64,000 nucleotides of DNA. It comes from Psammoneis japonica (Eukaryota). The notes below the pieces were generated by a model. The model had not been told where the DNA came from. It ran no database searches and saw only the letters and a program-made list of their open reading frames with translations. A program made the translations under genes and the position numbers. The stretch covers positions 121,330 through 185,329 of the forward strand of contig QPGO01000032.1 in assembly GCA_008632985.1 (NCBI GenBank). The letters are read 5' to 3'. Within the stretch, counting starts at the first letter, position 1. Each line of letters opens with the position of its first letter. Below are positions 1 through 64,000 of the stretch, piece by piece.

Positions 1-59
1 GAACATTTGCTGAAGACCATTTTGGAGCGACGAATGACAAGGACATTGGAGGAGGGCCG

Positions 60-1028
60 ATGAACCTTGTTCGAGCCGCAATTGAGGAAGCCAAACAGAA
101 ACCCAACACAAGAGTGATTTTCAATGCCAGACAAAAGAGGCAAATTGGCAAAAGAGCTGATCACGCAATGAACAATGGCCAGGTTCACAAAGTGAGACGG
201 CTGACAGCAAAGGAGCTAACAAAGGAGGGGCTTGCAGCCGATGATGATTTTGAAGGTCCGGAGGGAACGCCAGCATTCGTGGGGGTTGGCACAAGGAAGA
301 AACCGTGCTGTTGCACCATGGAGTGGGCAAGAGCCAATTTTCAGCAGCGATGCCCCACAGTGTACAAGGCCATGTGTGATTGGGAACCAGGGAAGAAATG
401 GCACAGACTGCCGGAGGGTCACGTGTCAGATAAAAGCGGGCTGGAATTTCCCAGCTCGGGACCCCCAGTCAAACATCAACAAGGGGAGAAAGACACGTGC
501 GTGTTTTCGAGCCTGGCCAGTGTCCTAAATTACATTGGAGATGAAAGGATGGAGCGATGTGTTGTGAGTTGCATGGATCATTCTTGCAGATCAGAGAACA
601 CCAACAACAAATGGTTGGAGTTCGCCATTGGCATGTTGTTGGGACAAAAGCAGAAGCTTTGTCCTCCACTGGCTGCATCAATGAAGTGGCATGCATGCAA
701 GAAGCGTCAGAAAATGGCAGCTGGCAAGAGAGGATTCTTCGATTTGACCACCCACGTTGCCGATGACATCGTTCTTTGTCGGTTGACAAACAATCACTGC
801 ATTGCTTTGCATGGTGGTTGGATCTTCGACTCCAGTCATGAATTCGCTCTTCCAGCAAAAGACATTCAGTGGTTGAATTGGTGTTCAGGGAATGACACAT
901 TTGAAATGGATGCACTGGTGGAAGATCCAAAATCAGCAGTGGAGGAAGCAGTTTTTTTTGAAATGCCGAAGGCTGTCCAAACAAGGTTGCGTAAACGCAA
1001 GCGGCAAGATGATGCAATTGCAGGTTAA
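60..1028 (+). pseudogene. TE-borne ORF with a papain-fold/C39-like cysteine peptidase signature, hypermutated, probably 5'-incomplete
   Basis: Q-x5-C (QQGEKDTCVFSSLAS) followed by H and D (NNHCIALHGGWIFDS), the order of catalytic residues in C39-like peptidases. Tyr is scarce, with C/H at likely Tyr positions. Confidence 0.4.
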
Positions 1029-1516
1029 TTCTTCTTGCTTGGCATGGTTGTCGGGGCCAACGATTTCCAGGCATGCAGGCGTTTGCGAGTCACCAATGTT
1101 TTGCTGACAAGCCCGGCCTTTTCTGCAGCACGCAACAGTTGGCACGTTTGCGGCAGTGTGCAAGGCTTCCCACCAAGGACATTCATCATGAGCCCCTTAG
1201 TTTGAAAACATGTGCCCGCGGGTTGATCCGCAAAATGACTGAGCAATTTGTGTGTGCCATTCATTTCCTCGTCCATGCACGGGTGTGCGTTTAACCAACA
1301 GCGGCATCCATCAACAATGCATTGGCTCACAAGAGGCTTCGTCCACTGATCGTGCTTTTGGACTTTCACGTTGTCCAATGGGGTGGCGCAAAGCAAAGGA
1401 AGGAAACGATTCTTGGTCGCTGGCGTCAGATCACTTCGTTTCACAGGAGCAAACACAAGCAAGCCGCTGCCCCACGCATCTTGCTCTGTCACTTTGAGTT
1501 TCTTTAGGACAGTTTG

Positions 1517-2398
1517 TCAACGCTCGGCTGTGAGATAAAACTGTAAAGTTGCAGTCTTCCATGTCATGATAATTTGTTTACAATCCATGCCCGTGGAGGC
1601 ACCACGATTGGGAAGAGATGATGTCATGCTGCAAAACCGATTGCAATGATCGGGTTTTGCTAAAACTGTGCCAGCTTGCAGCCATTTGCCCATGGCAACA
1701 CAGGCAACAGCATCAACAAAATGCTTGGGTTTAGCCAGGCATGACAGCATGCATCCACTGCGTCCGCCTGTCATAATTTCGTCAACAACAATCTTAAAGG
1801 AATGGTGGTGAGCCAACCAACCGAGAGATTCTAGAAAGTTGTCGCTGAGTGTTGCGCCATTGTTTGCCAGCATTGATTCTAAAAACAATGCAGTGATTGG
1901 CACCTTCTTTGCAGCCTGCATCAAACAACGGAGATGAATGTGGTTGAGACAATCGTTTTCGCACTCACTGAGCTCCGCGGAGCTCAGAGTGCCTGGCATG
2001 TGATGCGGCAGCGCAATGGTGTGATTGCGTGTAAAAGAGTTAAACACGTCGTCCGGGTGCATTGCCGCGCTCGGACCATGTTCTGCACTGAACGTGCTGG
2101 CAGTCCAACAGTGGATGGGCCCATGATCACCGGCCACATAACTTCCACATGCAATCAAACATCTGTCGTTGTGCCCTCCCGTCACAGAATTAATTGCAAA
2201 CAAATTTGCATCGGAGCCGTTTGGCATCACTTTGTACAGCAGCAATTCACCATCAAAGTGACGAAAAATGACTTCTTCTAACTGCTTGTGGTGGCCGATG
2301 TCCATGGAAGAATTCATCAAATCTTCGCCATTGCATTTTAAGCCACGCGGGCTAATGGCAACCAAATTGCACCCCCAATTGTTTGCCATGGCGTCCAT
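1517..2398 (-). pseudogene. Class-III PLP-dependent aminotransferase-like gene, hypermutated, inside the TE
   Basis: NGSDANLFAI resembles SGSEANEAA; ALFLESMLANNG resembles xxEPxxGxxG; IVVDEIMTGGRSG resembles LIxDEVxTGxGRTG; AMGKWLQAG contains the PLP lysine (xxGKxLxxG). Confidence 0.7.
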
Positions 2399-2948
2399 GG
2401 CATCGTTTGGGATTGTTCAATGTGCAAAAGAGCAAGATGCAAGATTCAAGAAGAGTCCCAAAAGATGATTGGATGGAAAAGAGGGGAGGGATCGCAGTTC
2501 TGTTGATGGGCTTACGCAGCGCAGAGGATTTGTGAAAATGAGGTGGAGCAACGCATGTGCTCTCAATCACCAAAAGCGCAAAACACGTGCATTCTGCTAC
2601 ACTGCGCATTTGCAGACAAGCCCTGTACGTGCCCAGGGCCCCACACATGTTCCACACGCTGAAAGAGCAGCACGCGCGCGCGCATGCACTCCCACCCAAT
2701 CGTGTGATTGCACGGTGCATTTCATTCAACAACGTAGATGAAGCGAGCACTTTAAAAAAGAACACACATGAAAAATCAAACTTTGGTTGTGGAAAATCAT
2801 ACGTTCAAAAGTGAACCAATGAGAACCCAATTTTTGTTTAAGGAAAATTTTGAGAACATGCAACCGTGACTTTGCAATTGTGTCAAACAGATTCGGCTCG
2901 TCCCGGACCATCCACAAGTGTAAAAAGCGATTAGAAGTCGAAAACACA

Positions 2949-5896
2949 ATGACGAATTCATTTCATCAGACACAGGTGTCGGTCGTCAGCCTTGATCTTA
3001 CAAACACATCGAGGGCAAACACTCCAACAGAGGGAAACACAACCCCGTCAAGGACAGATGTTGCAACAGCGGGGAACACAGGCAGGTGCATTTGAAATCG
3101 AAGTGTGCGTTTGGAAGCTAACATTGTGATCTGACATGCAGTGGGAAGCTTCTGCAACAAATCCAGGGGAAAAAACAACAGCACCCAATCGTCCATTGGA
3201 TCATCCAAGAGACTTTTTCCATCCGACGACAGGGGCCAACCCCACAAGACCAGAGGATGCTGCTCTTTTGTGGTCACACCGAAAGGCACGTCCACAACTT
3301 GGTGAGGTGGAGACGGTGCCGCCCAATGGCAAGAAGATGCCACAAGAGGTGGCACAAATCCGGTCGTCCCTTCGACAACACGTCATGACTCAACACCTGG
3401 AGGGCTGTCAGAAAAATGCAATGGACAAGGAAGTGGCAATGCCATCAACAAACACCAATCCCGTCACAACAGAAGACTTCAAAAACATTCTGGCAAGCAT
3501 GGACAACACAACCGAGAATCAGCAGCTCGTGCATCAAGTTTTCCACGCCTTTCATCGCAACAGAGGATGGCTGGCTGCTGCCATTGACAAATGGTTCACC
3601 GTAAACAACATGAAGCTCATGCCGCACGCCACGGACGCTTCCAGCAAACCTCGCAAAATGCATCGCGATGACAGAGGCGGGTTTGCTGTGGTGGCACGCC
3701 AAGCCAAATGTCAAATAATTAAAACGTTTGTGGAGTTCATGCTGCGGAAAGCAGGCTGGTGTGTGGCAACTACAATGCACAAGAGCAACAAGGAGAATGG
3801 AGGTAAAACATGTGTGGCCGTCCCCGCTGCAACCAATGCAGAAACAACAACCAAAGCAAAGTTTTACGTCATGTCGATGAAACCAGTGGCGGTGAGTTAG
3901 TCGCACATTGTTTGTTTGTCCTTTTGTTGACAATCTTGTTTGGTTGACGACTTCGTTCCCATTTCCGGTCCTTGACAGCAGGAGGAGAACACCGAAGCAT
4001 CAAAACAAGTTGCTCAGGGAGCATCCAGCAAAGACATTGACATTGCATCCCTTGTGGACCTTGCGAAAACAGCAAGCATGTTGTCAGAACAAATGGGAGT
4101 TCCGCTGTCCAAGGAAGATTTGCTCCAGTCGATTCGTGGCAGCATGACAGTCACCAGTTCATCCCAAATGGTCAACGAAGAGATTGTGCTTGATTCGCAA
4201 CATGAGTTCGAAACTCAGGTGTCAACACTGACCATGGACACCGTGCTAAATTGCCCATCCGAACCAACGGCAAAGCGGAAGTTAACCAAGAAGGAGAAGG
4301 AGGCAGAGCAAATTCCTCGTCGGGAGCGCAATGATGAACTAGAACCCCTCACCATGGATTTGGATGTCATCGATGGTTGGAATTCCAATGACGAAGAGTT
4401 GGCAGAAATGGTGTCACAGGTGACCACATGATTTGGTGGTCCAATTGCTGTGGTGTTGGATGGCTCTAACCAACTTCCGCTTTGATGCCTTGTTTGGCTT
4501 GTCAGACACAGTTGTCTGGGTCCCCTTGTTGCAGGACGGAACAAGAGCCCGGGAACGCTCCAGCGGTGAGAAAAATGCACTGTGTCATGCGGCTGAATTG
4601 CACGTCGCTCACACCACTGTTCTTCATGCAAAAGGTTGATGAGATGGACAAGCCAACTGGTGCAAAAGAAAAGGTGAGAGCATTGTTGGTGTTCCAGCTG
4701 TCAATTTGGACTGTTGCTCTAACAGCTCTTTGGCCTCATTGGGTTGCTGGATGCCACACCAAACCATCCCAGACAGTTGAAACACTGGAGCGAGCACAAA
4801 AAAAACAAGTGAGTGAACAGAGTTCTGAGGCAGAGTGCGACACATGGATTGGATCAACCAATCACACTGCTCCTGCTGTTCTTTGTGACCAGGCAAATGA
4901 GGTGGTTGACAGTGGCAATGATGAAAAGGTGAGAGCAATGTCAGTGCTCCAGTTGCAAATGAAACAATTGCTCCAACCACTTTGGGGCGTCATTGCTGGA
5001 TGCCAGACTCAACCATCCCCAGTTGCTGAAATGCCAGAGAGAGCACCACAGAAGACGGTAAGATCACATTGTCTTGCAGCCAATTGTGCAATTCATCGGA
5101 CACGTCTCACACAGCCATTGTTGTTTGCAATGAGAAAGGTCGAAGAGACAATGGCAAATGGCGCAAATGAAAAGGTGAGAGCATTGTTGGTGCTCCGGAT
5201 TGCCATTGAGAAGTTGATCTAACGGCATTCAATGTGTGTCATGATGGCATTTCTTTTGCAGACTCAACCAGCCAACCACTCTAAACCATTGTTAAATCCA
5301 TTGCAAAACAAAGCAGTGAGAATGCATGATGAAGTCGTGCGGATTGTGCGCAGCATCTTGGAAACATCACCTCTCACTTTGTTGTTTGTTTGCAACAAAG
5401 ACAAAGACAGCAAACAACAAATGCACACACAAAACTGCAACACTCGTTGTGGCTCAAGTGGATCAAACAACTGCTTGCAATTCGCAGGTGTAGAGCAAAC
5501 GTCATTGTTGATTTGGCACGCCTGTTGTTGTGTTGTCTTGTTCACGCACGCAAACCAATTGTGTTTGTTTGTTTGTGTTTGCAGTGCAAGTGCAAGGAGG
5601 CTCACTTGTTCCATGCCTTGGTCCATCAAGATGACGGAAAATATTTTGCTCAAGCGCACTTCAAAACCAACCCACTGTTCCCTGCAAAGTGCTGTGGCAA
5701 AAAGTGTGATGTTGTTTTTGGATCAAGCAGTTACAAGGTTGGACAAAGAAAGGCAGTTTGGGTTTGCATGAGCGCATTGAATGGTTCTTGCAATTGCAGG
5801 TTTGCATTGTGTGTGCAGTGTTGTCAAAAGACCATGTCAGCTGCATCTAACAAACGGCGCCGAAGGACAACCCGAAACAACAACAACAAACAATGA
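2949..5896 (+). pseudogene. Multi-exon TE-borne gene of unknown function ending in a Cys-rich (Zn-finger-like) exon
   Basis: ORFs 3136-3900, 4054-4431 and 5390-5896 are separated by intron-like stretches (CTAAC...TGCAG near 3118-3140; GTGAGT 3892 ... TTGACAG ~3978). The last exon reads CKC..H...CC..C...C....C.C....C..CC. Exon boundaries are approximate. Confidence 0.35.
4620..5265 (+). repeat. Three degenerate tandem units of about 250 bp (exon-intron-like)
   Basis: GAAAAGGTGAGAGCA(T/A)TG recurs at about 4668, 4923 and 5169, each time followed by similar sequence. Confidence 0.6.
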
Positions 5897-6024
5897 GGCA
5901 ACGCAACACATGCGCACGACGCAACACAATGTGCAATTGCTTGGGATTGATTTCACTGGCACAGTCAGGGTTCGGCGGATGTGTTTGTTGACAGAGTTGG
6001 TCGAAGCACAGCTTCGTAAATGAC

Positions 6025-6445
6025 AGTCATTCAGAGCATCAGCAAATTTGTTCATAGTTGTGATCTGTTTAAATGGAGAGGCTGTCGTCGTCCGTTGTTT
6101 ATTCAGAGCTTTGCTCTAGTTAAATGTCCGTTGTTTATTCAGAGCTTTGCTCTAATTAAATGGAGATTCCACGGGCATCCAAACATCATTCAGAGTCGTG
6201 CTCTGATTGAATGGACACAATCACAGCAGCGCTCTGAATGTCAGCACAATGCTCTAATTTACAAATTAATGCTCTGGATACAATGCTCTAAATAAAATTC
6301 TATGGCTCCGAATAACCAAATTTACTCTGATTGTGCTCTGCGTGGGCGTTATCGCCTTAATTAACTCTTATTTGCTCTGAATGTCCCACACTGTGTCGGG
6401 ATAATTTAAATAAAGCGTTGCTCAGAATAAAATATTCGGAGCATA
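6025..6445. repeat. Subterminal repeat array of the CACTG-ended element
   Basis: Many (T)GCTCT(G/A)A and TCAGAGC motifs in both orientations. Direct repeat GTCCGTTGTTTATTCAGAGCTTTGCTCTA(G/A)TTAAATG at about 6090 and 6126. Confidence 0.7.
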
Positions 6446-6470
6446 AATGAAGAGAATCTCATCTGCAGTG

Positions 6471-6785
6471 ACCTACCTACAGTATGAGGGACGAGAGGCA
6501 GGGACTCACTCGCTCTATCTACTCCTCTCTACGAGTACTACTCTCTAGCCAGCTCGCTAGAGAGTAGAGAGTACCGGTAGCTAGAGAGAGAGAGAGTAGC
6601 TACAGTACAGTAAAGCTACTACTAGAGCTAGCTAGTAGTACCGTAGCTAGAGTCTCTGCTCTACTAGAGAGGGCCTGAGTTGCAAAGTCGTCATGGGCGG
6701 CGACAGTCTAGCACCGGTAGCTAGAAGTACTCTCTAGAGCTATTCATAGAGAGGTCAGGTACACTGTAGTTGCTCTTTGTTACTT
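6471..6785. other. CTAG/AGCT/GTAC-rich low-complexity intergenic island
   Basis: Dense TAGCTAG, CTAGAGAG, AGTAC and GCACCGGTAG words. Extremely TpA-rich. Confidence 0.6.
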
Positions 6786-8293
6786 CTATTTGTTTGTTCG
6801 ACTCGCTCCAAAATCAGCCGTTAACCTTGGCCGTACTCGAAGCTTCATCAATTGAGATTCAAAGCTATGGCGGGACGCAAATACTAGAGCGTTTCCAGGG
6901 GCTAGATTCAAAACGTCCTCAAACACGTCATTGCTGACGGGCAGTTTCTGCCGAAGATAAGTCCACCAGTCCTGGCTGTGAAAGTGATGAAGCGCAGCAA
7001 TACTCACAAGTTCCAGTAATTCGGGTGCCAAAGCCTTTGGACTCTGAGTGCTTACGGCTAGACGAATGCCATCGTGTCGCATGAGTCGAGCCACGTTCAC
7101 AATGGCTTGACTCAAACCGTCACTCTTGATTCCGTCCATGAACTTGTGTGCCTCATCTAGAGCCAACAACTTACCGCCCTTGACGGGAATGGAACGAAAT
7201 TGTTCCGTAACTACTTGAAAGAGACTGTTTGCTTCTTCCTTGGAAAGAAGCGGGTCCGTCATGTCCACTATAATCAGATTCAACTCGGATGATAGAGCCT
7301 TGGAAATGTCAATGCTGTCATTAACAATATCCTCGTTCACTTCAGACTCTGCAATCATGGACTCCAGCAGTGCGATTCGTTGCTCGAGTGGACCAGACTG
7401 ACCCTTGATGTTGCACACCTCCTTGACTTCTTGGATGAATTGAGAAAAGTCGGGAACAACGCCACGTCGTTGATACCCGCGTAGTAGCGTCATGAAACTA
7501 GCAACATACAATTGGTTATCTCCCGTTTCGATTCTCATGACTCGCTTAATGTGGTCCGCCGTCAGTGAGCTCCATTTAAACAATAGAGGTCGCACCGTAC
7601 AATAGTCGCCGTAAAACGCCTTTCGCTGTTTGTAGTAGGTTGGCGATACTAGCACAACCGCCTTGGAACGCGGAACGCAACTCTGTGTCTTTAGGCGTGG
7701 ATTTGGTTCAAGAAGACCAGCAGCTTCACATACCGACGTTGTACTCTGATCATAGTGCAAGACAAGAGTTGTCATGGGCTTTTTCAGACAAACAACGTTG
7801 GCCGTATCTTCTGATAGCAAACAACTCTCTAGGAAGCAGCCGAGCGTATGAGACTTGCCGGCGCCTTGTACTCCAACCGCGGCCATGCAAAAGGGAATAT
7901 GCGAATTGATAAAGACGGGCTGTGGAGAAGAGTCGGGAGCTGACTCCATCATGTATCCAAGGAGCGCCATTTCTTCAAACGACGAGGAAGCTTTCTGGTC
8001 TCCACTTGATAGACGTGAATCCGACATGGCTTGTTGTGATTCAAAGCCTCCATTCAGCAACGTGGTGGATGGCTCGTCAGCTTTGCCCTTTTCTTCTTCT
8101 TCTTGTGATTTCTTTTTGTGGCAAATTCATAAAACGATCCAAAGGCATCCGGTAAGACAGGCTCTGCAACTTGAACGCTCATGGCTTTCTTGGTAGTCTT
8201 AGCCTTTGGCTGATTGACTTCCTGATGGGTAGATGATGATGCTTGTGCTTTCTTGGTCGATTTTCCTTCGTTCGCGAAACCATGTTAGGAGTG
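6786..8293 (-). CDS. HerA/FtsK/VirB4-like P-loop ATPase (3' part of a disrupted LOTUS-ATPase gene)
   Basis: 424-aa ORF 8060-6786 with Walker A GVQGAGKS, Walker B LLALDEAHKF and RHDGIRLAVSTQSP (R plus the STQ motif of HerA/FtsK). First in-frame ATG at 8027. The upstream linker is readable if one A is restored in each of two A-runs. Normal TpA/CpG content. Confidence 0.75.
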
Positions 8294-9766
8294 AGATTTC
8301 GGCATGTGGGAAGAATGAAAGAGGTGGCCGCCGGAGGCGGCCCAGAAGAATAAACTGAAAAGGAGAAAAGGAGAAGAGAGAGAGGAAAAGAAGGAAAAAG
8401 GAGAAAAAGAGAAGACGCTGTGGGGCTGTCAACTTGCGGCCCTTGGCTGGGCTTCTGCCTGCAAAGCAGCTTGTCTGTGACTTGAGGTGCTGCGGTTTTA
8501 CATGCTTGGCAGCAAAGCTCCCACAGCGTGCTGGAGAACTGTGGAGTTGTGCCAGTCTGTGGCACAGCTTGACAGCGGCATCTTTTGTGAGGAGTGCTTT
8601 GCTGCCAGCCCATCATGGCTTTTTGGGCAGCTTGTTTTCCAAGCCTTGCCCTGCCAGCTTGGTGGCCACTGCCGCGGATCTGTGTCTTCTTTGTTCTCCA
8701 AAATTCAGTGCACACTTTGGCAGGTTTGGCCCCAGCACTGTGTCCAAACAATTCTCTGAAGTTTCCAAGTGAGAAAACGCAGTGTCATCCTCTTTAAAAG
8801 ATCTTCACAAAGATCCCTGGCAACAAGCACTGGCCTTCCCCACCCATGCTGTCAGAAGTGCCTGCCTTGATGAATTCACAGCATCTCTCCCAAAGCATCT
8901 GTGGATGCTGCACCCAAATTTTGGCCCCGTGCATCACAAAATCTTGAGAGAATTTGCAAGATCCACCCCATCACGCACTGCCACCTTTGGGTTTCCAGTG
9001 CAGCCACGGCTTCTGCAGCAGGCTGTTAACAAACATGCAAAGCAAGTTCCCACTGGGACCTCAAATTGACCTGCAGCCTTCTTCATTCCGGCTGCACCCC
9101 TGCTTGAATTCTGGGTGGCCAGCTGAGCAAAACCTGGCTCTGTCTGTGTTTCTCAGTCCATGTTTCTGGCTTTGTCACATGTGGTGCAAAGTGCCCTCAG
9201 GAAAATGCTTGCAGTTGTGCTTGCCCAATGCTGTCCCATCAGCCAGTGCCTTGTGGCACAGCCCAGTGCTTTGCTTGCCAGCTCTCCACTGCAAGCTCCT
9301 TGTGGCTGGTCTGGTGTCTTCAAGAAGCAAACCACACACCCCATTCTTGCCCAAAGAGGGGGGGGGGGCAATCAGACCGATGCACAAGCCTGAAAGACAC
9401 CCTGTGTCATCAGGAGGTTCCACGATGAAAACGAGTGAGACGAATGAACAACACCACATCAGCTGCAACGTGTGAAGTGGGAGCGAGATTTTGCGAGCGG
9501 TCATCTGTTGTCTTGGTTGTTGCGAGTGTTGCGCGAAGTCTTGTTGATGTTGAATCTACGCCACAACATGCTGACTTTGTACGCCACAAAACTTCAAAAA
9601 TTTGTTGCTTTTGCACTGGGTCTACGCCACTGGGCGCACGCAGAATCTCATGTCAAAATCACGTACGCCACTGTGGTACAAAATTTGTGTGCACCCTGAA
9701 CCATTCTACGCCACTGGTGGCGTGGGCTCTGGTGTGTTTTTTACACTTCTGACTTGAATTTTAACG
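8294..9766. mobile_element. About 1.47-kb insertion flanked by a 7-bp direct repeat (AGGAGTG)
   Basis: AGGAGTG at 8287-8293 and 9767-9773. The interior is TpA-depleted. Removing it rejoins the LOTUS segment to the ATPase linker. No TIR recognised. Confidence 0.55.
9556..9723 (+). repeat. Five (C/G)TACGCCAC motifs ending in a hairpin
   Basis: Motif at 9556, 9579, 9622, 9663 and 9706. Inverted repeat ACGCCAC-TG-GTGGCGT at 9708-9723. Confidence 0.75.
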
Positions 9767-10030
9767 AGGAGTGGTCTGCAGCGACAGAGTGGCACCACTC
9801 CCTCTGCCAGTTTTGACAGGTTGAAATTCAATGGACGGAATGGTCTCTAGCAACTTTTTCAATTTCGAAAACCCGAGCTTCTTGTGGTCAAGCTTTTCGC
9901 CATGATGCTGCTTCTTGTGCAAATTGGGAAGCTCGCTTGCGTCCAAAGGCAAGTTTGATGCCACCAGCTCAACGATCCTGTTCTTCACGAGGCTGAGACG
10001 TGACTCAGTCATCCTTCTTTGGATTGGCAC
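9767..10030 (-). pseudogene. LOTUS (OST-HTH) domain segment, hypermutated
   Basis: LDASELPNLHKKQHHGEKLDHKKLGFSKLKKLLETIP fits the LOTUS consensus (l..l...Y....g..ldy..lGf..l..ll..ip), with His (CAC/CAT) at the Tyr positions. Confidence 0.7.
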
Positions 10031-10199
10031 AGCAGCTTGTTACGACAATGCCACTCTAGAGTTCTTGGCCGGCATTGCATTGCTTCGTTGGCACTTCTGA
10101 TGAGATCAGGCGAGTTGTGCGAAAGTGTGAGAAGTGACAGCACCGGCATGAGAAAGGCAGTTCTGGGTTCTTGATTGCTTTTCATTGGCAGGTTGTGCA

Positions 10200-12130
10200 G
10201 GAGCTCGCACAACTTGTGCTGGAATCGAAAATTTCAAAAAATCAGGAGCGGAGAGCGGAGGCCGGGTTCGCATCTCATCGCATCACAAAATGACATCAAA
10301 ATGCATGCATGTGGCCTCCACAGAGAAGCAAAACCAGAAACAACTAGAGAAAGTGAGTGTCCTCCTTGCACCACCCATGAGGGCCAACAATCACACAGTG
10401 TTGTGCATTTCCATCAAGCCGCACTGACATCGAGCAATGCCTGCATGATGGGTGGCTCCTGTGGCATGGCTGCTGCAGGTTGTGGCACAGAGGTGATTGT
10501 CGTGGTGGCTCTCAGCCCTCACTCTCCTGGAGACAAGCTTGATCTCTTTCACACATGCCAAATGCCAGGTGCACTTGATGTGGTGTCACCAACCAGCAGG
10601 AGAGGAATGGCAACCGAGCAGCTCTGTCACACGCGGTGTTGCCAAGGAAGCGGTGCCTTGAGGCAGCAACTTTCCTCCACCAGTGTTCTCTGTGCAGCAG
10701 CACAGTCAGCTGACAGCCAACATGCTGTTGTGTTCTCTTTGACAACAGCAGAGAGTGCATGACACTGCTGGATTAAAAAACACAAGGTGTTGTTGTGCAA
10801 GGAGTTTGCAGCACAATGGCATGTGTCATCATTTTGCTGAGCTTGCAGCCCCCGACTGAGATGCTGCATCATCAGGAGATTTTGCTCTCTGTGGTGGGTT
10901 GAGGAACAAACAGAACCAACCCCCTTGCAAAACTGCAGATTGCAACAATTGTTTCCAAAGATGGAGAGGTTGGCGGACTCGAACTGCACGCGCTGGCACT
11001 GTCCCCCCACAGATGGCTGCTTGAAGCCAACAAACCGAGCACTTCAGCAGAGCTGAGGGCTTTGCAGGACTCTGAGGGAAAAATGGGCACATCATTCAAG
11101 ATTTGCACATTCTTGAAAAAGTGCACACTGGGCTGCACTTGTGTCTTGGGGAACATTCTCTGCAGGAACTTGGCATTCTTGGAGAATGCAAGTGGTGCAC
11201 CCTGAGGATCTGACACTGGCACCACACTCCTTGCTAGAAAAACAGAAAGCAGTGGGGTCAATGTCTTGTGGTGCTGTCATCTTGAGCCCAATGGTGATGA
11301 AAGGTCAGAGCCCAATGCCAGGTGCTTTGCTGGATCAACAAATGGAACAATGATCTTCTGCTGTCAAGTTTGTGGTGGGTTGACATCAGCGAAAGTTCCA
11401 CAGGATGAGGCACTCAAATGGGTGGCACAGAAGGCATTGATGTGGCTGGTGGCTTTGGGGTTGCTCTTGAAGCTGCAGACAGTTTGATGGGTGGCATTGT
11501 CACAGGAGCAGAGTGCCTGCACAACATCAGCAGTCTCGCTGGAGTCTCAACAGCCAAAATTAACTTTGTTGTGCCTTGTGCCTTGGTTTGGTGATGTCAA
11601 AGTGATCAGCAGCAACAGCTGCAACAATGTGGCTGGTGGTGGTCTGGTTGGCAGCATTGCAGTTGCAACAGTTGATGAGAGAGGCATCATCATTCAGAGC
11701 CACTTTGCAGCCAGAACAGTCTCAGGTGCCTCCCCATTTGTTCTTTGTGGCCTTGCTTTGGTGTCCCACCAGAGAGCATGGCGACACTCTCCACTTGTCA
11801 ATGACTGCTTTGACTCACATGTCTCCTCCAATTGGCTCCACTGAGTTGGCACCAAACAGAGAAAGAAACTTGGCTCATGCGCCCCACCAGTGCTTTCTCA
11901 ATCATGGCAATGAACCAATGATGAGTTGGGAAAGAAATTCCCGGACACTCAGCAAGAGCAAACACTCAATGCTGAGATGCTTCTCTCCTGTGTAGATGTG
12001 GGTGGACCTTGCAGCAGAAAGCAAATCAAGTCCATTCATCTGAACGAAGCCACAAGTGCTGCACCACCCAAGGGCACATTCTGTTAGATTTGACATGGGC
12101 CACATCCTGCACCCCATCTCACTTGTGGGG
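10200..12130 (-). mobile_element. Heavily degenerate retroelement fragment, probably a LINE with RNase H
   Basis: Fragments in different frames resemble RNase H motifs in the expected order: SSAEVLGLL (~RAExxG), LSIFGNN (~xIYCDN), GNTACDRAA (~NxxxDxLA). TpA and CpG nearly absent. Confidence 0.35.
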
Positions 12131-12744
12131 CAGGCTTGCCCAGAGTCACAAATGACTGTGCTGCTTCATGCACAAATGTCAAGTTTGCCAGAAACTGTGA
12201 AGACTGTGCAAATGTGCACATGGACACAGTGGACTCTCAACAAAATCAAACAACATCTGAACAGAACCAAGATTGGAATGTACAAAATGTCAAGCTTGAA
12301 GAATCCCTGGCACATGATTCAAAAAGCGATGCAGGCCAAGTGGTAGGTTGCGAAAAAGAAGCCTCTCACCATGATCCACATCATCAACGATGCTAAAGGT
12401 CTGTTGAATGCCTCAACAAGTAAAATTGATGACAAGGTTCGTTGGAAGCAGATGACGCCCGAACACCAGAAGAGAATCGGCGAAATCATCATTCAGACCG
12501 CGGCCCTCCTAGATCGATTGCGTGAAACAGCATTTTAAGAAGCAGATAGATATTAGCATCATGTTGTATATGATGGAGTGAATTCACTCGGCTTGGCAAT
12601 TGTAATCCTAGATGTGTTCACATGAAACCGTATGCAGAAGTATGTATTCGAAATCAATGTGGGCCAAGCCGTCCATCTCTTTCTAACTTTGGTCTACTTG
12701 CTTCACTTTTTGATTAAGCGTCGACCGACAGCCACTTTTCTAGC

Positions 12745-14232
12745 CTATCTAGTGTACAGTTTTGATTTCAGAACGGGGCCACCTGGAATGCTTGGATCAC
12801 TATCAACATGCTCCATCAAAAGAGCTGAATCCTCGCTTCCGGCTTCTGTCACGGATAACTTGTTTAGGAATCGGCAAAAGTCTTTGCTTTTCTCGGGATC
12901 AGCTTTCAGTGCGCGTAAGTTGGGACGCCAAATTTTGGATTTTGGTGTCCATCTCTCGAGCCGAAGACGATTCATAAATGTCGGGATAATTGAAAGTTGA
13001 CGGAACTGATCACCCTTGTAGTCAACAACAAAGATGCCACCAAGGCGATTGTATTTCTCCTCGCCGCGATTCTCAAACCCTTCGTAGTCATTTATCACGT
13101 CACCAGTTCCATAGAGAATGAGCTTGTTCTTATAGACTTCCATTCCTCGAGCGTGATGTGATGAGTGCCCGTAAATCAAATCCACGCCACACTCATCAAT
13201 CAGCCGATGCGCCAGCGTGCGTCGAGCAACCAACTGTTCGTTGTTTTCTCCTTTCAGTGCCCAATTTGGTCCCCAATGTATGGACAATACACGTAGCGCA
13301 CCATCGTCCATCTTGTTCAGGACTGGCTTCATTATGTTCAGCGCTTCCTTTGCAGCATTCTTCGTATAAATACCAGGAAGAGCAAGTACTCCGGATCCAC
13401 TTCCTGTTGCTCCCCAACTTGACGGTGTCCCAGAACATTCCGAAGAGAAGGCTACAATCTGGACTGTGCCACCCTGTTGGCAAGTTTTACTGTCCTCACT
13501 ACTTGCTGCGCTCTGTATGGGAACGGTCAGTGGCTTTTGCGTTTCTTGCAAATTTTCACCACATCCAACGGTAGCAAAGATATGTTCCTTCGCGTGCAAC
13601 GCCGGAAGCGTCTCTTCGTCTAGTGCTTTTCTTCCGTAGTCCATGCAGTGGTTGTTTGCATACGACACGACCACAGGCGATGGTGTCGAAGCGCCATGAG
13701 TCTGCCGCTGAAAGGCCATCATGGCAGGCTCGATATTGTCAATGTGAAAATGATACCGAATCCCCTTCCACATGGGAACATCAGAGTTATGAATCGACCT
13801 TGTCACCGCAGTTTCGAGATTGAGTATGCGAATATCCGGAGGAGGCGTCATGGTGAATGACGGACTCAAGTAATCTCCCCAAAGGTACTGTCCATTTTGA
13901 TTCTGCGTCCGGATCTCTTCGAGAGACGGATCATGCTTGTGGCCGGACGGATGATTCAAAGCCATTCCCACATAATGAGACGCCGAACAACTATCCATGA
14001 TCTCCTCTTCACCAGGAGCCTGTACAGGGAAGGAGAGCTGCACCGCTCGCCCCAGCATGTTGTCACCGCCATGAAAGAGGAGACGAATCGGCGACTGATC
14101 ATTCGGGGGTGTTTTCGACATGGCAGAAAACGAAAGAGAGGCGCAAGAACCCAGCAATCCAGAAACAAACACTCGAGCAAACTGGGATCTCGGTAGTAAA
14201 TAGGATGACGCGGCAAAACAGCAGAAGTGCAT
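12745..14232 (-). CDS. CapA/PGA_cap-family metallophosphatase (poly-gamma-glutamate synthesis protein-like)
   Basis: Intronless 495-aa ORF with GGDNMLGR, NLET, ANNHCMDYG, SIHWGPNW, GHSSHH and LILYGTGD. Alternative start at 14121 (MSKTPP). Confidence 0.85.
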   Translation of the reverse strand: MHFCCFAASSYLLPRSQFARVFVSGLLGSCASLSFSAMSKTPPNDQSPIRLLFHGGDNMLGRAVQLSFPVQAPGEEEIMDSCSASHYVGMALNHPSGHKHDPSLEEIRTQNQNGQYLWGDYLSPSFTMTPPPDIRILNLETAVTRSIHNSDVPMWKGIRYHFHIDNIEPAMMAFQRQTHGASTPSPVVVSYANNHCMDYGRKALDEETLPALHAKEHIFATVGCGENLQETQKPLTVPIQSAASSEDSKTCQQGGTVQIVAFSSECSGTPSSWGATGSGSGVLALPGIYTKNAAKEALNIMKPVLNKMDDGALRVLSIHWGPNWALKGENNEQLVARRTLAHRLIDECGVDLIYGHSSHHARGMEVYKNKLILYGTGDVINDYEGFENRGEEKYNRLGGIFVVDYKGDQFRQLSIIPTFMNRLRLERWTPKSKIWRPNLRALKADPEKSKDFCRFLNKLSVTEAGSEDSALLMEHVDSDPSIPGGPVLKSKLYTR

Positions 14233-14386
14233 AGGCGGAAGAGCGATGATGGCTGCAATAAATGGGAAGGTAGTGCCATCAAGATGTAATCAATCGTGTT
14301 GATGCGTCGTGATTTGAGAACCCGTGACGGGAGGTCTGTCAGTCATCCTACAGTAATCAACCTGTGCGCTTCCTTTCCCGTCCATC

Positions 14387-15520
14387 TCACGGATCGTTGA
14401 AGGATGACAAAAAGTCCAATAGCTCCTTCTTTGAACACTTCTCCGAAAGTTTTGACCGCCTTTTCTCTCTTTTTGGTTTTGGTCCCCGTCGTTCTTTCTT
14501 GGTCGGCGGCCTTGGTTTTCCTCCAACTGCGATGAAATCAGCAGAGGTGTCGATACCTTTTCTTACTGGCTTCTTTGGAGCTTTCTTTGAGACAGGCGGA
14601 GGATCTTTTTGCGTCTGTTTCTTGGCAGCAAGACCCTTGATTTTTCGTTTTGTGCCACATGATCCGCACGTGTACACAATGACGTTTCGACACAAGCCGT
14701 CCGTCACTTGAAAAAGATCGTTGTTCTGAGAAGCATCATTCGTACCGCCCTCCGGGTCGTTTTTATTCCACTGGCGTCCTCCCTTTATAGAACTCTGTTG
14801 CTTTTCACGAAATTGAGCAGCCTGTACAGAAGATCAAATAAAATGTTTAGAAGCGCGTCGTTCGCGTTAGAACAGTCGTTCTGGCTGGAGAAAAAGAACC
14901 TTTATTCAGCAGAGCGGTGTGCTGTGTGCTACTGCGACGTAGTGTACCTTTTTTCTTGAAGCTCGTCGACGCCTTGTCCTTCCTCTTCCAAGAGGCCGTA
15001 GTCTAACTGTAGTTCCGTTATATCCTGGCTGTAACCAAGAGCCACATCCAACGCAATGGACATTGAATGGTGATGTTCTCATATCTGGAGTTTCTGAATC
15101 TTCGAGAAAGGATGCAGATGCACGTGCCTCATTCATAGTCTCGCTATCGAGAAAGAGACTCTTTTGACCCAAGTGCTGTTCCATATTCTTGAACATATCG
15201 ACTCCATCCTGGTCTTTCCCTTCTCCCGACGCGTTTGAAAGAAAAAAGCATGCTTGTCTTCGATATGCCGCTGCAGCTTCCTGTACCTCCGTGTCATTCA
15301 TGACCGTCGTGTATCTTTCTTTCAACTCGGATGCGTCTCGTCTCTTAAAGCCACGCTTGCTGACCAAATGGATACTCAACGAAAGAGGCTCGGGTAAGGG
15401 TTTCCATTCTGGAACGAGAATCACGTTTGGACACACCGCCGCCATGGCCTCGCCGTGCCGTCGCGTCCGTCGATCGCGCGCGTCGAACGGTCGCCGGTCG
15501 AACCCTTGACGGAGCGACAT
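14387..15520 (-). CDS. Rpr2/Rpp21/Snm1-like RNase P/MRP zinc-ribbon subunit; exons 15520-14948 and 14821-14387
   Basis: CVGCGSWLQPG.N.TTVR...VYTCGSCG matches the two-CxxC Rpp21 pattern. A phase-0 GT-AG intron at 14947-14822 joins the two ORFs in frame. Basic C-terminal tail. Confidence 0.65.
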
Positions 15521-15813
15521 TTTATTTTTTGTAGCCCTACTACCTATGAAATGCTCTGTAAATTTCTACGTGTTTTTATATAATCAGTCACTTATCTTTA
15601 ATTGCGTAAAATGATTATGTTTGGGTATGTATAAATTTCAAATTCAGAAATGGCGGTTGAAGTTTGCTCCTTTCCGTTACCTTTTTGTGAGAGGTTCTCA
15701 CAAAACAACGATCACTTTTTTTGTTGACAGATTTTTGTTGCATTCGACGAAGACAATCACCACCCGCAACACTGAGAACGCAAGGCTGTTGATAGAGCTA
15801 TCGACACAAGACC

Positions 15814-18800
15814 ATGCCGCTGGCTAGCAGTCTCAAATCCACTAAAGAGGCCAGGAAAGCGCGTCTCGAAGCGAGTCTCAATGACTCAACGCCATTGACC
15901 GAGCGCTGGGAAAAAGAAGGCAAGCAAAAGAGCCTCAAAGAACGCAAGCGTCGACAAAGCCTTGGAGTAACCCCCGCTAGGAAGCGTCCCTTCTTGGGAT
16001 CTCCCACCAGTGCCACCAACAAGGAGAATAACCAGACGGGTAGCAAGAGCCGGCGCAGTTCTTCCGGGGTCAGTACATATTTAATTCAGCAACTGTTGTC
16101 ACCTTTCAATCGTGCAATCGGACCATTCTGTACTGTATCTAACTTCTGTTTCTTACCATTGTCGCCGGTATTCCCTCAAACAATATCTTTAGGTCAAGAA
16201 GGATGTTGGCTTTATGAGGACGGAGCCAATCATCACTAGGTCCGCGACCAAGAAGAAGCGGCGACAGCTGCTTCCTCCCGGTGATTCATTCGTGGACAAG
16301 AGCAATGCAAGCGCATCCCTCATTTTCTCTCCACCCAACCAAAAGAACAATGAAGAGCGCGAAGAAAAGAAGCTCAAGGGTCGTCTGAGTGCTCGGTAAG
16401 TTGTATGTCGTCACTTCGCATCGACTAGACTTTCACAGTACAGTATTGATATGATACTCACTCCACCCGAATCTCATTGATCAATTCTCATTTTGCAGCG
16501 ACTCACGAATCGGAAAAGCAAAGGACAATGGTCAACGCCTCGTATACGACCGATTTGGCAAGCTCGTTGAGGGAACACTTGCAGGCTCTCCAGAGAAAGA
16601 GGATCAGTCTCCACTTGAAGTACAGGTAGAGCAGTGCGACGCTTCTTTTGAGTCAAAGCTGACGGAAAGATCGAGTACTGCGACCACCGATGATCTTATG
16701 CGAGTCCTTGTGAATGTAAAGGAATCAATCGATTCTTCGCAGAAGGGAACTATGGACTCACAGGAAGCACAGACATTGAAGCTTGAATTGGAAGCTCAAA
16801 GGGCTCGTGGTGGAGAGCTGGAGGAAGCCAAGAAGCATCTTGAAATCGAGAATCGTCAGCTGGCGGATGCAGTCGCATCTGCGAAAGAGATTTACCTCTC
16901 TGATAAAGGGCATCTCGAGGGAGAACTGGAAGCAGTCAAGCGAGAATCGTCTCGTCTAGTGGAGGAGTATGAAGCCTCTAGAACGAGACTTGAGCAACGC
17001 ATCGAAGACTTGTCCGGGGAGAAGGCAGAATTGGACAAGAAAGTATCGGTGCTTAAACAAAAGCTTGAGTCCAGTCATGATGAGCTTACTACTCAGAAGC
17101 AGCTGGTGGAAAACTTACAATCTAATACTAAGGACCAGCATGAAACGTTGACGGAGGAGTTGAGTCGACGTGAAGAGATTTGCGCTCAGCTCGAAGATCA
17201 GCTTGAAGGAGAACATCATCGAGTTGCGGAACTGACTAAGGAATTGGAAGAATGCCATCGTAATTTGGCTGAGCTGAACAACAAGGTTGTGCCCGGGCTC
17301 GAAGCTCAGTTGCAGGACACAAGAAACGCTCTGCAGAAGCAACAGGACGCGGCAGTCGAGGCGGAAAACGAGGTTGCCGCGAAACAAGCCACCATCGAGA
17401 AGCTCTCGTCAGACTTGGATGCTACGAAAGAGAGTTTGGAAGAAGAACGGCTGGAGTTTCAGAGCCTGAATGAAACAAGCACAAAGGCATATGGCAGGAT
17501 TTCCAATGAATTGCGCGAGGCCAAAGAAGAAAGAGATGCCTTGTCGGAGCAGCTGGGAGTAAAGGCCAACGAAGTTGAAGAAAAAGAGGAGGAACTCATC
17601 GTCTTGATTGATGCTCTTGACAAGGAGAAGGAATCCGCTACACAGCTTGGCGAAGAACTTCGTGTTCATCAGGAGGAGTCCGGGGTATTACGAGAGGACC
17701 TGGAGCAAGCACGGTTGTGTTCATCGAAGTTGGGAGAAGACCTCCAAACCCTCCAGGGTGAATTTGAAACCTTGCAAGGTGAGCTTACGGAAAAGGAGAA
17801 TAGCAGGGTGGCTTTGGAAGAAAGTCTCAGCGAAAAAGAACGCGAATCTGATACTCTACGTGATAGTCTAAAGGAAGCTGAAGAGCGTATCAAGGCACTA
17901 CAGCAGAATCTAGAGGAGGCGCATGAGCAAATTGACGAGTTGTCCGCCAAAAATCGTGAAGCAGTTTCGAATTGCACCGAGACGTCCAACGCGCTGGAGC
18001 GGCTCAAGGTTGAGCTAGAAGCGGCGGAGGCACGTATTCGTCAATTGGAGGATGATCTCCGTAGCCGACAACTTCGTGTTGACGATCTAGAGAAAGGCCT
18101 CAAATTCTCAGTTCAGCAGCGAGAAGATATGAAAGACCGTATGGAGAACTTCGACGCTGTTGAGGAAGATCTCCTGACTCGGCTTCAAGAGAGTGAGAGG
18201 ATTCGTCGAACTCTACACAATCGCGTCATTCAGCTATGTGGCAACATGCGCGTCTTTGTACGAATTCGCCCCGTGCTTGAGCATGAAACTCAAGGAGTAG
18301 TCAAATCTGTTCCAGCCAGGCGAAGCAGTACTCCGACAGGCCGTGGTATGAAAAGAAAAGCTGAGGAACGGGTTCAGTTGGAAGGCCCTTTTAGCTACCA
18401 CGGCGTTTCGACCTCGGATGGCGTAGGGCGGAGCATCATTCGAATCATCAAGCCACCGGAGGACAGGGGTGGACTTTCCGAACGGATCACGTCTCACGAT
18501 TTCCATCTGGATCATGTCTTTGGACCGGAAGACAGTCAGGAAGACATCTTTGCCGCAGCTGATCCTCTCATTCAGAGCGCTGTGGACGGGTACAATGTGG
18601 CTCTATTTGCTTACGGTCAAACTGGTAGCGGAAAGTAAGTACAAGTGGGTTGCAGTATTATCAGAGTGTTACAATGTTTCGGAATCTTACGCAGCCTTTG
18701 CTATCTGTCTCTCTTCTGTAGGACTCACACGATGTTGGGCGATGCAGACAATGAAGGTATCGTAGGGCGGTCAATCAACAAAATGTTTGAGGCGAAGCAT

Positions 18801-19533
18801 AGCATGGAAGCCCTTTCGAGAGGCAAGACTAAGGTTTCGGTCTCAGTCGAGGTCCTAGAAATTTACAACGAAGAAGTCTTTGATCTCCTGGCCTCGAAGA
18901 TGGGTGAAAAGTTGGAAATACGGGGAAACCAGGTGGAAGGAAATGTGCAACTGTCTGCCAGCAGCGAAGATGATGTCATGTATGCTCTAGACCTTGCTCA
19001 GGAGCGTAGATGTGTCAAGGCTACCAAGTCCAACTCCCAAAGCTCTCGTAGTCATTTGCTCTTCACCATTAACTTCGTGGTCGAAACACAGGATGGGTCT
19101 GAAAGCAGGGGAAAGCTCCACATTTGCGATCTCGCGGGAAGTGAACGCTTGAAGCAAAGTGGATCCCTAGTAAGTGCTCCATGCTGACAAATTTCTCCTA
19201 CAGTATTGTTTTTGCTCCCTAATTGTGGACTAACCAGTTGGCTTCAATTGATAACAGGGACAGCGTCTAAAGGAAACCCAGAGCATCAATTCTTCGCTAC
19301 TTGTCCTCCAGAACGTGATTAAGAGTCTCCAAGATGGAGAGCAGCATGTACCGTACCGTGAGTCCAAGCTCACTTCTATTTTGCAGAATAGCCTTGGCGG
19401 CAATTCCAAAACTTTGGCTATCGTGTGCTGCAACCCACTCTCTTCGCATTATCAGGAGAGTCTACAGACGTTGAAGTTTGCCCAAAATGCAAGCAAGATT
19501 GAGCTCAAAGCCAAAGCCAATTTCACTTGCTAA
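15814..19533 (+). CDS. Kinesin-14 (C-terminal motor; Ncd/Kar3/KIFC1-like); introns 16069-16192, 16396-16498, 18635-18721, 19170-19257
   Basis: Long coiled coil, neck RRTLHNRVIQLCGNMRVFVRIRP, P-loop AYGQTGSGK|THTM, switch I NSQSSRSH, switch II DLAGSER and HVPYRESKLT. Splicing the four GT-AG introns keeps the frame. Confidence 0.92.
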
Positions 19534-19666
19534 GTTGCTTTCGTAGCAAACGAATATCAGGGAACGCTCTCTAGAAAGCCATTAGAGAGATTTTAGGAAC
19601 TACTCGAGGGAAGGAATAAGCTTTTAGAAAGACTTTTCATGTTCAATTAGACTACTATCGCTTGTC

Positions 19667-21611
19667 TCAAATGTCTAGATCATCCTCGTTCCAGCCTTCT
19701 TGTCGACCTTCAGCAGGCGGTGGAGAAGAAGAAACTTCTTGATCTACATCTGCCGTGCTTTCGGGAACAATATCTGGCGTGGCTCTTCCGGTAGTAGCAT
19801 CTTGTTGCTGCTCATCTTGATTCGCCTCGGTCCGTTCTGTTTCCCCTCCTTGGTCTACATCTTCAACTGCTTCTGTCTGTTCAGTTTCCTCCTCTTGCTC
19901 TACCTCCTCTTCCGTATCCTGTATGGTAACTTCTTCCTTCTTGGGAAGAATTCTCTTGGCAGACTCAAAGTCACCCAATGCCACCTCGAGTGATGCACGC
20001 ATGTATGGCTCCATCACCTCGCCAAAGACTGTCTTGTATTCTGCCGCCAACTCTCGCAACTGCGCAGCCTCTCCACGCAAACCAGGCGTCAAGACTGCCC
20101 GTTCATGTGTCTGCAATACAGACTCCACCTGCGCCATTACCTCTGTAAGTGCATCTCGAAGCCGGGCAAAAATGCCTGGAAAGAGGCACCGCCGCAGCTC
20201 GTTTAAACCCGTCAAGTAGGAATTTAAAAAGCGTGCCAAGGGCGGTAATGCCAAGAGCTGACGGGGTGGTGCCGGAGGAGTATCGTCTTGGACGTACGGC
20301 ATTGTCTCATTTCCTGTCGTGGCCGTGTTGCTCTTCAAAGGCGACGCGACACCGGCTTCACGGCATACACGCAGGGTTTCTTCCAACGATGCAACACCTT
20401 CGGACCAATGTCCCACCACTAGAGCCAACATTCGAGGCTCAAGCAAGGGCGGTAGCAGCGCTTCAAAGTCGGCACCCAACCGTCCCATGGATGTAGCTAA
20501 AAAGACACAGGCTTCCAAGGCATCCCTCAAGGACGCTGTATCTGTCATTTTATCCAACTGAACCGACAACATGGTCAAGAAGGAATGGACTCGACGAGTC
20601 GTCCACATGGCCAAGAGAGACGAGGACGATTTGCTTTTCGCTCCAGCGGACGCACGGAAAATGGCGAGGAATTGAGTAGCAATCTCAAAGCAACTGAAAG
20701 AGGGAAACAGAGAGGAATAGTTAGCAAACTAGTAGGTTTACTCGAACAACAACAAGAACAAAGAAGAAGCTCATATGAATGACTTACCGTGTACGATAAC
20801 GCTCAATCGAGTCCAACAAGTGTTCCGACGACGAAGATGCCTGCATCAATGCTGATTTTTTCTTCTCGTTTGGGTCTGCCGACGAATCCAACCAAGCGTC
20901 TCTGGCCTCGAGGAAATCCACTTGCAACCTTAATTCCATAGCCGCATGGATACGTTCCAGATTGACATTGGCTTGTTGATGTCCCTGTCGTTCCAGATCA
21001 ATCGAATTCAATCGTCTCAGCGCAGTCACCACTTCTAGGCACTGAGGCATGGTGACGTGTCCTTTCAACCGATGCAACAAGTGTCTCGTCAAATCGGCTT
21101 GACGAGACCGAATCTGCGCAATGACTCGTGCCACCACAGCCACTGCCGACTTTTCCTCATCTCCTTCTTCTTCTTGATTGTTTGATACAATACCATGACG
21201 TCGTTCCAGTGTGTTGGCAAAGGCCGCAATACTCAGAGCTTGTTCATAGAGATTCGATCTAACACAAGCATCCATAAGCGACGGGAGTTCCAACAATTCC
21301 AAGAGCGACGAGTGCTGTAACAGGGTCCTTCGACGTACACGATGACGCTCTGATACTTCCGCCAAGGCCTTGGCTTCTTCTTGCGACGGATCCAACGAGA
21401 CTTGTGCGTGAGACACTTGTGGCTCTGCCGACTTGGAGGATGTTACGAGACGTTCCAACGCTTCACAGAGGTTCGTCTCGCGGCGTTCGACCGACACAAA
21501 GGCACCCGCATTCGAAGCACAGAGCGACTGAAGCTTTTCTTCAGCGGCATCGAGTGCCGCCTTGGCCACGAGGCGTTCGTCAACCTGTGTGCCGTAGCCT
21601 TCCAATGTCAT
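19667..21611 (-). CDS. COG8: Conserved oligomeric Golgi complex subunit 8 (Dor1); intron 20787-20694
   Basis: LLELLELPSLMDACVRSNLYEQAL, IERYRTR|CFEIATQF, SMGRLGADF and PPLARFLNSYLTGLNELR match COG8 motifs. The intron restores the frame. ATG at 21611. Confidence 0.85.
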
Positions 21612-21789
21612 GGTCAAATTGTGTTTTTCTCTTTTTGTGCCGACGACTTCGCAGAATGACTGAGCAACATCTGAAAGGCGAACGGTACGTTGAATACAGA
21701 AATTTAGAGTATTCTCATAGTTCATAATAATGAAAAAACCACATTTTTTGATGAAAGAGTACGGGCGATGATCAGACTGAGACCTGCCG

Positions 21790-22170
21790 GAATAGACTAA
21801 TCTAGAGACTAATCATGCTGAACTGTACAGTAGTCTATTCTCTCTCTAGAGCTACTAGAGTAGTAGCTACTACTAGCTACTAGAGAGTGTGTCGCCAGTC
21901 ACCAGGACCTCCCAGTTAGAGTCGGGAGTGAGAAGAGAGTAGGGCCCTAGAGGCTCTACATTAAGTAGAGAGAGTTCTAGCTAGAGTAGCTAGCTCTAAT
22001 AAGCTCTAGCTCTACTTACTCAAGTAGAGAGGGCCTCTAGAGTAGAGAGTAGGGCCCTATATTCAGATGAAGTGACACTGTGCCGGTAGAGGGAGTACTC
22101 TAGGAGCTAGCTAGAGCTAGCACCGGTAATACTAACATCACTCTATAATGCGGTCGGTAGTATGTACAGT
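21790..22170. other. Second CTAG/AGCT-rich low-complexity island
   Basis: Same vocabulary as 6471-6785: GCTAGCTAG, TAGAGAG, GAGAGGGCCT and CTAGCACCGGTA. AGTAGGGCCCT occurs twice. Confidence 0.6.
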
Positions 22171-22485
22171 AGTGATTGATGATATTCAGATGTACCCTAG
22201 GCGGTGAAGTTGAGATTGGTGAATGAGGTCTCGGGTCAAAACTTGGTAATTGTCATGATTGGCATCTTGGGCAAATTCGTGTGGTACATGCTGGCCGGGC
22301 ATAGCACTGCAAATTATCTACGGTAATGATTGGCAGATTTCGCGTTGTGAAAGATTATCTGTGATTATAAATATGAATTTCCGCACAAAATTCACTGTTT
22401 GCCTTAACTCCTAGGGCCCTACAGTACGTAAGTTGGTGCCGGATGGTTTTGTGATGGGGAATGTATCAATTGGTCGGGGTTCAGT

Positions 22486-25153
22486 TTAACGCCGCCCCGG
22501 ACCTGGAGATGGACCTGGAGCTTTCGCTTTACCCTTCTTCCCTGCCGCTGTGGGGGCCGGTGTGGGGGGCGGTGTGGGAGCCGGGGTGGGTGCCGGGGTG
22601 GGAGCCGGGGTGGGTGCCGGTGTAGCTGTCGGTACAGTCGGCATTGGCGTCGGACGCTCCGGTATGCAAAAGTCAAGCCTATCGTCATCATCGCAGGTGC
22701 TTCCATCCTCAGCTGTTGCAGAAACTGTCACGGTCTTGTTGATACACTGGGGCGTGCAACTGTCGATCGTGCCTGGTTCAATGACGCCGCGTGTCTCGTT
22801 CGCTGGAACAGTCAAGCCGTCAACTGGCAACAGATCCCTCTCTTCTCCATTGCATGTACGCACAAGCTCATCGATCTCCAAGGACACATCACCCGGGTTC
22901 CCTATGACGTACGTGTAATTCACATCAACAAGACATTGGGAATCGATAGAGCCATCCTGGCTCCTGCATCCCTTAATCTGCAAGGCACCAAACGAATCGT
23001 CGAGACTAATGGGCGCGTTTGGATTGGTACCAGACGCATCAAAGATGTTTTCTTGATTGACAGCATTAAGACCCGACGCCACATCGATGATGGTGCAGTT
23101 GAGCTCCGTTGGGAGGCAAGTACCGTTCACGGCACCAATGGTGATGGTCTGATCGAGTCTGACGGTGCAGTTGCAGTATACCCTCTCCGTATCTACACAT
23201 ACGATCAAAGCTGAACCGGCATCAGGAATGGTATTCTCTCCGAAATCGGTACATAATGCATTTGGTTGATCGTTATCGTCCTCAGAACACGGAATATTAA
23301 TCCAAGATATAGTCAAGCGGTCAATGCACTCGCCACCGGTACAGGTTTCTGGGGGAGGAATAATGTCTTCGCAGGGTGCACCAGAGTCTCTGAGGATACA
23401 GTCCAACGAGACCTGAAGAGATTTAATCAATCAATCAACGTCAGGTTAGAAGAATAGTCATAAGGTTCACATAGAGATGAGATGATATCGTGATATTGAG
23501 AGATCCAACTTACGTCCACATCACACGCCAAGAATTCAATGCAAAATTCGTCAGATTCGCTGTCTTCACAAACAGTTCCTTCTTCGTCCTCAGCCCTGAC
23601 AGTAACGTCGGTCGTATAGCAATCGTCAATACAGCGGTCCAACACTTGATTTTCCATAGGGTTTACGCTTTGTCCCGGCTGAAGAGTTGTAGGATCGACA
23701 ATATCAATCAAATCGTCGGTTTCGCCATTGCGGGTGCGCAAAAGTTCAAGGATAGTAAAGATCGTGTCACCTGTATTCGTGACTGGGTAAGAGTATTTTA
23801 GATCCAAGAAGCAATCGTTGTTGTTTCCATCCACATCCTCACATCTCTTCAGTGTAATGCTACCAAACTTGTCTTGGAGTTGCAAATCGACCGTTCCCGA
23901 AGCATCGAAAGTGACCTCTTGGCAGAACGTATCTTCGGGGTTTGAGATAGTGATAACACACGTAATGGTGTCGGGTAGAACAGAACCTTCGTCAGCTTCA
24001 AGAGTGAAGAAGCGGAATGAGCTGTTTGGGCGGATGGCATCGTCTTGAAAGGAGAAACCGGTTCCCGTACAGCTGACTGTCAGAAGATCAGCATTCCTGC
24101 ATATCTCTTCGTTGATAGTAGTATCCATGCAAGTGAAGGTACCGTCGGTCTCCTGACTGTTGTCACTCGTATCACATGTGCAATAGTTGTACTCAAATTC
24201 GAGCTGTGTAAGTGGCTCGCCACCTGCATCGCAATTTGCATCAATCGGTGGGATGTCGTCACAGTCCGTACCAGCCATAACGTCGTCGGCTCCAGTGGCG
24301 ACCTCGCAGTCAATGCCCACCTGTTTGTTCAGAAAAACGAAAACGGAACGGTGTGTTAGCTTAGGGCGTTCATCGACAATAGTAGAAAAGTTTTGGCAGA
24401 AAAACATGTCATCAGTCTTACATCAACATCGCACACTCCAGTCGGCTGCGGCGTGGGTGCTGGCGTTGGCAGAGGAGTAGGGCCAGGAGTCGGATCCGGC
24501 GTAGGACCAGGTGTAGGCGAGGGAGTAGGAGACGGTGTTGGTCCGGGTGTTGGTGCTGGCGTCGGCCCTGGCGTCGGAGCCGGCGTTGGCGGTAGAGTCG
24601 GCCCTGGCGAAGGCGGAGGAGTGGGACCAGGAGAGGGTGCTGGTGTAGGTGGCGGAGTTGGTCCGGGTGTTGGTGCTGGAGTCGGCCCTGGCGTCGGAGC
24701 CGGCGTTGGCGGTGGAGTCGGCCCTGGCGAAGGCGGAGGAGTGGGACCTGGAGAAGGTGCTGGTGTAGGCGGCGGAGTTGGTCCGGGTGTTGGTGCTGGA
24801 GTCGGCCCTGGCGTCGGCCCTGGTGAAGGCGGAGGAGTGGGACCAGGAGAGGGTGCTGGTGTAGGCGTCGGCGTTGGTCCGGGTGTCGGGTCCGGCGTAG
24901 GTCCTGGCGTAGGCGATGGCGTCGGCGCAGGTGTTGGAGGGGGTGAGGGAGATGGCGTAATACTTTGGCTGGATATTTGAAGCAATCTTAGCCAATACTG
25001 GCTTTCTTCATCTTCCAACAGGCCGGATCCATCATATCGATGCTCTTTCTTAGAGGAGGTGTCCTCTCGATTACCGCCGAAATGGTTCTCTTGGTCAGCA
25101 GAAGAAGCCAAACGGCAGGTTACTGCCAGTATCGTAATTGACCACACTCTCAT
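22486..25153 (-). CDS. Secreted Pro/Thr-rich, acidic Cys-rich protein, paralogue A; introns 24421-24321 and 23513-23413
   Basis: Signal peptide [24 protein letters not shown] (RXL), a long PTPAP/PSPGP tract, two Cys-rich modules each with a Y.Y.(V/I).N.G beta-sandwich-like segment, and a short basic tail. GT-AG introns are in frame. Confidence 0.85.
24445..24960 (-). repeat. Coding tandem repeat (12-bp PTPx/PSPx units with a ~120-bp higher-order period)
   Basis: GTCCGGGTGTTGGTGCTGG begins at 24541, 24661 and 24781. Confidence 0.9.
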
Positions 25154-25649
25154 GTCCTGCTTGTTCTGGGTTCTCTTGCACTGTCTGTTGGCAAAAGGAA
25201 AAAAGTGAGAAAGAACCGAAGAGAAAAAGTGACCTCCGGTACATTTCACGTGTTTGTTGTTTTGAAATGGTAACGATTAGACGTCAGCTCAACTAAATGC
25301 ATGTGTTTATTCCTTGATGTTTTGGAATCGATCATAATTTCATTTTCACCTTAAGTAATTAATGTTTTTGATTAAAGAGTTGAATTTGGACCATTATATG
25401 TGATGCCAAACGCATATGACTCTGCATGGTAACGATTTTTATAGAATCATTCATGGTTGAACATATTTCTTGTAGTAAATGTATGGAAGCTACTACGATA
25501 TTTTAGAAATTAAAAAATTTATATGTATATGATTATAGAACGTTTTACAACTATGATTAAGTTAATTGTTCTTCATTCTTAATACTCCGTCAGTTCGTCA
25601 GTGGCAAAATGGCGATTCTTTGCACGCACTGCAAGATGACGAAAGCAAC

Positions 25650-26617
25650 GGTACACTGTAGTACGGACGAAAGGAAATGGCTTTGTATCGATGCGTTGAG
25701 CCACCAGGCACCTATCAGCTCTCATCTCTTTGAAGCAATGGTGTGCTAATCGAAAGAACATTGTCATGGACGGGAGAGCCTCCCGGATGCAAATTTCTAC
25801 TTGCTGTACGTTCAAGGTCGCGTGGTCGCAACTGATTGATCACAAAATTGTGTGCAGCAAGGAGGTGATCTTGAATCTGTTATTGATAGATTTTGACCGT
25901 TCGAATGAAGACGAAGCGAAGACAAAATCCTTGCTACCGACCCAATCTCCAGGGCAAGAGAGAGCAGAGACCTCTGATGGTGCGCAAACTTTCAATGCGC
26001 GCCGTCAGCAAGACTACACTGCCGATTGAATGGCCCAGGTATTTTATCGGTTAATTACATCAACCACATTGCATGATTCATCTTCTGCGTTGCTATCATA
26101 TCACAGTTTTCCCTTGCAGAAGAACAAAATGCACCCGACCCATCTTCTTTTTCATGAGAGAGAGAACAGCGAAGCCAAGTAGAGTGTTCACTCGTCATGC
26201 AACCTTTTTTTTGTGATGATTGAAGGAATAAATGCAGAACCGATCAAAAAACCTTTCGCGCTCCAAGCGTATTGCAACAACTTGTCATTTCCTCCTCTCA
26301 CTGCCCACAGCAGAGGCAAAAGGGCGCTTTGTAGGGCATGAACAATCATTGCATGTCAATGTGATGCAGGTATGATCAGCGCGGAAATCGGAGGCAGCGA
26401 TATCGTGCTGCTACAAAGGCGATAGTTTACGCAACTCTGATTGTAGCACAATTCGAGAATAAAAGAAAATATGAAATCATTGAATTGCTAAAATATGAAC
26501 TTCTTCTCTGAAGGGGGGGGGGGGGGGGGGGCGAGGCGTTGTTCCATCATTTACTGCTGCTAAACCACTGTGTTTGGAACTTTTGCACGCGTTGTCTCAC
26601 CCCAAAAGAATTCGAAA
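25650..26617. repeat. 3' flank of paralogue B, duplicated at about 43430-44350
   Basis: Colinear identity, e.g. ATCGATGCGTTGAGCCACCAGGCACCT and TCACAGTTTTCC.TTGCAGAAGAACAAAATGC. The second copy lacks about 25795-26098. Confidence 0.9.
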
Positions 26618-29600
26618 CTAAGGATTGAAGGTGAGATCCGACCGTAGAGTCTGAAGGGCAAGCGTTTCATTGAGACTACTCCCCCTGGTAAATGCGACAA
26701 TTATTGGGCCCGGTGCGGTAGCAAGGACGCGGTTGTAGAAGCGCGCAGGTTCAGAAGCATCCTGACATTCAAGGTTGGACGCCGCAACTTGTGCAAGAAA
26801 GCTTGAAAAGTCATAATTGTCCGTATATTCCAGACACTGGAACCTCCTAAAAGGGAACAAGCTGTTCCCTTCGAACACGGCCGTGCAGTTACGGTTGAAT
26901 GGAGCAACAATGGGGGTGGGGTTTGTGGCGTCCTCGCAACCATACGTTGCGCCAGAAAGCTCTTGAACAAATCCAGATAGTGGCTGGCAAGTCAGAGGAG
27001 TAGAGCCATCGTTGCCCGTAAAGGTGGGGTTACCAAACTGGAACCACGCTGAACAAGAGTATGGACGGCAGATGCCATCCCTGAAGCCACAAAATTCTAA
27101 AGCGCCACAGTCGTTGTCTACGCTGCATTCCGGGCCCGGGGTGGGAGGAGGGGTGGGAGTATTGGAAAGCTCCGCATCAATGAGGCGATCTGGGTAATTG
27201 GGATTGTAGACAAACTCCTCGACACGCGTGATGAGACCGTTAATGGTACTAGGGTTTGCGACACGGGTTGCGTACGTATAGAAAGGATCCCCATCAGAAC
27301 ACGTAAGGTCCGAGTTTGTCGTATCTTCCACAAATTGAGAGAAGTCTGTATCAGATGCATATTCCGAGCAAAAAAACTTCTGGAATTTATCCGGAAAGTC
27401 GGCTTCGCAGATGCGATTGAACTCAACTCTAAATTCCGGGTCCAAGAGCCTACAGCCCCAGTCCATTCCAACGGTTGATCTATCAGGCACATCGAAGGGA
27501 AAGCATGAGAGCGGCACCGTGCCATCATTTCCGGTAAAACTGGTGGGCCCGAACTCATACCATGATTCGCAGGAAAAGTCGCGGCATCGGTTGTCGGTGC
27601 CACAGAATGCCAAACCCATACGCCCACAGTCTGAGTTCATGGTGCAGTTCCCGGCACCGGTTGGAAATGGCGTGGGAGGTGGTGGCATAGTACCTGTAGG
27701 AGACGGTGCAGGGTAGGTGCAGGGGTCATAGGAGCTGTTGGCATAGTACTGTAGGAGACGGTGCAGGGGTAGGTGCAGGGGTCATAGGAGCTGTTGGCAA
27801 ATCAGGAGACGGTGCAGGGGTCGGAACTGGGCCCGGTGTCGGGAGGGGACGATCAGGAATACAGAAATTAAGGTCATCGTTATCTTCGCACACGCTTCCA
27901 TCTTCTGCATCTGCTTTAACAGTCACGGTCTTGTTGATACACTGGGGTGTGCAACTGTCGATCGTGCCTGGTTCAATGATGCCGCGTGACTCGCTCGCTG
28001 GAATAGTCAAGCCGTCAGGTGGCAACAGATCCCTCACTTCTCCGTTGCAGGTGCGCTCAATCTCAGTGATTTCCAAGGACACATCACCCGGGTTAGCTAT
28101 GACGTAAGTGTAATTCACATCAAAAAGACATTGGGAATCGATAACGCCGTCCTGGCTCCTGCATCCTTTAATCTGCAAGGCGCCGAACGTATCGTCGAGA
28201 CTAATGGGCGCGTTCGCATTGGTACCAGATGCATCAAAGATGTTTTCTTGATTGACAGCACTAAGACCCGACTCAACATCGATGATGGTGCAGTTGAGCT
28301 CCGTTGGGAGACAAGTGCCATTCACGGCGCCAATGGTGATGGTTTGATCGATTTTGACGGTGCAGTTGCAGTACACCCTCTCCGTATCTACACATAAGAT
28401 CAATGCTGAACCACCTTGAGGAATGGTATTCTCTTCGAAATCGGTACACAAGGCATTTGGTTGATCGTTATCGTCCTCGGTGCACAGAATATCAATCCAG
28501 GCAATAGTCAAGCGGTCAATGCACTCGCCACCGGTACAGGTCTCTGGGGGAGGTCTGATATCTTCGCAGGGTTCACCAGTGTCTGCGAGGATGCAGTCCA
28601 ACGATACCTGAAGAGATTTGTTCAAAAAATCAACGACAGGTTAGAAGAAAATCCACATAAGGTTCACATAGAGATGAGATGATATCGTGATATTGAGAGA
28701 TCCAACTTACGTCCACATCACACGACAAGAATTCAATGCAAAATTCGTCGGATTCGCTGTCTTCACAAACAGTTCCTTCTTCGTCCTCAGCCCTGACAGT
28801 AACGTCGGTCCTGTAGCAATCATCAATGCAACGGTCCAACACTTGATTTTCCATAGGGTTTACGCTCTGTCCAGGCTGAAGAGTTGTAGGATCGACAATG
28901 TCAATCAAGTCATCGGTTTCGCCATTGCGGGTGCGCAAAAGCTCAAGGATAGTAAAAATCGTGTCACCTGTATTCGTGACTGGGTAAGAGTATTTTAGAT
29001 CTAAGAAGCAATCGTTGTTGTTTCCATCATCATCCTCACATCTCTTCAGTGTAATGCTGCCAAACTTGTCTTGGAGTTGCAAATCGACCGTTCCCGAAGC
29101 ATCGAAAGTGACCTCTTGGCAGAACGTATCGTCGGGGTTTGCGATAGTGATAACACACGTAATGGTGTCAGGTAGAGCAGAACCTTCGTTAGCTTCAAGA
29201 GTGAAGAAGCGGAATGAGCTGTTTGGGCGGATAGCATCGTCTTGAAAAGAGAAACCGGTTCCCGTACAGCTGACTGTCAGAAGATCAGCATTCCTGCATA
29301 TCTCTTCGTTCATGGTAGTGTCCATGCAAGTGAAGGTACCATCGTTCTCCTGACTGTTGTCACTCGTATCACATGTGCAATAGTTATACTCAAATTCGAG
29401 CTGTGTAAGCGGTTCGCCGCCTGTATCGCAATTTGCCTCAATCGGTGGGATGTCGTCGCAGTCGGTACCAGCCATAACGTCGTCGGCTCCAGTGGCAACC
29501 TCGCAGTCAATGCTCACCTGTTTTGTTCAGAAAAACGAAAACGGAATGTGTTATCTCAGGGCGTTCATCGACGACAGTAGAAAAGTTTTGGCACAACAAC

Positions 29601-29979
29601 ATGTCATTATTCTTACATCAACGTCGCACTCTCCAGTCGGCTGCGGCGTGGGTGGAGGAGTTGGTAGTGGGGTGGGTGCTGGCGTTGGCAGAGGAGTAGG
29701 GCCAGGAGTGGGATCCGGCGTAGGACCAGGTGTAGGCGAGGGAGTAGGAGACTGTGTCGGTGTTGGAGGGGGTGAGGGTGATGGCGTAATACTTTCGCTT
29801 GATATTTGAAGCAATCTTAGCCAATACTGGCTTTCTTCATCTTCCAACAGGCCGGATCCATCATATCGAAGCTCTTTCTTTGAGGTGTCCTCTCGATTGC
29901 CGCCGAAATGGTTCTCTTGGTCAGCAGAAGAAGCCAAACGGCAGGTTGCTGCCAGTATCGTAATTGACCAGACTCTCAT
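26618..29979 (-). CDS. Secreted Pro/Thr- and Cys-rich protein, paralogue B (A/C chimera), with a 1-bp frameshift at about 27750
   Basis: Exons 1-2 are close to A and exon 3 is close to C. B has GGCATAGTACTGTAGG at ~27750, versus GGCATAGTACCTGTAGG in C and in the adjacent repeat unit. Either a pseudogene or an assembly error. Confidence 0.8.
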
Positions 29980-31499
29980 GTCCTGCTTGTTCGTGGGTTC
30001 TCTCTGCACTGTCTGTGGCAAAAGGAAAAAAGTGAAGGACCGACGAAAAACAGTGGCCTCGGTACTTTTTCCCTGTTTGTTTCTTAATTTTGACGATTAA
30101 ACGTCAGCTCAACTAATGCATGTGTTAATTCCTGTATGTTTTGGCATCGATCACAATTTCATTTCACCTAAAGTATTTAATGTTTTTTATTCAAAGTTGA
30201 ACGCCTATTGTGACTCTGCATGGTAACGATTTTTATGATATCATTCATGGTGAACAGTTCAAATCGTGTAAATATCGAAGCTACTGAACGACTTCTTTTT
30301 ATTTTAATTAATAAATGAATTTTTCTAAATTCTTAAGGGGGGTCATCCCCGCGTTTGTCCTCTAGAATTACCGTCGCATTATTTGAAGAAGGATATTTTT
30401 AGTGTTTATTTTTGAATCCAAAAATTGTTTACATTCACCCCCTGTCGCGCATGAAAACGAGAACATCAGGCACCGCGATCGAAGCACGACGATGACGGCA
30501 ATGTCGACATGGCTCAAAAACGCAGTGGTCCGTCCTCAAACATTTGATGCACACATGAACTTTGACACACAATGAACATAAAGTGAATGAGAGTTGACAG
30601 ATGGACCGCCTCCTCCGTCACAGACTTGTGGTTTGACATTTTCACCACGGTGAAGCATGGTGAAAATCAGGGAAAATGACGCAAATCACAAGCTGCTTGG
30701 TCAAATTTGGGCTAAAAAAAGCAGCAAATGACCCCCCTTGATGCTCCATCATTGCTGGACATCAGTCTTCATTTCTGTGGGCTGCAGCCCACTGCATGGC
30801 GCGTTGAAAGCTTTCCAAGCCCTGCTGCCACCAGAGCCAGCCAGCAGCTGGGCTCCTCCAAGCCAAGCAATGAGAGGATGCTCTGGCTGGTTCAGTCGTG
30901 GGGGTTGGCCAAGGATGGAGGACAGACAGACATGATGAGATCCCAGACATGAGACCAGCCAATGCATTGTTTCCTTGGTGGTCAGCATCGGAAGGGTTGC
31001 TTGCAACCATGGCCCACTGCAGCGACCATGTCTCACTGCAAAATTGTCATCCGTTGATGGCAGTCACCAACCAAGGTTTGGGGAGTGACATGTGTCCTCC
31101 ACATGCATCCAGTGTCAAATTCTGCACTTGGTGTGGAGCAATTTGATCAGGAAATTGGAGTCAAGGACTCGTGAACAGTCGCTGTTTTTCCCATGTTTTG
31201 CACACCAGCAATGCCCACATGGCATTGCTCAACGCAATGAGGATGGTCTCCTTCATGCAATGAAAAGCCACAATCATCTTGTCTGTTCCTCATGGGGGCC
31301 TCAATCCCATCTGAAGGAACTGGCCCCGTTCCATCGGCCATGGTTGATCTCCGCATTTGGTGTGGGTGTGGAGTCACAAATGTGTTCATGTGTGCACACA
31401 CATTGCAAATTCTCTTTGTTCATGTCAACTTGCTCAACTGAAGGCCCCACATGCTTGGTGCTCAACCAACACATGTCTGTCTGCGCCACAAATGTTTTG

Positions 31500-33240
31500 A
31501 CATGTTGGGCACATCAGAGGCCCGTTTTCATGAATCATCTCATGGTCGGACCAAAGGACAATGTTGCAGCTGGCATGTGTGAGTGTCATTGCATGAATTT
31601 GTTTGGGATGGATCATCACCATTTAACACAAATCACACCTGTTTGCCACAAATGGGTTCAATTGCAAACAAACAAATGTCCATGCAAACCAACAAACATC
31701 CGGGGATGTCAACAAACAGTCATCAACCCCAATGAGTGAGGCTCAACCCAATGAAAAAGGAAAACCAGAAATCTGTTTTACTGCTGCCTTGTCACTGCCC
31801 ACACCAACAATGCCCACAGTGGACCCACATTCCCCAGCACCCACAAATGGCAGCAGGGACAGTTTCAAATGCTGCCCAGCCACACCACTTGGGAGACACC
31901 AACAAAATGAACACTGCAGAAAACCAAACACGTGTCTGTCTCCAAAGACATTGTGCTTGAAGAGATGTGAGAGAAATTCCTGGGATGAAAAACACCCAAG
32001 AAAGTCCAACACAGACCCCAACAAAGAAAAGGAAATGATGATTGGAGTTGTCAGATGAAAGTTCCATCATGCGCAGAATTGCACAGAAATTGTGCACTGA
32101 AGCTGCAACATCAAAGAGCAAGAGGAGCAACAGCGAGACTTGGAAATGCCAGCCACTTGGAAGACTTGTGAATGACCCACTTTGGAACACCGTAGAACAC
32201 CCATCATGAATTGCAGCACATTTGGAAAGAAAACTCAAAGGAAGCATGTTGGTGAGAAGAACAAGAGAATGAACCTGACACAGTCATTGACTTGAAGTTC
32301 TGGCCAAATGCGCAGAATTGTGAATGAAATTTGCACTGAAACAACTGACTTGGAAGTTGCTGAATCGCATGGAATTTAACACAGAAAACATGCTGACATT
32401 GGGAAAGAAAATGCAAAGAGGTGTGACACCATGGTGGTGCCACTCCCCCAAATGTAGACACAACAGAGTGTCCCCTCCGACACCATTTGGTTTCTCTGTC
32501 ATTGGCGCACACAAGTGCCTGACATCCCAAAGTGCCCAAGGAGGTTGGCATTCCACCACACATTCACACGGGACAATCCTGCTGGCGAGGTGCAACCCAA
32601 TGAGTTTGCAATTCCAAACAAGTTGCTTGACAGGATTTCACTTTGCTTGTCATCACCAACCAGGTGATGACCAAATGCACAGTGTTCGGACTCATTTTCA
32701 GTTTTTGCTGTCAAAGTCAATCGGTTGACTTGTGTGTCAATGCAATTGTTCTCCATTGTCCCATCCATTTGTTGCATGTTGCTGCTGCAATTGATTGTCA
32801 ACAAGTGTGAGTGATCACTGCCAAGTTAATCTTGACCAAACTGCCACCAACTTCAGTTTGTAGATTTTGGCACAGTTGACCTGGTGGTCATCTTCATCAT
32901 CCGAGCCACCCTGTGCTTCTTGTTCTGCCACCCTTTGATCTTGCTCAGTTGCAACAGCTCTGCAGAGCTGTTCCCACTGGCTGAGGCGTCTGCTTGCAAC
33001 ATCTTGCTTGACCTCCATGACCATGTCAACAAAGAACTTGTTGGCCTTTGGTGACCACCCTTTGCTCTTCCTTGGTGTCTTGTGCTTCCTCGGCACTGCG
33101 CTTCCATCAGTGTCTTTTGGCTTTGCCGCCGTGAAATGCTTGAGTGTCCTGACAACCTTTCTCTTCTTGCTGGATGCATCCGCATTGTTTTGGATGTCAA
33201 ACAAGTGCTTTTGTAGCCTCGGTCAGAGCTGTGACTTGTG
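31500..33240. repeat. Dispersed TE family segments with copies at about 49825-50720 (inverted) and 63600-64000 (direct)
   Basis: 32630-33240 is the reverse complement of ~49825-50470 (both encode DIQNxAxASSKKRK...GWSPKANKFFVDMVME). 31500-31700 is inverted at ~50520-50720. 31760-31985 matches 63615-63998. Confidence 0.85.
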
Positions 33241-35103
33241 CTGCAGTCTTTGGCTTGTCTCTGATCTTCTTGACCATTGCGCCCCGTTTTGCAACGGACT
33301 CTTCCCTTGCACAAACATGCTCAGGTCCTGGTCATCCTTCTCCTCAGCTGTCATGAGGTCTGGCATGATGGTCTCCCACAAGTCATGGCATTGCTTCCCT
33401 CTTGGTCTGTTGAGCCTCCATTGTTGACCAACTCCAAGTTGTGATCCAACATCAAAGTCCCGCCCTTGTTTTGGCTCTTGCAGTTGGCATCATGCCACAC
33501 ATCGCAGTTGTTCTTAGGGGCATGTGCTGGGCAAACACCTCAGCGCACGCTGCACCCATCCTCTTGTCCTTGGCAATGCACTCTTTCCAGCATGTGTCTC
33601 CAACAATCGGGTGCAGCATGCAGTCATGGAGCACTGTCTGCAAAGCCGGGTTTCCCAAGCAATCTTGGAATCTTTTTGCGTATGGCAAGATGCAATTGTT
33701 GCCATTGCAGCATGCACAAAGAGCTTCATTTGTGGCAGGGAAAGCAAGTGATGACACTGTCAGCAACTTCAATGGCTGTTCTTGTTGCACCCTCCATTTG
33801 CACTCACTGTGGAACTTGTCCTGCTGCACCTGGCACACATTTGACCTCTCAATTGTCAGCCACTCCTGACACATCTTTTTTTGTTTCATTGTGAGCCACA
33901 GGTGGTGCAGGTGTGTTTTTGCTCTGGCTTGGGTAAATCCTGCAGCATCCCATCCATCATCTTGGGGCCACAATTTTGTTCACTGTCCCTGCAGAGCATG
34001 CCCGTTTCTTCCATTTCTTTGTCATTGAATGTGTGACACTGAGGAACAATGTTTCCTTGACGCATTCTCTTGCCTTTGCCATGTCCCCTGCTTCACCTTG
34101 GCATGATCGGCCATCCAATTGGTTGAACTTGTCTGCCACTCCACAATGACCATTGTCCTCCGCTGCTGCCGCAGCATTTTTTTCCAGTGTGTGCCAAAGC
34201 ACACTGAAGTGAGGTGATGGATGCAGTTGAGTCTTGCGGACAGTGTGCTTGCAACGGTTGTCTTTCTCCCTTCTGCATGTTTTTTCACTTGCCTGAATGG
34301 GGTCTTTTCCCCACATTTTTTTATTTGGCTGCACATCTGTGTTCCAATTTAAACAGATCCTCCCTCCAATTCAAAACTTTTCATCTTCAATGTCTGAACA
34401 TGTGTTTGTCTTGATGTCAATGTCTCTTTACAGCCAACTCTCCAATGGCTGTTGCCATCATGCCAAGTGACTCCCACTCAAAAATCAACCAAGTCTTCAC
34501 TCAATGATTTGATTCAAAAATCAATCCGACACCTGCACGCCAACAAATGGTTGTGAACAAGCATCCAATTGTTTCATCCTGCTTCTGCTGCCTTCCTTTT
34601 CCAATTGGACTCTCAGCTTGGCATGCCTTTTTGCCACCGTTGCCACCAATGCCGGCAAAATGTGCACCCTGCTCCAGTGCATCTGCCACAACTCAATTGA
34701 GCCAGCCATTCTGCATGCCACTGTTTTTGTTTTCCAAGAACAGCAAATTGCTTGTCAGTTGTCCGTTTCTGCCTCTGAGAAAGGCAAAGTGGCAAATCCC
34801 AGCACTGACTTCAATGCAGACAACAACCCACCCAGCAGTTTCCCACCTGCAGAAGACCCAGAGCTTTTTCCTGCACCTGACAAGGAAGCAGAGGAGGAGG
34901 AGGAGGAGGAGAAACGTGACGACAATTCCTCTCATTGCAAAATGTTTCCTGGCACTCTTTTGCTGCTTCTTTGTCTTCCCCTCTGGACAAGACATCTGAA
35001 GAACCCACCCTCCCCCTGATCTGCTGACTGTCCCACCCACCACTGCCAACTTGGATCCCTTGCATGGGGAGGCACCTGATCCACCAACCTTTTTACTTGT
35101 GGA

Positions 35104-35358
35104 GGAAGCTTTGCTGGAGCTGATCACACTGTGTGACAATTCCGGCACCACTCATCAATTTTGAAGTCAGTTGCTCACCCTGTTGCAACAATTTTGCAAG
35201 AAGTGGAAATTTGATTGTTCCAAGTGTTTTGGAAGCTTTGCTAGAGCTGATCACACTGTGTGACAATTCCGGCACCACTCATCAATTTTGAAGTCAGTTG
35301 CTCACCCTGTTGCAACAATTTTGCAAGAAGTGGAAATTTGATTGTTCCAAGTGTTTTG
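35104..35358 (+). repeat. 127-bp tandem duplication
   Basis: Units start at 35104 and 35231 and are identical except GCTGGAGC versus GCTAGAGC. Confidence 0.9.
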
Positions 35359-36602
35359 GGCGGGACTTGTTGGTCGTGAAGAAACTCTGCAAGAAGGTTT
35401 TCCTGCCCCAGCCCAACACTTGCATCATTGGTGGATGGGAAGTCACTCACTTCCGCATGCTGGACATGTTGAGAGATTTGCTTGCCCACTCAAACTCGAT
35501 GTTTGACAACAAGCACAATCTCAACATGAACAAGTCCATGCAGGCACATTTCAACAAGTTTGTTCCTGTTGACAATCAAGATCTCAGCGAGATCATGTCC
35601 AACAAATGGTGCTCCAACACATGCAATTGCCTCCCAGAGGACTTTGACTGTGAGAAAGACTTGCTCTTGCCAATTGGCTTGTGTGCTGATCAGACAGGGA
35701 CTGATGCCTGTCAAAGGCATCCCCTCAAACTCTGGTTGTTTTGCATTCTTCTTGCCAAGAGGCATGTGTGGAAGTGTGATTGTGCTTGGCATCACCTCAG
35801 GTTCATGCTGAGCATGGACAAGGGTGGGGCAAGTGGCACACTTGATGAGAGTGGCATCATGAACAAAGATGGACAAGCGGCTGAGTCTTCTTCATCAAAC
35901 ATGCAGGCTTGCCACAACATGTTGTCTTTTCTCTTGGAAGATTTGAAGGCGTTGCAGGTGGAGCCTCCCCTCATGATGGCAAACTTGGGTGGTGTTTGCC
36001 AGCTCATGCGCGTCCTCCTTGTGCAAGGGCCAACATCAGGGGACCAGAAGTTACAAGACTTTGTCTGTGGATAGAAAGCAACCAATGGTGGCAGTGCCAG
36101 TTGAGTGCATTGCTTCTGCATGTGTTCTGCCAATGATGTCACAAACACCTCCCACCCAACCAATGAGCTTGGCCTTTCTTGTTCTCCAATCAATGCAAAG
36201 ATTGTGTCCCGTCTTGACAAGCTGGCACTTGGATGGACCAGCTCCACTGCATCATTTGGCAAGGACAGTCCATTGGATGGCTGCCTCAAGAGGCAACAGA
36301 AGCTTGCGGCAGCTCTTCTTTTGCATCTGCACGCAATGCACCTGCTGAGAAACGCCTTTGATGGTGTCAACTTCAGAAGCAATCCATGGGGTGTGTTTTC
36401 AGCAACAGCTGATGATCACCTTCATTCCTGGGAAGCGGGTGGTGTGGAGAACATTGCACAAGTCTTGTGCTTTGGACTGGCCAAGACAGAAAAGGAAAAA
36501 TTTGAGACCAAGCTGAAAACTGTCATTGGAAGCTGCAATTCCACAGCCTTGACACAACTCAAGTTCTGGCTTTGGCAGAATCACTCTCCAGACCCACTCT
36601 GA
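35298..36602 (+). pseudogene. Plavaka-type (CMC-related) transposase, hypermutated
   Basis: LLLPIGLCADQTGTD (~PIxLYxDxT), QRHPLKLWLF, NMQACHNML, GDQKLQDFVCG and RNAFDGVNFRSNPWGVFSATADDHLHSWEAG resemble Plavaka transposase blocks. Internal stop and frame changes. Confidence 0.55.
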
Positions 36603-37321
36603 AAAAATGGGTTTGCTGTTCTGCCTGTGTGCAGCGATGCAATTTCTCAAGCCATGTGAGACAGCCAGTTGGCACTTGCAGAATGGTCATGATCCAGGAC
36701 TTGCCAATGTTGGTTTCTGATGACCAAATTGTGCATGTTTTTTGGATCCTTTTTTCAATGGCAAAGTGGTGGAAGTTGGGAGTGCCTGTGTTTTCATCAA
36801 TCCACTGGAGAAGCAACATGATGTCATTTGTCATGTTGTCCATTCTGTGGTTCAGAACCAAGCTTTGGAGTTTGTTTTGGGGAATCTCCCATTGGCAATT
36901 GTCCTTGTTTGGTGATTCAATGCATCGCCTCTCTTGCCAGGAGGGTCACCAGTGGAGGCATTGGTCACATGGCAGTGCTTCTTGCTGTCCAGTGAAGTGT
37001 GGAAACCACACTGTCACCTGGGTCATCACCAACTTCATCATCATTTGCTTCAGCACAGTGCACTTCTTCAATGAAATCACATCCACTTGGGTTCATGCAG
37101 CAAGGGGTGACTCCAATGTCACCAGCAGCTGTTCTGAAGTGCTTGATGGCACAGTGGAAATAAACAAGTGCAGTGTTGCCTTGAGAATTGCACAGTTCCT
37201 CCAAGTGCTTTGCTCCAATGTAGAAGAAGTGATTGAAGCAAGTCTGGCAGCTTGCCATGACAGCCAGATGAACACAACCACAAATGTCAAGGTCATCACA
37301 GATGTTGTGTGTGTGTGTGTG

Positions 37322-37337
37322 NNNNNNNNNNNNNNNN
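37322..37337. other. Assembly gap (N run) between (TG)n and poly-G
   Basis: Ns in the sequence. Confidence 0.98.
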
Positions 37338-39949
37338 GGGGGGGGGGCTTGGCAAGAGAAAGCAGAGATTTCTTGTAACAGAAGTGGGGGAGACCGCAGT
37401 CTCCTGCACTGTGTCACTGTGTTGTCCTCAGATCTCAGCAAGATAGACTCCCACGAACAACCATCATCAAGGAAAAGCTCTTCTGGGTGGCAATGGGATG
37501 GATCACCCTCAGGCAAAGTTTGTGTGCCGGAACATTCATGAATGAACCTGTCGCAGTTGCAATCAATTGCATGTGTAAAAACACCAACCCTTGCCTGGAG
37601 GTCTCTCATGCCACATTTCTTGATGCAGCAATCACCAGCCTCAGCACGGCTGTCAGTCAACAATTTCAGAGACCAAAGGTTGCCAACCTTGTCTGTCCTG
37701 AATGAGCAAAAAGCTCCGGTGTCATTGTGCGTGAACCAACAGCAGTCCTCTTTGTCTTTGTGTTCATGAGTTCTGTCACCAAGAGGCTCATGTTCTTGAG
37801 CTGAATTGAGTGAAGCTCATTGCCAGCAACTTTGGCACCAAGTTCCTCTCGTGTGGGTTGGCCAAACTGATGGGTGTGCTCCTTGTTGTTGCAGGAAGGT
37901 GGGAGATCAAAATGATTGATGTGCAACTCATCCTGACAGAGCTGCATGCAGTCAAAAGCATCAGCCAACATGGCCTCCACTTGGGGAATAAAATCTTCAT
38001 CATCGTTGTCCATTTCAAACATGTCAAAGCCAAACAAAGGAGAGGGCATTGCTTTGACCTTGTCTCCAACAACCCAATTCTGTCTGCAGCAACCAAAGTC
38101 AACATGACTTTTATGAACCCCCCCCCAGGAAGATGTTTGTTGTGGCTCTTGTCAGTTGTGCCACACTCCAAAACAAAACAAGCTTGTGTTCCAAAATGAA
38201 GTTTGAGCCCAGAGAAATGTTTTTTAAGTGGCTTGTCATCAGAACGGAGCATGGTTTGACCAGCTGCAATCTTGGTGACTTGGAGAGGGACTGAAATCAG
38301 CTCACAAGAGTGCCACATTGGATTGGAGAGTGACCTCAACGAAACAAATGTGTCAAAGCATGGAGGTTCACCACAAGGTGGAAATCCAAAGAGGAGTGAT
38401 GCAGAATTGGCTCTTGGTTGTTTGAGTTGTCATTGACATCACCGTCTTTGTCTGCCCCATTGCAAAATGCATGAAGACAAGGAGTGACTTTGGCAATTTG
38501 TTGAAGGCTGGGGGCAGGGCACTGATGCTCCGGTGGGAAATGAGCATGCCAGTTGTCCATGGGAACAACAAACTGGTCAGTCGTTTGATGAAGGGTGGCT
38601 GGTTGGGAGCTGGAAACATCATCATCTGTGGTCACATCATCTTCATCATTGTCAAGGTCACTGATGAGTTGCGCAAGGGGGGGGGGGGGCTTGGCATTGG
38701 GACAGCCAGAGGGATCATTGAGGCGGTGACAGGATGGCTGTTCAATGTCCATTAGAGTGTGCATTGTGGTGGTTTCCACTTTCTTTTGTAATTTTTTATT
38801 GTGCATTGTCAAAATTGTCAAAAATGAGAATTTAAAAAATGCCGGCAAAAGTGCTCAACAAAATGCAGCTGTTTTGTGCATTTCATCTGATGTCTCATTA
38901 ACTTTTCTTGCACAAGCTTCAATCAAATGCATGCAATGTTTAATTTGACAGGGTTCGAAATCTACATTTTGTGATGCGTGTTTTGGTTTCCTTTTGATTG
39001 CAATCAATTTGAACTTGGTTTTAACTTCATCCTCCTCACACTCACGTGCGTGTGTCTTTGCAGGTGTGCAGCAGTCTGCTGCACATGGCTTCACGCACGC
39101 ACGTGACCCACCTTCATTTTTCTTCATGTTTCCCAGATTTGCACAGCCCGTTGGTCTGCGGCATTTTCAGCACAAATTTTACATGCACATTTTTCTACAC
39201 ACTTCACAACACAACAGCACATCCTCTCCCCAAAATTTGAAAAACGAGAGCATGCACTGTTGTGATTCACGTGGATCCTGCATGTGGTTGCAAATCGGCA
39301 AATCAACAACCGGCCATGGTGGTGAAAGACTTTGCCCCATTGGCCAATGACAGCAGCTCAACACATGGTGAAACCTGCTGTCCTTCTGGTTGGTCAAGAT
39401 GGATTTTGATTCGGGTGCAGCTTGAGTTTCATGATCGCGATTGTGCTGTCACGAGTCTGCCGCATCCAGAATGCTGAGCTGCTGGCATGTTGTTTTGTGC
39501 ACGCACATCACAAACTTGCTTTTCTGCAGCATTGGTGCAGTCATGTGTGTCAGAGTTTTGCACCCAGAATCATCACAAGTTACCACAAATGACACTTTTC
39601 AAACAAGGCATGCACAGAAAGAGGTTTGTTGGTTTTTAATGCATTTGCTGACAGTGCATCTGTCTTCTCCAATTTCTGCATCAATGTCCAGAAATGCTGC
39701 AGACAGTGCTTGTTCCTGCAGCTCTCAGAATCACACACATGAAAAGTTCTTTGCTGTGTGTGACACTCTTCAAAAAAGGCATGCACAAAAAGAGCTTCAT
39801 TTGTTTTTCATGTGTTCAATTGCGTTGTGTCCGTCTTCTCCAATTTCCACTTCCAGATCCAGAAAAACTGCAGAGGCAGAGAGTGGGGAGGCAACCCGTT
39901 GGAGGTTGCCTGAGTTGTCAGGCTCATTTTTAAAGAAAAAAAAACAAAC

Positions 39950-40100
39950 TCTAATTTTAAGTGCTGTCACACCTTTGCCCAGCAACACCGGCGCCGGCCA
40001 ACCCACACTTCCAGTGCACCCTACGGAGGATGCAGCAGAAGATCGTGCAATTAGCCAGATTCGGCGCCCTGGATGGGGACACCCAATGGAAACAGCTGAA
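39950..40100. repeat. Dispersed repeat with an inverted copy at about 55970-56115
   Basis: CCAGCAACACCGGCGCCGGCCAACCCACACTTCCAGTGCACCC versus the reverse complement CCAGCAACACCAGCACCAGCCAACCCACACTTCCGGTGCACCC; differences lie at CpG sites. Confidence 0.8.
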
Positions 40101-40149
40101 GATGGTGCAAGTGCCTCTTTTAGCCAGGCATTTGGCTTCTTTCAAGCTT

Positions 40150-42900
40150 TCTTTGAGTCTTGGGGACCACAGAGATCCAATTTTGAATCCTCGCAGTGGC
40201 AAATGAATGGTGTTCCTCAACTGAATCTAGCAATGCGCCTCTGTCTTTAGCCAAACATTCCTGGCGTTTGTTGCAAATCGCCATCAATTCAGCTTCAACC
40301 TTTCTTCGTTGTGATGATTTACGAGACTCCACATCATGCAAGTGAGCCAGCTGGTTGTGCTCCTCCCATGGCTCCCACCAGCTTCTCCATGTGCAGGATC
40401 CCATCTGGACAGTCCAATCTGGTGGCTGTTTGTTTTCCTCCTGATGTTGACGCAAGATGCCTGAGTCGCAAAGATGACCAGTTTGTAGAAGGTTCCACAT
40501 GAACGAATGTCTGCCGTTGAAGATCTGTTGCCATCCAACACCCAACTGAGCTTTCCACAACTCCTTGCATCTGCAGTCCACGTTGTTGAGATGCGTGATT
40601 TCCTCGTGAAACCAAGCCTGCAGCATGTCCAATGGAAAGTCACAAAGAACAGGCATTGTGTCCACCTTGTCACAGTGTCTTTGCAGGCCTTGTAAGAACT
40701 TCCTCCTCCACTGTTCATTGTTGGGACATCGCAGAATGTGGTCCCTGTCTTCCATCGGATGATCTCATGTAATGCACTGGTGAGGGTGAACCGGATTGTA
40801 TCTGTGTGCAATTTTGTTGGCAGGTGACAAGTCGTGGACCAATTTTACCGTGTTGATGTGTTTCTGCGAATGACGCTTCACTGGGACCGCGTGGGCATTC
40901 CAATCAACTTGATCAGGCTCATTTTTAAAGGCTTCCCAAGTCTCTCTGCTGTTTCTGGTCCATGCTCCAAACATTTCATTGATGAACCATTCACAGCACA
41001 AGAGGCAGGTGCAAGGCAAACTTGGTCATTGCCGCACAATGTCTTGCACCACACACCGGCATCAATGTTGCTCCGGAATCAGCAGCGCTGGATGCGCATC
41101 GATGCACCGGCAAGTGTGTGTTTCAGCTCATGTCAGTTCATCTGCCTTGTGCTCTCACAATGTGCTCCACACTTTTTGGCAATGAACAAGGTTGACATCA
41201 GAGCAACAGCACTTCTGCTGCAAACTTGCCAGCTCCAGAATCAGCGGCATCAGACACACTGGCAAGTCCATGTTGCCAATTCACCAGCAAGAGTGTGTTG
41301 CGGTTCATGTCAGTCCATCTGCCTTGTGCTCTCACAATGTGCTCCACACTTTTTGGCAATGAATGAGGTGGACATCAGAGCAACAGCACTTCTGCTGCAA
41401 ACTTGCCTGCTCCAGAATCAGTGGCATTGGATGCACTGGCAAGCCCATGTTGCCATTCCTGTGGGTTGTGTTGGATCATCTGTGTTGCACTCTCACAACA
41501 TGGAAAAACTGGACATGCTTTTCAAGCACAATTGCTGTGTGGTTGGCCAAGCATTCAACTCTTGCACTCTGACTCTTGGAATGCTTGAATGCAAGAGGGA
41601 ACAATTCATTGAAGTGTTGACCTGTTGGATCAAAGAGGTGTGCACCTGTGACCTCTTGGAGGCTGCGGGTCTCAATGGATCACTTGAGAACCACACAAGA
41701 TGTGTGAGATGGGCTTGCCCACTTTTCTTCAAACTGCAGAATGTCACAAGAGCAGCATTCAAGCAGTGTCACCACATCATTTGGAGCCAGTGCAACAAGG
41801 AGATGAAGGTGGTTGAGCAACTCTTTTGTCAATTGCTGAATGCACAATGAAAGCAGACAGGTCAAATTGCCACCAAGGAGATGCTGGCGGCACTGCTTTG
41901 GCACACGCAAGCAAAAATTAATGTGTTGAAGGAGCTCAGACCAATCCTGACTTGTTCTCAGAGCACATTGGTTTTGTTGTCCCAAGAGACCCTGACATCC
42001 GGTGCTGTGGCAATGCTGGCACAGATTTTGGAGGCAGTGGATGCTGCCCAACATTGTGCTTCTGGCTTGACATTGGATGCGGTGTCAAGAATGCTGGACT
42101 GGGAACCCAGGGACACATCCACAGCATCATCAACCAATTGGAGTTCCCAGTGGTGACTCTCCTGTTTGCAGGGATCATTGCCTGGATGCGCGTGCTGACA
42201 TGGGAACAAGCTGACACAATGTTCCTGAATGGCATCCCTCCCCAGCCTGTTGTCCCAAATGAATGTGATGACTCTGCTTCTTCCTTGTCATGAAGCAACA
42301 AAGGATTGTCCACATTGCCATCTGCACAAGCCATGATCGCACATTTTTGTGAACAGTTGCGTGCCTCAGGAATGAGGCACAATTCTTGGACCTTGCTGGG
42401 ATGCTCAATCTGTTGGCTGACAATGCCATCTTGTGTCAACCTGACTGTGCTTTGCATCTTTTTGTCCACTTTGCTCAGCTGTGTCAGAGTTGGCCTGTGA
42501 TGAGGGATTGGGACTGTTTCCTCCCAAGTCCCAAGCTGCTACAGGGCCTCTGTTGTGCACTGTTGACAGCATCAACAGTGGTGCTGGCCGCAATCCCCAA
42601 GAATTTAGGATGCTTTGTTTGCGCTGAATCCATTGCTTTTGGCTCACCCATGACATGAACTGGCACAAGGATGACCCAGGTGTGACAATGGAAAATCTTG
42701 GCACCATTTTATGATGGCAATCCATGCATTGCATCTCATGTCAGGGAGTGCTTTGTTCTGCAAGCAAATCAAATTGGATGCCATCAAGAAGTGCCTTCTC
42801 ACAGCAGTGTCTTTTTGCACCCTCTTCAGCAAGGCTTGCCGGGACATTCACAGGAGCAACCCATTGAAAAAGGAGTTTTGTCCCTTGCTCCAGAATGTCT
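40150..42900 (-). mobile_element. Degenerate LINE (RNase H-bearing type), 3' portion
   Basis: VDWNAH...VKLVHDLSP...RY...C...EDRDHILRCP (C-terminal Zn-knuckle region) and QLGVGWQQIFNGRHSFMW. Upstream, ACADG and SHSFGTTGWG resemble RNase H motifs. Includes a ~180-bp tandem duplication at about 41105-41460. Confidence 0.6.
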
Positions 42901-43831
42901 TCAAGAGCATTGAGGAATGTGAAGAGGAGCCTGCATGCAAAGAGCCTGCAACCCTCGAGATGGTGGTTGAGCAGATTTGTCAAGGGGAATTCACGGCAGA
43001 GAAAGATCCAGATGGGCTCGTTGCCATCCAAGGAGATTGGAGCCAAGCAGCAACAACTGGTGGATTGTGGTGTGGTGAACATGCTCAGTCCAAGAATGAG
43101 AAAAACCCACAGCATCCACAATGAAATTTCAAGGATGACACCAAGGCTTTCACTCTGCACGATGTTTGCATCCCAACAAAGGACAGAAAGTGCTGCAAAG
43201 GAGCGGACATTGCTGCTGACACCCCTCTCTCAGTGGCATTGAAGAGTTCAAGCACAAGGCATTGTCTCAGATCAGTTGTGTTTGAGCAGTGCACTGCATT
43301 GTTTGCTGCTTTGCACGCCTGTCAGGTCACAACAACTGTGAGACCCCCTTGTCAACACACCGCAGTGAGAAGGGGAGTGTGAACTTGCTGACCACAAGTG
43401 ACTGACACTGCACTGTGCACTGCATTCATGCCACACCATGGCAGTTCAGAGGAAAGGAAATGGCTTGTGCAGCATCGATGCGTTGAGCCACCAGGCACCT
43501 GTCAGCTCTCATCTCAAGCAATGGCAGACCAATCAAAAGAACACCGTCATTGACAAGAGAGCCCTTTGGATGCAAAACAATCACAGTTTTCCTTTGCAGA
43601 AGAACAAAATGCTCCCGACCATCTTCTTGTTCATTGCAGAGGGAACAGCAAAGCCAACTGGCATGTTCACTCATCATGCAGCCTTTCTTTTGTGATGATT
43701 GAAGGAACAAAAAATGCAGAACAAAAACATTTTGCGCTCCAAGCGTGTTGCAACACCTTGTCATTTCATCCTCTCACTTCCCACAGCAGAGGCAAAAGGG
43801 CACCTTGTAGGGCATGAACAATCATTGCATG

Positions 43832-44360
43832 TCAATGTGATGCAGGCATGACATCAGCGCGGACATCGGGGCAGCGATATCCTGCTGCTACAAAGGCGAT
43901 AGTTTACGCAACTCTGATTGTAGCATCATGCGAGAATAAAAGAAAATATGAAATCATTGAATTACTAAAATATGAACTTCGTCTCTCTGAGGGGGGGCGC
44001 GAGGCGTTGTTCCATCATTTACTGCTGCTAAACCACTGTGTTTGGAACTTTTGCACGCGTTATCTCACCCCAAAAGAATTTGAAACTAAAGATTCAATGT
44101 GATGCAGGTATGACATCAGCGCGGACATCGGGGCAGCGATATCGTGCTGCTACAAAGGCGATAGTTTACGCAACTCTGATTGTAGCACCATGCGAGAATA
44201 AAAGAAAATATGAAATCATTGAATTACTAAAATATGAACTTCGTCTCTCTGAGGGGGGGGGGCGCGAGGCGTTGTTCCATCATTTACTGCTGCTAAACCA
44301 CTGTGTTTGGAACTTTTGCACGCGTTATCTCACCCCAAAAGAATTTGAAACTAAAGATTG
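43832..44360 (+). repeat. About 262-bp tandem duplication abutting the stop codon of paralogue C
   Basis: TCAATGTGATGCAGG(C/T)ATGACATCAGCG...GAAACTAAAGATT starts at about 43832 and 44094. Confidence 0.9.
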
Positions 44361-47300
44361 AAGGTGAGATCCGACCGTAGAGTCTGCAGGGCAAGCGTTT
44401 CATTGAGACTGGAAGCCCTGACAAATTGGAAAGTTATAGGTTGCGGTGCACCTATGGTAGCAAGGACGATGCTGTAGTAGCGTGCAGGTTCAGAAGGATC
44501 CTGACATTCAAGGTTGGACGCCTCAGCTTGTGCAATAAAGCTTGAAAAGTCATAATTGTCCGTATATTCCAGACATTGGAACTTCCTTAAAGGTAAATCG
44601 GCCGTGCAGTTCCGGTCGAATGGAGCAACAATGGGGGTGGGGTTTGTGACGTTCTCGCAACCATACGTTGCGCCAGAAAGCTCTTGAACAAATCCAGATA
44701 GTGGCTGGCAAGTCAGAGGAGTGGAGCCGTCGTTGCCCGTAAAGACGGGGTTACCAAACTCGTACCACGCTGAACAAGAGTACGGACGGCAGATGCCATC
44801 CGAGAAGCCACAAAATTCTAAAGCGCCACAGTCATTGTCTACGCTGCAATCCGGGCCCGGGGTGGGAGGAGGGGTGGGGGTATTGGAAAGTTCCGCATCC
44901 ATAAGGCGGGGTGGGTAATTTGGGTTCCACACAAACTCCTCGACACGGGTGGTGAGACCGTTAATGGTACTAGGGTTTGCGACACGGGTTTCGTACGTAT
45001 AGAATGGATTCCCATCAGAACACGTAAGGTCCGAATTTGTCGTGTCTTCCACAAATTGAGAGAAGTCTGTATTAGACGCATATTCCAGACACTCAAACTT
45101 CTGGAATTTATCCGGAAAGTCGGCTTCGCAGATGCGATTGAACTCAACTCTAAATTCCGGGTCCAAGAGCCTACAGCCCCAGTCGACTCCAACGGTTGAT
45201 GGATCAGGCCCAGCAAATGGCGAACACGAGAGCGGCACCGTGCCATCATTTCCGGTAAAACTGGTGGGCCCGAACTCATACCATGATTCGCAGGAAAAGT
45301 CGCGGCATCGGTTGTCGGTGCCACAGAATGCCAAACCCATACGCCCACAGTCTGAGTTCATGGTGCAGTTCCCGGCACCGGTTGGAAATGGCGTGGGAGG
45401 TGGTGGCATAGTACCTGTAGGAGACGGTGCAAGGGTAGGTGCAGGGGTCATAGGAGCTGTTGGCATAGTACCTGTAGGAGACGGTGCAGGGGTAGGTGCA
45501 GGGGTCATAGGAGCTGTTGGCAAATCAGGAGACGGTGCAGGGGTCGGAACTGGGCCCGGTGTCGGGAGGGGACGATCAGGAATACAGAAATCAAGGTCAT
45601 CGTTATCTTCGCACACGCTTCCATCTTCTGCATCTGCTTTAACAGTCACGGTCTTGTTGATACACTGGGGTGTGCAACTGTCGATCGTGCCTGGTTCAAT
45701 GATGCCGCGTGACTCGCTCGCTGGAATAGTCAAGCCGTCAGGTGGCAACAGATCCCTCACTTCTCCGTTGCAGGTGCGCTCAATCTCAGTGATTTCCAAG
45801 GACACATCACCCGGGTTAGCTATGACGTAAGTGTAATTCACATCAAAAAGACATTGGGAATCGATAACGCCGTCCTGGCTCCTGCATCCTTTAATCTGCA
45901 GGGCGCCGAACGTATCGTCGAGACTAATGGGCGCGTTCGCATTGGTACCAGATGCATCAAAGATGTTTTCTTGATTGACAGCACTAAGACCCGACTCAAC
46001 ATCGATGATGGTGCAGTTGAGCTCCGTTGGGAGACAAGTGCCATTCACGGCGCCAATGGTGATGGTTTGATCGATTTTGACGGTGCAGTTGCAGTACACC
46101 CTCTCCGTATCTACACATAAGATCAATGCTGAACCACCTTGAGGAATGGTATTCTCTTCGAAATCGGTACACAAGGCATTTGGTTGATCGTTATCGTCCT
46201 CGGTGCACAGAATATCAATCCAGGCAATAGTCAAGCGGTCAATGCACTCGCCACCGGTACAGGTCTCTGGGGGAGGTCTGATATCTTCGCAGGGTTCACC
46301 AGTGTCTGCGAGGATGCAGTCCAACGATACCTGAAGAGATTTGTTCAAAAAATCAACGACAGGTTAGAAGAAAATCCACAAGTTAGCATTGGGATGAATC
46401 GAGAATGTCGAGGGATCCAACTTACGTCCACATCACAAGGCAATAATTCAATGCAAAATTCGTCAGATTCACTGTCTTCACAAACAACGCCTTCTTCGTC
46501 CTCAGCCCTGACAACAACTTCGGTCGTGTAGCAATCCTCAATGCAGCGGTCCAGCGTTTGATTTTCCATTGGATTTACGCTTTCTCCCGGCTGAAGAGTT
46601 GTAGGATCGACAATGTCAATCAAGTCGTCGGTTTGGCCGTTGCGGGTTCGCAAAAGTTCAAGGATAGTAAAAGTCGTATCACCTGTATTCGTGACTGTGT
46701 AAGTGTATTTTAGATCCAAGAAGCAATCCTTCTCGTTCCCGTCGTCGTCCTCGCAGCTCTTTAGCGTAATACTACCAAACTTGTCTTGGAGTCTCAAATC
46801 CACTATTCCTGAAGTATCGAAAACCACCTCTTGGCAGAATGTATTGCCGTCGGGGCTTGAGATAACACACGTCATTGTTCCAGGTAGAGTGGAACCTTCG
46901 TTAGCTTCAAGAGTGAAGAAGCGATCAGATCCACTGCTGCTGACGGCATCGTCTTGAAAGGAAAAACCATCTCCTTCACAGGTAACACTCACAAGATCAG
47001 CGCTACTGCAGAAGTCTTCGTTGTCAGTAGTATCCATGCAAGTGAAGGTACCATCGTCCTCCTGACTGTTGTCACTTGTACCACATTCGCAATACAGGTA
47101 CTCGAATGTGAGCTTTGTGAGTGGTTCGCTAGTTGCGGCGCAATTGCCATCAATCGGTGGAATATTTTCACATTCGCTACCGACTGGTACGTCGTCGGCT
47201 CCGCTGGCAACTTCGCACTCAAGTATTACCTGATTGTTCAATAACACGGAAACGGCATATTAGCTTGTCTGCTGTTATTTGGTGAGAATCTTTTTTGCGC

Positions 47301-47717
47301 AAAATTTCCTTTACTTACATCAACATCGCACTCTCCAGTCGGCTGTGGGGTGGGTGGTTCAGTTGCCGGGGTGGGGATTGGCGTAGGTGGCAATGTCGAG
47401 AGTGGGGTGGGTGGTGGAGTAATCGGCGTCGGGGGTGGAGAGGGCGGAGGAGTAGGACCTGGCGTAGGTGGCGGTGGCGGCGTCGGATTCGGTGTTGGAC
47501 CTGGTGAAGGAGGTGGAGTAGGAGGTGGGGTTATGCTCTGACTGGTGTCTTGAAGAAGCCGTAGCCAGTATTGGCTTTCATCGTTCATCAAACCGGTTCC
47601 GAAACCAAACGCATTCCTCGAGTCGCTATCGTCTCGATTGCGGTCGCTATGGCTGAGCCTGTGAGAAGAGACCAAAAGGCATGTTGCTGCCAGTATCGTT
47701 GCACCCAGAATTCTCAT
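44351..47717 (-). CDS. Secreted Pro/Thr- and Cys-rich protein, paralogue C (intact); two introns at about 47318-47230 and 46425-46331
   Basis: Signal peptide MRILGATILAATCLLVSS, WLRLLQ, PTPP tract and two Cys-rich modules. These are followed by two C-terminal C.(M/V).(S/N)DCG..(A/E)FCG..D..CR..SC..W..FG repeats that A lacks. Confidence 0.88.
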
Positions 47718-50700
47718 CTTTATTGTCTTCTTGGTCACTCACACTCACCATGTTAGTTTTGACAAGAAAGTGAGAAAAACGAACAAGAGTGAAAAGTGAA
47801 AAGTGGCGATGCGTATCGCTGGTTTTACGGGTGAACGGTTACAATATTGACATTTAAGACACTTAAGCGAATAATATAATATATATTTAAATTTACTTAT
47901 GAATAAAATAATTGTTTTGGCGAAATGTGTGTGAATGTCATGCCGGCTTGAAATTTTTCAAATTTATGTATCGACCCATTTTCACAAATCTACAATGATA
48001 AAGGATATCAATACTGTTAACAGCCAAATATTTGAATTGCACATACCCGAAAGCATGGAACGGCCGGCGTGGGATCGCACACGGCAAGTACAGTACAGTA
48101 GGGCCCTACCGTAGGCAGTAGAATGCCGGCACATCTGGTTGTGTGTGCTGTCTGCATGTCAGAGCCTCTCCGAGAAAGAACAAAGGGTCCTCCAGAGGCG
48201 CTGCTGCCATTGGCAATTACATTTGGGAGCAATGGTGGGATCTGTGGGATTCCCAGCACAATGACACAGCACATGGTCATGACTCTGAAACTTCTTTCAA
48301 CAACACCAATGCTGTCATTTGCTGCTGCACAGGAAAACACGTGTTGCCCTGTTTCAAGGCAATTGGCCAGTTTTGCCATGTGAAAAAGTGCTGGGTTTTG
48401 CAGCTGGCTGCTGTGCCCCGAGGCACCCCACGTTCATTTTTGTTCTCTGTTGTGATCAAACTGCATTGTTTTTCTTGGGGTGGATGGCCAGTCAGCATGT
48501 CCATTGGTGGCAAACTCAGTTTCCATCTGCACAAACAGATGCAAGCGCAAAGGGCGGGGGAAAGTGCTGCAAAATGAACCACCTGAGTGTGGCCTTTTGG
48601 ATGACAAGCTCTCAACATGAGGTGGGCAAGGTGCACTCAGACCTGGTCTTCCCAATGACTTGTCTCTCAGATTTGTCACATTCTTTGTTTGCTGTGCTTT
48701 TTCATGGTGTCACATTGGGACAACTGCTCCCAGCACCTGTCAAAGGCACACCACATCAGAGACCCGCAGAAGGGGCCATGAGTCACAGGTCATCAAACCC
48801 CACCATCTCATGTTGTGTGCACATCTGCAAACATTTGTTTGCCCCCCTCATAATTGAAATCAACATTCACTTGTTGTTGGGGATGCAACACATTTGTTCA
48901 TTTTCACCAATCGGATTGTTCCATGTCGCACTTGTTGCTCCCTGATGAGTGTGATCTAATGCGAACTCATTGACTTGAGTGTCAACACCCATTTTGTTCC
49001 AACTGAAAGATGCTTTTTTTTCAGCAATGTTTTGACCTTTTTCAGCTTCCCCTCCAAAATTTGTGCCATTTGTCAGACCAATCGTGTGCATGGCATTTCT
49101 CTCCCTTCTGCTTGTGATCTGTGGATCCAATCCCCTGTGCTTTTGGTGAATCAGTGCAGAATTGTGGAAGTGCTGTGACAAGCAGTCCACAGGATTCCAC
49201 ATGCACTGTTTGTGCCCCTGTTGCCCATGGCAGTTTGCCTCTTCCACAATTGCAATCATGCCCTGCCTCAAAATCATGCCCAAGCAAAAGCAATGTCTCT
49301 CTTCTTGCCCTGATTTATTTGGGGACAATGCCAAATGCGAAACTGGCTTCACCGCTTGCTTTGTCACGTCTCCGGACCATGACGGTTTGTTGCTTGATGT
49401 TTTGTTGCCCCCAGCTGTGGCAACAAGCCCCTCTGATGGCATCTTTGATGCCAGTGACTCTCCAGCTGCCTTTGCAAATTTGACCAAGGAGGATTGGAAG
49501 GAAGCTTTTGATCAAGAAGACAGCAAATCTGCGTTGGGTGAGATGGCATCAGTGTCCTCTGGGAAGGATGACAAGACAGCCGGCAGCATTCCAGACATGA
49601 ATGTCAGCTCAGACAACGAATCCAATGGCAGTGACTCCACCAGCTTGGGCCATTCTCATGCCAGGATTCTGTCTGCTTTTGGAGACCTTGATGGTCATGC
49701 AAGTGACCTTTCTTTTTTTGACAAAAACAACAGTGATGAAGACAATTCTTTTGATGGAAGCAATGGTTCTGTGCTGCATGACCAAGCCAAAGCATGCACC
49801 AATGGTGTCGGCAGCGGCCACATGACCAAGTCACAGCTCTGACCGAGGCTGCGAAAGCACTCGTTGACATCCAAAACGATGCTGGTGCATCCAGCAAAAA
49901 GAGAAAGATTGTCAGGAAACTAAAGCATTTCACAGCAGCAAAGCCAAAGGACACAGACAGAAATGCAGGACCAAGGAAGCACAAGACACTGAGGAAGAGC
50001 AAAGGGTGGTCACCAAAGGCCAACAAGTTCTTTGTTGACATGGTCATGGAGATCAAAGAAGATGTTGCAAGTGGACACCTCAGGTGGTGGGAAGAGCTCT
50101 AAAGAGCCATTGCAACCAAGCAAAATCAACGGGTGGCAGAAGAAGCACAAGAAGGCTCCAATGATGAAGACAAACACCAGGTCAACTGTGCGGAAACATG
50201 CAAACTGGAGTTGGTGGCAGTTCAGTTGAGATTGACTCAGCAGCAATGACTCACACATGCACTTGTTGACACAATCAATTGCAGCAGCAACATGCAACAA
50301 ACAGATGGGCCACTGGGACAATGGAAGTGATTGTTTGCACATGCAAGTCAACCAATTGAGTTTGACAGCAAATGTTGAAAACCAATCCAAACACTGCATT
50401 TGGTTGTCACCTGGTCAGCGACAACAAGCTGAGTGAAATCCTGCAAAGAAACCTTGTTTGGCATTGCAACTGATTGAGTTGCAGCTTTCTCATTAGGATT
50501 GACCACAGTTTGTTGATGTGATCAGACACTGATTAGTTTGCATGGACATTTGTTTGTTTGTCAATCACACCCATTTGTGGCAAACAGGTCTGATTCATGT
50601 TAAATGGCAATGATTCATCACAAACAAATCATTTGTGTTCCAACACTCACACATGCCATCTGCAACATTGTCCTTTGGTCTGACCACAAGACAATTCATG

Positions 50701-53700
50701 AAAACAGAGCTCTGATGCACTGTGATGCCATTGCACACAAAAGATCCAGGCATTGCAAGAGTGAAAAAAGAGAGAGCCATTTCCATGGGTGGAGGACACC
50801 AGCCAACAAAAGCCCTCCAGACAAGAAGTGACAAGAGTGTGAGGTCATGGGGCAGGCATGCAAAGAAGAGGGTGCAAAAACAAAGCACAAAAGAAGCTGG
50901 ACACACCAGCTGCCTTTCCGTGATCCACTCATCAGAAGAAATGCAGCAGCAGCACTGGAGAGGAGGATCAAGCTGTCAGAGATTAAGAATTGGCATTGAT
51001 GGAACAATTTGTTTTTGTTGCAAAACTTGATGCGCTCTGCCTCCTGCTGTCATTTTTGTGCCTGTCGCTCATGAGAAACAACTGCACTGTCAGCACACAC
51101 ACACACTCCTCAGCAATGCAAACAATGGTGTCAGCTGAGAAAACAAAAATGGAGAAGGGGTGCTGTCACAAAAGTCAGCAAATGTGCTGCTTCTTGTTGC
51201 TGCTGCATCCAATTGGATGGTGAGGTGGTCAACAGAAAACAAGAAATGCAAGAAGAACATGATCATCAAATCCAGCACTTTGGCTTCTTGTTGTTGTCAT
51301 TTGACAATGCTCTCACCTTTGCCAACATGAAGCCATCAACATGCCTGAGCAGCTCTGCAAAGACTGGCAACTTGCAACTTTGGCAGTCTGCTTGATTGTT
51401 TTGCTTTTCCCTTCACAAACATTCACTCCTCTCATGAATTCTCAAGGATCAACAAGAGACCCAATGCCCCATCTCTTGCACAGCAAAACCATTGTTGTGG
51501 AGCTCCTGCTTTTTTGGGAGCCTCTTCCACCAGACATTCTTTCCAACCATGGCTGGCAAGAAGCAGTGTCCAAAGCACGTGTGTCTTCATGTTCTCTGAC
51601 CCTTGCAGTGTCATGCATGGGGGTGTGGCATTTTCACTGTGTTGGCTTGTCTCCTCTGCATTGGCTTTGTTGCCAATTTGCAATTTTCTGCAACCCATGT
51701 GAAGATGAAGTCAATGCAATGAACAAGAGTGGTGTGGCTGTTTGCTGCAACCACAACAATGAAGTGTGCTCACTGCTGAAGAAATGTTTTCTTTCATTTC
51801 TCTGGCAACATGGTCAAGCTTGGTCTGTTCTCTGATTGCCTGCATGACCAGCGGCCATTGCACTCAAGTGTGGCACAGCTCATTTGTGCCTGCCACACCC
51901 AGACATCCATCATGGCATTTTGGCATTCCTTCATTGATGAACTTGAGCCTCAAAGCAGGTCAGTTTGATGCATTTTTCTAACATGGCATTGTCTCTGTTG
52001 CTTGTCCTTGTCTTGCAACAATGCTTTCACTTGCTGTTCCTGCTGCAGCCCACACTCAAATGCAAAGAGTTGTCAGTGTCATCATTGTTCTGTGTGCTGT
52101 TGCTCCAAGGTGGAGGATGATGCCCTCAAAAAGAACTGGGTTTGTGCAGTCCGCACCGCGGATGAGCAGGAGGGCTTCTTCAAGCTTGCCACCAGCTGCA
52201 AAGGGGAGTGGGTGCTCCAAAAGGTTGCTGAGTCACAGTCAACTCCCCACAGCATGGGTGCACCATCACTGCAGCCTTGACACAAGCATTTGTGGCATGA
52301 CCAGGAGATGGAGCTCATTGATGTCACAGCACCCTCTGTGAGAACTTCTGTGTGTGGCAAAACTTTCTCTCTCTGTTGTTGCATCATGGAAATCATTTGT
52401 GCCAGTGTTGGCTTTTCAATCCACTTCAACAGACATGCAATCATGTCATGTCAACCATGCACTCCATTGTGCCTGTCACAATGCAAAGATTTTGAATGCA
52501 CTGACTGGGGGTGGGGGGGGGGGGGGGCAGCACCCACCACCTCAACAGCTGCAGCACTCCATTTTCCAGAACAGCGCCAACAGTGCTTTCTGGATCCAGG
52601 AGCTCATCTGGCAGTTTGGACACAGTGCTTCTCTGCTTGTGCTCCCCTCAAGAGACAGAGGAGGAGCTGAGATGCACTTCATCTGTTTCTTTGCACTGTG
52701 TTAGATGGGGTCAGCAGCCGCCAGCAGCTGTGCCAGAATTTTGAAAACAAAACAATTTGCACGAATTGCAATGATGGCTGCAGTGGTCTCAACTGTGCAA
52801 AGACCAAGTTTGTGGTCAAGAACAAAGTGCTCCCCAGCTTTCCTCTGGCTGTTCACAATGAATTTGAGGAAAAAGATGTTCCCAAATTTGTCCTTTGGTG
52901 CCAAGCAGAGAGCACCTGTTTTAGTGTGCATGAGCCACACACATTTGTTGTGGCTCACATGTCATGCTGCCCTGCCACTCAGCAGCTCTTCACTTGGACA
53001 GCACCAAGCCTGTTTTCTTGTGCACCTTGGTGCTGAGGCTGTCATGATGCAGTGCTGTGCCATGCATTTGGACCCTCCTGATGTCATTGCTGTGGGGAGC
53101 CACCACATGACATTGCCAAAGCACCCCAGCTCCAACTCATCATGGCAGTGCTGCACTGTGCTGCAAGTGTTGGCAAGCATCACCTTGATCTGTGAGCACA
53201 CAGTCAGGTCATTCTCCTTTAGAAACAACAAATCAAAGCTGAGGTCAGCTCTTCCTTCTCATGGTCTGCTTCTCCTGGCACCCAAGACTGCACCTTGGGC
53301 ACCAAAGTTGATTTGCAGATTGCAGAACTTGCAGAACTTCTTTTCAACCTCACCACCATCGCCATGTGCCAAGATGTCATCCCACAGCTCATTCAATCAG
53401 GGCCATGTTCAAGAACAAAATGGTTGATGGTTGACACAATGCAAAAGGAAAAATGAGACTGCTCCACCATGCCTTTGACTGCAAGCTGGAGGCTGCAAGC
53501 CCAGCAAATTGCAACCACTCTTCCAAAAGGTGCATGACCTCATCTCAGGAAATGCAGTCAGAACAACTCAACAACCCCAGTCAAATCCCATCTTCCTGCA
53601 CATCCCTTGTCACCCAAAGGATCCGCCATCAAGTGAACTGCAGCAGCTGTGGAAAGGCACAAGGGCCAACCCCTCCCTGCTCACAACCCCTCTCAAAACT

Positions 53701-53856
53701 TCAAAATCTTGCTCGACAACCCATCGGCCTTGACCACATGATTGTCTGTTGCAGCCACTTGCATGACCTTGGAAATCTTCTTTCCTGCTGCAAACTTTGC
53801 ACCTCTCATGGCCCCCCAGTTTCATCCTGCTGGGTTGCAAATGGGGTGGCCCCTGA

Positions 53857-53894
53857 GAGAGAGAGAGAGAGAGAGGCAGAGAGAGACAGAGAGA
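53857..53894 (+). repeat. (GA)n microsatellite
   Basis: GAGAGAGAGAGAGAGAGAGGCAGAGAGAGACAGAGAGA. Confidence 0.9.
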
Positions 53895-56800
53895 TGGCAA
53901 TTGAGTTCAAATCATCTCAATCAACTTGTCCATCCTCCTTCAGATTTTTCAATGCAACAACTTCAACCATGTGTGAACAACAGCAACCAACAGCTGATGA
54001 AGCCACCATGAAAGTCTTGTTCTCCTGACTTCAGCCAACAACATTGTTGTGCCTGCCATTGGCTGAAACAGTTGGACAAATGTGTTGCAAATGTGAGCAC
54101 ACAATCACAGTGGACAACAAAGGGATGAGGCATGGCAGCCTCAAAAGAGCAGAGCTTCTGGTGCAGATCATCAATGAGGCAGCAATCTGCCACTGCCAGA
54201 GACCTTGTTGTTGTCAATGCTCTTTTCCTTTCATGTCATGTTGACAAAACAAAGTGCTTTTTGGTGGCCCTGGATCTGCACAATGTTTTTGAACCTGGAC
54301 TTGTTGGTGTTGCAACACAACTGCTTGAAGGAGAGCAGAGCTCTTGCTCAACAAGGCTTGAGTGCTTCCACGCCACATGCCTTTCTTCTTGTTGAGCAGT
54401 TGGACAAAGTCCTTTGTGCTGTCAAAGTTTTAATCAAGGGGCTTCTTTGCCAACTTTTTAGACTTTTTTCCCTTTCTGGTGTTGAACAAAGTCAACAGAT
54501 TGTTGAATGTGACCACAAACTGTCTCAATTTTCTGCAGCTGCTAAATGCTGCAGCCCTGCATGCAGCACACACATTTCAAAGACTCTGCAATGGAAACAA
54601 CAATGATGCTCTGGGCTTGTGCACAAAAAAGTCAACCTTGGATGTGAAGTTCACTTCTTTTTTCACAAAGCTTTCTGAGTTGTGCCAAGCATCTCAGGCA
54701 GCGTGGATGTTCTTGCCAAGTCCAGAAAGATTGGAGAACAACTCTGGTGTGCAAGCTTCTGTGGTGGCTGCTGTCAGGAAGGCACTTGCAGAGCCAACTT
54801 TGGCTCTTGATGCACAGACAAAGCAGCTGTGGCAGCCCAGCAACATTGCCAGCATGTTGGCTGCAGCTGCAACCTCTCCTTCCTAAAAAATGAAAGGCAC
54901 AGCACTGTTCCAGTCATGTGGTGATGGATGTGCCACCAGGCCAGAAAATCAGGGGATGGCAGCTGTTTTTTTGTGCACAAAACCCTCTGACAAAAATCTG
55001 TTGACAAACATCTCAGTTTTGTCATCTCTGGCAGAAGAGCTGCAAATGGGTCAGATTGAAAGAAACGGAAAGACAAATTGATGAAAGCAAGAGAAAGTTT
55101 TCTCTTGCAAAAGAGCTGCTTCCCAATGTCAGCTGCCCCCACTGACAGCCCCTGCATGTGTTTCCACATGCTCTCTCAAGAGCTGATGTTGCCCTTTTCA
55201 GATGGCACCCAGCTGGGTCCCCCGACACCCTTTTGGCCACTTCTGTCATTGGCACGCCCCTCTTTCAGCATGATGCACAACAATTTTTAGTGGAAAATGA
55301 CTGGGGTTGATGCCTCATGGCTTGCATGCTTGTTGTCTTGTCAGGTGATTTTTTGCAGATTCAATGCATTTTGTTCTACACAGGATCTGGTGCAGATTCG
55401 TGCACTTCAGAAATGCCCACCAACAACCACAATGTCTTTGATGCAAACATCTTCCATCCACACCTGCCAGCCCACAACAATTTCTTTTTCTCCCACTGGC
55501 TGCTCATGTCCTTCACCTCATGTCACAGTGAAAGTTCTGCCCCCCACTGTGGCACTTGCGCATGTTCATTTGGACAAACCATCAGCATCACTTGACAACC
55601 ACCCATTTGCTGCACAGATTGGCACTTCTGTACAAGATTCAGCATCAACTCCATGTGAGAACAATGTTTCTTTCAACGTCCTTCTTGTCATGTCATCAAG
55701 ACTCCCCATTTCACACATGCAAGTCCTGAACACCCCCTCTTCTCCCCACTGGCACCCACCAACCACCAACCTTGCTTCTCTGTGAGCAGTGAATAGATTG
55801 TTTTTGTTCTCTGGCACGCACAAATGTGAAACCCAGTCAGTCTTTGTTGAACACATGACTCATCCTTGGAAGCAAGGTTTTTCTTTCAGAGTTTGCACTG
55901 ACTTTGTGTCCTCTTCTTCAGCTGGGGTGCTTTGCATCCTCTCCAAAGGAAAGCTTCCATGCAATTGCTTCTCAGCCAGTTGTCTCCATTGGGCACCTTT
56001 GTCCAGAGGCTGATCACATGAACTTCTGCTGCACCCCCCCCCTTGCAGGGTGCACCGGAAGTGTGGGTTGGCTGGTGCTGGTGTTGCTGGAGAAAGGTGT
56101 GATGGCACTTTAAAGTGGTTTTGTTCTTGCAAAAGAGATGCACACTTGCCACAAAGTTTTCCCTTGTCCCCTTGTCATTGTCACCTGGGGCGCTGCTGTC
56201 CTTGCCATCATCATCATCATCAATGCCACCTTTGCCACCCACCTCCTTGTGCTGGGAAAGGAGGCAGTGACAGCAGTTGCCACATTGCAGCACCTTTCAT
56301 CACACCATGATGTGTGGCAACCACCACTTTGGGATGTGTTGTTGGGCTTGCTTGTCACCCAAATCTTCTTCAGAGTTTTCATCAGCTGCTTTTGTTGCCA
56401 TCAAATGTGGCACCAATGCTGTCATTGGAGTCATTGTCCAGCTTGTCATCAGAGTCACTCTTGAGCAGTTTTGCAAAAGCACCCAAAAATGCCTGGCCTT
56501 TTGTGACATGTCATCTGAGCCATCATCACAATTGCTGTTGACATCACCAAATTTGTCTTTGTCTGCACTGCCATCTGAGTCACAATCAGAGCTGTTGTTT
56601 GGCCCTGATCCTCTGCTGCATCATCAGCTGCACATGGGGTTGCTCCATGAAGCCACTGTGGTTGGGGTTGACACCTGAGTGCAAGTGCAGAAACCTGCAT
56701 GGACAACACAGAAAAGCCTGAGTTGTTGCAAGGAGGAACCTGTGGTGTCCCTTCCTCTGATGCTGTTCATTGTGCTGCATCATGTCCTTGGACACCACAC

Positions 56801-56949
56801 AGCTTTGCATCATGCACATTTTTGTTTGGCAATGAGCTTGACAACCACTGAAGAAAAAGCAAGGGCCCAAGATTTAACCTCAAGTCACCAGGATGTCATT
56901 GTCAAAACCACCTGAAGTAGCCAGGATGTCCACTTCTCAACTTGTCAAA

Positions 56950-59900
56950 CCAGGTGATTTTGTCAAATGTGGCTAACCAACCACCTTTTGGGCATCATTT
57001 TGTTGGACTTTTTCTCTTTCAAAGGACCATCCCAAGCAGCAAAACACAGAGGCATCAGGTCCCAGCATTGGTCCTGAGCAGCAGCATTGGCTGACACTTT
57101 TGTTCTGAAATTGGCGCCACTCTGTTGTGTGGCCAACATGCTTTGATCAGCTGGGGCAGGGCCAGCATTGTGCATTCTGCAAATGCTTTGCAGCACATTG
57201 TGCCAGGGACCACATGCCCCACACTCTGCATCACAACAACATTGACAAATTGTGCTGCACATCCTCAAGGTCAGGGTCTGCTGTTGAGTGCACCTCTTTT
57301 GTTGTGTGATGGTGTCAGCTGTCATGATGCAGATGACAACCATCACTGTCAATGCACTCATCTGATGACATGTGTTTTGCTGCAAAAACTTTGCTCTTGT
57401 TCAAAGGGAGCAGGTGATCTGGGCTTGTCACGACAGAAAGTGTGATTGCTGCTGTGCCTTGTGGGTGTTCTTTCTGTTGCCAAAATTGCACTGGACATTG
57501 GTGTGGCAAAATGGAAAGACAGGACCACACAAACATGTCAATGTGCATGACAGATGAATGAGAAAACCAAATTTTCAAATGCAATTTGAAAAGTTTGCAA
57601 AAGATGTGGCGTGGCTGCAGAGCGGTCAAGTGCTCTGCATTGGTCTGCAAACAGAGCCAAATTTCAAAGATGCACCATGAAAGCAGTTGATTGCCAACAC
57701 AAAAGCTGCTGAATGGACTTGGTGCAAAAGTTCATTTGGTGGGGCATCAAGCAAGCTCCACCAACACACCAAAGAGAGTGGGGTGACCAGCACCTTTTGA
57801 CAGATTTCTTGTCCTTGACAGGATCAAGTCTGTGCACCTTGGCAGCCACTTTGCCACTTTGCACATTATGTCATTTTCAATGCCCTTGGAGGTGATGAGC
57901 TTGACAGCCTTGCAAGCAGGTTTGCACAAGGACAGCGGAGCAGCAGTGTCAGATGCACCATGATTGACCAAGTCAAGACCCCCCTGACAAAGATTCAAAG
58001 CAAAGAGCTTCTCTTTGCTGTGCTGGCCATTCTTCAAGATGCACCAGCACACCCACATCTTGGCAACAGACTCAACCAGGACATTCAAGATGTCAACACC
58101 GGCAAGGCATTGGCAATCCATGGACTCAATGCAGAAGTTGTTGAGGCACCATGCATGAGTGACTCCCTTTGAGCAAAGCATTGCATGCTTCACATTGGAA
58201 CAACCAGACATCTCTGTGCCCATTCTCAGAGATGGGAAACACAAAACAGGCACAAATTGTGCTGCTGTGTCAGAGTCAGTTTGGAGGCATTGACAGCCCA
58301 GGTGGTGTGATGCTGGGAAGACAGCACAAACAACAATGTGTGCTGTGACAGGGACCAGGAAGTGCACTGCAGATGAATTTTTGCAAGTTGAGAAGCTGCC
58401 AACTGTCAAATCTGCTGCAAGCACAACTGCACTGCTTGTGTTTGCTTGTGCTTTTCTTGGGTGCCATGGTGGTTTGTTGTGACTGCACATTTTTCAAAAC
58501 CAACCACTGATGAAATTTTGTTGCAGGGCTCTTTGTTTTGTGGCCAGACACAGCCAAACAGATTGTGAGAATGCATGCAAAGTTTGCTTTTCTCAGTGTG
58601 ACCTTGAGGACTCAATTTGGTGCCACCTCATGATGGATGTTCTGGGTGCGGTGCATGTTTGGGGTGCTTGCTCAATTTCTGATCCTTGCATCAACAACAC
58701 CAAGGAGTCAGAAATGATTGTTGGCAGGGGGAATTCAGGCAAAGAGGGATCAGGTTCCAACCATTTAAAGGACTGAGGAGGAAGGCCTGGATCACGTGCA
58801 GTGTTCTTGTGCATCAACCCCCAATGTTCAGTGTGGTGCAACACATGCTTTGCCATTTGCTTGAGAGAGGTGCAGTGAATCTCATTTTGTGGTTCTTGGA
58901 GAACTTCGATGAGGTCACAACAGGACAACCAACATCCAATCAACAACAAGTGTGCAAAAAAAGTTCACTCAGAACAGACCAATGGGAGAAACCCTGGGAA
59001 GCCACTGATGCATCATGTTCTGGGGTGCCTTCAAGGGGGGCTTCAGTGGCACACAGTTCTGCAATTCATTCAACCAGGATGGGTGTGTCCTTTAAGTCAC
59101 TGTCAGATTCACAAGCAGCAAGAGTGTCCAAGCCATGGGTGTCTCAAAAACACGGTCCAGGTGGCTTGAGCAGTTGATTGTGACAGAATTGTTGTTCTGC
59201 ATCACATCAATTCCATTGAACTCTGCAACCAGACCTGGGCACTTGAATGGAGGTGAATCTTCATTCTCCATTTGAAGTTCCTCACCAATGTGATCACAGA
59301 TTGCCTTGGCAATGTGCTCTGAAGGACAAACAAGGGCAAAATCATCAACTTGACAAAGCAACAGCATCCTGACACCATCACAAATGCCAGAGCAGATGCA
59401 CTTGTCATGGGTGATGGCATTGTGGAAGAGCAGTTTCACATCTGTGAGGATTAAATTGATGTGCTTCTCCCAAAGAACACCAGCTTCAGGATGACCTTGG
59501 AGGGCATGCTTGAGCAGAAGGCCAAAATGGCGGGGAGCCACATTGCCATGGTGCATTTCACACCATGTGGCATGTGCATCATTGGCGGCAACAAGGGCAG
59601 GTTTCAATGGACCTGGAGAGTGAGCGCAAGCAGCATTGCGAGCATTGCTGCCAAAAATCTGGCATGACAAAGCAGCAGCAAGAGCAAAGAACATCTTTTA
59701 AACCAACCAGTCCACACAAGAAGCATGTGCAGACATCAACTTGCTTGTGCAATGCTGGCAAGGCAGACTTGGAACCATTTCCACACTGCTGAGATCAACG
59801 CTGACCATCAGGTTTCACCGTGTGATCCCAATGTGGGCATGTGACAGTTGCACCAGGAGGTTGTGGCTGCAGAGGGGACCACACATGCTGGGTGCAAAGA

Positions 59901-62450
59901 ACTGGTCCAACTGGCAGTGCTTGTCTTCCTCCCATTCAGGCCAGGTGTCCAGTTTGCAAAGCTTGGAATGAGCAAGATGATCAAGAGCAGCTTCTTCAGG
60001 CGTGAGGGAGTGGGAGCCAATGACATTGAGATGTGAACAAAAATCATGACATCCACAGGAACAGATTGTTCCGCAAAGTCATCATCAGGGCAAAGAAGAG
60101 CCATTGAAGATTGCACATCCTCCAGGTTGAGTTCCAGGATGTGTGAGTTGTCTTCCATGGAACCAGGATCAAACAGCTCCACTTCCTCAAAAAAGCTTCA
60201 TTGAGAGTTTGCGAGTTCAAATGTCATTCCGGAGAAAAAGCAATTTCAAAAGAGGTGATCTTGTCACAAAAGATGTGAGCAAGTTCATCTTGGGAATCCT
60301 TTGGGGTAAAAACTTCAAGCTTGTTGACAGATGCAACACATGTGCCCATGAGCTTGTTGCAAGCAGCACACAGGAGAGAAAACAAGGAAGCTGCAGGACT
60401 GTGTTGCTTGATTTCAGAGATGCAGATGTGGTCCATCAATGCACACTGGGAGAAAGCAAAGCCACAGGTGGAATCTTTTGGAGGATTTTTCATGGCACAT
60501 GTGACAGTCTTGGCAAAAGGATTCAATGATGACATGAATGTGGGAACCATGATCTCCTGGGCATCAGCCAGAAGACATTGGCCATTTTCCATGCATTGCA
60601 AATGAGCAGCATTCTTTGGAGGGAGGTGATCCAATGGTGGCAAACCATTCATGTCATCATCATGGCAAACATGTTTTGCTGCGTTGACCTTGCTTGTCAG
60701 TTGCTGGATCCCACCGCAAAACATTCTTCAAGGTGTTGGGAAGACAACCAAGGAAGACACCTTTCTTGGAGTTTGTCTTGAATTGAGCAGGACAATCTGA
60801 TGGTCGCAATGCTCACAATCAGCACCCAAAAGTCTTCAGAGCAGTGAAGTCTTTAACCTTGCCAGCAGCAAAACAGTGGTTGGCAATGCACCCTGATCTT
60901 TCATGGGAGCAGAGCTCTTGATTTGCAGGCAATGACAAAAAGCACAGGACCAAAATCAAACCGGAAGGTTGGCGCCAATCAAAAAAGCACAAACTGCATT
61001 CTCAACAGTCAAATGTGAGCATTCAACAGGTGTCCACATTGATTGGACATTCCAGCGCCTGTGGGACACACGTCATGCTGGAATTTGTGTTGGAAGAGGT
61101 CAAGAACTTTTGGGTTCTTGTGCAATTCTCAACACTTGAGTGAAAACTTTGCCATGCTGGAGGACACCGTAGAAAAGAACTGCTGGGGTTGCATTGGCAG
61201 CAGTCATTGCAGTGTGCGTGCAGCAAGCACTGTCAGCATGTGTCTTCTGGAGGACTTCAGATGCAATGTCTTCTGATTTGAAACTGGAAGCCCGCGCAAA
61301 ATCATGTTCATCAATCAAGGTAGAATGTGGACTTGGGTGGCAAAAGGTGCACACAAGGAGAAACCTCTGCATTCTCTGCAAGCACTTGCAAGCAACCAAA
61401 GCCATTGGGCATCATGTCAGATCCTTCAGTTGCAGGTGACATCTTCAAGGGACCCAGGTTGTCAGGTCCAAAGGATTTGCAAGCATGGAGAAGGTTCTTG
61501 TGCCCTGTGCATGAGATCCAGGCACCTGCATCAATCTGTGCATGACATGTCACAGAGTTGCTGAGCACATGGTTGATGGGGAGAGCCAGACAAGCTGCAT
61601 CCACAGTTGGAAATTGGGTGGGAGGGTCTGGCAGTGAAAGGATGGGAGAAATGCAAGCAGCATTCAATGGTGACAAACATTGATGTGGGACATGTTCAAA
61701 GTCTTGGCGGGCATTGTCAGCCAGTCGGAGAGCCAGATCTGGTTGCAGCAGAGGACTCCTTGAGGAGAAATGTTGTTGCAAGCAAGGGGATCTTGTAGAA
61801 AGGATTTGGCATCCCATCCAGTGCAATGAACAAAAAAACCATCAGCAAGCACAAGACATTTAGCCCCATCTTCACAATGGAGGTTTCCAGACTTGCAAGG
61901 GGTCAGCAAGGTTCCCAAAATCAGCTTCCCATCTTCTTTGTGTTGGTGGCAAGCCAGCACATCCTCAGGCAATCCCTTTGGGTTGAAGGTGCAAAGTGCA
62001 AAGGACACTTGATGGAGCTGGGGTCATGGCAGAGGGTTTAGAAGGAGACACAGAATTCTTCAGTGCATTTGTTGCAGCTTGCTTGGATTCTTTTGGACCA
62101 GGCAGAGTGGTTGAGGCCTTGGCAAAGTCATTGGGAGTGAAACCTGCAGCAGAAGCTGGAAGAGGTGAAGAACTTGGGGCAGGAGAAGGTTCTGGATGTG
62201 GAGAGTCAGATGTGTCATTCCAACATTCATGAGATTGGAAACCAGGATGAACACAGAGATGGACAGTCCCAACACAGATTGTTGTGGCACCCTGATTGTC
62301 TGCAATTGTTTTGATCACAGCCTTCTGAAGATTGGTGTGGTTCATGCAAATTGGAGAACTTTGAGGACAGCTGCAAAGAGAGCAGCCTTGTCCACAAGCA
62401 CTGCAATCAATGTGCAATCTTCAGTCAGCACAGCTTTTGGGGTGATGAGA
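56950..62450 (-). mobile_element. Degenerate Ty1/copia LTR retrotransposon (CoDi-like) pol region
   Basis: A protease-like AQIDAGAWISCTG...LLH...GFGCLQV (about 61550-61380) lies upstream of RT motifs ALQGHPEAGVLWEKHI and LLCQVDDFAL (about 59500-59330), giving PR-(IN)-RT order. LTRs not recognised; limits approximate. Confidence 0.7.
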
Positions 62451-62849
62451 TCCTGAACGGTCTTGTGACAGAGAGCTGCAATGGCACTGCTCTTGAGGTT
62501 TGGAGGAGTGTGTCCATCCAGAAGATCTTTGGGAGCAGGTGTCTTGTCTGAACATGGCTGATTCAGGTGTCAATGGGCGTTGTGGGTGAGCAATGTTGTG
62601 GTGTGAACTCAACCTGTGTTGACTTGATCTTGGCTTTAAATCAATGGCAGTTGTGTTCTTGTTGACCATGGTTGTGCATTAAAAAATTAAATTCCTTTGC
62701 ACAGTGCTGGCATGTGTTCTGCAGTGGTTGTGATGATCACAAATTGAGAAAGAAAAATGGCTGTGACAAACATGATGATTTCAACAAAGAAACGCCACCA
62801 AATCACACAGCAGGCATTGAAATGTGGCCATGCTGAGGAAGACAAACAG

Positions 62850-63540
62850 CGTGCTGCTGCTCACAACCTTCTTGCAGACCACTGGTGTTGGGACAATCTA
62901 ATGACATCTGGGACAGATGGCAATGCTGTGCCAGAGAAGAAAGGAAGTGAGCAAAGGAGAGATCATTGGATCTCTCAAGTCTGTCTGTGCCAGTCTGTCT
63001 GATGCAAGGGAGTGCACTCCAAGTCTTGGGTGTCTGTCACTGTGCACAGTGCAAACTTTGTTTGCACACAAAGCACAAACACCAGTTGAGCACAACAAAT
63101 GTGCTGTCAACAACAGCCACTGGCTTCAGCACGTCATCATCATTGCAACAGCTGGCATTTGTTGTTGTTGCTGCACAGCATGCCACAAACTGTGTGAGCT
63201 CTGATTGTGCTTGGAGCAAGCTGGGCTGTGGCTGCATGCACTTGTGTCAGCTGCTGTTCTCTTGTCTCCAATGAAGTGCAGCAGTTTCATGCATTTTTCA
63301 AAAGTTTCTTTTGCCATGGTGTGCCCAAATGGGGTGGCTCCACCAGGGCACAGCATTTGCTCCAAACATCTTCAAGGTCTTTTTTGCACAAAATCATGTG
63401 TGATGTGTCTGTGGGATGAGAGCAGCACAGCAAAAGATGATGGCAGCAATGCAAAAAGCTTGTGAAAAAAAAATCCAGCTGCTGTGATGGTGATGGCCAA
63501 ACACAACAAGCAAGGCATCCAAACATGTGGAAACTTGACA
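62850..63540 (-). pseudogene. Possible piggyBac-like transposase remnant
   Basis: LEDVWSK...FGHTMAKETFEKCMKLLHFIGD resembles the piggyBac (I.DYWS...F...MSR.RF..I...LHF.D) block. The rest is too decayed to judge. Confidence 0.35.
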
Positions 63541-64000
63541 AACAATGTCAGCAAAGAGTGTTTTCTCTTGTGTGGTTTCAGCAAATGGTCCCAGCATGAA
63601 GGTGCCTCAACTCAAACAAAACCAGAAATCTGTTTTACCTCTGCCTTGCTGCTGCCCACACCAACACCAACCACAGCAGACCCACATTCCCCAGTGCCCA
63701 CAAAGGGCAGCAGGGACAATTTTTTAACACTGTCAAACGTTTCAGAAAGACAATGCCATTGACACATTGTCCAAAGGCAATGCCGTTGATGCATCATCAG
63801 AAAGAGAGGCTGTTTGTCCAAGTCAGAACAGTGACCAACCGGATGCTTGTCACACGGCAACCCCAGTTGCTGTGCCTCAAAGAATGGACAAGCCCAGCCA
63901 CACCACTTGGGAGACACCAAAACAAACACTGCAGAAAACCAAACATGTGTCTGTCTCCAAAGATGGCATGCTTGAAGAGATGTGAGAGAAATTCCTGGAA

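Follow-up and report, generated by a model that had tools for sequence, protein, structure and literature searches.

Any genome defence that works by mutation must distinguish parasitic DNA from the cell's own, and how this is done is an open question. Fungal RIP answers it by homology, and probably costs fungi their recent gene duplicates. At the Psammoneis japonica locus described here, three related genes (paralogs A, B and C) share a stretch of DNA with blocks from which TpA has been nearly erased. The original prediction was that such near-identical host duplicates are spared, that targeting is therefore not homology-based like RIP, and that the trigger is a TE-specific silencing or that expressed genes are protected or under selection. 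Comparisons of duplicates, transposon copies and block edges show that position decides targeting more than repetition does. A process as thorough as RIP spares expanding gene families in this genome, so that mutagenic defence and gene-family growth can coexist.

Organization of the locus

The window is the whole 64-kb stretch analysed (121330-185329 of its contig), within an assembly of 91 Mb in 597 contigs; its features are listed in Table 1. Four blocks in the window (1-6017, 8287-12281, 30431-43878 and 48120-64000) are CpA/TpG-rich and have lost most of their TpA and much of their CpG, with TpA observed/expected (o/e) ratios of 0.01-0.2 in most 1-kb segments. Where searched, these blocks are largely multi-copy DNA; positions 41500-43420 were considered as single-copy DNA, which is ruled out by relatives at 66-71%.

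Table 1. Coordinates and character of the features discussed (window positions, except for the C3 tandem duplicate).
Feature	Position	Strand	Character
Partly erased young multi-copy element	1-6017		1000-2852 is the age-matched transposon control
Single-copy host genes PGA_cap, kinesin and COG8/Dor1	12600-21900		Background for TpA use
Paralog A	22486-25153	-	3 exons, 821 aa; hydrophobic N terminus, Pro-Thr repeats, two DUF7467 domains; spared
B downstream flank	25655-26362		Host DNA; TpA/CpG lost in C's copy still present
Paralog B	26618-29979	-	3 exons, DUF7467; mosaic resembling A in its 5' half (95%) and C in its 3' half; largely spared
Conversion-like tract	B 27507-28656 = C 45228-46379		99.8% identical by substitutions
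MITE	30333-30741		401 bp, short terminal inverted repeats; beside B promoter
Erased block between B and C	30431-43878		TpA and CpG erased; mostly multi-copy DNA
C downstream flank	43438-43838		Inside edge of erased block
Tandem duplicate just 3' of C	43832-44355		262 bp, 97% alike, nearly spared
Paralog C	44351-47717	-	3 exons, 1060 aa, open frame, DUF7467; alone between two erased blocks; spared
Erased block upstream of C	48120-64000		TpA and CpG erased; includes a weak, sub-threshold match to RVT_2 (59095-59697)
C3 tandem duplicate	G000:C3:863925-865430		751 bp, two copies; host DNA resembling gene start and promoter

The coding regions of A, B and C do keep normal dinucleotides, as had been claimed, with o/e ratios of 0.65-0.69 for TpA (A 0.69, C 0.66) and 0.90-0.94 for CpG. 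Synonymous TpA use is 192/514 in the three paralogs and 179/521 in six neighbouring ORFs (p=0.33), five of which belong to DNA shown to be present in a single copy. Among at least 120 relatives of the COG8 protein, the only taxon name listed is Bacillariaceae sp., at 60% identity. An atlas search with exon 2 of C returned only matches below 0.9, and no RNA data set was listed as containing A, B or C.

Block edges called by a two-state model fall at 30431, 452 bp from the start of B, at 43878, 473 bp from the stop of C, and at 48120, 403 bp from the start of C. Saturated DNA had been placed a few hundred base pairs from all three genes; this is correct for B and C (403-473 bp) but not for A, which lies at least 5 kb from erased DNA.

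A conversion-like tract shared by B and C

The near-identity of B and C over about 1.1 kb was confirmed as a tract of 1.15 kb in which 2 substitutions and two 1-bp gaps separate the copies. The whole homology is wider, spanning 3.3 kb at 89% plus the flank, and outside the tract the genes are ~90% alike on the 3' side and 82% in exon 2. Within the tract 41 TpA are common to B and C and neither of the 2 substitutions is a TpA loss; at 27869 A has the state of C, so the change there is a TpA gain in B. The reported similarity of A and B over exons 1 and 2 holds for exon 2 (95.0% alike), with 87.8% in the common part of exon 3, but exon 1 is unlike in the length of its Pro-Thr repeat. In intron 2 of B the first half resembles A and the second matches C exactly, with the switch near 28656. 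Given this mosaic structure, the B/C tract is best read as the product of a recent gene conversion.

Two further explanations were considered. The assembled sequence of B has 1-bp deletions near 27710 and 27749 that shift the reading frame; read contigs restore one base at both gaps and none of the contigs listed backs the deletions, which are probably assembly errors, and the reading of B as a pseudogene was set aside as unsupported. That the tract itself is an assembly artefact is opposed, weakly, by one contig that spans 27374-27712 without another letter and by the lack of a divergent third version among the contigs listed. The depth of this contig is 96, compared with 54 for the contig over the B flank, although depth is not a copy number and the reads may come from the very sample that was assembled.

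TpA loss in the paralogs and in transposons

A, B and C are under purifying selection (dN/dS 0.11-0.51), so that mutated alleles would be purged; as the 1.1-kb tract is also recent, these three genes taken alone are weak evidence against a homology trigger. Any protection of active genes would mask such a trigger here as well. Without polarisation, synonymous TpA sites differ between A and B about twofold more often than controls (17/50 versus 14/89, p=0.02); the all-sites control class was left out for coding DNA, being rich in constrained positions. When changes are polarised with outgroups, synonymous and intronic TpA losses amount to 9/85, against 14/262 in controls (p=0.13), and TpA gains to 14/148. 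Since the losses (9) are not above the gains (14), we read the unpolarised excess as ordinary TpA avoidance. No synonymous or intronic TpA of 26 was lost in A. The B lineage has a weak excess (3/21 and 4/12, versus 2/67 and 1/23 in controls; p=0.09 and 0.04, post hoc), and the 5' end of B has lost TpA 6:0 relative to A, possibly a faint leak. The original prediction was to be refuted by a TpA excess at synonymous and intronic sites; this test does not refute it, though the B lineage gives this weak signal.

Transposon copies behave otherwise at the same age. Among 11 copies of the young element, 15-51% of TpA sites differ, whereas the share is 5-9% at CpG/TpG sites and only 0.4-3.7% for control transitions. 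Changes at TpA are T>C/A>G and affect both strands, as seen in TG and CA outcomes and in CA/TG swaps. Three transposon pairs at 2.2-3.7% control transitions differ at 55/119 TpA (46%), and eight host pairs at 1.9-4.0% differ at 73/959 (8%), in a comparison in which the pairs are non-independent and the host pairs all coding. The C41/C317 pair (99.2%) was left out, as its members may be alleles.

Duplicates elsewhere in the genome

Fourteen stretches were taken around the 64 DUF7467 matches in the genome, and the survey covered 514 kb from three contigs, in which erased DNA makes up 44-61% of the three sampled stretches, or about half. Long repeats in the gene family are spared: the C18 gene has 2.5-kb tandem repeats that are 97-98% alike with balanced TpA differences, and the C292 paralog has a 2.3-kb Pro-Thr array with a TpA o/e of 1.5. 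Sparing extends to a 514-bp x2.8 array (98.8% alike) without a long ORF, where 42 and 43 TpA are kept and none is lost, the last unit having 3 CpG losses. Further pairs in the 514 kb gave one-sided TpA losses (47:0, 26:1, 21:0, 8:1 and 0:8); in many other pairs both copies are erased, and these lie inside large blocks.

A more complex case is the C89 copy of the C18 gene, which is broken by stops and frameshifts. About 4 kb of it, at 92-95% identity, is spared, with TpA losses of 7:8 and 81 TpA shared over 2.7 kb, and erasure covers 1.65 kb towards its 3' end, with losses of 44:1. Transversions reach 3.9% in the erased part and 1.4-1.9% in the spared part; the erased part is thus the older, and age is confounded there. 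The breakage may be recent.

Flanks of B and C and an adjoining MITE

Erasure is not restricted to mobile DNA. The downstream flank of B was found in two copies, here and beside C only, and was rejected as a transposon for this reason; a read contig agrees with 25300-26358 except at 1 letter. Relative to the B flank, the flank of C has lost TpA 6:0 and CpG 8:1 (p=0.03; pooled p=0.001). Independent mutation of both near flanks was also considered and rejected, because the near flank is without CA/TG swaps, from which it follows that the low TpA there (o/e 0.20 in B) is older than the duplication. Erasure has also reached a fragment of a host gene and a host gene that is broken, so that a TE-specific trigger is not supported. 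The 262-bp duplicate just 3' of C has 14 TpA common to both copies and 1 lost in the copy closer to the block.

The MITE beside B straddles the transition: its target duplication is an intact TTAA towards the promoter and TTGA towards the block, and 8 TpA are present in its near half and 2 in its far half. A first look gave 254 candidates and 42 matches, and the 30 best-scoring copies were analysed. Among these 30, the TpA count tracks that of the flanks (rho 0.76) and shows no clear dependence on age (rho -0.24, p=0.21). The seven copies flanked by normal DNA on both sides all retain 26-29 TpA, and 11 of the 12 with two erased flanks keep at most 12, the exception being a copy with 20 TpA between erased flanks. 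At about 400 bp the MITE is at the size limit of RIP, so by itself it says little about RIP with leakage.

Boundaries near genes

TpA o/e falls with distance from normal ORFs, from 0.6-0.7 within 400 bp to ~0.4 at 400-600 bp, ~0.2 at 700-1100 bp and below 0.1 beyond 1.4 kb, a trend that is partly circular since the ORFs were picked as TpA-normal. Distances from the 48 edges to a normal ORF vary widely, with a median of 355 bp. Low-TpA segments occur in 0/99 gaps between normal ORFs shorter than 1200 bp, in 2/8 gaps of 1200-2000 bp and in 25/25 longer ones, although in 3 of these 25 the segment is GC-rich and not CA/TG-rich. The protection of expressed genes that was originally proposed fits these edge distances.

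Small erased islands

Seven islands of less than 2 kb with CpA/TpG excess were recorded in the C3 and C1 stretches. Segments of low TpA lacking such an excess were not counted. Multi-copy DNA is present in 4/7, and repeated DNA of any kind, including the C3 tandem duplicate, in 5/7. For the remaining 2/7 a copy was not detected, and lost or diverged partners are possible; one, 596 bp long, lies centrally in a spacer of 1.4 kb, and the other is 1325 bp, of which 1000 bp were searched genome-wide.

The C3 tandem duplicate is the strongest evidence against the claim that duplicates are spared. An erased island sits on the junction of its copies, where no transposon was detected. The first half of copy 2 has lost 13/14 TpA, and 13 CA/TG swaps separate the second halves, both of which were thus mutated after the duplication; sequence is spared where copy 1 overlaps the coding region. 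The duplication also lengthened the spacer from ~1.0 to 1.8 kb, the centre of which is erased. The pair fits either the sensing of repeats or the default erasure of a lengthened spacer.

A scenario for targeting

A plausible scenario, which we favour by a modest degree, is that a TpA-specific A:T->G:C mutator works in cis on silent chromatin domains. Most such domains would be seeded on transposons, would spread into any adjoining DNA, and would end ~0.4-0.5 kb from working genes, duplication itself being no trigger. A, B and C would escape by their place in gene territory, and would swap sequence by conversion without being mutated. Of this, the sparing, the one-sided losses, the distances of the edges and the erasure of host DNA are observed, and the silent chromatin, the seeding on transposons and the activity of the genes are inferred. 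The enzyme is probably an adenine deaminase, as suggested by the mutation spectrum and by a proposal in the Bigelowiella natans preprint (10.64898/2026.01.13.699255). RIP needs RID/DIM-2, and the genome has 27 C5-methylase domain matches, along with one Piwi-domain locus and 9 deaminase-domain matches; 6 deaminase ORFs were scanned, and none has a chromatin-reader domain or an ADAT2 assignment. These domains show only that the parts could exist.

It is also conceivable, though we consider it doubtful, that homology, detected through small RNA or by pairing of DNA, lets a silent domain start on any repeat, and that active-gene chromatin blocks this repeat sensing so that only non-expressed duplicates are mutated. 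The C3 pair, mutated in both copies except for the coding overlap of copy 1, speaks for this, as do the repeated DNA in most of the islands, the single Piwi locus and the CpG losses in the last 514-bp unit. Against it, the 514-bp array keeps all of its TpA, the broken C89 copy keeps its shared TpA over 2.7 kb, two islands have no detected copy, and the B. natans target is described as single-copy (10.64898/2026.01.13.699255). Within the cis-acting mutator scenario, repeat sensing could still have a role in seeding a domain, as at the C3 pair.

A further reading, which we regard as unlikely, is that all DNA beyond ~0.4-0.5 kb from active genes undergoes A-to-G erasure by default, with no recognition of transposons, repeats or foreignness, and that genes are shielded by a protective mark or a repair zone. 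If true, this would be a genome defence that marks self and not non-self, destroying transposons, dead duplicates and unique spacers alike. The trend with gap length, the 596-bp island in mid-spacer and the erased centre of the C3 spacer are in its favour. However, 6/8 gaps of 1.2-2.0 kb are unhit, including the 1344-bp A-B spacer, and the C89 broken copy is spared; moreover, long gaps arise mostly from transposon insertion, so that the trend is partly circular, and the islands that lack copies could be remnants of old transposons.

RIP-like pairing that mutates both copies, with A, B and C as survivors through purging and conversion reset, is very improbable, for although these genes are under purifying selection, conversion is evident and RIP likewise leaks into flanks (10.1101/2022.11.30.518637), the one-sided pairs (47:0, 44:1, 26:1, 21:0) contradict it, save in the case that every unhit partner arose after the mutation of the other, duplicates that are non-coding or broken escape here, and the change is T>C/A>G and not C>T. 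The prediction that targeting is not RIP-like therefore stands, carried by the one-sided pairs, the spared arrays, the context-bound MITE copies and the islands without a detected copy, and much less by A, B and C, on which it was founded.

Comparison with known systems

RIP, as known from Neurospora and other ascomycetes, destroys transposons by dense C>T transitions, spreads into adjacent unique DNA and is described as heterochromatin-tied for old repeats (PMC11969663, 10.1101/2022.11.30.518637, PMC7296669). The process in this genome is similar in that transposons are destroyed by dense transitions and that unique DNA is reached, the C flank having lost TpA and CpG beside its block, although leakage of this kind is common to any spreading process. 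It is not RIP, as three defining features are absent. C:G->T:A is not the main change (15-51% at TpA versus 5-9% at CpG/TpG). RIP is reported to mutate both copies of duplicates of at least 400 bp (10.1101/2022.11.30.518637), and here losses are one-sided, with the C3 duplicate as the one both-copy case. RIP is also reported to be still active at 90% identity (PMC11969663), and here linked duplicates of at least 90% are spared, namely B/C, A/B, the 2.5-kb repeats of C18 and the array of 514-bp units.

Growing diatom cells are diploid, so that finding paralogs in the manner of RIP would be hard, RIP being tied in the literature to haploid premeiotic nuclei (PMC11969663). In the diatom Phaeodactylum tricornutum, DNMT5-dependent CG methylation of transposons has been described (PMC9998398); this is likewise a transposon-focused silent mark and would explain the CpG loss in the blocks, but it accounts for C>T only and not for the loss of TpA. 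No description of TpA erasure in diatoms was found in the openly accessible literature.

The closest known system is the TpA hypermutation of B. natans, described in one preprint (10.64898/2026.01.13.699255), in which a silent single-copy viral insert is hypermutated at TpA in clonal growth. As reported there, the changes are TpA>TpG/CpA on both strands and confined to regions, as they are here. In B. natans homology is not needed, the main target being single-copy and transcriptionally silent. The reported targets are integrated NCLDV and virophage DNA, with transposon domains among the TpA-poor clusters; the targets here are mostly multi-copy mobile DNA, together with a host flank, a gene fragment and a broken gene, a range that does not match a viral or foreign origin. 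This genome differs further in that erasure extends over about half of the DNA sampled, CpG is also lost, and edges lie near genes. The available text of the preprint makes no mention of diatoms and does not treat duplicates or boundaries, and it left targeting open; here, the same sequence in different places provides paired controls, along with a boundary that can be measured.

Order of TpA erasure and CpG loss

Among the genomic copies of the 401-bp MITE, one of which lies beside the promoter of paralog B, copy L083 has just two TpA dinucleotides but keeps 26 CpG, and it is separated by only 0.5% transversions from copy L069, which has 26 TpA. The combination of low TpA and retained CpG in a copy so near to L069 indicates that CpG loss lags well behind TpA erasure. 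The reverse order is seen in the tandem array of 514-bp repeats, which is spared: its final unit (L113:2107-2523; G000:C3:754106-754522) has undergone three CpG losses and no TpA losses.

Repeats, spared DNA and block edges

The 127-bp tandem pair is probably younger than the erasure of the block that contains it. A 3.2 kb segment elsewhere in the genome (G000:C1:515839-519048; GC 25%) is scarce in TpA without an excess of CpA/TpG, and its low TpA is not erasure. The 445-aa ORF is housed in a 2.3-kb spared island with an erased block on either side, and has no Pfam match. The palindrome tracts, each found either on the upstream side of a gene or where a block ends, are possible promoter or boundary elements.

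Features in the window and in other stretches of the genome
Feature	Position	Remarks
Tandem pair, 127 bp, 99%	window 35104-35359	inside erased block
Tandem pair, 177 bp, 90%	window 41102-41455	inside erased block
ORF, 445 aa	window 6786-8126	HerA/AAA+-like atlas neighbours at 0.97-0.99
TpA-rich tracts, many CTAG and TAGGGCCCTA-like palindromes	window 21800-22200; window 47850-48130; L029:2340-2460	
C5-methylase domains	L149, L150, L151 (G000:C301, C297)	within TpA-erased DNA
Zinc-deaminase half-domain fused to 2OG-Fe(II) dioxygenase	L156:313-1785	single open frame

Methylase and deaminase loci

The C5-methylase domains are probably cargo of mobile elements. The surroundings of a deaminase gene are 99.2% alike over 3.3 kb on two contigs (L152 and L153; G000:C41 and C317), representing either alleles or a recent duplication, and TpA is retained in this pair.

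Paralog B

In the assembly the reading frame of B is broken by two 1-bp deletions (window 27710 and 27749), and read contigs supply a base at each site. Across window 27861-28648 the summed depth of the contigs listed is approximately 4x that of the flank, although the only close matches to this segment are A, B and C; an extra paralog may contribute to the depth.

Follow-up and report, generated by a model that had tools for sequence, protein, structure and literature searches.

Targeted point hypermutation of repeats has so far been essentially a fungal phenomenon (RIP); elsewhere, CpG decay is its passive equivalent. Three reports deal with RIP in ascomycete fungi and with its leakage into flanking DNA (PMC3105345, PMC9453070, and PMC3318451), and the last also deals with TCG-targeted hypermutation in Microbotryum and other basidiomycetes (PMC3318451). 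RIP converts CpA to TpA with enrichment of TA, lowers the GC content, and is triggered by duplication (i.e., several hundred base pairs, at least 80% identity). Methylated-CpG decay of silenced transposons turns CG into TG or CA on both strands. A-to-G changes with a preference for T before the adenine are produced by ADAR-type A-to-I hyperediting of retroelement RNA and by the phase-2 arm of somatic hypermutation (polymerase eta, WA motif).

Here we describe 64,000 nucleotides of contig QPGO01000032.1 from the pennate diatom Psammoneis japonica (assembly GCA_008632985.1; positions 121,330 to 185,329), a stretch of nuclear DNA that is referred to as the window. The window resembles a RIP-affected genome in that transition hypermutation occurs in repeat-rich blocks, in a dinucleotide context, with destruction of the genes inside, and the leakage of RIP into adjacent unique DNA is matched by 410 bp of host flank that are mutated one-sidedly. 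Unlike in RIP, TA is destroyed (o/e, 0.06) by A:T-to-G:C changes, the GC content is steady (0.481 in depleted DNA vs 0.485 in normal DNA), the duplicated stretches 45294-46094 and 22652-24562 escape, and the organism is a diatom instead of a fungus. Methylated-CpG decay shares the CG-to-TG/CA change on both strands and the confinement to a domain (8 of 15 CG sites became CA/TG in the flank vs 18 of 198 outside), but of the two halves of the signature it accounts for the slower one only; the TA loss (survival, 0.09 vs 0.19 for CG) is not a CpG change, and we know of no CpG-decay system that removes TpA. ADAR-type hyperediting affects retroelement copies on one strand, whereas the changes here extend to a host flank, a pseudogene, and an intron and hit both strands equally; because these were mutated in place on both strands, an RNA intermediate is excluded. 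Polymerase-eta mutagenesis at WA changes A to G at both TA and AA, whereas AA is unaffected here (an indirect, composition-based comparison). APOBEC-type clusters consist of strand-coordinated C-to-T changes in TC or CC, whereas here there are no such runs and the cytosine changes are tied to CG.

TA- and CG-depleted domains in the window

Four blocks of the window (1-6000, ~8300-12400, 30500-43850, and 48200-64000) had o/e values of ~0.0 to 0.3 for TA and ~1.5 to 2.1 for CA/TG in 500-bp windows, with edges that were sharp (within 100 to 200 bp) at six places. In the pooled depleted DNA (32,086 bp), the o/e values were 0.06 for TA, 0.19 for CG, and 1.82 for CA/TG, compared with 0.63, 0.94, and 1.12, respectively, in the pooled normal DNA (23,903 bp). 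The summed frequency of TA, CG, CA, and TG was 0.242 in depleted DNA and 0.237 in normal DNA, CA and TG counts were approximately equal in depleted DNA, and the strand balance was unchanged. The gain in CA/TG matches the combined loss of TA and CG, on both strands. The o/e values of AA/TT (1.21 in depleted DNA vs 1.10 in normal DNA) and AG/CT (1.01 vs 1.03) are given for comparison. Judging from block 1-6000, the retention of sites in the flank described below, and the survival figures, TA decayed ~2 to 4 times faster than CG.

The domain adjoining the flank (Table 1) holds decayed repeats, some copies of which are shared with the 48- to 64-kb domain; its repeat pairs with 49827-50721 and 63618-64000 have 79 to 92% nucleotide identity, and those found by purine/pyrimidine-coded BLAST have 88 to 96% identity in that code. 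An 800-bp stretch outside the blocks (45294-46094) matches its paralog at ~99.6% identity, with differences at 3 of 721 non-TA/CG dinucleotides, and keeps all of its TA and CG sites, and the triplicated unit at 22652-24562 is likewise unmutated. Given that the near-identical stretch 45294-46094 is unmutated, duplication alone is not the trigger.

Table 1. Coordinates of the features in the window
Feature	Position	Strand	Remarks
Hypermutated host flank	43441..43850		Intergenic, 3' side of DUF7467 gene, inside TA/CG-depleted domain
Copy B, unmutated paralog	25658..26375		Includes 306-bp segment 25794-26099
DUF7467-domain gene(s) of duplicated unit	44351..47259	-	Pfam DUF7467, E 1.3e-5 and 3.9e-10
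Tandem duplication, 262-266 bp unit	43832-44093 + 44094-44359		97% identity (self-BLAST)
TA/CG-depleted domain adjoining flank	30500..43440		TA o/e 0.00-0.22, CG o/e 0.07-0.56 (500-bp windows)
Second large depleted domain	48200..64000		Carries degenerate Ty1/Copia-type relic, minus strand
Less advanced depleted domain	1..6000		TA o/e 0.15, CG o/e 0.64
Depleted domain with unmutated island	~8300/8500..12400		Island of ~500 bp, 9550-10060
RVT_2 relic	59095-59697	-	E 5.7e-5, below Pfam curated cut-off
Integrase SH3-like relic (SH3_retrovirus)	~60693-60863	-	E 8.8e-4, below Pfam curated cut-off
Aminotransferase-like pseudogene	1064-2398	-	tblastn, 47% identity to P0121 over 454 aa
Conserved LOTUS + P-loop ATPase gene	Main exon 6789-8012	-	80% identical to P0129

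A host flank mutated in one of two copies

The flank lies downstream of the DUF7467 stop codon at 44351, and the DUF7467 gene has paralogs at 26618-29526 and 22486-24422. On the block side, 43441-43850 pairs with 25658-25793 and 26100-26375 (i.e., copy B), and the 306 extra bp of copy B are absent from the block-side copy. Self-BLAST matched 26100-26634 to 43580-44102 (88%) and 26356-29688 to 44094-47387 (89%), and purine/pyrimidine-coded BLAST added the match of 25658-25793 to 43441-43576. By both searches, the duplication of 25650-26380 reported in the preliminary description is real, with homology beginning at 43441 and not at 43420. In purine/pyrimidine-coded local alignments against the depleted block, we detected no homology for the DNA to the left of 43441 (score, 127; null maximum, 143.5) or for the 306-bp segment found in copy B only (score, 23; null maximum, 26). 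The TA and CG densities of copy B are typical for the unmutated parts of the window. Self-BLAST placed the tandem duplication at the domain edge at 43832-44102 and 44094-44367, and its two copies differ by only three substitutions, at 43847 (CA vs TA), 43882 (CC vs CG), and 43926.

Site pairs were read from a gapped alignment of copy B with the 43441-43850 flank. In the near part (43440-43860), 1 of 9 TA sites of copy B was kept and 6 became CA/TG with no reverse change, and 6 of 15 CG sites were kept and 8 became CA/TG with 1 reverse change. The flank therefore lost 8 of 9 TA and 9 of 15 CG sites, and 14 sites became CA/TG versus 1 opposite change. In the far part (43860-47400), TA and CG sites were largely retained, as had been described for the DNA beyond ~43860 (117 of 139 TA and 164 of 198 CG sites kept), and the changes were symmetric, with 11 TA and 18 CG sites that became CA/TG and 15 and 22 reverse changes, respectively. 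The proportion of sites converted to CA/TG differed between the near and far parts for both TA (6/9 vs 11/139; Fisher's exact test, P = 6e-5) and CG (8/15 vs 18/198; P = 6e-5). Losses were thus one-sided in the near part (14:1; P = 0.001), while the far part had no significant asymmetry (29:37). In an alignment-free count, the copy B part (412 bp) contained 10 TA, 15 CG, 38 CA, and 32 TG, and the block-side copy (410 bp) contained 1 TA, 6 CG, 56 CA, and 34 TG. The TA sites of the flank turned into CA and TG at similar numbers (4 vs 3).

Differences outside TA and CG sites amounted to 28 of 356 positions (7.9%) in the near part and 160 of 2,694 (5.9%) in the far part; transversions accounted for 3.7 versus 3.4% and transitions for 4.2 versus 2.6% (P = 0.08). 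This equal divergence indicates that the two parts are of the same age and under similar constraint and that the excess in the flank is specific to TA and CG. Consequently, neither relaxed selection nor a different age explains the flank difference. The acceleration in the flank was roughly 25-fold for TA and 9-fold for CG per lineage, based on small numbers of sites.

The individual substitutions reported previously were recovered (copy B > block-side copy). The TA pairs GTATCG>GCATCG (25686/43473), CCTATC>CCTGTC (25714/43501), CTAATC>CCAATC (25747/43530), CGTATT>CGTGTT (26271/43747), and GGTATG>GGCATG (26371/43847) are present, and GAATAA>GAACAA is valid under an equally good gap placement. 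The CG pairs ATCGAA>ATCAAA, AGCGAA>AGCAAA, CTCGTC>CTCATC, and GGCGC>GGCAC are also present, and the alignment contains five further pairs beyond that list (GTAGA>CTGGC, ACGG>TCAG, ACGGG>ACAAG, CCCGG>TTTGG, and TTCGC>TTTGC).

At 44109, GGTATG is still present in the second tandem copy, as had been noted. Because copy B and the second tandem copy agree on TA, the change at 43847 is polarised. Such an outgroup exists for 1 of the 15 changed flank sites, and the other 14 changes were polarised by parsimony, with the derived copy having the composition of the depleted block and copy B that of normal DNA. A search of public metagenome contigs for an outgroup or allele with a 34-nt exact pattern from the flank returned no matches.

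These results confirmed the observation, and they bear out two claims of the preliminary description. The mutagenesis is positional, given that one and the same sequence has kept its TA and CG at 25658-26375 but has been cleared of them at 43441-43850, and it occurred later than the duplication, given that the losses are one-sided (14:1) and that, at the single site with an outgroup, the second tandem copy and copy B keep TA. The process is a positional, postduplication, and context-specific one that acts by transitions and has sharp domain edges. The duplicated flank, comprising one flank with 24 informative sites in one 64-kb window, is the cleanest evidence in the window that the signature was made in place, after the insertion, and that it extends into host DNA, and it gains weight from the window-wide signature.

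A stepwise boundary at ~43850

The effect had been described as fading over ~0.4 kb, and the site-by-site data contradict this description: the mutagenesis has near-full strength for ~410 bp and halts within ~20 bp (last changed site, 43847; sites retained from 43864). From the block outwards, the TA sites kept were 0/4 (43440-43600), 0/1 (43600-43700), 0/2 (43700-43800), 1/2 (43800-43860), 7/7 (43860-43960), and 5/5 (43960-44102), and the CG sites kept in the same bins were 2/7, 1/3, 2/3, 1/2, 6/7, and 4/5. The TA loss ends as a step at ~43850; the CG sites, too few for a firm reading, suggest a gradient at most faintly. The domain edge falls within the first 20 to 50 bp of the first tandem copy. 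Spread from the edge of the block, which had also been proposed, is compatible with these data, although what the data describe is a domain over nonrepeat DNA, without a direction.

Restoration of 43860-44360 by gene conversion after mutation is not supported, because the divergence of this stretch from copy B is ordinary (8 of 185 non-site positions); an old conversion event is still conceivable. A second before/after control was sought at the left edge of the block (30285-30500 vs 25494-25700), where homology stops at ~30340, short of the depleted zone.

Changes made in place, site by site

Inside the depleted blocks, we identified eight repeat pairs with 72 to 92% nucleotide identity, all of which were found by purine/pyrimidine-coded BLAST; the seven pairs listed at 100 or more columns had 88 to 97% identity in that code. 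Transitions outnumbered transversions in seven of the eight pairs. At 46 of 362 aligned pyrimidine-purine sites of the eight pairs, one copy had CA where the other had TG, indicating that decay took place in situ and separately in each copy. Along the blocks, the succession of CA and TG had an autocorrelation of ~0 at lags 1 to 20, with no strand-coordinated runs, and the events were therefore site-wise and not strand coordinated. Surviving sites in depleted DNA had no nucleosome-scale periodicity; they had only patchiness below ~600 bp.

Survival depended on the neighbouring bases. Measured against normal DNA, the overall survival was 0.09 for TA and 0.19 for CG. By 5' neighbour, TA survival was 0.02 (A), 0.06 (G), 0.09 (C), and 0.21 (T), with extremes such as ATAT (0 of 136) and TTAA (0.49). 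The effects of the two flanking bases on TA survival multiply, which fits two independent strand-specific events. Among CG contexts, survival was lowest for TCGA (0.06) and highest for GCGC (0.38). A 3' A neighbour biased the outcome towards CA.

Contents of the depleted blocks and spared genes

The preliminary description referred to the block next to the flank as a transposable element (TE) block, a label that the sequences back weakly. In its favour are a subthreshold Copia reverse-transcriptase relic and a colinear integrase SH3 relic (Table 1), the latter found on reading through stops, in the RVT_2/SH3 order seen in Copia. At least one Copia-type relic is present in 48200-64000. On the other side, a pseudogene of host type and an intron belonging to a live gene lie in other depleted blocks. 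A Pfam scan of 133 ORFs (at least 90 aa) from the two large blocks returned only the subthreshold RVT_2 match, and with another 46 ORFs from the depleted blocks added to the 133, the matches were RVT_2, Aminotran_3, OST-HTH, and four at chance level and nothing else.

The 445 codons of the aminotransferase-like pseudogene include one stop, an in-frame TGA at a position occupied by Arg in the homologue, and contain no frameshift. Its amino acid composition is shifted, with 3 Tyr versus 8 to 14 expected and raised numbers of His (23) and Cys (22). Exon 1 of the P-loop ATPase gene, which encodes the LOTUS domain (~9740-10015), lies inside the unmutated island at 9550-10060, flanked by depleted intron and depleted upstream DNA. 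Genes and this one exon island are spared by the depletion. Since the CG density of the island is normal, its exemption looks positional and not selective.

Proposed explanation

From the sequence evidence, we consider it likely that the flank lies inside a sharply bounded, heterochromatin-like domain in which both self-complementary pyrimidine-purine steps are hypermutable. The flank is unremarkable intergenic DNA that belongs to a segmentally duplicated gene unit, and in this copy only it lies in the domain that also takes in the adjoining 13 kb of decayed repeats. Inside the domain, one base pair of a TA or CG step would undergo a transition, giving CA or TG, site by site, with either strand equally likely and independently in each repeat copy. 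The domain itself would be a heritable chromatin or DNA-modification state (heterochromatin) that was seeded on the repeats and probably overran the flank as far as the neighbouring gene.

The simplest account of the CG half would be deamination of 5-methylcytosine, because diatom repeats are CG methylated. The TA half proceeds faster than the CG one and would require a further activity linked to this domain; we know of no spontaneous decay of a modified base that predicts such an order. Within this explanation, our preferred guess for the TA half, held tentatively and at somewhat short of even confidence, is a mutagenic symmetric modification of TpA, e.g., a thymine oxidised so that it pairs wrongly with G, or an adenine that is modified or deaminated. 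Other candidates for this half would be a dedicated DNA deaminase or error-prone repair synthesis, the latter of which fits poorly because AA is untouched. A study of the model diatom Phaeodactylum describes 5mC only and no 6mA (PMC12695648), which weighs against the adenine-methylation reading. In the non-subscription full-text literature that we searched, no report of TA-to-CA/TG hypermutation was found, only fungal RIP and CpG decay, and the TA half looks unprecedented.

A RIP-like genome-defence mutator, in which one DNA deaminase or two would be directed to repeats or to heterochromatin and would act on adenine in TpA and cytosine in CpG, was also considered; it would possibly be bound to a life stage such as sex, and its activity would leak a few hundred base pairs into flanks. 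We regard this as unlikely. The extreme depletion (survival, 0.09 for TA and 0.19 for CG), the sharp edges, and the loss of TA ahead of CG, unlike slow spontaneous decay, all speak for it, as does the intermediate state represented by a pseudogene whose ORF is almost intact (1 stop, no frameshift, 445 codons). The T-before-adenine preference of tRNA and RNA adenosine deaminases is a further resemblance. However, near-identical duplicates are unmutated (45294-46094), so duplication is not what is sensed, and there are no strand-coordinated runs. Moreover, we know of no adenine deaminase for double-stranded DNA that occurs naturally and serves in genome defence, and none was found in the literature searched. 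Collateral damage of repair is in our view quite improbable. Here, deaminated 5-methylcytosine would be patched by an error-prone, polymerase-eta-like polymerase (A to G after W), so that repaired CG events leave nearby TA mutated, up to a patch length beyond the domain. This would account for the common edge of both changes and allow TA to outrun CG, because repaired CG sites survive while patches mutate, and in vertebrate somatic hypermutation, TA mutates more than the other WA context. Against this, AA/TT is not depleted (1.21 vs 1.10) and AG/CT is unchanged, so that the AA component expected of WA mutagenesis is missing, and the losses are nearly all transitions, whereas a polymerase-eta-like enzyme also makes transversions. 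To our knowledge, heavily CG-methylated vertebrate DNA also has nothing like a TA o/e of 0.06.

A genome-wide, neighbour-dependent mutation bias combined with relaxed selection, with the flank having become junk in the block-side copy, would fit the gene-poor, pseudogene-holding depleted blocks and the coincidence of unmutated islands with genes. This account is very improbable, given that non-TA/CG divergence is 7.9% near versus 5.9% far with copy B not visibly more constrained, that TA/CG changes in the far part are symmetric and slow, intergenic DNA included, that the CG density of the exon-1 island is normal, and that the edges are steps of 100 to 200 bp. An assembly or base-calling artefact, i.e., modified repeat bases miscalled in long reads and carried into the consensus, is hardly credible. 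Older nanopore base-callers make systematic miscalls at methylated motifs, and the 16-N gap at 37322-37337 marks the window as part of a scaffolded assembly. Nevertheless, a contig from run X1 (2365 bp; mean k-mer depth, 62; short-read-like) agrees with the window over 41500-43834 with three differences, one of which is at 43438 (CG in the run vs CA in the window). Run X1 is perhaps from the same sample as the assembly and does not count as independent support, and runs X2 and X3 gave little or no coverage of the stretch. Noisy long reads would not give the run X1 contig, which argues against a base-calling artefact at modified bases. The conserved sum of TA, CG, and CA/TG, the independent choice of CA or TG in tandem repeat copies, and the matching amino acid shifts of the pseudogene also speak against an artefact.

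We give slightly less than an even chance to the broader proposal that diatoms, or at least this lineage, possess a second heritable mark or targeted mutator at palindromic TpA, beside CpG methylation, over silenced repeats. Such a system would reveal a previously unknown DNA modification or an adenine/thymine-directed genome-defence enzyme, and its domains would engulf and destroy neighbouring host sequence and genes. If true, domain-restricted erasure of TpA by A:T-to-G:C change would, for a major algal lineage, represent a footprint of genome defence or epigenetic marking of a new kind and point to an undiscovered base modification or DNA-editing enzyme. The in-place mutation of the duplicated host flank also bears on gene loss beside repeats (compare the pseudogenes in the window).

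Annotation of the window

The depleted blocks contain 181 ORFs of at least 90 aa. Because TA-free DNA has TGA as its only stop codon, it gives long spurious ORFs, which matters for annotation. In a survey of 80 CapA loci (590 kb), mostly bacterial, no windows were flagged for the depletion signature, a result that carries no information on other diatoms. Among named sequences, the CapA-like ORF of the window (12745-14289, minus strand) is most similar to one from Amphora coffeiformis (73% identity), and it has more matches in many other diatoms. Pfam also identified a kinesin gene and a COG8/Dor1 gene in the window.

Surviving sites and spared sequence

TA survival (i.e., retention in the sharp-edged, TA- and CG-poor depleted blocks relative to normal DNA) was assessed by sequence context in the blocks at 8600-12200, 30600-43400, and 48300-64000. 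TTAA (survival, 0.49) and CTAA/TTAG (0.24) were strongly favored among the surviving sites, and ATAT was extinct (0 of 136). Because TGA is the only stop codon left in TA-free DNA, the depleted blocks contained 181 spurious ORFs of at least 90 aa. The aminotransferase-like pseudogene had no frameshifts and a single in-frame TGA, located at the position of an Arg in the homologue; its Tyr content was reduced (3 versus the expected 8 to 14), and its His and Cys contents were elevated.

The first exon of the LOTUS/P-loop ATPase gene lay within an unmutated island of approximately 500 bp (9550-10060), with TA/CG-depleted sequence on both sides: the intron at 8500-9500 and the upstream DNA at 10100-12300. 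Short TA-rich stretches (6500-6800 and 47800-47900; TA observed/expected, 1.3; 15 TA in 100 bp) adjoined domain edges on the unmutated side.

Annotated features of the window
Feature	Position	Strand	Remark
Aminotransferase-like pseudogene	1064-2398	minus	in less advanced depleted block
LOTUS plus P-loop ATPase gene, conserved	6789-8161 and 9740-10015	minus	80% identity to 616-aa homologue
Scaffold gap, 16 N	37322-37337		inside depleted block

Assembly features and duplicated genes

A contig from sequencing run X1 (depth, 78) lacked 132 bp at 42578-42711, and this skip is a length variant or a collapsed repeat within the depleted block.

Over approximately 800 bp (45294-46094 versus approximately 27550-28350), the two copies of the segmentally duplicated DUF7467 gene showed just 3 differences among 721 non-TA/CG dinucleotides, whereas the rest of the duplication was approximately 89% identical. 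Gene conversion probably produced this near-identical stretch recently; the stretch was free of hypermutation. At 24440-24960, an ORF of the DUF7467 unit contained internal tandem repeats of approximately 120 bp with a high GC content (0.67), and poly-G runs of variable length were observed at 26513-26535, approximately 43991, and approximately 44252.

Follow-up and report, generated by a model that had tools for sequence, protein, structure and literature searches.

Four blocks of the 64,000-nucleotide window analysed here, from the nuclear genome of the diatom Psammoneis japonica (contig QPGO01000032.1, positions 121,330 to 185,329), have lost nearly all of their TpA dinucleotides. The blocks are probably silenced, mostly repetitive or foreign DNA that has been eroded by two independent, context-specific transition processes. 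In the first, methylated CpG would decay in the ordinary way to TpG or CpA. In the second and faster one, TpA would become TpG or CpA through A>G changes, which can affect either strand and depend on a T 5' to the mutated A. That a targeted process of this second kind exists is very likely, and the diatom repeats carry its mark; the one earlier report of such a process concerns an alga only distantly related to diatoms. A preliminary description of this DNA had proposed a second, non-CpG pathway that affects both strands of silenced repeat blocks, and our results support it; its framing in terms of fungal repeat-induced point mutation (RIP) does not apply, as the host is a diatom.

TpA depletion in four bounded blocks

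Composition was scanned in 64 one-kb intervals across the 64-kb stretch. Inside the four blocks the observed/expected ratio (o/e) of TpA was 0.01-0.26 and that of TpG and CpA 1.3-2.2, whereas intervals lying wholly in gene regions had TpA at 0.41-0.97 and CpG at 0.65-1.19. Pooled over 38.7 kb, the blocks have o/e values of 0.07 (TpA), 0.26 (CpG), 1.78 (TG) and 1.81 (CA), compared with 0.62, 0.94, 1.07 and 1.19 in flanking host genes; separate host stretches range from 0.60 to 0.78 for TA and from 0.91 to 0.97 for CG. TA density is 4.7 per kb in the pooled blocks and 41.3 per kb in host DNA, and TAA plus TAG together number 3.5 and 20.7 per kb. The initial observation that the blocks nearly lack TpA and are dominated by TpG and CpA (o/e about 1.8 pooled) is confirmed, and the TpA loss is extreme. 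Added together, the o/e values of TA, CG, TG and CA come to 3.88-4.10 in the blocks and 3.79-4.00 in host DNA, a conserved total, as expected if TA and CG both became TG or CA.

Depletion of TA and CG increases together across the blocks, from block 1 (1-6000, continuing past the window's left end; TA o/e 0.149, CG 0.643) through block 2 (8400-12300; 0.088, 0.300) and block 3 (30500-43800; 0.066, 0.246) to block 4 (48200-64000, continuing past the right end; 0.041, 0.106), the most strongly depleted, with only 44 TA in 15.8 kb. The earlier label 'CpG-devoid' fits block 4, fits blocks 2 and 3 less well (0.25-0.30) and fails for block 1 (0.64). A recount of 54001-54360 agreed with the reported absence of both dinucleotides (0 TA and 0 CG, with 46 TG and 41 CA), and the longest run without TA, at 53221-54430, extends over 1,211 bp; across 17.6 kb of host genes the longest is 171 bp. 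At the block edges, composition switches sharply within 200 bp.

Contigs from public run X1 match 50678-52527, 55867-58952 and 58927-60607 with 0-2 differences, supporting the assembled bases in block 4, although the run may be the assembly's own sample and hence not independent support. Errors of assembly or base calling at modified bases, for which the possible identity of run and assembly leaves some room, have a negligible chance of explaining the pattern: the contigs agree with the blocks over 1.7-3.1 kb, the reading frames are truly degraded beyond mere recoding, and the signature recurs in metagenome assemblies produced by other projects, as well as in Illumina data from mutation-accumulation lines of another alga (bioRxiv 10.64898/2026.01.13.699255).

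Contents of the blocks and replacement of tyrosine

Among the contents of the blocks are an intronless pseudogene, the degraded remains of a Ty1/Copia element, repeats without an assigned family and, possibly, what is left of a Plavaka-like transposon. The repeat families of block 4 are multi-copy in the genome, as judged from 1,536 contig pieces at 80% likeness or more and a summed contig depth of up to 2,435, where single-copy bins have about 60-100. Within this block lies a degraded Copia pol region on the minus strand (58635-61030; integrase C-terminus, reverse transcriptase (RT) and RNase H region; TA o/e 0.04), broken into several frames. In a tblastn search with the 1,280-aa polyprotein P0121, it matched residues 356-1168 (E 4e-97), and weak RVT_2 and SH3_retrovirus matches are arranged in Copia order. 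Firm transposable element (TE) identification is lacking for blocks 2 and 3, and a Pfam search at 33-39 kb returned no family. The name 'Plavaka-like' survives as a language-model lead for the plus-strand open reading frame at 35292-36071 (one TA in 780 bp): 29 of 30 feature matches fell in the Plavaka set (score 0.95) at a recognition below the reliable level, and neither a Pfam match nor a word-seeded homologue was found for it. Block 3 is inserted in a spacer between tandemly arrayed DUF7467 genes and includes a 16-N gap (37322-37337) and short tandem duplications. Block 1 holds the intronless class-III aminotransferase-like pseudogene on the minus strand (1064-2401; TA o/e 0.25, CG 0.75), which runs in one frame with a single in-frame TGA at 1517-1519.

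Both coding remnants confirm the earlier suggestion that tyrosines now read Cys (TGY) or His (CAY). The open RT frame of the Copia element (59095-59697, minus strand) encodes 201 residues with no Tyr, 11 Cys and 13 His. Opposite homologue tyrosines it has Cys at 29%, His at 22% and Tyr at 0%, whereas controls have Tyr at 48% and His at 4%; its conserved Tyr columns are now TGC and CAC. The aminotransferase pseudogene has His at 19%, Cys at 17% and Tyr at 14% of such positions, together with I>M (ATG), L>S (TCA) and V>A (GCA) changes. At least one control homologue in both tests also had high Cys plus His (maxima 0.36 and 0.49), so that such values are not confined to the window.

Direction and place of mutation

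Repeat copies differ by CA<->TG exchanges far more than host duplicates do. Five repeat pairs show 38 such aligned dinucleotides in 1,416 bp and two host-gene duplicate pairs show 4 in 5,189 bp (Fisher p 1e-21), which places the mutation after the copies split. One repeat match, between 32571-33238 (plus strand) and its partner 49827-50504 (minus strand) at 81% identity, has 17 CA<->TG exchanges in 662 bp.

Non-TE DNA flanking block 3 at its right-hand edge (43440-43876; TA o/e 0.03) was hypermutated in place, as judged against an unmutated paralogue in a normal gene region (25655-26400; TA o/e 0.41) that serves as polarity reference. Relative to it, 9 of 12 TA in the flank had become TG or CA, one was kept and none was reversed, and 9 of 19 CG had likewise become TG or CA. 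The next 226 bp of the paralogous segment (43877-44102), which lie beyond the domain and act as an internal control, kept 12 of 12 TA (contrast with the flank, p 3e-4). The direction is A:T>G:C, opposite to that of RIP, in agreement with the preliminary description; within the window it is read from this one flank (12 TA sites) and the two protein comparisons, the totals of the paralogue contigs (362 A>G and 287 T>C against 310 G>A and 286 C>T) being symmetric and directionally uninformative.

The process acts in situ and is bounded by the domain rather than by the element; at one edge it spread about 400 bp into non-TE DNA. It would target a bounded chromosomal domain and end within about 200 bp at the domain's edges. 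The description 'transposon-targeted' holds for repeats but not in the strict sense of TEs only, as the pseudogene and the flank are also affected. Duplication alone is no trigger, since host duplicates of 3.3 kb and 1.9 kb at about 90% identity kept their TA; the duplicated host gene segment at 44094-47387, about 89-91% identical to 26356-29688, has normal TpA.

Spectrum and context in a related Copia family

We obtained a substitution spectrum from an environmental Copia family, whose hosts may not be diatoms and in which polarity was taken from column majorities. Across 80 metagenome loci of relatives, TA o/e ranged from 0.23 to 0.82; these relatives are not TA-poor by nature. That the elements are TpA-poor by intrinsic composition, or through selection against TpA (UpA), without any hypermutation, is contradicted by the repeat-copy, flank and relatives data and retains hardly any probability. 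Host-gene TpA is itself mildly under-represented in the window (o/e 0.62), and even the least-mutated environmental copies have more TG than CA on the sense strand, but copies resolve to TG or CA independently, conserved tyrosines turn into Cys or His together with a broken frame, relatives reach the upper end of that range, and one and the same sequence is rich in TA beyond the domain edge but free of it within.

In 60 copies, 2.6-74% of majority-TA sites per copy read TG or CA, while the remaining A/T transitions amounted to 0.5-7.4%. T[A>G] is dominant, as the preliminary description had predicted, in this environmental family: in the 10 most mutated copies the A>G rate was 0.298 after T, against 0.045 after A, 0.054 after C and 0.025 after G; in the 15 least mutated, the rates were 0.038, 0.025, 0.034 and 0.014. 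Conversion also prefers a 3' pyrimidine (C 0.375, T 0.29, A 0.18, G 0.15; that is, TAC>TAT>TAA>TAG). The surviving TA of the window obey the same context rule (Spearman -0.70, p 0.024, 10 classes), with ATAT occurring once in the blocks and 69 times in host DNA, and TTAA 44 and 51 times.

TpA conversion is independent of CpG decay. The two are uncorrelated across 56 copies (rho 0.11, p 0.43), and CpG C>T hardly differs between the copies with the most and the least TA mutation (0.109 and 0.098). These values count against error-prone patch repair, in which T:G mismatches from 5mC deamination would enter non-canonical mismatch repair and draw Pol eta-type errors at WA. CpG is depleted in the blocks too, so 5mC deamination happens there, and the joint increase of both depletions over the four blocks fits such coupling. 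Patch repair is nonetheless most improbable: the A>G rate after A is not comparably raised, ApA is undepleted in the blocks (o/e 1.22, host 1.14), block 1 has lost most of its TA with CG still at 0.643, and only 1 of 231 B. natans hypermutations was other than AT>GC (bioRxiv 10.64898/2026.01.13.699255). The Pol eta candidate of the preliminary description is disfavoured accordingly.

Fifteen copies together offered 1,011 majority-TA sites, of which 519 had become TG or CA and 52 had changed otherwise. Thymine-side chemistry would have a TET/JBP-type enzyme make 5hmU or 5fU at TpA in silenced DNA, the modified T then mispairing with G or being misrepaired to give T>C. TpA is palindromic, and sequence cannot separate A>G from opposite-strand T>C. 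Base J in trypanosome telomere repeats occurs at T preceding A, and dinoflagellate 5hmU is enriched at TpA, but 5hmU pairs well with A. Glycosylase excision of a modified T should moreover broaden the spectrum, whereas outcomes are almost all transitions, both in this family and in B. natans, where all but one of 231 mutations were A>G or T>C (bioRxiv 10.64898/2026.01.13.699255); we consider this chemistry unlikely.

The 519 conversions comprise 311 TG and 208 CA on the sense strand, 40% being T>C, and none of 16 copies showed strand-coordinated runs at p<0.05 (lowest 0.075). The sense-strand A>G excess can be attributed to the TAY preference acting on Tyr codons. It could also be read as A-to-I hyperediting of retrotransposon transcripts by an ADAR- or ADAT-like enzyme before reverse transcription, so that copies insert already mutated, and the sole firmly identified element is indeed a Copia retrotransposon. 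Such RNA-level editing is, if anything, even less probable than patch repair, given the share of T>C, the missing strand coordination and the mutation in place of non-transposing DNA (the flank and the pseudogene); in B. natans, moreover, the targets are single-copy integrated DNA viruses mutating in vegetative growth (bioRxiv 10.64898/2026.01.13.699255). The events of the TpA process would instead build up site by site on both strands.

Precedent and candidate agent

The phenomenon is not unprecedented: in Bigelowiella natans, a 2026 preprint measured A:T>G:C hypermutation of the same kind, likewise restricted to TpA. All of the 230 A>G or T>C changes found there in two integrated viral regions of mutation-accumulation lines were at TpA, at a hypermutation rate of about 6e-7 per site per generation, and the genome contains clusters that are poor in TpA, rich in CpA+TpG and enriched for RT and DDE domains (bioRxiv 10.64898/2026.01.13.699255). 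As there, TpA alone becomes TpG or CpA by strand in bounded foreign or silent regions, and single-copy DNA is susceptible; TpA frequency averages 0.0018 in TpA-poor B. natans coding sequences and is 0.0028 in block 4. The diatom process may well be the same one, although the host there is a chlorarachniophyte, and rates were measured in B. natans while the diatom process is known from its footprint. In the active B. natans regions described, depletion is far from saturated (the NCLDV region has a Rho TpA of 0.45), but in the diatom it is near complete. The diatom lineage may since have lost the process. The preprint describes neither spread into flanks, seen in the window, nor, in its abstract, Results and Discussion, a 3'-pyrimidine preference, seen in the environmental family, and its main text does not use the words 'CpG', 'diatom' or 'stramenopile' (bioRxiv 10.64898/2026.01.13.699255). 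Our literature search for TpA-erasing hypermutation found no report from diatoms.

Like fungal RIP, the process ruins repeats in place by dinucleotide-specific transitions and can leak into flanks. RIP, however, changes C to T, chiefly in the CpA context, and generates TpA, and it needs duplication, whereas the host duplicates are spared here and single-copy DNA is mutated in B. natans (bioRxiv 10.64898/2026.01.13.699255). Diatom DNMT4 is described as related to RID and of unknown function, and loss of DNMT5a in Phaeodactylum as removing methylation and de-repressing young TEs (PMC9998398). Deamination of 5mC, which marks diatom TEs according to the same source, accounts for the CpG half of the pattern but cannot remove TpA, and TA loss is the faster of the two (9 of 12 against 9 of 19 sites in the flank, and block 1) as well as statistically independent.

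Given a TpA process, the likeliest agent, at about even odds, is an adenine deaminase of the TadA/ADAT2 kind, a candidate suggested by sequence-context resemblance and the best fit of the three mechanisms in the preliminary description. Such an enzyme would deaminate A at TpA in heterochromatin to inosine, which would then be copied as G. The order TAC>TAT>TAA>TAG is reminiscent of UAC, the context of the TadA target in tRNA-Arg, and of YAC, which early adenine base editors prefer. TadA, ADAT2-ADAT3 and fungal sexual-stage editing likewise produce A>G via inosine and require U or T 5' of the A, fungal A-to-I mRNA editing being described as strongly preferring U at -1 (PMC11156358). Those enzymes act on RNA loops, whereas the diatom substrate would have to be chromosomal DNA, on both strands, in a chromatin domain. 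Animal APOBEC3 and ADAR also leave context-specific transition footprints in retroelement copies, there as a host deaminase defence, but they edit cDNA or RNA during replication in strand-coordinated clusters; the diatom and environmental pattern lacks strand coordination, includes non-mobile DNA and has TpA as its context.

Four sharply bounded domains are nearly devoid of TpA

A 1-kb scan of the window combined with counts per block confirmed the near-absence of TpA in four domains, for which the preliminary description had proposed a TpA>TpG/CpA process beyond CpG decay; we judge that core inference to be right. The TA observed/expected ratio (o/e) falls to 0.149 in block 1 (1-6000), 0.088 in block 2 (8400-12300), 0.066 in block 3 (30500-43800) and 0.041 in block 4 (48200-64000), with corresponding CG o/e values of 0.643, 0.300, 0.246 and 0.106, versus 0.60-0.78 for TA and 0.91-0.97 for CG in the gene stretches between blocks. 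Pooled, the blocks contain 183 TA in 38.7 kb, compared with 995 in 24.1 kb of host DNA, and their longest run without TA is 1,211 bp, versus 171 bp in 17.6 kb of genes; the interval 54001-54360, originally singled out as an example, indeed contains 0 TA and 0 CG. Block edges, including those near 30.45, 43.85 and 48.2 kb, are sharp to within one 200-bp bin, and the genes between blocks are normal.

TG and CA are correspondingly abundant in the blocks (o/e 1.64-1.90). The summed o/e of TA, CG, TG and CA is the same inside (3.88-4.10) as outside (3.79-4.00), and GC content (0.476-0.507) is similar to that of host DNA (0.466-0.488). This constant sum and unaltered GC fit with conversion of both TA and CG to TG/CA. 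Read from sequence, the signature of methylated-CpG decay is present for CpG only (CG o/e 0.106-0.643 across blocks), which agrees with the 5mC described on diatom TEs in PMC9998398.

Fungal RIP drives C:G>T:A changes (CpA>TpA) and raises TpA and AT content, whereas the window has lost TpA and retains a GC content like the host's. RIP is also triggered by duplication, whereas host duplicates of 3.3 kb and 1.9 kb (~90% identity) have been spared here, with 4 and 0 CA<->TG sites and normal TA, so duplication is insufficient as a trigger.

Degraded elements, multi-copy repeats and a pseudogene lie within the domains

Genes between the blocks are eukaryotic and encode a kinesin-14-like motor, COG8/Dor1, a PGA_cap protein and a tandem DUF7467 family. 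The PGA_cap ORF shares 73% identity with an Amphora coffeiformis protein, and the other named high-scoring matches are mostly to diatoms (Ditylum, Thalassiosira, Cyclotella), which makes the host a diatom rather than a basidiomycete and removes the basis for a fungal framing. Three related DUF7467 units on the minus strand, mutually 82-91% identical, form an array at 22400-30300 and 43900-47400, and the spacer between units 2 and 3 is the insertion place of block 3. Between blocks 1 and 2, a 446-aa open frame (6789-8126, minus strand) has normal TpA and no Pfam family.

Pfam searches of 84 stop-to-stop frames (at least 119 aa) in the blocks returned only 2 weak matches, a near-blank result that is a sign of heavy degradation and illustrates how TA-free regions defeat homology-based TE annotation. 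Open frames are inflated in the blocks because TAA and TAG are nearly gone and only TGA closes frames. Long spurious ORFs run in all six frames of blocks 1-4, and a gene caller could mistake them for genes; TA-free regions also bias composition-based analyses.

When stops in block 4 were read through as X, a weak SH3_retrovirus match (integrase SH3-like) appeared upstream of a weak RVT_2 match on the minus strand, both under their Pfam gathering scores. An exhaustive phmmer search based on the reverse transcriptase (RT) frame at 59095-59697 (minus strand) found 699 proteins at E<=0.001 (best E 2.9e-47), and residues 356-1168 of P0121, a homologous polyprotein of 1,280 aa, align across several frames of 58635-61030 (minus strand; tblastn E 4e-97). 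With integrase upstream of an RVT_2-type reverse transcriptase, as in Ty1/Copia, 58635-61030 is by homology a degraded Ty1/Copia element. No direct repeat pair surrounds it in a window self-comparison at E<=1e-10, and its LTRs may be degraded or lie past the window end.

Block 1 carries an intronless, class-III aminotransferase-like sequence on the minus strand (1064-2401), 50% identical to the homologous protein P0273 in a single frame. That frame holds one in-frame TGA (1517-1519), at an Arg position of homologues, and the sequence is therefore a pseudogene rather than a TE. Several of its homologues are located on Mb-sized ENA contigs, so a bacterial-type origin, or one by horizontal acquisition, is possible.

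In block 3, the label 'Plavaka-like' holds for ORF 35292-36071 as a language-model feature resemblance to Plavaka transposases (score 0.95; recognition 1752, under the 2300 mark) and fails at the level of alignment. The ORF matched no Pfam family, PF18759 included, a word-seeded homologue search against longer proteins was empty at E<=0.001, and plus-strand read-through of 33000-39000 gave 0 Pfam families. The same block contains a 16-N assembly gap (37322-37337) and two short tandem duplications at 35104-35359 (129 bp, 99%) and 41102-41455 (177 bp, 90%), the latter already with 3 CA<->TG sites.

Sequences of block 4 are multi-copy: 1,536 contig pieces from the public sequencing run X1 fall on 44001-64000 at 80% likeness or more, and summed X1 depth reaches 2,435 in block bins versus ~60-100 in single-copy bins. 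A simple GA-type repeat at 53846-53897, reading ERERER in one frame, was skipped in read placement. No RNA data sets containing 44001-54000 were listed.

TpA was lost in place and after copies separated

A sequence artefact, in which the assembled bases would be wrong, is contradicted by X1, in which contigs of 1,856, 3,084 and 1,681 bp show 0-2 differences from block 4, although X1 may be the assembly's own sample. Among variants of block 4 in the X1 contigs, the 24 best-supported rows, ranked ahead of 1,798 further ones, are states private to the copy in the window, with no TA signal among them.

An intrinsically TA-poor composition of the elements would also leave TA rare, and several lines of evidence contradict it. 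Five pairs of repeat copies differ by CA<->TG at 38 positions in 1,416 aligned bp, compared with 4 in 5,189 bp of the two host-duplicate pairs (p 1e-21). Such positions derive from ancestral TA or CG resolved separately in each copy, and the changes therefore postdate copy separation. Relatives of the Copia RT at 80 metagenome loci have TA o/e of 0.23-0.82, and Tyr makes up 3-6% of most proteins homologous to the RT frame; thus, the family is not TA-free by nature.

The same non-TE sequence is, moreover, TA-normal outside a domain. The sequence at the right edge of block 3 (43440-44102) is paralogous to 25655-26634, which lies in a normal region. Within the flank at 43440-43876, 9 of 12 aligned paralogue TA have become CA (6) or TG (3), one is kept and two have become TT or AA, so that TG/CA accounts for 9 of the 11 changed sites; zero sites run in the reverse direction. 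In the adjoining 226 aligned bp (43877-44102), all 12 TA are kept (p 3e-4 versus the flank). Because one and the same non-TE stretch is TA-normal outside and TA-free inside the domain, the process acts in place on chromosomal DNA and is bounded by position. No spreading was seen at the left edge of block 3, where similarity to the paralogous spacer stops at 30285-30336 and TA is still present. A poly-G tract of ~18 G in the spacer (26516-26533) is far shorter in the paralogue (43987-43995), making it a length-variable homopolymer.

The flank also informs relative rates, with CG converted to TG/CA at 9 of 19 sites versus the 9 of 12 for TA. In block 1, TA stands at 24% of the host level and CG at 68%. 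Together, these losses indicate that the TpA process outpaces methylated-CpG decay a few-fold within one stretch of DNA.

Likely Tyr positions in TE proteins had been described as reading Cys (TGY) or His (CAY), and the Copia RT frame bears this out with 0 Tyr among 201 residues. Opposite Tyr of homologues it has Cys at 29%, His at 22% and Tyr at 0%, versus Tyr at 48% and His at 4% in 88 controls (the 95 of 150 hits covering at least 150 aa, minus 7 with <2.5% Tyr), in which Cys and His together average 0.057 with a maximum of 0.36. At the two Tyr columns with the best conservation its codons are TGC and CAC, and it has TGT at one conserved Arg. The pseudogene has His at 19%, Cys at 17% and Tyr at 14% opposite homologue Tyr, versus Tyr at 45% in controls (60 of 77 hits, those of at least 400 aa); its combined Cys and His share of 0.36 compares with a control mean of 0.064, one control reaching 0.49. 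Other conserved positions of the pseudogene show I>M (ATG), L>S (TCA) and V>A (GCA). With both this pseudogene and the non-TE flank hit, the process is not exclusive to TEs, contrary to what had initially been supposed.

Environmental Copia copies reveal a TpA-specific transition spectrum

The substitution spectrum was derived from 60 of the 80 metagenome loci, those at least 80% identical to locus L013 across at least 1 kb. Their alignment spans 4,467 columns, 3,687 of them with a clear majority base, and the column majority was treated as the ancestral state. Per copy, 2.6%-74% of TA has been converted to TG/CA, while remaining A/T transitions amount to 0.5-7.4% and CG>TG/CA to 12-40%. Majority-polarised in this way, the family displays the predicted TA>TG/CA excess: counting both strands, A>G per A with a 5' T is 0.298 (501/1,682) in the 10 most mutated copies and 0.038 in the 15 least mutated. 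The corresponding rates are 0.045 and 0.025 with a 5' A, 0.054 and 0.034 with a 5' C, and 0.025 and 0.014 with a 5' G.

Outcomes at the 1,011 sites with a TA majority, taken over 15 mutated copies, were TA 440, TG 311, CA 208, TC 27, CG 2 and others 23. TG or CA thus makes up 519 of 571 changed sites, in line with the A>G/T>C changes at TpA only that mark the Bigelowiella-type process, and the near-absence of anything but transitions speaks for deamination rather than lesion repair. C>T at CpG stands at 0.109 among the 10 most mutated copies and at 0.098 among the 15 least mutated, and the extent of TA conversion in a copy shows no correlation with that of CG (rho 0.11, p 0.43; 56 non-redundant copies). 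Pol eta patch repair, an agent suggested in the preliminary description, would act at WA motifs coupled to C deamination. It is contradicted by the low rate at AA relative to TA and by the lack of coupling to CpG decay, and is disfavoured as a candidate. Biased gene conversion was likewise rejected, as it lacks TpA specificity.

Conversion depends on the 3' neighbour of TA (C 0.375, T 0.29, A 0.18, G 0.15), and an A two bases upstream raises it slightly (0.33 versus 0.21-0.26). A sense-strand excess of A>G arises because this TAY preference falls on Tyr codons. The window obeys the same context rule. Favoured contexts hardly survive in the blocks relative to host DNA (ATAT 1 versus 69; ATAC/GTAT 3 versus 142), whereas TTAA (44 versus 51) and CTAA/TTAG (44 versus 80) persist. 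Over ten symmetric classes, TA survival in the window and the environmental family rates give a Spearman coefficient of -0.70 (p 0.024).

ADAR-type RNA editing ahead of reverse transcription would produce clusters of A>G changes coordinated by strand and restricted to sequence that is transcribed and reverse-transcribed. Along the copies, TG and CA outcomes are randomly interspersed, with 0 of 16 copies reaching p<0.05 in runs tests for strand coordination, and the hits on the flank and the pseudogene further contradict this explanation. Clustering of converted sites is absent in 15 of 16 copies (p 0.025 in the other). The skew of TG versus CA along the blocks was considered as a clue to strand bias and rejected, as coding-strand composition yields the same skew in unmutated relatives.

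A candidate DNA adenine deaminase and its relation to known systems

These data show a TpA-specific A:T>G:C process acting on both strands of chromosomal DNA, within bounded domains made up of silenced repeats and foreign DNA. Sites are hit one by one, independently of CpG deamination, and host duplicates at ~90% identity are spared, so duplication alone does not set the process off. The domains would correspond to heterochromatin, and the most likely agent would be an adenine deaminase that requires a 5' T and prefers a 3' pyrimidine, in which case deaminated A would become inosine and be read as G. Thymine modification is a rival account of the same changes. Enzymes of the TadA/ADAT type characteristically need a U or T 5' of their target, and the UAC/YAC context is linked to TadA-type deaminases. 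In fungal A-to-I editing, U is preferred at -1 (PMC11156358).

The absence of precedent originally assumed for this signature does not hold, as the same signature occurs in Bigelowiella natans (Mettrop et al., bioRxiv 10.64898/2026.01.13.699255), the one description of it that full-text literature searches turned up. In mutation-accumulation lines of this alga, 231 of 302 nuclear mutations fell in integrated giant-virus and virophage regions, and 230 of those 231 changed A to G or T to C, invariably within TpA, with a rate of ~6e-7 per site per generation. Its genome holds 124 TpA-poor clusters rich in CpA and TpG, RT and DDE domains are over-represented among its TpA-poor coding sequences, and the authors proposed an ADAT2-like DNA deaminase as the agent. 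The main text of the preprint makes no mention of diatoms, stramenopiles or CpG. The window likewise confines the loss to bounded regions, namely four blocks that contain Copia and multi-copy repeats, and therefore represents the same kind of process, in saturated form, in a second, distantly related algal lineage. Observations new to this analysis are in-place spread over ~400 bp of a flank (43.44-43.85 kb), the pseudogene hit, the independence from CpG decay, the lack of strand-coordinated clusters and the TAY rule.

It is conceivable, if somewhat doubtful, that diatoms possess a natural adenine 'base editor' of chromosomal DNA: a TadA/ADAT2-derived enzyme, brought to heterochromatin and preferring T-A-pyrimidine, that would deaminate the A of TpA in silenced foreign DNA, whichever strand carries it, and so erase TEs, integrated viruses and pseudogenes. 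Given the same signature in a rhizarian alga, it would then belong to an ancient line of genome defence within the SAR supergroup, alongside cytosine methylation and mirroring fungal RIP in the reverse mutational direction. A DNA adenine deaminase, if that is the agent, would give engineered adenine base editors a natural counterpart.

A TpA-removing mutator aimed at silenced foreign DNA, acting against the usual GC>AT bias, has been documented in one organism (2026 preprint). The saturated diatom footprint, together with partial ones in environmental Copia relatives, suggests a wide distribution of the process across ecologically dominant algae. This genome-defence-like mutator appears to extend to diatoms, where genetic tests are possible, moving the question into a group with working genetics; CRISPR knock-outs are workable in Phaeodactylum (PMC9998398). 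Any mechanism must accommodate four constraints: chromosomal DNA in bounded domains, both strands without processive clusters, independence from CpG decay and a TA-pyrimidine preference.

Some environmental copies are far more converted than others. Loci L001, L017/L022, L052 and L080, mostly from microbial-mat metagenomes, have 67-74% of TA converted, while closely related copies from those data sets have hardly been altered; these copies look like a population caught mid-process. Five Copia RT fragments among ENA metagenome assembly proteins (P0148, P0168, P0169, P0194 and P0245) have 0 Tyr and raised Cys/His, and by their residue content are probably TpA-hypermutated copies from other environmental eukaryotes.
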